From assembly GCA_001724265.1 (NCBI GenBank), contig MEDY01000075.1:62001-89994 (forward strand): DNA of 27,994 nucleotides, read 5' to 3'. The translations under genes were made by a program, and so were the position numbers. The stretch's first letter is position 1. Each line of letters begins with the position of its first letter. Below are positions 1 through 27,994 of the stretch, piece by piece. The DNA comes from Rhizaria sp. SCN 62-66. Taxonomy: Eukaryota. The notes below the pieces were generated by a model that worked only from the letters and a program-made list of their open reading frames with translations, did not search any database and was not told the DNA's origin.

Positions 1-436
1 CGTTGGCGGCCTTGATCGCGGCGGCCATATCAGCCTCCTCTTTACAGGCCGCAGAGTTACAGTCCTTGCCCTCACCGCAGCCCTTGGCAGCGCTGGCCAT
101 GTCGCTGGCGCTGGCGCCGTGGCTGTGGCCGTGACCGTGGTCGTCGTGGTCGCCGTCGGCGCCGCAGTCGTGGCCGTGGCCGGGGCCAGGGGAGCGGAGC
201 TGGGCGGCGAGGGCTTCCTCTGCCGCAGCCTCAGTGCCAGCAGCGTTGTGACTCTCCTGGTTCCCCACCCCCGCATGGTTACTACGGGAGTTGTTCAGGG
301 GCGCGGCCTCGAGATCGTCGTCGTCGTCATGCGCGTGGCCGTGACCGTGACCGTAAGCAGTGGCGGCGGCAGTGGCAGCGGCGGGCTTGGAGCTGGCGGG
401 CGCGGGGGCCGCAGCGGTCTTGGCTTCAGCTTCCAT
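1..436 (-). CDS. 5' part of a gene running off the window: His/Asp-rich N-terminus, possibly a CDF/ZnT- or ZIP-type metal transporter
   Basis: Not in the ORF track because it has no stop in the window. Open minus frame from ATG at 436: MEAEAKTAAAPAPASSKP...YGHGHGHAHDDDDDLEAAPL...GHGHDCGADGDHDDHGHGHSHGASA...GCGEGKDCNSAACKEEADMAAAIKAAN. Codon usage is exon-like. The product guess rests only on the (HG)n tracts; no TM helices lie inside the window. Confidence 0.6.
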   Translation of the reverse strand, partial: MEAEAKTAAAPAPASSKPAAATAAATAYGHGHGHAHDDDDDLEAAPLNNSRSNHAGVGNQESHNAAGTEAAAEEALAAQLRSPGPGHGHDCGADGDHDDHGHGHSHGASASDMASAAKGCGEGKDCNSAACKEEADMAAAIKAAN

Positions 437-450
437 GGCAGCGAGCGCGG

Positions 451-528
451 CTAGATAGAAAATAGAGAAATTAACAAAAGTCAGAGTCACAAGAGCAATT
501 AAGTAAAAATTTAAGAATAAAAACTCAC
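451..528 (-). other. 5'-UTR spliceosomal intron of the His-rich gene
   Basis: Minus strand GTGAGTTTT...TTTCTCTATTTTCTATCTAG, 78 nt, AT-rich with a pyrimidine tract. The spliced upstream frame meets a TGA before any ATG, so the intron is in the UTR. Confidence 0.65.
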
Positions 529-1528
529 GTAATATAGGAATACAAACATCGTTTCAAGAAGGGCGATAATTTGAGAGAGATATTGTTCGTTTTGTGGGGG
601 ACGCACCGGCAAACTCGTCGTCGCTTTCGGGGGCGAGCGTTGAGCTCTGTTGGAGTGCTTGCTGACGCGCAAGCGCGGCGGCGTGACTCGACATCGTGGG
701 TAAGACGGTTGTCGAGGGTGGAACCGCTCTGAGGAGGCGCGGCGAGAGAAAACAGCAAGAGAGCGGGTGATAGCGTGGAAGTGGAGTGAGGAGTCAGGAA
801 GTAACGGGGGTGGAGGTGAAAGAACGTGTGTTGCGAGACACCCTAAAGACAGTGCGATAAAAAAACACAGCAATCAAACTTTAAAAAGAGCCATAAATAC
901 AAAAACATGGCCGCGACCCTCACTTAGTGCGACTAACTCGGGTTCCGGAGACGTGAGGAACGATGTTTGGACGGTGACCGAGCGGTGAGAAGACGCGAAC
1001 CGTGGTGCGGGAGGGATCACGAAGAGAGATATAGAAACACTCGCACAGAAATAACGATTTACCAAGCTATAGCCACTTGCGCGTTGGCTCTATTCTTCAA
1101 GCCCAGAATTCGATCCGCCGACGACCGAGCGCGATAGATTTGAATCTGTCTTCGCGTTTTTCGGGCTCCTCTCTGCTCCGTCGCTCTCGAGGGACCAACA
1201 CAGGAGACGCCTCCACCACAAATCGTTTCTGAAAGCATCTTCTGCGTTATTTCTCCAAGCAAAGAACGACTTTTTCAATTAAAATTGCGATACATGGGGA
1301 TTAAGATAAGCAAATTAGTCATATTTGTTAGTGTAGTCTCTTGACTGTCTTAATTTCATTCCTGGTGTTGATCAGCGCTATTTTTTCATCACGTGTGCGC
1401 CTTACCCCCCAAATCGAAATCACTTTCAGCGTGATTTCTCCACGCAAATCAACAAGTCCGAATAAAAATTAATGTATTTGCTAAATATGTGGTATGGTCT
1501 AGATATTTTCATCAATACCGGCTTTTCA

Positions 1529-4169
1529 TCAGGACCGGCTCTTGAACTTCCTGCCTAGGTTCCTGGCATTGACCCATGCATTGGCCTCCGCCTGCCCTGT
1601 CCAGCCAGCCATCTCACGGGCCCACACCAGCGGCTGTCGCGAGAGACTCGACAGTAGAAACGGGTCGAATGTCCACGCCACGGCCCAGCGGGTCTGCTCG
1701 CCCTGGGAGTACGCGTACCAAACAACGAGAGGGAAAGCGACGGTTGCCTTTGCTGGTGTGTTCATTGTACTTGTTGCGGTGAACGCCGATAACGCGTCTG
1801 CGCACCCGCAGCAGCGCGGTTTCGCGTGGTGAGTGCTGTTGTTGGTGTGGTCATCGCGAGCTCGAACTGCAGATTGAGCGAGTGCGAGGGTCTGTGGCTG
1901 TGAAGTTAGCACCGTGCGTAGCTGTGCCAAGAAGTTATCCGGCCGACGACGAGACATTACTGCAGTCGCTGCAGTGGCAAGGGAGGAATCAGTTTCAGTC
2001 GCATTTGCAGCCGCCTTTGCAGTTGCATTGGCAGTCGCAGTATCGACTTGTTGGCTGTTGCAGATGCTAAAAACAGGAATTTTAGCAAAGGCGCACACTG
2101 TGCACTGAGCTGCACTCACATTAGCACTGATGCTCTTCTGGTTGATCGGAGTTGCGGTGATATCAGTCTTATTATTGTCGTTAGCAGTCGAGTTGCTGTT
2201 GTTCATGGAGTCGTTGTTGGCCAACGAGTAACACCGACGGCAGTGCGAAAGAGCATGAGCAACTCCCAGCTTCGCCAGCGCTACAGCAGCTGCGTTGACA
2301 ACGCTCAAGTCACGCACGTATGCAAGTACAGGCGCTAAAGAGGCCTTTTTACCGAGCATGGTGGTAAACCATTGCGAGCCGAGGGGATTGGCTGCTGACT
2401 CTGCAATCATCTACAACAATTTTAACAACAATAAATAATACGTACATATAATGAAGAGGAACACACACGTGAGCCAAACTCAGAATAAACGTGCTGAGAT
2501 ATTGAGCAACGCGTTCAAAATAGATTCCGAGTTGGATAGGATTGAAATTGCGCTTTCTGTGATGATATGAACGTACTTTAGTGACGAATGCAACTTCACC
2601 TCCTGGATACGCAAGTTCGCTCTGCGTTGCCGACCACTGCCGCGTCGGATTCTTCGTCATCACAACACGCTGCTGCTGCTCACGGTCACTGCGCTGCTCA
2701 CGGTCACTTGCTGTAATGCTCTCACAGTCGCTGCGTTGCGCGCGGTCACTGCCATGCGCATTGTCCTTGAGTGGCTCCGATTCTGTGACGGAGTCGTAAA
2801 AGGGTGGGTTACACACAGTCATTGCAAACGGAGCCAATTGGCTCTTGATCTGACTCATTTGACTGGTCTGAGAAGTTGAAATCTGACCACTTTGAGCCGT
2901 CTCAGTCTGACCCTGACTAATGTCGTTATCTGCGATTGGAGTCGGTTGGCAAGGGAACTGCGCACGCAACGGCTATGCAGTCAAAATCTTACTCGAGTCT
3001 GCATTAAACACTGCACACACGCGATCACCGCAGGCAACGTTGTTGTGGAAGTTCGACATTGCAGTGGAATTTTGTTTAATGTTCAGGTTCGCAGAGTCAA
3101 TCGACGCGCTGTCGCAGTCACTACCCACCCCCGTGTACGCGTACAGCCTATGCACCATCAACAGCAACACAGCAGTCGCTCCAGTGCCGATGTCAAGCAC
3201 ATGGGGGCGCGGCGCAGCACAGTCAAGCAACGCCTCGGCCAACTCACCAAACTGCAATGAGGACGACGACGACGGCGGCGAGAACGATGACGACAAGTAT
3301 GCTGACTTAGCTGACTCAACAACGGCAACAGCAAAGCGACTGTGAGAGCTACTGGTCACCCTGAATGTTGATGTTGATGCTTTCGTTGCCGTTGCATTTG
3401 CAGTGGTATTGAGATCTGAGTCAGAGAGGTGCGTTGTGAGCGTCGCCCGTTGCAGCCTGCGGACCCACTGGAGATAGTTGAGTGACCGTGGCACTACTGG
3501 GGTGAGATTACCCACAGGTACCATCATTTTCAGTCCGAAATGGTGCCATAACAGGGCTTGCGAGAGCAACAACGACGCTTGTGGGTGCGAGAAGTTAAGC
3601 CTCGGCCGCGGAACGAAGTTAGGTCTCTGGTGAGCAAAAGTAGGTCGTGGGTAATAATCACTCAATCGCTGCATATGCTATGGCGTTGCAGCGTTTGTAC
3701 ACGCAGTTGTTGCTGTGGGGCGCTTAAGACGGGGGCCAATCGACGCTTCAATCTCAGACTCAGCGTTAGCGTCAGTGTTAGCATCAGCCTCAACCTCAGC
3801 CTCTGAGTCATCATTCACAGTCTCAGTCTCAGTTTCCAGCTGCTGATGCTGCTTCCGCTGTTGTTGACGCTGTGGTTGCTGTTGCTGTTGCTTCGGGTAG
3901 ACGAGGAGGGGAGCGAGAGGGGGATACGCTGCAGCCAAGACAGCGAAATCGGGAGGGTTAGCGTCGAAGTAGCCGCGCTCACGCAAAGCTGGGTCGCATA
4001 CAAACGCAGCCGTCGGCTTACACTCAATAGCAACGATCGACTCAGCACCCAACGCGGAATCGGAAGCTGAGGCTGTGCTTGAGGCGGCAGCCGAGCTCAA
4101 AGCATGATGATTGTTGTCGTCGTCGTTGTCGTTGTTGATAGCTGTGAAGGGCGGTAGCGTGGGGAACAT
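1529..4169 (-). CDS. METTL16: METTL16/RlmF-family RNA N6-adenosine methyltransferase; exons 4169-2577 and 2410-1529; ~824 aa; two in-frame TAG codons (3680-3678, 2975-2973)
   Basis: Family motifs are colinear across four track ORFs: PPDFAVLAAAYP; LNFSHPQASLLLSQALLWHHFGL; LTPVVPRSLNYLQWV; LDIGTGA (SAM motif I); GSDCDSASIDSANLN; TVCNPPFY (catalytic NPPF); ELAYPGGEVAFVTK|MIAES; WFTTMLGKKASL; QGEQTRWAVAWTF. The first three ORFs share one frame and are separated only by TAG. The gene ends in TGA TGA. Confidence 0.92.
2411..2576 (-). other. Phase-0 intron of METTL16
   Basis: GTACGT...TTGTTGTAG, 166 nt, AT-rich. Removal gives the conserved GGEVAFVTKMIAES. Confidence 0.9.
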
Positions 4170-4533
4170 CGCGGTTTACTCGAGTTTGTCGTTGCGACAA
4201 CGTGCGTGACGGCCTTCGGAGGAGAGCAGGCAGCGCCCGGAAAGAAAGCGCGAAAAGGCAGTGGCTGCACCGCCGGAGCAGAGGCCGAACGCGAAGAAGA
4301 AGACGAACGAGTTGGTGACGTAGACTTTGTTGGTGTAGGCAACGACCAGGACGGCAGAGAGAAGCGCGAGTAAAATGGAAACAAGGAGAGAACTCACGTT
4401 TTGCATGTCTCGTGCCAAAAATGCGACGTTTGACGATTGCTTGCGATCGTGCAGGAACGAAAGATTTCGCTAACGACCGAATCATGAGCAGCTTCCTGTT
4501 CACCACATACGACGTTCAGTGTCAGAAATCAAA

Positions 4534-4541
4534 CTTTTATA
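4534..4541 (-). promoter_or_regulatory. Candidate TATA box upstream of METTL16
   Basis: TATAAAAG on the minus strand ~370 nt upstream of the ATG. A GTGAGT donor at 4397 suggests an intervening 5'-UTR intron. Confidence 0.35.
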
Positions 4542-4743
4542 GCCATTGATGAATTTATATTGAGGAAAAACTAAAGTATATTATGTATCTAGTTACGGTT
4601 AAAGTTAATAAAAAAGATTTACGACCACATCAAGTCGCAATATGTGCGAGTTATACCTCGCTGTTGTTTAGTCCACGTTCATGCACGTTCTCACCAGAAC
4701 CATTGGCTGCCAATGATTGACTTTTTAGTGCGTGTCTCCCCGT

Positions 4744-6828
4744 TTAGAGAGCAAGCGCAGGCGCCTTTTCATCCTTACTGTTATGATCATCCCCTTCCGA
4801 TATCGGCGCCATCATCGGGCTATTTCGCGCACTCAGCGAGCGAAAGGCGCTCTCCGCGAAACCCGCAAACACGTCATCGTTGGGGTCACTGCCGGGCGCG
4901 GCCAGCAGATCCGTCTGGGGCGCCGCCGCGTACGCGTGCGCACGCGAAGGCAGTTGCTGCGACTGATCCTGGCCGTGGGCAGCGGACTGACTGTGGGTAG
5001 ATAACTGACCGTGGGCAGTGGACTCGGGCATGTCCGCAAAGGGATCATCCAGCGCTAGCACAGCAGCAGTACCTGTGGTGGTAGTACCCGCGGCGGCGGC
5101 GACAGCGGCAGGGGTACTCATGGAGGTACTCGTGGTGCTCACGGTCGCCGCGGCGTCGCCATACGGTCCATACACCGACGGGCGCGCGCGCGCCGGGGAC
5201 GCAGCAGCGGAGATGACCGCGCTTTCGTCCAGTGTAACCACGGTCAGCGGCGAAAACACTGCGTGGGGGGACACGTTGTTGGGCGCGGTTGAAGCCGCGG
5301 TCGCACCAGTTGCGGTCCCAGTCCCAGTCTCGGTCTCGGCCGCAGTTGTCGCAGGGGCTGTCACCGTGTTGGTGATTGAGACGTTGTTGTTGCCGTCGTG
5401 ATTGGCAGGGGACGGGTCACTGTGGGCAAAGACGTCAAACAGGGCATCGCCAGCGGCCATGTCAGCGTTATACGCAGGTGCTGAATCATGACCGTGAGCA
5501 TCACCACCACCGACAACAACATCATTGTTGTTGTTGTTGTGACCGTTATTGGCGATGTTAGCGGCAGCAAAGGCAAGGAAAGGATCGGACTCACTCATGT
5601 TGTTATTGTTATTGCTCGCAGCTGCAAGCGACGACGACGACTGCTGTTGCTGTTGCTGCTGCTGCTGCTGCGGCTTGTTGGCAAAGTGACCGTGAGCAAT
5701 GCGCGCAGTGTCCGGGCCCCGCGCAGTGGCAATCTCTCCCCACTGATCCTGTGCAGCCTGCTCGTTCACAGTCATTATCGCGCTATTGTTATCCGCATTG
5801 ACAGCGCTGTCGATGGCGAGCAGTGCGAACGCGTCATTCAAATCGTTGCCATGACTCGCACTTGCGTTGACGTCGACGTTGTTGATGTTCTTGTCGCTGT
5901 TGTTCACGCTCATGTTCGCGCTCGCGACGTGCGCCGACTCGGCCGGCTTTTCCGCCATCGCTAACTTAAGCCGCCTGCGGTTCTGCACTGCCTGCGTGAC
6001 CGGTTCATCCGCGATACCGTCGTCCACCAACCGCTCCTCATACTGCTCGTCGAGCGTGGCGACGCTCTTGCAGTGTACCACAGGCCCGCCGTCGGTCAAA
6101 CGCGCGGCGAGAGCCTCAGCGCAGCGCTGGGCGGCAACGGCCGCGGCGAATTGGCGCTGGCCGGGCTCCATATCGCGCTTCTTCTTGTCGCTTTTGACCG
6201 GGCGAGAACCTGGGGGCGAGAGGGAGGATGACTGGCCGGCGGCGCCCGACGGCTGGGCCTCGGCGGCCATGGCGGCGGCGATCACGGCTTCGTCGTCCTC
6301 TTCGCTGTCAGAATCAGCGCCGTCGCCGGCAGGGAGACCGAGCTTCTCGAGCTCTTGTTTGGTGACGTAGCGCTCATAGTCGGCCGGGAGAAAAGGATTA
6401 CTAGCCCCAGAGAGCGGTTTAGAGTCCTTGTCGACCATGACGACGCGCAAATCGACCTCTTTCGCGGTGTATGCGCGCGCAACAGTGCCGGCGTCATCTC
6501 TGAGCGTGTGGAAGTAGTCCGCTAGCAGCGTGACGTAAGCCATCACACGCAGGATCTGCATCGTAACCGAGACGTGTTCAGCTAAATCCTCGCGTTGCAG
6601 CTCGCGGCCGAGCGACTTGGCCTCGTCCTGGAGGTTTTTGATCATCGGCGGCAGGAAATCCGAGGTCAGCACCGAGGACGGGGGCGTGTCGCAGAGCACA
6701 CCGCGCAGCTGACGCGTCTCGTCGTATAGTAAGGCGGCGGGGAGGTATGTGAAGCGGCCGCACGGCGGGGTGATTTCGTGCACTGGAGGCAACGGAGCCT
6801 GCGGTGCCCGCTGCTGCTGCGGCCGATA

Positions 6829-6861
<33 letters not shown>

Positions 6862-8010
6862 TTGTTGGTAGTGAGGCTGGATAGGGGGTGCGGCGCGTGA
6901 AGGTGGCATGTTATTGTTGCTGTGGTGGCTCCGGTGGACCGAGACCGGCTGAGGCGGAGGGTAGCTGTTCACAGGGTGCTGATTCGCCGCACTGGGACCG
7001 GCATTGCGCCGTTGAGAGGAGTGACCATGGGCAGAACTGCGGTGAGAAGCCGGCATTGCATAGGGATCCGCCTGTACTTCGCCGTCGATGGTGATGAGCT
7101 TCTCACCGGCCAGAGCTTCGGGAAACAGCACGCCGTTGCTAAGACACTTCTGGTAGATCTTGTCGTAGGAGGGGTATTGAGCACCCAGGGAGGCGGCCCA
7201 GGCTTGGAAGCAGATGAGGATCTTGTCGTAGCGCTCTTGGGCGGATTCGGTGATTTCGTCCATGCGCACGGAGGATTTGGCGAAAAGAGCCTTGATGCCG
7301 GTCTTGGGCTGCTCTTGCGGGTGGCGGATCTGTTGGTGGTGTTGCCAAATAAGACGAGAAAAAAAAGAAGAAGAAGAGAACACAAAGGAACAAGTGAGAG
7401 TTAATACGCCCTGGCATGAGACGAGCGAGTTTAGAAGTGAAACTCAACGCGAAGAAAGTTGTGAAGACAATATAGCTATATCTATACGTATATATTTGTG
7501 GGCCATATTTGCAAGAAGAAACGTACAACGTGGGGGAGTGTCTTATAGAGCTTCTTGAGGTCATCTGGGTTGGCCATATCAGCGCGGAAGAGCGAGCAAT
7601 TCTTCATAAAGATATCCAGAATCTTCAGCGCTTTAATCGCGTTAGCGTGGTAGTTATCCGTGTTGGTGGCGATTTTGACCAGGCAGTCCCGGGCGACTTT
7701 GTTAAGGTCCGGCGCTTGGTTAAGCGTGTCGCAGAGGAGGATGCAGCGTTCCAGAGGGAGCTCGCCGCGGGACTCGCACAGCGTTGTCAACGTCTATAAA
7801 TGAGCACAAAACAACAAAAAGTTAGGGAAATTTGCATAAAATAACATTTGAGTGATAGTTGTAATGGTTTGATTGAGTTTTGAGATGATTCAGTGACGTT
7901 TACGCGCAGGTAGGCCCATTTGAGTGTGTTTGAAGGAGAATTTCATAGTGACGTACGACGCGGATTTCGAGCGCGATTGACTCCCATGTGCGCTGGCCGG
8001 AAGGGTACAT
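4744..8010 (-). CDS. VHS-domain endosomal adaptor (TOM1/TOL-like); exons 8010-7957, 7793-7527, 7329-4744; ~968 aa
   Basis: Two phase-0 GTACGT...AG introns give MYPSGQRTWESIALEIRV|TLTTLCES...CILLCDTLNQAP...AIKALKILDIFMKNC...KTLPHV|IRHPQ...DKILICFQAWAASLG...IYQKCLSNGVLFP, which matches the VHS helix pattern. The long disordered tail has NPF and DPF motifs typical of endocytic adaptors. Ends in TAA. Confidence 0.8.
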
Positions 8011-8828
8011 CGTCGACAGGTGCGAAACCAGTGGTTTCGGCGCTACAACTACTTGCTTGCTGGCGCTGGGGGCTGCGCACGAGGGCGGCAGAGAGGGCTA
8101 AAGGAGTGTTTGAGTTGTGTTGTCTCAACGAAGGCGGACTCTAGGCGAACTAAACAAATGATATATGGAATTTTAGAAGAATTAAGTGAGTGAAAAAAGC
8201 ATATATATGCAGTGAACATGTTAAGTTTGTTTAGAATAGCTTTAATGAAGCTGCAGCGAGGGGGAATTAAGAAGAGGGGACGGTCAGAGGACGTTCTTGG
8301 AGTAGTGTTCCGAAATCTGCCACTGTCAACACAATATCGCAACTTTAAGAGCTCGTATAAGCATGTCGTGAATAAACCAAGAGTTACTTTACCAAAGTCA
8401 TATCAGAATCCACTTTGACGTTCACCCCAGCGCACACTTTGATGATTCTCCAAAGCGACCACAAACCCTACCGTCCATCGATCGAGCGATCGACCTCCAA
8501 GATTTTTTTGACAGACGACGACGACCGTGAGTCGGCCAGGTCAGTAGTCAAGCCGCTGGATGGTCTCAATCGGTCGGTGGGTCGGTGGCTCCGGTCTGAC
8601 GGTAGAGATGCGCGGCGAATAGAAAACCTTGCTCTGGTTGTTACCCACGCTTCTTTCAGCGAGTACGTCCAATAAGCAGCACTATTCAGTGGTGTTTTGT
8701 TTATATTTTAATTTAAACACGCGCGCTGACCTGTTTAGTGCCGCTTGTAGATAGAGTTTGAACTCACCTCGATACCCCGGTGCTCGCTCGCTTTGGCGCC
8801 CACGCAGACCCCCGCGTTGACACCCGCA

Positions 8829-11381
8829 ATGCTCGCCCGCAAGGACGTCATTCAGGAGGGTGACTGGATCATCTTGTACGAGTCGTTCGAGAATGTCCGC
8901 AGTGTCAAAGTCACTCGTGGTGAGCTATATTCGAACCAATTCGGCGCTTACCGCCACAATGACATGATCGGCAAGCCCTATGGCTCCAAGGTACGAACAA
9001 CGCTTCATTCAGCAACCTCCCTTCCACTGTAGCTTCTGTTTTTCCCTTCTCGCTGCTGTGGTAGCGCTCGGCTACCACGTGCGAGGGGTCATCAAAGCAT
9101 GCCCCTAGTCCTGCTCATGACATGTGGCGGTCAAAATGTGCCCTAAAGCCTATGGCAGACACCTTAGTTGCGTGGCTGTCACTCACTCTTCGTTGGCGAT
9201 TATCACAAACTTCAACGTGATGATTGTCAAAAAAGAGTTGGACATTCTCCTTTCTATCTCTTTCTCCTTCTACTCCCATATCTAGTCATATATCTCGCCT
9301 CTAAAACACATTTTACTCACTCTTGCTCTTGCTTTGGCTCTTGCTTTTACTCTCGCTCTTGAACGCACAACACAAGCACAGATTCAGTCGTATGGCAAGC
9401 TCGCTGCCGCGCCACTGACTATGCTGCACCCGACCCCGCAGCTCTGGACTGATGCCCTCAGTCACCGCACGCAGATCCTCTTCCAAGTACGTCTTCACTT
9501 CAAGCACTAACACTCTAAATCATTCGATGTCACAACGATAACGTTCATGGTCGATCGTTCGGAAAGAAAGCCGAAAACGAGCGTTACTCGCTTTTTCTGT
9601 GAATGTTGGAAATGATCGTTTTTAATGCAAAAAAGTCGATATTCTGATCTCTATTGAGGACAAATTGCTCTAAAGTACACCTTAAGCGGTGTGCTGTGAT
9701 CCAACATAACAAAACAAAACAAACTCGAAATTAAGTGCGTATCAACCTAAATAACGTAATCTAACTAAATCTCTCTTCGTTTCTTTGTTTTTGCTTGTTT
9801 CCCAGATGGATATCTCGCTTGTGATGTACCACCTCCAGCTCAAGCCCGGCAGCGTGGTTATCGAGTCTGGCACCGGCTCCGCCTCGCTGACCCACTCCCT
9901 AGCCCGCGCCGTCGCGCCCCATGGCCACGTCCACACGTTCGAGTTCAACTCTGACCGCGTCGCCAAGGCCCAGGTCGACCTCGAGCGCAACGGCTTAACT
10001 TCTGTCGCGACTGTCCGCCACCGTGACGTTTGCGCAAACGGCTTCCCGTTCTTCCCCGACGGCGTCGACGCTGTGTTCCTCGACCTCCCCACGCCATGGT
10101 TGGCCGTGGATGACGCGCACCGCTCGCTGCGGCCGCAGGGTCGCCTCTGCTCCTTTTCACCGTGTATTGAGCAGGTCCAGCGCACCTGTGTGCGCCTCGC
10201 TGAGCTCGACTACGAGGTACGTGTTTAAAGATATTAAAACTTGGTATATATCAACAAAGTGAGCTCAAAGCAACAAAAACAGTATATATTTGTTTGCATG
10301 TCATAGATGTAGGCAAATATGAACTGTTTTTGTTTTGTTCTGTGTTCATGCTTGGGCCTATCGAAGCCGTTTCTACTCCTGCTTATGATCTGGAGCGGTC
10401 AATGTGTGCCCCATAGTAAAAGCTGATGTATTTGCAACAATCTAGACATACGTGTCTAGAGGGCAGATATGGTGGCGACGCCTCTTCGTTGGCGATTGTG
10501 ACAAACTTACACGTTACGATCGTCAAAAAAGAAGCAAACAGTTCTTTTACCATCTCTCTCTGTTTTATCTTGTATAAGATAATTACATTAGATATTTTCT
10601 TCTCTAGTATTATATCTTAAACATTAGCTCATATTTCAACTTTATTTTTTTGTTTCATCGCGATTTATTTCATTTGTAGGAGATTATCACGATCGAGGTT
10701 CTGCAAAAGACGATTGAGGTGCACCGGTCTAGTCTAAGGCCCTTTGACTTCAACGCCTCTCGCCCAGGCATCCACGCTGGCACTAACCCGCACAACGACA
10801 AGAACAAGAAGAACAAGTTTAACAACAAGCGTAACGCCGCCGCCGCCACCGCTGGCGCTTCTCCTTCGACTGATTCGACTGACGCTGCCGACTCTTCTGC
10901 TGTTGCTGCTGCTGCTGTTGCCACTGAGGATGACTCTGCTGCAGCGGTTGATGCCGAGGCGAAGATCGCCAAGACTAGCACCGACGCCGCCGCCGACGCC
11001 ACCGAGTCGGCCGCCGGCGAGGACGTGCAGCTCCCCGCCCCCGCTGCCACCACCGATGCCGCAACCACCGCGACTGAGACGGCGACTGCAGCCTCGACTG
11101 ATGCGGTGGTGGCCAGCGGCAGCTTCTGGTCCCCTTTGACCCCGGTGCCCCAGGCGCTCGTCACTGCGCCGGCGCCGTGGCTGGTCTCAAAGCCGCGGCC
11201 CGTGATGCGTGGCCACACGGGCTACCTCACTTTCGCCCGCAAGGCCTGCACTCCCGCCCCCGTCAAGCCCGCCACTGAGGCTTCCGAGGTCACTGAGTCC
11301 AGCTAGTCCAGTGCCAGCGCCAGTGCTGAGGCTGAGGCTGAGGCTGCTGAGACTGAGGGTGGTGCTCCGATGCAAGAGTAA
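8829..11381 (+). CDS. TRM61: tRNA (adenine-58-N1)-methyltransferase catalytic subunit; exons 8829-8990, 9382-9486, 9806-10216, 10680-11381 (would end at 11306 if TAG were a stop)
   Basis: Motifs IQEGD, FGAYRHNDMIGKPYGSK, LHPTPQLWTDALSHRTQILF, VIESGTGSASLTHSLARAVAPHGHVHTFEF, DAVFLDLPTPW, CSFSPCIEQVQRTC and GHTGYLTFARK. Three phase-0 GTACG...AG introns restore one frame. Confidence 0.95.
9097..9247 (+). ncRNA. Candidate intronic box H/ACA-like snoRNA, copy 1 (TRM61 intron 1)
   Basis: Paralogous to 10366-10543. The 3' stem TGGCGATTATCAC (9194-9206) pairs with GTGATGATTGTCA (9217-9229), there is a lower stem ACTCTT/AAGAGT, and ACA lies at 9242-9244 just before the pyrimidine tract. The H box is degenerate (AAAGCC). 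Confidence 0.6.
9603..9707 (+). ncRNA. Candidate intronic box C/D-like snoRNA (TRM61 intron 2)
   Basis: A perfect 8-bp terminal stem ATGTTGGA/TCCAACAT directly flanks a C-like ATGATCG and a D-like GTGA. Internal D' CTGA is at 9644-9647 and C'-like TTGAGGA at 9654-9660. Confidence 0.55.
10366..10543 (+). ncRNA. Candidate intronic box H/ACA-like snoRNA, copy 2 (TRM61 intron 3)
   Basis: A 5' hairpin is followed 14 nt later by the H box ATAGTA (10413-10418), then a long middle hairpin. The 3' stem TGGCGATTGTGAC (10490-10502) pairs with GTTACGATCGTCA (10513-10525), and ACA lies at 10538-10540. Confidence 0.65.
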
Positions 11382-11786
11382 ACCACAACAAAACGCTTTA
11401 TCATCAGAGCAAGCGAGCTTTGTTTTTGAGCTATGATACTTTAGAAACTTTCTTTACCTAACTAAATGATAATAATATTATATCCGTGTGTTATATAGTC
11501 ATCCCAAAAGAATACACATCCATTCTTTCTTTCAATTCAATTCCATCATGCTCTTTGCTTCTCTTGTCACTCAACTGTAATTTGTCTAACCGGTAAATGA
11601 CATGAAGTATAGATGAGAACAGAACGATGTGTATTTGTTAGTATCTTCGTGGATACACTGACTGATGATATAGCTATATAATAACGCAATTTAGTAGTGC
11701 TTTAATATTCTTCTGTTAACTTCTTTCAGTCAAATAAAGTACTCTTGGACTGAGATATATCACTGCAAGTTCTCTGCATCATCGAC

Positions 11787-14264
11787 TCAGATAAGCGCTT
11801 GCCTTTCGCTCTTGGACCCTTTCTTACCTCCCCTCTTCCTCGTCGTCGCTGCATTCGCCTCAGCAGCAGCAGCGGCGGCGGCGCCGCCAGCAACGATGCT
11901 AATGCTGTGACCATTCCCCTGCGACTGCGACTGAGAGCCACTACTGCTACTGTTGCCGTTGCCGTTGGTATTGTAATTGTAGTTGTCAGCAATCGGGGTA
12001 TCATCAGCAGCGAGCGCAGTGCCGTAGTTACCCATAGGGCCAGTGTAAGTACCCTGATCGCCAATGTAAGTACCTTGCTGTTTGACTTCTTCATCTTGAT
12101 ACCCTAAGCCATTAGCACCACTAGCGTTGTTAGCAAAGCTGGTGTGTGCGTAAAGAGTGCTTGTACCTAAGCCATCCAAACTAGAGCCAGTATTGGTGCT
12201 AATGCTGTTGCTGTTGTTTTTAGCGTTGGCATTGCCGCTATCACTGAGTGCTTGCGCGGCCTCAGCAGCCTCCGCAGCTTCGGCCTCTGCTTCAGCAACT
12301 TCTTCAGCCGCAGCAAGCATAGCTTCCTTGTCTTTGCGTTCTTGCTCCCTTGCGGCAGCCACACGGAAAAGAATGAACCCTGCAAAGACAACAACGAGTC
12401 CAATGGCGTCGAAGTAGTTGAACTCTTCCGTATCCTCACCCATAATCGCCGGAATGCAAAAGATAAGGTTGCTAAACAGCAACGCCATCGCATTCGTCAC
12501 TTGCAGTAAGACGGCTGAGCCGTACTGGATAATCCACAGCCGCAGAATCGAAACGATGAAATTGAGCACGATATACATTAGCAGACCCCAGAGCGGGGCG
12601 GGACCAGCGTCGCACTCTAGCTCAGCAACGCGGCGGCCGATGAGACATTCGAAGCCGAGGCTGAACTGACTGGGCATGTCCTGCAGGGCGACGCCGCCGA
12701 AGACTGGAAGCGCCAGAACGGGCAGCGTGAGGAATCCAAGGATGAATTGGTACAGAGACGTCCAGAACATCCAGTAAAAGATGTTGAGCTTGACCGCCCC
12801 TCGGAACATATACTCGCGGTAGACGTTGGAGAATGACAGCGGAACAATGCCAATCGTGTAGACAATGATTCCCCACGCTTTGTTCTCACGGCCGGCCGTG
12901 CTGCCGCCGTGGAGCGCGGCGGGCACGGCGGCGGTGATTGCGCCGGCGATGATCAGCGCCGCGCCGATGTACTGCGGCAGAATATACAGCGTGCCAAGCA
13001 GCAGCGCGGAGAAGAGCATCGTCAGCGGGAGGTTGAGCTGGGAAAGCAGGGTTTGGACGTGGCCGGCGACGGCAGCGCCCGCCATCGAGGAGCACAGCAC
13101 TGCGACTGTGTCCAGCCCTGACATGAGCCAGAACTTGCGTTTCGGATACGCCTTCATCTCGGGGGTGATGGACTTGAAAACCCAGTATTGCAGGATCACG
13201 GCGAAGGTGTTGCACACGAGCATGAGAAGGACGTAGGCTTGCAGCAGAAAGAACGTGTAGGTCGTGTTTGTGGTTTTACTGTGGAATCGGTTGAGCGTTT
13301 TCTTCCACATAACCCAGTCAAACGCAGAGATCAGGATCGTAAGCACGACAAGCACCATGAGAGAGCCTACATTCGAGTGCCAGAGCGCCGTTTTGACTCT
13401 GTGCATAAACGTCCGCAGGCGCTGCGAAAAGGGCAGTTTGGTGTTTGAGGTTGAGAGATTGAGATCTGGGTCAATGTCGTCATCGGGACAGGAGCTCCGT
13501 GAGTTATAAGCCCCGCTGCTGCTGTCGATGTCGAGAGTGACGTCGTAGGCCGCGTTCGTAACGACGTCGCCTCCGTCACGGCTGACACTGCCCCTCATAG
13601 TGCTGTTGTTGTTCTTGCTGATGCTCTGAGGGTTGGCCGCAGTGTGAAAGTGCGTTGCGAGTGTGAGCGGCGTTGCGCCAGTGACATCGGTGTTGTCGCC
13701 GCTGCCAGTGCTGCTGTCACTGCTGCTGCTGCTCAGATCGCTACCCACAGTCATATCGAGCTTCACACTCTTCGCCGGTGAGTTTGCAGCTGCTTGGTGA
13801 CCGCGACCGCGACTGTTACCGTGGCTGCCGTGGGCTGAGCTGAGAGGAATACTGCCGTCTTCGAGGCCACGGAGGTTCGAGCCGTCGAAGTGGCCGATAG
13901 CGCTCGCGCTGCTGTTGCTATACGCAGCCGCGTCTCTGCTGCCGTACGTGGAGGCGGCAGCGGCGTTCTTTGATCCCTTCTTGTTGCTGCTCGCGTTGGT
14001 GCCAGCAACGGTGCTGTCAGAGCTCAGGATGGGGATTAAGGCCTCTTTCTTGGCGCTGCTCGCGGTGGAGCGGGAGCGTGATGGCGCGGCGCCCGCAGTA
14101 GGCGCAGTGGCAGACGCTGTGGTTGCAGCGGTGGCGTTGGCGGCCGAGTTGGCGGCGTTGCTAGTGCGCGTTGGGGAGGGAGAAGGGGAGGCAGAAGGGG
14201 CGAATATGCCAGATTCGTTGCCGGAGTCACCCGGGACACGCGGGGTGGAAACGCGCGGCGGCAT
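11787..14264 (-). CDS. CRT-like (chloroquine-resistance-transporter-like, DMT superfamily) membrane transporter, ~825 aa, single coding exon
   Basis: About 10 hydrophobic segments with family-typical YTFFLLQ, ITPEMKAYPKRKFWLMSGLD, GHVQTLLSQLNLPLTMLFS..LLGTLY..PQYIGA, FSNVYREYMF, WTSLYQF, GFECLIG...C and IIQYGSA. The first in-frame ATG is at 14264 (MPPRVSTP). Ends in TGA. Confidence 0.85.
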   Translation of the reverse strand: MPPRVSTPRVPGDSGNESGIFAPSASPSPSPTRTSNAANSAANATAATTASATAPTAGAAPSRSRSTASSAKKEALIPILSSDSTVAGTNASSNKKGSKNAAAASTYGSRDAAAYSNSSASAIGHFDGSNLRGLEDGSIPLSSAHGSHGNSRGRGHQAAANSPAKSVKLDMTVGSDLSSSSSDSSTGSGDNTDVTGATPLTLATHFHTAANPQSISKNNNSTMRGSVSRDGGDVVTNAAYDVTLDIDSSSGAYNSRSSCPDDDIDPDLNLSTSNTKLPFSQRLRTFMHRVKTALWHSNVGSLMVLVVLTILISAFDWVMWKKTLNRFHSKTTNTTYTFFLLQAYVLLMLVCNTFAVILQYWVFKSITPEMKAYPKRKFWLMSGLDTVAVLCSSMAGAAVAGHVQTLLSQLNLPLTMLFSALLLGTLYILPQYIGAALIIAGAITAAVPAALHGGSTAGRENKAWGIIVYTIGIVPLSFSNVYREYMFRGAVKLNIFYWMFWTSLYQFILGFLTLPVLALPVFGGVALQDMPSQFSLGFECLIGRRVAELECDAGPAPLWGLLMYIVLNFIVSILRLWIIQYGSAVLLQVTNAMALLFSNLIFCIPAIMGEDTEEFNYFDAIGLVVVFAGFILFRVAAAREQERKDKEAMLAAAEEVAEAEAEAAEAAEAAQALSDSGNANAKNNSNSISTNTGSSLDGLGTSTLYAHTSFANNASGANGLGYQDEEVKQQGTYIGDQGTYTGPMGNYGTALAADDTPIADNYNYNTNGNGNSSSSGSQSQSQGNGHSISIVAGGAAAAAAAEANAATTRKRGGKKGSKSERQALI

Positions 14265-14598
14265 CGGGGGCTGCAGGCAGGCGCAACTGCGCGCAGAGAG
14301 TCGGGAGAGGGCGCGGGGAGTGAAGAAGGGGGAGCGGGGCAAGCAGCGACGTCGGCTGCGACGACAGTTCGCTCGGGATGTGCGGGAAAGACTATAACAA
14401 ATGCACAGAAAATTTAATAACAGATTATAGTTGCAGAAGGTGAGTTCTATCTTTGAACATGACTAGCATGCGTATTGACGACGGGTTGGCCGAGAAATAC
14501 CTAATTTTGAAATTGCCTTCTCCTGACGACGCGTGTGCCACCACCCCGTCCAAGGTCTCGTAATTCCGATCGGTCTTCGATTTCGCGCGTGTATATCG

Positions 14599-14647
14599 CC
14601 CCAAATCGCCACAGAGTCAGAGTAGGTTTCACTCATTGATATAAAAG
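14599..14647 (+). promoter_or_regulatory. Candidate snRNA-type promoter (USE-like element plus TATA box)
   Basis: CCCCAAATCG (14599-14608), which resembles the plant USE RTCCCACATCG, lies 31 nt before TATAAAAG (14640-14647). Confidence 0.3.
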
Positions 14648-14667
14648 CATGCGTTGAGTATTATAGT

Positions 14668-14885
14668 AAAACGTGACTTTCTTACAACGTGATGGGATTG
14701 ATGTATACGTTTGAGCTTGACGAGGTCACGTCAACCTGAGGATCTCTCTTTGGCTATCGATCCTTTCGCTGGCGGTTTTAACACGAGATTAGAACGTTCT
14801 ACGGGGCGCTGCTGGGTTTAGACTTATGGGGTGCCTCATTAATTGGCTATTTTATCTCGGCTTGTCTGTTTGTACTGCTGCCAGC
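14668..14885 (+). ncRNA. Unidentified structured RNA candidate (3' end uncertain)
   Basis: Three successive stem-loops begin ~25 nt after the TATA box, the third with four nested helices. G-U pairs favour the + strand. No known family recognised. Confidence 0.3.
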
Positions 14886-15789
14886 TCTGTGGAGTGAGTC
14901 AAGAGCTGTTGTTTGTAACGGCTTTGAATTTACTTGGCCCTCGGATGCTATCATGCTCACATGTCGGCGCGAATTTCACCGAGAGCGCGGGGACATTGGG
15001 ATAATGCGTGTAACTATTTTTAGTTGAAGCTGTGTTTCTTGTGGTGTTGTTCGTGGCGCTGTTGAAACGGTCATACGCAAACTTGCTCAACGTCGTTAAA
15101 CCTCCGCTAAGCTCACACTCAGTCTGCCATATGCATGCTGTGAACAGATGCAACTCACGATCACGCCGCGGTATACTTGACTATATGTGTTTTATTGCTA
15201 GGTCACGTTGTTTTGTCGTAACTTGCGCTTACATTGTCGTTCTGCTGCCTTATTTAGTAACTGTAGTTGCTCACTTAAGAAGAGAGTGGCGAGATTTTCA
15301 CGCGCATAGACAAGGTGTATCTTTATATTTTCAAAAGTGGTGATGACAGATTATGAACACGGAATAAATAAACATTACACCTGTCGGTTGTGCGTATCCG
15401 CTTCAATTTTGTGTCAGTAGACGGCGAGATACAAGATCTTGGACAAATCTTGCAATCGTGCGCTCGCTCTCGAGTCAGTCGAACGCCACCAAGAGGATGA
15501 CGCGTTCATGTTGTTAACATCGTCGTTTAGATGTATAATTACGCGTTATGCTAGAAAATATGCTTGCACATTTCGATTTATTATCCGCACTACTGATGAC
15601 GGACGCTGTGATGCGTATATCTAATCCTCAACTCCATGCATTGTGACTGACACTTTGCCGCCTCTCCTTCGCTCCCAACTTGCTTTTCTCCCACCAGATC
15701 GACCTCAATCCACACATAGCTTGGCACCACATACCAAAAAACTTGTTTATTTCCTGTCAACGTTGATTCCGCGCTTGCAACGGCTCTCC

Positions 15790-18700
15790 ATGAGCGCATC
15801 AGGCGGCTCTACGCCCCCCACCCCACCTCTGCACGCGACTTCCACACCGCAACAACAGCTGCAGCAGCAGCAACAGCAGAGGCAGCCCCCGCATCACCCC
15901 TTACTCTCCCACTCCTGTCCCACTGCCCCGGCCCCCGCCAGCGTTGCTGTTCTTCCCCCAGCTCTCGCTCTTGCGCTGCTCTCGACGGTGACCGCTGAGC
16001 CAGTACTCGCCGCCGCCGCCGCCGCCACGCTGCCGCGCTCAGCCTCCGCTTACCCCGCCCGTGGCCACGCTGCGAGTGCGAGCGCGACCAACGCCAACGC
16101 GAGTGCTGGCGCTGCGTGCGGGTTTGATTGGTGTGACGTGCCGAGGCCAGATCAAGTTGCGCTGTATATTGGCGCTGCGATAATCAAGGTGACCGTACCC
16201 TCCTGGCCTCCTCAGTCTCAGCCTCAGACCGCGAGCGCGAGTGCGGGTGCGAAAAGTAACGCCGTCGCCAACTCTAATAGCAACAGCAAAGCGACTGTGG
16301 CCAGCGACAAAGTGACTGTGAGCGCAGTACCAGTGAACACGTGGACGGGAGCTGTGTCGGGTTTACTGCAGCAGTTGACTTAGCTCACAGCCACGAAAAC
16401 AAAGCCGCCTTTGCAGTCACGGTCACAGGTGCCCGTACACCCGGGTGACGGTGAGCAGCAGCAGCGCGAGTGGGGGCTAAGCCTTGCGCATACGCTGCCG
16501 GCTCTCGCGGTCTCACTGCGGCAGCTCTCAGCTGCAGTCGACAACAACAACAACATTAACAACAACAGCAACAACAACAACAACAACAATAACAACAAGA
16601 GCGCTTATAGCAGCAGCAGCAACAGCAATAACAACAATTTTGCGACTGCCACCGCGCCTGCCACCGCGACTGCGGCTGCCACCGCGGCTGCCACCGCAAC
16701 GGAAGCGACCGTGTTTCTCTCACTTCGTCCGCTGAGCAGTGATGCCGCACACACGAGCAGCTCGGTCGCTCCCGACAACGGTAACTCAAGCTCATGTGTT
16801 ACCGGCCGTTGCACTTGCTGTACTCGCCTGTACATCAAAACAACACCGGCGAAAGCAACTGCGCCAGCGACTATGGCAGCGACGACGGCGTGTGAGATTG
16901 GTTTCTCGAACGATGCAGATTCTGCGGTTGCGCTCTGTATTCGCATTCCGCAGCAAACGCTGACTTACGCACAGTCACTTGTTGGCGCCGCGAGTGTAAG
17001 CGACCACAGCGACAACGCTCTCTGCTCACAGTCACCCGGCGGCGGCTCACAGTCACTTGCTTGCTCACAGGCACTTGTTGCGTGGCCGTCACAGCTCTCT
17101 CTCTCTGCAGATGTTGCCCGCTGTGTCGCGGCACACTGGGGGGTGCTCACAGTCACTCAACAAGCGCCCACGGTCACTCAGTCATCAGAAACCACGGTTA
17201 CTCAGTCAGCAGAATCGACAGTCGCAGCGAGGCAAGCGCGCCGCACGTCAGATCCCAAGTCCAAGACAGATGAGGCTGCGATTGAACTGGAGGTAACAGC
17301 ATCTGCGTTCCGCTTTAGCAGTACAATTGCTAGCGCTAACAACAAGTGTGGACTTCATGCGGACGATTTATTTCCATCATTATTGTCATCACCGTCATTG
17401 TGTCTCCCGCTACACTCGCTGATCGCTCCTCCGCTGTGTTTAAGTGCTCCCGCGCGCAGTCTAAGTGCTCCGCCTCCGTTCATCGACCCGCCGCAGATCG
17501 AGGGGCGGCTCACCTTCCTGAGGCGGCTTGCATTATTGCCCTCGCGTGCACGTGTTCTGTCAGCCGATGGCAGTCTTGCGTCAGTGCTAGAAGCTGTATT
17601 AGGCGCATACTTAGCGCAAAAAGTCCGCAAAACAGCATTCCACGTCGCCAATAGTAATAACAAAAACAACATCATTACTAAGGGTGTTCACGCAAATGCG
17701 CGAAGTAACGCTCTTGTTACCACTGGCTCTGCCGCTGCCGCTGCCACTGCTGCTTCCGTTGCTGCTGTTTCTGTTCCAGTTCTTGGGTGGCAAAAAGCGA
17801 CTGCGTTGTCAGTCCAGAAGCGGCTTAACTTTCTGGGACTGTGGGCAGCAGTGGTTGAGGCTGCGAGTGGCGTCCTGCTTTCGTTTGATTTCGACCAAAC
17901 TATCACTAAAATCGACATTATTCACTCAAACAACAGCATCATCATCAACAACAGCAACAGCAACAACAACAGCAACAGCAACAGCAACAACGGTAACAGC
18001 AACAGCAACAGCAAGACCGCGATTGCGATTCCGACTCACGCAAAGCAGCAGCAGTTGACTCGCTTACGCGGTGGCCGCTGCTCCCGCCTGGCGCTGTCTC
18101 TGCTCTCGCTAGCCGGAGCACGTCTGAGTATCGTCACAGCACAGCCTCCGTCGGCGACCGTGATGCTCGCTTTGAGGCGTGAATTGGCCGGTTTGGGGCT
18201 GGCTGAGCTGTTTGGCGTGGCGGCATTGGGCGATGAAGTACTGCGCATCTCGCACTTCAAGGACTCAAAGCAGTCCGCGGCCGAGGCCGACGGTGGTGAT
18301 GATCACAAAGAGCAGGGCGAGGCGAAGGGCGGCACAACTGATGTCCTTGTGAACGATGCCGATGATGGCGATGATCACGACGATTTTGATCTCACGGTCA
18401 CATCCGCCGTCAAGGGCACAGTCTCAGCCACAAAAATCAGCAATAACTGCAACACTATCAACAACAACGCGAGGTGCAACGAGGCTGATGCTAATTTGTG
18501 TAATACTGCGAACAATAATACGTTTATTGCTGATTCTGACTCTGAGTGTGACTGTGAGCACAAGCACTTAGATTCCGGAGACTACTTACACTCCACCCCC
18601 TTAGTGCGTCTCCTCACTGAACTCAGGTCCTGGTCTTGCCACAATGCTCTCAGTGCGCACACCAATGCAAGTACCTCTGGTCTCAGTACCTCTGGTGGCA

Positions 18701-18800
18701 CTTATATGCCCGCGCTGTCACTGCACAGGCAAATGACGCGCGCACTCATCCTACTCACAACTCTCGGCGGCGGCGGCGGCCCCGGCTCAGCCTCGCAAAG

Positions 18801-18835
<35 letters not shown>

Positions 18836-21800
18836 CAAGCTCTTCTAACCCCTCGATGGCGAGCCCGAGCGCGAGTGGTAGCTGCTCTAGTGGCGGCGGT
18901 GGTGCGACAATGACGACCGAGACGCTGCGTGCCGACGAGTTTGCACGGATGCGGCTCTCTTCACTTACGTTCAACACACAAAAGCAACAAATGCTGCTGC
19001 TGAAGCAATATCAGCAACACACTCAAAACGCAGGCGGCTTACCTTCTGTGGCGATCGGCGTAACTTCAGTGTCTCAGTTCGAGTACCCACGGTCACAAGC
19101 CGTCTTAGCGACTGTATACTCCAACATCAACAACAGCACAAGCTCGGGCGTTGGCGCTTCTCCACAGCAACAGCAACAGCAAGAGCAGCAGCTGTTTTCT
19201 GTTGCGCCTCCAGCGCTGCCTCCGTGGTCTGTCTCGTTCGACTTGGTACCGGCGCCTGCAGCAGCGGAATTGCAAGAGGTCTTCGCCTCTGCTAATGCGT
19301 TTACTCCAGCCTCACGCACTACCAACAACAGCAATAACAACAACAGCAGCACTGCTGCCGGCTCGAGGGCTAATGGGGGCAGCAACTCGGCCTCTGCGAA
19401 TGGGAGCACACGCTCTGGGTCTGGTACAAATACTGGCGGTCCTAGTAGCAACAGCAACAGCAACAGCGCTAACGACGTCGTCCGTTACACCGTTCACGGC
19501 ACTCCGTTACTCCCTCAAGCCATCTCCACATCGACAACAGCGAGCGACGCGCACAATTCGAACTCGAGCGCGACTGCTGCCTCTGAAATCGCGCCGCTGT
19601 CGCTCCCTCTGCTGCTGCAGTGTCCGTCGCTATGTCCCGCGCGCGCGCTGGCGGCCTGGGCTGTGCCCGCGACCGCCGTCGCCGCCGCCGCAGCCTGGGC
19701 GCTGGCGCGCCGCCGCCGCGACAGGCTCGGCCTGCGCCGCGCGAGGCCGCCACAGTCGCAGGCGGAAGGTACTTACCCAACGGGTACTTACCCTGCAGGC
19801 ACGCAGGCTGTGGGTGCGAGTACCACAGGGACACCGCGGCGGCGCCGCCAAGTTGTGACTCCGGTGTCGCAGGTGCAGTCGCTGCCGCCGCCGCCACTTC
19901 CACGCGCGCGCGACAGCGACTTCGACACTAACAATAATAGCGGTGTTCACGGTCAAGCGCAGAGTTTGAGCATGACGACTCCGCGTGCGAGCTTCAGCTT
20001 GGAGCGCCGGCCGAGTCTGAGCGTTGGCTCCACCGGGGGCACGCTGCGGCGGCGGCACAGGCTGCGCGGCGGGGGCGCGCTGCTCACGGTCACTGCGTGC
20101 GGCGAGGCAGGTGCGAGGCGCGTGCCCGCCTGCCAGGTGATTAACATGGCGCTGTTTGGGGCCAGGCGGAACCCGTTACACGTCAAAGGTACTTACCGTG
20201 ACGGCAACAAGAACTCTGCTCATGGAAATGTAATTATCAAGAGTTCCAGCTCGAGTGTTGACCAGCTTGAAACAAGCGCAAGTTTTGCTTCGAAGTCGAG
20301 TGAGCTGCATGTCTCGAACGATGGCGATCGTGATAGCAGTGATTCTGACTCTGAGACTGCGGGCGCGAATGTAAGTAGTGCAACTGTAAGTGCTCGTCAG
20401 TGTTTGTTGGTGCCGTGCGCTGTGCGAGTGACTTTGCGGACATACCCCGCGACGCTCACTCTCGTGCCGACGCCATCTAACGCAGCGACAACACCAGGCA
20501 CAGCAACAGCTACAACAGCAGCGGCAGCAGCGTCTGATGGCAGCTCCAGTGCGAGCGCCACTGATGCTGACGCGAGGCAGATTGACGGAGAGAAGCCTGC
20601 GTTGACGACTGTGATGCGCCGCTCATCTTTAGCATATCCAAACTCTCAATTTTCACCACAAAACGCGTTTTACCACAGCAATATCAACTCAGCCACCAAC
20701 ACAACCAGTGAGAGTGGTAAAAGCAACGCCAATGCGGTTGTCGCTGTGCCGCCTCAGTCCCAGTCGCAGTTTCATCAGACGCAGACCGAGGTCGAGCTGG
20801 TTATCCCAGTCACTTTGACCGTGAGCGGCGTCAGTATCAAGCTGCCACCGTCGTGCGACCGCGTTTTCTGGACCCCCTCTTCGATCGGCGGCGCCAACGC
20901 GAAGAGTAGCATGAATAACGCTGCGAATAGGCACGGTGCGTTGAGCTGCGGCGACGATGTGCTGTGCTCTGGACGCGATCTAGCGGTCGAAGACCTGTTC
21001 ACGACTCTTAACACGAACAACAAGAAGAAGCACAACAAACAGTTTAATCTGATCACACATAAGCCTGATGCCACCAGTGTAAGCGCGAACGCGTATGGCG
21101 GTACTGTTTGTAGCAAGTGCTCTTGTAAGAAGTCTTAGCACGGTGGCGTTGGTTCTGCCTTTGCGAGGTCGGCGTGCAACTGTCCCCGCGGTGTCAGTTT
21201 CACTTGCAGCAAGTCACAGTCGCACCGCTGTGCCGGTGATCACGGGCAAAGTGACCGTGAACCGGCGCGCGCGAGTGACTGCGAGCAATGCCGCTCTGCA
21301 CCGGCATTGTCATCATCTTCAGCAAATGCCGCTCGCAGTGGCCGCCCGGCTTGTTTCTGCTTTCTCTCAGCAGTCGCAGTTGGCGAGGGCGTGATTTCAC
21401 GTGCGTTCGCGCACGGCGTCAACACTGCTGTTGCTGAGCTTTTGGCTGCGAAGCTGCCTGGAGTTGTTGCACGCTTTAACGCGTCATACAGCAACGCGAC
21501 GCACAGTGCGAATAATAGCACGGCTGGGAGCAAAGACACTCACGACTCTACTGCTGCCGCTGCAGACTTACCTACTCCAGCGACACTGACCGCGACGGCT
21601 GCAGCCGTGGATTCGGAAAAGAGTGGAGGTGCAAGTACAAGTGCGGGTGCACGTGTAAGCAGCGATGTAAACAGCAGTGTAAGTAGTGTTAGTGGGCTGA
21701 CATCTGCGGACTCAGCAGAGCGTGCGCGGGCGACGAAGGCGATTTCGCGCGCAATCGCGGGCATGCTTGTCACTTCTGGCGGCAAGAGCAAGGGCCGGAA

Positions 21801-24800
21801 GAGCTACGAATGCAAAGACAACATTAGCAACGCCGCGGGCACTGACGACAGCATGAGTACTGAGAGTGAGAGAACCGGTGGGTTGCATGTTGTGATTGAT
21901 CTCACGCGCAAGTCTGTCTTTGCTCTCGGCGAAGACGACGACAATATCAATATCAGTAATGGCTTCTTCGGCAGCAGCAGCGACAGCGTTGCGGCGACCG
22001 CGAATGCGAGTTCGAATGCTAGTGTGACTAAAGAAGGTGAGGGTGCCAAGACTGTCGAGTGCTGGCTTGGTGCTTTATCTTACGCTTCCGCCAATCAAAG
22101 TCAGCTCAAAACCGACACAAGCACAACTCCTACGAACGCGGACGCGCACGCTTGCGCGGACAACATTGGGCTTAAGAAGAGTAACATTGCTGTAGATGTC
22201 AACTCGAACGCGCCTGACAGCGACGATGAGGACCGCAGCTGTGCTTTCACTGACAGCGATGCCGCCGTCAGAACGCACGGCACGCGCGATTCTCACAGTC
22301 ACCCCGCCGCCACGACCACTGGTCTCGCTAACACGGCTGCAAATGCGGCTGGGGCTTCAAATGCGACCGCCGGTGTGAGCAGTGGCGTCGCGCCGATTAT
22401 TGTGTTCCCCAATTCAACCACGAACGCTGCCTCGTCTGCGACGCAGATGCCGCCGCCGCCACCGCCACTGCTGTCGACAACTGCGCACGCGTCTGCTGCC
22501 CACGTTCACTTTTTCGCTGATCCGGCGACTCACAGTCAATCCCACGCGAATACGCTGACCGCTGATGCCCCCGCGACCGGAGCAAGCTCTAGGTTCAGCG
22601 CTAATTATGACGGCAATCCAAACGTGAGCAACAACAACTGCACCGGCGAGAGCAGCAGTTTAAGCGGGTTCAGGTACCGTCCGCGCGCGTACAGCGTCAC
22701 TGCTGCCGCCGCCGGCGCCGCTGCCGGGCGCAACTCGAGCGACTCCAATAACAACAAAAACAGTGGCGACAACAACAGGGCGGCGAACGCTGCGGCGGCT
22801 GCCTTTGCTGCTTTTGCCGCTGCGAACCCGAGCTCGAACAAGAGCGCCAGCGCGAGCTCTAACGCTAAGATTGATCCTGAAGCTGGCGCTGGGGCTGGGA
22901 CTGGCCGGCGTCGGTTCGGCAGTTTTAGCGGTTTTATCGGCAACAACCCTGGTGACGGAAGCAACAAGTACCAAACGATGCATTTGTCGCCGTTGTCCAA
23001 GTTTCAGCAGCAACAATTCCACCGTCAGTATCAGCAGCAGCTGTGGCAGCAAGATCAGGAGCTCCAGTCGCAGTTGCAACTGCAGCAAGGTGGCTTTGCG
23101 ATTGGAGGCGATAACAACGTGGGGTTAGATGAGGCTCTGTATAACTCGTTTGTGGGCGAGAACACACTTTCATTATTGATGGGGGCGCTTGCTCGCGAGA
23201 CGGCGCCTGCTCAGGCAACAGTTATTTCCGACTTCATCTTAACGCAGCAGCAGCAACCACAACACAGGCATAAGCTGCATCACTCCTCAACAGCAGAGTC
23301 TATCGGCGCTACGGCTAATCCGAACTCCAAGCCTTTTGTGACGACGACAACCCGCTTCATTGGCAACTCCGCTGCGGACACAACGAATAACACCAATGCT
23401 CGTGCACACCATGCCAGTTTTACTGGTACGGTTCCTAATGCGCTGCCTCTGACAAAACACCGTCGCTCACACAGTAGCAGCAGCATCAACATCTCCAGCC
23501 TGATTCCGCATCCGTCATCGTTTGACATGAGTTTCCTTGCTCACAAAGACGCTACACCCAGTAAAGATAGGAGTGCCCGTAGAGGTGGTGTTGATGCAGG
23601 AACCCATGCCCACGAGGCCGGAACACATGCTCCTCGCGCTCCTGCTGTTGCGGTTGCGGCTGGCGCTGCGGTTAAGCCGCCACCGGTGCCTCCGCGCCCG
23701 CACTCGCGAGCGGGCTCGCCGTCGCGCTCGCAGCAACAACACCAGCCGCAGTCGCGGGCGCAGTCGCCGTCGCTTTTGTCGTTGCTGGCGTATAGGCCGG
23801 TTCCCGTGGTGGTTCCCTCACATCTCGCTAGTGATAAGAACCTGAGCGCGACCTACGCCCGGAATCTAAGCGCATTCGAGCATAGAAACGCGGATATGCG
23901 TAAGAAAGCGAGTGCGAGTGGGAGTGTGACTGTGCACGCTGGCGCGATGTCGACACCGTCGCTGATGCACTCAGCAACCTTCTCTCCCGAGGCCGTGCCA
24001 GAGCTGTTCCCAACAACGTTGGCCTCGGCGCCCGCACATAACGGTATTGCGACTCGTGTTGATACGAGTAACGCGCAACGTCAGCCACAGCCTGCTTCTT
24101 TGGGTGCCGAAAGCCGCCGCAGTTTTTCTGGCACCAACGTGGTGACTCTCAGTGATAGCAACAATCAGAGCCACATTGCCGTGAATGGAAACCACATCGA
24201 CGACAGTGACAGCGACAGTGAGGAAGACCCAGAGCTTGCCCGTATCAAGAAGACGACGAAAGCCTTGCGCCGTACGAGTGCAACGATCGCGGCCGCCGCA
24301 GCCGCCGCCACCGCCGCAGCTGCCGCTGCCGCAGCAGCTGAAGCCGAAGTGCGTGAGCTCGACACAGACACAGCTACTGCTGCTGGGAATGCAAATGGCG
24401 CGCAGGCGGAACCTCAGTTAAGCCAGCAGTTCTCCGCTGCTCCACTGCCTTCGTCGTCGTCGTTGTCGTCATCGGTGGTGGTGTCGTTGTCGACTGCGTC
24501 GCTGCCGTTGCCGCGCGCCCAGTGGCGCTCGCTGCTGTTCACGCTCGCACACCGGCCTCCGCGCCCGACCCCAGTCGCCCCGTACCTCTCACTCATCACC
24601 AACAACACCACCAATCCGAGCGCAGTCGCGAGCAAAGCCCCGGCGAGCTCCAGTGGCTCTGGCTCGAGCGTCGGTGAGTTTTCGGGACAGGACTTCGCGG
24701 GCGTCGACTTTTCTGGACTCGACCTTGCCACCACGCGCCCCGCCACGCATCCTCTGCTCTGGCCCTTACTCTCCTCGCCCCAACTGCGCTTGCCCGTCTC

Positions 24801-25481
24801 GGCCGCCGCCAACGTGATGTATCTGCCCGTGCGGCTGCATCTCTGGCGCGGTGCCCGTGTTGCACAGCTCGGATTTTGCACTGCAGCCCGGTACAACAAA
24901 CCGGAGGCGGTGGAAGTGCTAATTTTTGCCGAGCGAGTTGCGCGCGCGGCCGCGTTGGCGACTGCGATGAGCAATGCCAGCAGCTGCGGCAGCGGCGCTG
25001 GCGGACGCGGTCGCCGAGTGAGGGGTGCGCGCAGTCGAGGTAGCTCTGACGACGACGACGACGACGACGACGGTGGCGACGATAATGCCAACGTTGACGA
25101 CGAGAGCAAGCCAAGCTCGCCTGAGGCTGACGTCACTGCAAAGACTGTGACAACGACAGTTGATTTAACTAATGCTGCTGCTGCTGTTGTTGCTACTGCT
25201 CCTGCTGCTGCCGTCGCTCCTGCCTCAAGCGCGATCACTTCCGCCAATATCACACAGGCGCAATCGCGGCCACAGCAACAGGCGCCGTCGCCATCGCGGT
25301 CGCAAGTTAAGCCGCAGCCCGAGTCCGCTTCCGAGTGGAAGCCAGAGGTACCCTCCCGGTCCCGGCCGCATCAGCGGCGCCCGGTGCCTCCGATCCCCGC
25401 GTCGCCTGCTCACAGTCAGACTCGGCTTGGCGTCAACACTAGCATTAACAACACTGTGAGCGTTGACAGCGGCCGCAATAG

Positions 25482-25518
<37 letters not shown>

Positions 25519-26766
25519 CGGAGCCAGAGCCAGAATTGCGACGTTGCATTGCCGCCGCTGCTTTCGTCATTCGGCCACGCACCGCTGCCTTCAACTCGAC
25601 ACTCAACGTTAGCAACGCCAGCAACAGCAGCAGCAACAGCAGCAGCAACAGCAGCAGCAACAGCAGCAGCAACAGCAGCGCCTGCTGCGGCAGCGACGAC
25701 ACCTGTGCTGGCAGCGTTGACAGCAGCGGCGTCTGCAACAAGTGCTGCTGGGACTGTAGGCTCAGTGCCGCCCCCGGTTGTCGTTGTCGTCGCCCCTGCT
25801 CCTAACGCTGCTGTTGGCGTGACTGCGCATGCCAGCGCTATCGCGCATGCTGCTGAGAGCGGCGCGACGTCTCTGCCGCCGCCATCGACGCCACTGTCTC
25901 GGTCACAGTCGCCGTCTGCTGCGAGCCCAAACGCGGTCACCACCAATACGAGCGCGAACGTGACGAGTCCGAGAGCTGCTGTAAGTGGCAATGCAGCTAC
26001 CACAGCTGCCACAGCTCTGTCGTTTGACTTACCGCCGCCTCCGCCTCTACTTGACGACCTGTTCGCCCCTGTGAGCACTGCGTACAAGGACCTCAAATCG
26101 GACGACGGCGGCGGCGCATCTTCTGCGCTATCCCACTTGCGGCCGCGACCGCGCTCTCTGTCGCGCACGCGCTCGCTGTCGCTGTCGCAGTCTCAGTTCC
26201 CCGCACTCATGACCACCAACCCCGCGGCCGCCGCGACGGCCGCTGCGGCCGCGGCCGCCGCTGCCAGTGTCGGCGGCGTTGGCGAAGGAACGCTGGTCAC
26301 GCTGCGTGTGTCGCAGTCAGTGGCCGCCGCTGCGGGCCAGCAGCAGCAGCAGTCGACGGTTGGCAGCGACGGCGGCGCCTCAGCGTGGCCGCGCCGTGTG
26401 TGCTTCGTGGACGATAACAGTGATAATGCGTTCAACGTCTACAGTCACTTTGCGATGCGACAGGCGACGCAGCGCGAGAAGATGCAGAAAGAGCAGTTGG
26501 CTGAGCAGCAGCAACGGCGTGGCCTTGTTGGCGATGGTGAGAGTCAATGTCAGGCAGCGTCGCTGTTGACGCCGGATCTCTCCAGTTTCTGCTCAGGAGA
26601 GGAGCTGGAGGGGGATTTGTGCAGTGTGCACGCGTTCTGGTTCCCACCGCCGGAGGGCGGGAAAGGCGAGCAGGCGGATCCGCTGTGTCGCGAACTGTTC
26701 GAGCGCATGGCTGAGTTGCAACTTACTCTTGAGCAGCAGCAGCTACACCAACAACAGCAAAGATAA
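15790..26766 (+). CDS. Giant (~3,658 aa) low-complexity protein with a dispersed HAD-superfamily domain; in-frame TAG at 16381-16383 and 21136-21138
   Basis: Track ORFs 15643-16383, 16411-21138 and 21307-26766 share one frame and the gaps contain no stop other than the two TAGs. HAD motifs occur in order: LSFDFDQT (17878-17901), SIVTA (~18130), YNKPEA (~24892), CFVDDN (26401-26418). First ATG at 15790; ends in TAA followed by AT-richer sequence. Confidence 0.75.
16542..16640 (+). repeat. Coding (AAC)n/(AGC)n microsatellite, poly-Asn/Ser
   Basis: Imperfect AAC runs encoding NNNNINNNSNNNNNNNNNK...SSSSNSNNNN. Similar tracts occur at 17930-18012 and 18803-18835. Confidence 0.9.
25480..25533 (+). 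repeat. Coding (AGCCAG)9 hexamer repeat, (SQ)n
   Basis: Nine units, one of them the variant AGCCGG. Confidence 0.95.
25621..25680 (+). repeat. Coding 12-mer repeat (GCAACAGCAGCA)n, (ATAA)n
   Basis: About five tandem units are directly visible. Confidence 0.9.
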
Positions 26767-27044
26767 TTGCAGTCCTTGCACCTGTGTTAGTTGCCGTTTG
26801 TCAGCAACAGATGGCAGCGTCTATGTTCGCGCTGCCGTGCTGTTTTTGTCATCGAACAGAAAATGTTATTTAGTACGACGACAATCTCAACGAAGAACTT
26901 TTTGATTTTATGTCCATTTTTAGAACGGTTGTGTACAGATCATTATAGCTTTTATGATCGTAATACACTTGAACTTACCACGTCTAAACATGCTGACGAC
27001 AAGTTTTGTTACAATTTGGCTCTGTGTGCAAAGATGTACACGCA

Positions 27045-27769
27045 GGTATCGTGAATTGTTTGTCAAAAACGAGAATCTAAGTACTTGGCGACCTCAACGT
27101 CACAGTTGCAGTGAGACCATTGTGATGCCTGCGCTCAACGGTCTACGTCTCGAGTGAGAAGCTTGAAACAGCATCTCATGCGAGAAAAACACGATGATCC
27201 TGGAGGTGGTTGAAAACGACCATGATTTCCAAATCACCTCCAAAAACACCTGCACCAATGCGCGAGGAGTTCTCACCTCTGACGAAGGCGCGCTCAGTGA
27301 TGTCACTCTTGAGCTCTCCCCGGTCGGCATGACCCTGGACGACCTTCACGCGCGTGGCCGCGTCTCCAACCCCGGGGCCGTGTCGCACGACGTACTCGAC
27401 TTCCTCAAGGACTTACACGCCGGCGGCCTCGTCTTCATGAACCTGCGCACGTCCAACATCATGCACCACGACGTCTTTGACGACGAAAAAGACCCAGGCA
27501 AATTTCGCAGCACGTACCACGTCATCAACTTTAAGTACGTGTGCCCCGAGGGCGAGGAGGTACCCAAGAGGCTCAGGTACTGGGACACTCTCAAGAATGC
27601 TGGGTTTAAGACGGGTGAGAGCCGGTCGTCCTAGCTCATGGGTCTCGTGATGTTGGGCGGAATTATGGCCGAGTGCAAGCTGATAGTTACGGGACGATCT
27701 ATTAGTACCTCTAAGGTGTGCGCCATGGATTGCTGGAGCACAGTGTCGCCGGTACTCTTAAAACGCTAA
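27045..27769 (+). pseudogene. Degenerate protein-kinase-like sequence resembling the kinase module of Crinkler/RHS-type (CR) proteins
   Basis: LELSPVG...DVLDFLKDLHAGGLVFMNLRTSNIM...YHVINFKY matches L.PVG...LH..G.VHRD.R..N+...+IDFE, with both catalytic Asp residues changed to Asn. After TAG 27632 the frame continues LMGLVMLGGIMAEC (subdomain IX-like) to TAA 27767-27769. An in-frame TGA at 27164 breaks the 5' side. Confidence 0.55.
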
Positions 27770-27994
27770 ATAAAGCAGAAGCAGCAGTAGCAGCAGCAGC
27801 TACAGCGATGAAAGCAGCTGTCGCGACCAGTTTAGCCACCGCGCCCGTTACTTTACCAGAACCTCCAAACTCGGCCCAGTTCAAAAGTAGTACACTGTAC
27901 CCCTGATGTAGAGGTTTATGAAAAAACGTGTTTTCCGCGATTTTCGCGCCTTGGTGCGCACTTTTCTATTTCACTACGAGCGAAATAGTCCATC

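Follow-up and report, generated by a model that had tools for sequence, protein, structure and literature searches.

In-frame TAG codons in genes of a wastewater eukaryote suggest a young or incomplete reassignment of UAG alone

Results

Genes, introns and stop codons of the window

The window, i.e., the whole analyzed stretch of 27,994 nucleotides, belongs to a multi-gene contig and has a GC content of about 55%. The following genes and features were identified.

1529..4169, minus strand: METTL16-like RNA methyltransferase gene, exons 4169-2577 and 2410-1529, ending with TGA-TGA
2576-2411, minus strand: intron of the METTL16-like gene, GTACGT...TAG
3678..3680, minus strand: METTL16 TAG no. 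1, residue 166 of a 608-codon frame, between the N-terminal motif (67-80) and the catalytic domain
2973..2975, minus strand: METTL16 TAG no. 2, residue 401, in a variable loop that follows the SAM-binding motif DIGTGA (328-333) and precedes the catalytic motif NPPF (456-459)
4744..8010, minus strand: VHS-domain gene, exons 8010-7957, 7793-7527 and 7329-4744, ending with TAA; control without in-frame TAG
8871..11381, plus strand: TRM61 (GCD14) gene, exons about 8871-8999, about 9397-9486, 9806-10216 and 10680-11381, ending with TAA (11379-11381)
11304..11306, plus strand: TAG in the C-terminal tail of TRM61, 24 codons before the TAA
11787..14264, minus strand: CRT-like transporter gene, ending with TGA; control without in-frame TAG
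15790..26766, plus strand: giant low-complexity orphan ORF, 3659 codons from the first ATG, ending with TAA
16381..16383, plus strand: giant-ORF TAG no. 1, next ATG 164 codons downstream
21136..21138, plus strand: giant-ORF TAG no. 2, next ATG 209 codons downstream; the gene call P0141 in the database stops at this very codon
27194..27769, plus strand: small kinase-like ORF; contains the hexamer GTACGT at 27535 and a TAG at 27632-27634

The two controls differed in the strength of their annotation. The CRT-like transporter matched Pfam CRT-like with E=4.4e-53, and its 825-aa product is present in the protein database (P0003), while the Pfam VHS match was weak (E=2e-5).

An earlier note on this DNA had listed TAGs at the six sites given above and had claimed that they interrupt coding frames. 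All six positions and strands were confirmed. The second claim was borne out for the four TAGs of the METTL16-like and giant genes and is probable for TRM61, whereas in-frame sense is only one of several possible roles for the TAG of the small ORF. The models of the five complete genes comprise 6645 sense codons, and the only internal stops in them are TAGs, as the note had stated (5 TAG, 0 TAA, 0 TGA); frameshifts are absent. The off-frame triplets of the same sequences include 80 TAG, 142 TAA and 303 TGA among 13290. In-frame TAG thus represents 0.075% of the codons and is 8-fold depleted versus the other frames. It would account for 1.0–1.5% of the codons of the respective residue if it encoded Leu or Gln, for 4.7% in the case of Tyr and for 9.6% in the case of Trp. 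The gene ends also agreed with the note: all five complete genes terminate with TAA or TGA and none with TAG, a small sample (METTL16-like TGA-TGA, VHS TAA, TRM61 TAA, CRT-like TGA, giant ORF TAA). No tRNA gene was found in the 28-kb window.

Five introns of 163–463 nt were mapped, two of them by homology and three by RNA joints (7329>7527 and 7793>7957 of the VHS-domain gene in RNA run X5, and 9486>9806 of TRM61 in X5 and X9). All five begin with GTACGT and three end with TAG, and the GC content of the three RNA-confirmed introns is 0.36–0.39. On the sense strand, GTACGT does not occur at all in 19,950 exon bases. None of the mapped introns contains one of the in-frame TAGs, and the GC content around all five TAGs of the METTL16-like, TRM61 and giant genes is exon-like. 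A literature search for the GTACGT donor gave no lead to a taxon.

The METTL16-like gene

The product of this gene matched Pfam Methyltransf_10 (E=1.6e-21), and its PDB matches were METTL16 and psilocybin synthase. With the standard code, the frame is broken into three pieces (3678-4175, 2973-3677 and 2349-2972), and reading through TAG joins 165+234+207 codons into a single frame of 608 codons. In the alignment, the motifs of the family are distributed over all three pieces in the order invariant N-terminal motif, TAG-166, SAM-binding motif, TAG-401, catalytic NPPF. The in-frame TAGs are therefore situated within an uninterrupted coding sequence on which the function depends.

The loop around TAG-401 is prone to indels, and when the alignment is anchored on the next conserved Pro, relatives carry A, V, L, Q or I at this position. 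In a weak extension of the phmmer match, TAG-166 is opposite an Ile of psilocybin synthase. None of the TAGs coincides with a well-conserved column, and the amino acid can therefore not be assigned from the alignment; the two semi-conserved positions would weakly favour an aliphatic residue such as Leu. A full-length METTL16 of this organism is not on record in public protein databases.

The giant orphan ORF

The frame of the giant gene is split by the standard code into 15625-16383, 16384-21138 and 21139-26766 (252, 1584 and 1875 aa), and reading through both TAGs yields one frame of 3713 codons. At the off-frame stop density, the probability that the second and third pieces are open by chance is about 1e-28 (1584 codons) and 1e-33 (1875 codons), respectively. 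Homologues were not detected: a search of 1.84 billion representatives retrieved only two fragments of the protein itself, both in single-member clusters. The protein also matched no Pfam family, which leaves its former label 'HAD' without Pfam support.

The TRM61 tail and the placement of the organism

TRM61 was identified by Pfam GCD14 (E=1e-56), and its model was aided by tblastn with relatives. The stretch of 24 codons between the TAG and the TAA has a coding score of 0.28, whereas the mean score is 0.07 for coding sequence and -0.44 off-frame. The 24 codons downstream of the TAA have the worst score in that frame, and an AT-rich UTR starts past the TAA. Close relatives have tails of 35–41 residues with an acidic end, similar to the extended tail in the window. 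The TAG is thus probably read through, judging from the sequence, but the tail could alternatively have been truncated recently.

The TRM61 tree was calculated with 43 sequences, i.e., the window and 42 sequences from the best 120 of 2035 matches. The window fell into a clade of seven sequences, all of them environmental (SH-aLRT 97). An assignment of the window to Rhizaria was not supported by this tree, the named sequences of which comprise no fungi, amoebozoans, stramenopiles, alveolates or ciliates.

The small ORF at the end of the window

The coding score of ORF 27194-27769 changes from good to poor at about 27534, and the donor-like GTACGT is found at 27535. The earlier label 'kinase relic' could not be upheld, as neither a Pfam family nor a kinase among the PDB sequence matches was obtained. 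For the standard-code product of 146 aa, the protein Atlas pointed to kinase-like proteins with a score of 0.94, which is to be taken as a lead only. The read-through form gave an AlphaFold model too poor to be of use (pLDDT 33). The TAG at 27632-27634 may be a terminator, intronic or sense.

Presence of the TAGs in other assemblies and in RNA

Contigs of two other studies (X3 and X4) span four of the TAGs, and there is no contig break at any of the four. The two METTL16 TAGs are covered by X3 contig records 1 (1500-3616, TAG 2973-2975) and 2 (3617-5239, TAG 3678-3680), each with 0 differences. The TRM61 TAG 11304 is retained in X4 contig record 12 (10986-12921) and the giant-ORF TAG 21136 in record 16 (20590-21400). 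For the giant-ORF TAG 16381, no listed contig piece crosses the site and no differing letter was reported. Identical TAG alleles were present in runs of different studies that were filed in 2017 and 2025. As four TAGs are unchanged in contigs of two other studies, they are neither assembly errors nor rare alleles, and the latter were rejected as a source of the TAGs. The TAGs are real and are fixed in the populations sampled by different studies, with four of the sites spanned.

In the RNA runs X5 and X9, introns of the neighbouring genes are spliced. No TAG is crossed by any of the listed RNA contigs. Differing letters were not reported at the TAG sites, where coverage is unproven. The RNA depth in the bins that hold TAGs stems largely from low-complexity repeats that are common to other organisms.

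A distant relative

A search of metagenome contigs with the CRT alignment retrieved only a distant relative, L001/L002 (48–50% identical), and L003. The long frames in 21 kb of L001/L002 contain no internal TAG past plausible starts. At the rate of the window, the probability of this absence is 0.02–0.05, with the number of codons estimated at about 5000. One gene of the relative ends with TAG-TAA. The contigs L001-L003 contain no tRNA gene, and in genome-contig searches for more of the organism itself, no eukaryotic contig matched.

Discussion

UAG as a sense codon

The results support the view that two genes make sense only if at least four TAGs are passed by the ribosome or removed from the message. 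The support base is four robust TAG sites in two genes plus one probable site. We favour the explanation that the organism translates UAG into an amino acid and terminates at UAA and UGA, the reassignment being young or incomplete, and put its probability at roughly 0.6. The earlier note had proposed such a decoupled code for the whole genome. The passage of at least four TAGs and the use of UAA and UGA as stops agree with this, but five terminators are too small a number to extend the use of UAG as sense to the whole genome, and ORF 27194-27634 may end at its TAG.

We infer both the decoding mechanism and the genome-wide validity of UAG as sense. Most likely, a tRNA with an anticodon that pairs with UAG but not with UAA (CUA) would outcompete a release factor that is poor at UAG. 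Because TAG is rare, 8-fold depleted, restricted to poorly conserved sites and absent in the distant relative, the reassignment would be young or incomplete, and possibly ambiguous, rather than old and fully exploited. A more specific version can be offered only tentatively. The wastewater lineage could be early in the UAG change, with UAG translated in essential genes, rare, avoided and perhaps still terminating, and with relatives at about 50% protein identity using the standard code; the amino acid could then be new for UAG alone in nuclear codes, e.g., Trp or Tyr.

Alternative explanations

UAG might still be an inefficient terminator, and near-cognate tRNAs might read through UAGs in a weak context, so that the codon would be ambiguous without a formal reassignment. 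The depletion of in-frame TAG would fit, ORF 27194-27634 may end at its TAG, and the TAG-TAA end of the relative's gene is in line with this. A C directly after a stop codon is the weakest termination context in eukaryotes, and C was found at +4 in 5 of the 6 in-frame TAGs, but in none of the 5 real terminators (Fisher p=0.015). However, TAGC is frequent throughout this DNA (56% of the off-frame coding TAGs and 38% of all TAGs), and with this high background, the +4 C signal is not significant (p=0.03–0.18). A CARYYA-type motif, as known from readthrough in plant viruses, is missing from the TAG contexts. Downstream structures are likewise absent, and ten folds around or downstream of five TAGs gave no cis signal for programmed readthrough (z -1.30 to +1.25 versus shuffles). 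Moreover, the METTL16-like and giant genes contain two TAGs each, which would multiply the losses if readthrough were not almost complete, and almost complete readthrough amounts to reassignment. We thus regard inefficient termination as unlikely.

It is also conceivable that the TAGs are recent nonsense mutations that became fixed, in which case the METTL16-like and giant genes would be pseudogenes of recent origin or alleles that have been truncated, and TRM61 would have a shortened tail. The earlier note had argued that random nonsense mutation would yield TAA and TGA as well. This argument turned out to be weak, because under the codon usage found here, TAG is the commonest nonsense outcome and represents 52–55% of all single-base nonsense paths; the chance that all are TAG is p=0.04–0.05 for five sites and 0.075–0.09 for four sites. 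In addition, all TAGs are at unconserved positions, the giant gene is an orphan and the relative has no internal TAGs. Nevertheless, two genes of the same 28 kb would each have to be hit twice independently, and neither a frameshift nor a TAA or TGA accompanies them in the 6645 codons. About 3460 codons are still open downstream of the first giant-gene TAG, the alleles of 2017 and 2025 are identical, and the neighbouring genes are transcribed and spliced normally. Pseudogenization is thus improbable to a high degree.

Editing of the mRNA could remove the stop, either by an A-to-I change that makes UIG, which is read as Trp, or by another editing system. The 9.6% of the Trp codons that TAG would represent is a normal share, and in a by-eye alignment, TAG 27632 would correspond to the Trp/Tyr of the DxWSxG motif of kinases. 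Interruption of intact genes by TAG alone is the signature of restorative editing in filamentous ascomycetes, where editing of premature UAGs is reported to prefer U at -1 (PMC11156358, PMC10776026, PMC4817773, PMC5496914). However, fungal editing repairs 71 genes per genome according to the published account (PMC10776026), whereas 2–3 of 5 neighbouring genes are affected here, a far higher density. No hairpin beyond those of shuffled sequences was found at the sites. The GTACGT introns of 163–463 nt and the all-environmental TRM61 clade, in a tree without fungi, give no indication of a filamentous ascomycete. No A>G (T>C on the minus strand) was listed at the TAGs in the RNA runs, with coverage there unproven. 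Editing is therefore rated slightly lower still than recent nonsense mutation.

Finally, unusual short or in-frame introns or assembly and sequencing artefacts are hardly credible as the source of the TAGs: a GT is found 10–29 nt upstream of every TAG, TAG is a legal 3′ splice end and 3 of the 5 mapped introns use it, but most candidate mini-introns have a length that is not divisible by three and yet the frame is kept, the true introns here are long, AT-rich and start with GTACGT, and independent assemblies agree at four TAGs.

Comparison with known codes

The earlier note had named precedents for a change of UAG alone in the rhizarian exLh, in Iotanema and in phyllopharyngean ciliates, and these are indeed published (PMC5304391, PMC11687900). 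In exLh, UAG encodes Leu, and in Iotanema spirale, it encodes Gln, with UAA and UGA as stops in both (PMC5304391). As in these two cases, UAG alone is found in frame in the window, and a protist that is uncultured or poorly known is recognized from its sequence alone. In contrast, 384 in-frame UAGs in 71 genes were reported for exLh, many of them at hyperconserved Leu columns (PMC5304391), compared with 5 in 6645 codons in the window, none of them at a conserved column.

In phyllopharyngean ciliates, UAG encodes Leu or Gln and genes for suppressor tRNA(CUA) were found; UAG makes up 6.5–31.8% of the codons of the reassigned residue, and 78–91% of the genes contain an internal UAG (PMC11687900). 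Compared with the values published for UAG-sense lineages, in-frame TAG in the window is about 10 times rarer. The splitting of UAG from UAA and the discovery via metagenome assemblies are common to both, and the tRNA(CUA) reported there is predicted here. The window differs in being GC-rich (about 55%) and part of a multi-gene contig, and in having introns of 163–463 nt. These features presumably do not fit ciliate macronuclear DNA.

Ambiguous stop/sense codes are reported for Condylostoma, karyorelictids and Blastocrithidia, and involve two or three stop codons (PMC4967479, 10.1101/2022.04.12.488043, PMC12153298). Low usage and context dependence would fit the depletion of TAG, whereas in the window UAG alone is affected, and the dual use as sense and stop is only a candidate. 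Among the papers listed in a literature search, none described a non-ciliate wastewater eukaryote with UAG as a sense codon.

[quoted passage not shown] Should a young or ambiguous stage underlie the low usage of TAG, the organism would represent a natural intermediate of codon reassignment, which is predicted by theory and has rarely been observed. Public runs from wastewater and bioreactors filed from 2015 to 2025 contain the organism repeatedly; they include the poly-A RNA run X9, and a second run of the same study is listed. Available data could thus already decide on the claim. Gene callers that apply the standard code already split the genes of this organism at TAG in public databases, as exemplified by P0141 at 21136.

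In-frame TAG codons in the genes of the window

The window is a eukaryotic nuclear contig with a GC content of about 55%. It was at least partly present in 11 rows of public sequencing runs from 7 studies, and 4 rows contained at least half of the sampled words. The runs were metagenomes filed from 2015 to 2025, and their habitats were bioreactor, wastewater, activated sludge and fuel cell. Stop codons were counted in five genes:

Exons 4169-2577 and 2410-1529, minus strand: METTL16-like RNA methyltransferase (homology-based gene model)
8010-4744, three exons, minus strand: VHS-domain gene (gene model from a weak domain and RNA joints)
About 8871-11381, four exons, plus strand: TRM61 (gene model)
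14264-11787, minus strand: CRT-like transporter (gene model)
15790-26766, plus strand: low-complexity giant ORF, 3659 codons

All six TAGs listed by the earlier note were found in place, i.e., two in METTL16 (3678-3680 and 2973-2975), one in TRM61 (11304-11306), two in the giant ORF (16381-16383 and 21136-21138), and one in a small kinase-like ORF (27632-27634). Under the standard code, the giant frame is divided into pieces of 252, 1584, and 1875 codons, which become one frame of 3713 codons when TAG is read through. Likewise, pieces of 165, 234, and 207 codons in METTL16 exon 1 become one frame of 608 codons. At the off-frame stop density, the chance of 1584 or 1875 open codons is near 1e-28 and 1e-33, respectively. 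The nearest ATGs 3′ of the two giant-gene TAGs are 164 and 209 codons away, and therefore, the giant frame does not represent three abutting genes.

Across the five genes, five TAGs, no TAA, and no TGA were in frame among 6645 sense codons, compared with 80 TAG, 142 TAA, and 303 TGA among 13290 off-frame triplets of the same DNA. The observation that every internal stop is TAG was thus confirmed for these genes, the TAG at 27632 not being counted, but its weight as evidence is smaller than had been assumed. Random nonsense mutation had been expected to yield TAA and TGA as well; with the codon usage of the window, however, TAG accounts for 52–55% of single-base nonsense outcomes, so that a TAG-only result has a p value of 0.04–0.05 for five sites and 0.075–0.09 for four. 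We favor, with a probability of about 0.6, the interpretation that UAG is decoded as an amino acid inside genes and that UAA and UGA are the stops. In-frame TAGs in intact genes free of TAA and TGA argue for this code; the rarity of TAG and the weak TAG-only statistic argue against it.

Introns and the TAG of the small ORF

Three introns (7330-7526, 7794-7956, and 9487-9805) were spliced in RNA-derived contigs from two public runs, X5 and X9. Two further introns were placed by homology, and each of the five mapped introns starts with GTACGT (donors 2576, 7526, and 7956 on the minus strand, 9487 and 10217 on the plus strand). They are 163–463 nt long, and the three confirmed by RNA have a GC content of 36–39%. 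GTACGT was absent from 19,950 sense-strand exon bases, where 3.9 occurrences were expected (P0=0.02), which suggests that the donor site is unusually strict and avoided by exons. The TAGs at 2411-2413 and 10677-10679, which look in-frame, are 3′ splice sites.

The small ORF (27194-27769, plus strand) has a 146-aa standard-code product that is identical to a protein Atlas entry. As a lead from language-model and structure comparison, this product is similar to short clusters of kinase-like type (RIO/Kdo/APH/Pkinase). Its former designation as a kinase relic found no sequence support in Pfam or PDB. By eye, the TAG lies on the Trp/Tyr position of what we take to be a kinase DxWSxG motif. The ORF has a good coding signal over 27194 to about 27534 and a poor one beyond (-0.14 before the TAG, -0.18 after it), and a GTACGT occurs at 27535. 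Because of this drop and the donor-like sequence, the TAG may belong to an intron, genuinely terminate the ORF, or be a sense codon, and it was left out of the count. If it is a terminator, UAG plays a dual role.

Positions of the TAGs in the individual genes

The best PDB sequence matches of the METTL16-like protein were psilocybin synthase and human METTL16. Its conserved N-terminal motif is followed by the TAG at residue 166, the SAM-binding DIGTGA, the TAG at residue 401, and the catalytic NPPF; a functional enzyme requires passage of both TAGs. A low-complexity insertion of roughly 95 residues follows the N-terminal PPDF-type motif (window 3620-3960, minus strand, residues about 72–183). 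An apparent second, degenerate copy of this motif is found around the first TAG, after the insertion. The first TAG is within a lineage-specific insertion, and only a weakly supported phmmer extension places it opposite an Ile in psilocybin synthase. The second is within an indel-prone loop, where the closest relative (P0008) is two residues shorter; if the column is anchored on the next conserved Pro, relatives have A, V, L, Q, or I. Hints from these two sites lean weakly toward an aliphatic residue, and none of the TAG sites of the window is in a well-conserved column.

For TRM61, only 24 codons separate the TAG from the TAA. Their coding score is 0.28 (coding mean 0.07, off-frame mean -0.44), the AT-rich UTR begins 3′ of the TAA, and relatives have tails of 35–41 residues with acidic ends that resemble the extended tail. 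These features support a TAG that is read through, but the stretch is short, and the tail may instead be dispensable and have been truncated recently.

The giant ORF consists largely of runs of Asn, Gln, Ala, Ser, and Thr. As no Pfam family was matched, its previous label as a HAD protein was not supported. A DxDxT-like motif and a C-terminal DD-containing motif are present. No relatives were found among 1.84 billion representative proteins, the matches being two fragments of the ORF itself, one of which stops exactly at the TAG at 21136; database gene calls thus break the ORF at TAG.

Alternative explanations for the in-frame TAGs

The strongest alternative, though an unlikely one, is leaky or ambiguous UAG reading that involves no dedicated tRNA. 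The nucleotide at +4 was C at 5 of 6 TAGs versus 0 of 5 real terminators (Fisher p=0.015). However, TAGC is frequent in the DNA of the window in general (38–56%), and therefore, this excess is suggestive at most. Ten folds around and downstream of the sites matched shuffled sequences (z -1.30 to +1.25), which argues against programmed readthrough signals as well as editing hairpins.

Fixed nonsense alleles are improbable. Decay was ruled out by the lack of frameshifts, TAA, and TGA in the five genes and by about 3460 open codons beyond the first TAG of the giant gene. Slightly less probable still is removal of UAG by RNA editing, which has been described in filamentous ascomycetes (PMC11156358, PMC10776026, PMC4817773, PMC5496914).

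Odd introns or artefacts are very improbable. The five TAGs of METTL16, TRM61, and the giant ORF have exon-like GC around them and no upstream GTACGT. Assembly error or a minor allele was ruled out by DNA contigs of two other studies, which keep four TAGs: those at 2975 and 3680 (X3 records 1 and 2, no differences) and at 11304 and 21136 (X4 records 12 and 16, differences only elsewhere); 16381 is spanned by none of the listed pieces, and no deviating base was recorded at that site. In all four runs, the trinucleotide-repeat stretches at 2675-2710 and 15845-15880 had very high summed contig depth and numerous loose ends, together with an indel of 3 bases at 2691. These repeats draw contigs from unrelated organisms, and thus, depth there is uninformative about the window organism.

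TAG usage in comparison with known codes

In-frame TAG accounts for 0.075% of codons and is thereby 8-fold less frequent than TAG off-frame. If sense, it would represent 1.0% of Leu, 1.5% of Gln, 4.7% of Tyr, or 9.6% of Trp codons. The code would be of the kind present in exLh, Iotanema, and some phyllopharyngean ciliates, but TAG usage in the window is much lower. For UAG-sense ciliates, PMC11687900 gives 6.5–31.8% of the codons of the respective amino acid and 78–91% of genes with at least one, and for exLh, PMC5304391 gives 384 in-frame UAGs over 71 genes. The difference suggests that the reassignment is young or incomplete. The putative decoding mechanism is a CUA tRNA together with a weakened eRF1. 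The literature searched contained no report of a UAG-sense code in a non-ciliate wastewater eukaryote.

Relatives of the window organism

The only related metagenome loci retrieved, L001 and L002, represent a single organism in two metagenomes (contig 191 kb). Its CRT is 48–50% identical to that of the window, and the gene order around CRT differs between L001 and the window. The long frames of these loci (an estimated 5000 codons, including a 2000-codon gene and exportin-1) had no internal TAG 3′ of plausible starts; TAGs were found 5′ of the first Met or at likely splice acceptors. At the rate of the window, the probability of this absence is 0.02–0.05, and the in-frame TAG trait is probably not common to a relative at this distance. 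Two genes of L001 are:

11776-12732 and 17325-21027, minus strand: a gene for exportin-1, which has no internal TAG, and one for a membrane protein, which terminates in tandem TAG-TAA

Closer relatives are represented by database proteins only, with 77–79% identity for TRM61 (P0020, P0022, and P0023) and 73% for CRT (P0004). In a TRM61 tree of 43 rows, the window fell within a 7-row clade of environmental sequences only (SH-aLRT 97), separate from the plants, animals, Capsaspora, and chlorarachniophytes of the tree; sampling from the best 120 of 2035 matches limits this placement accordingly. A second TRM61 exon-2 contig in X4 (window 9886-10003, plus strand) differs at 12 of 118 bases, and each difference falls on the third position of a codon; by its sequence, a sister strain or species of the window organism co-occurs in that sample.
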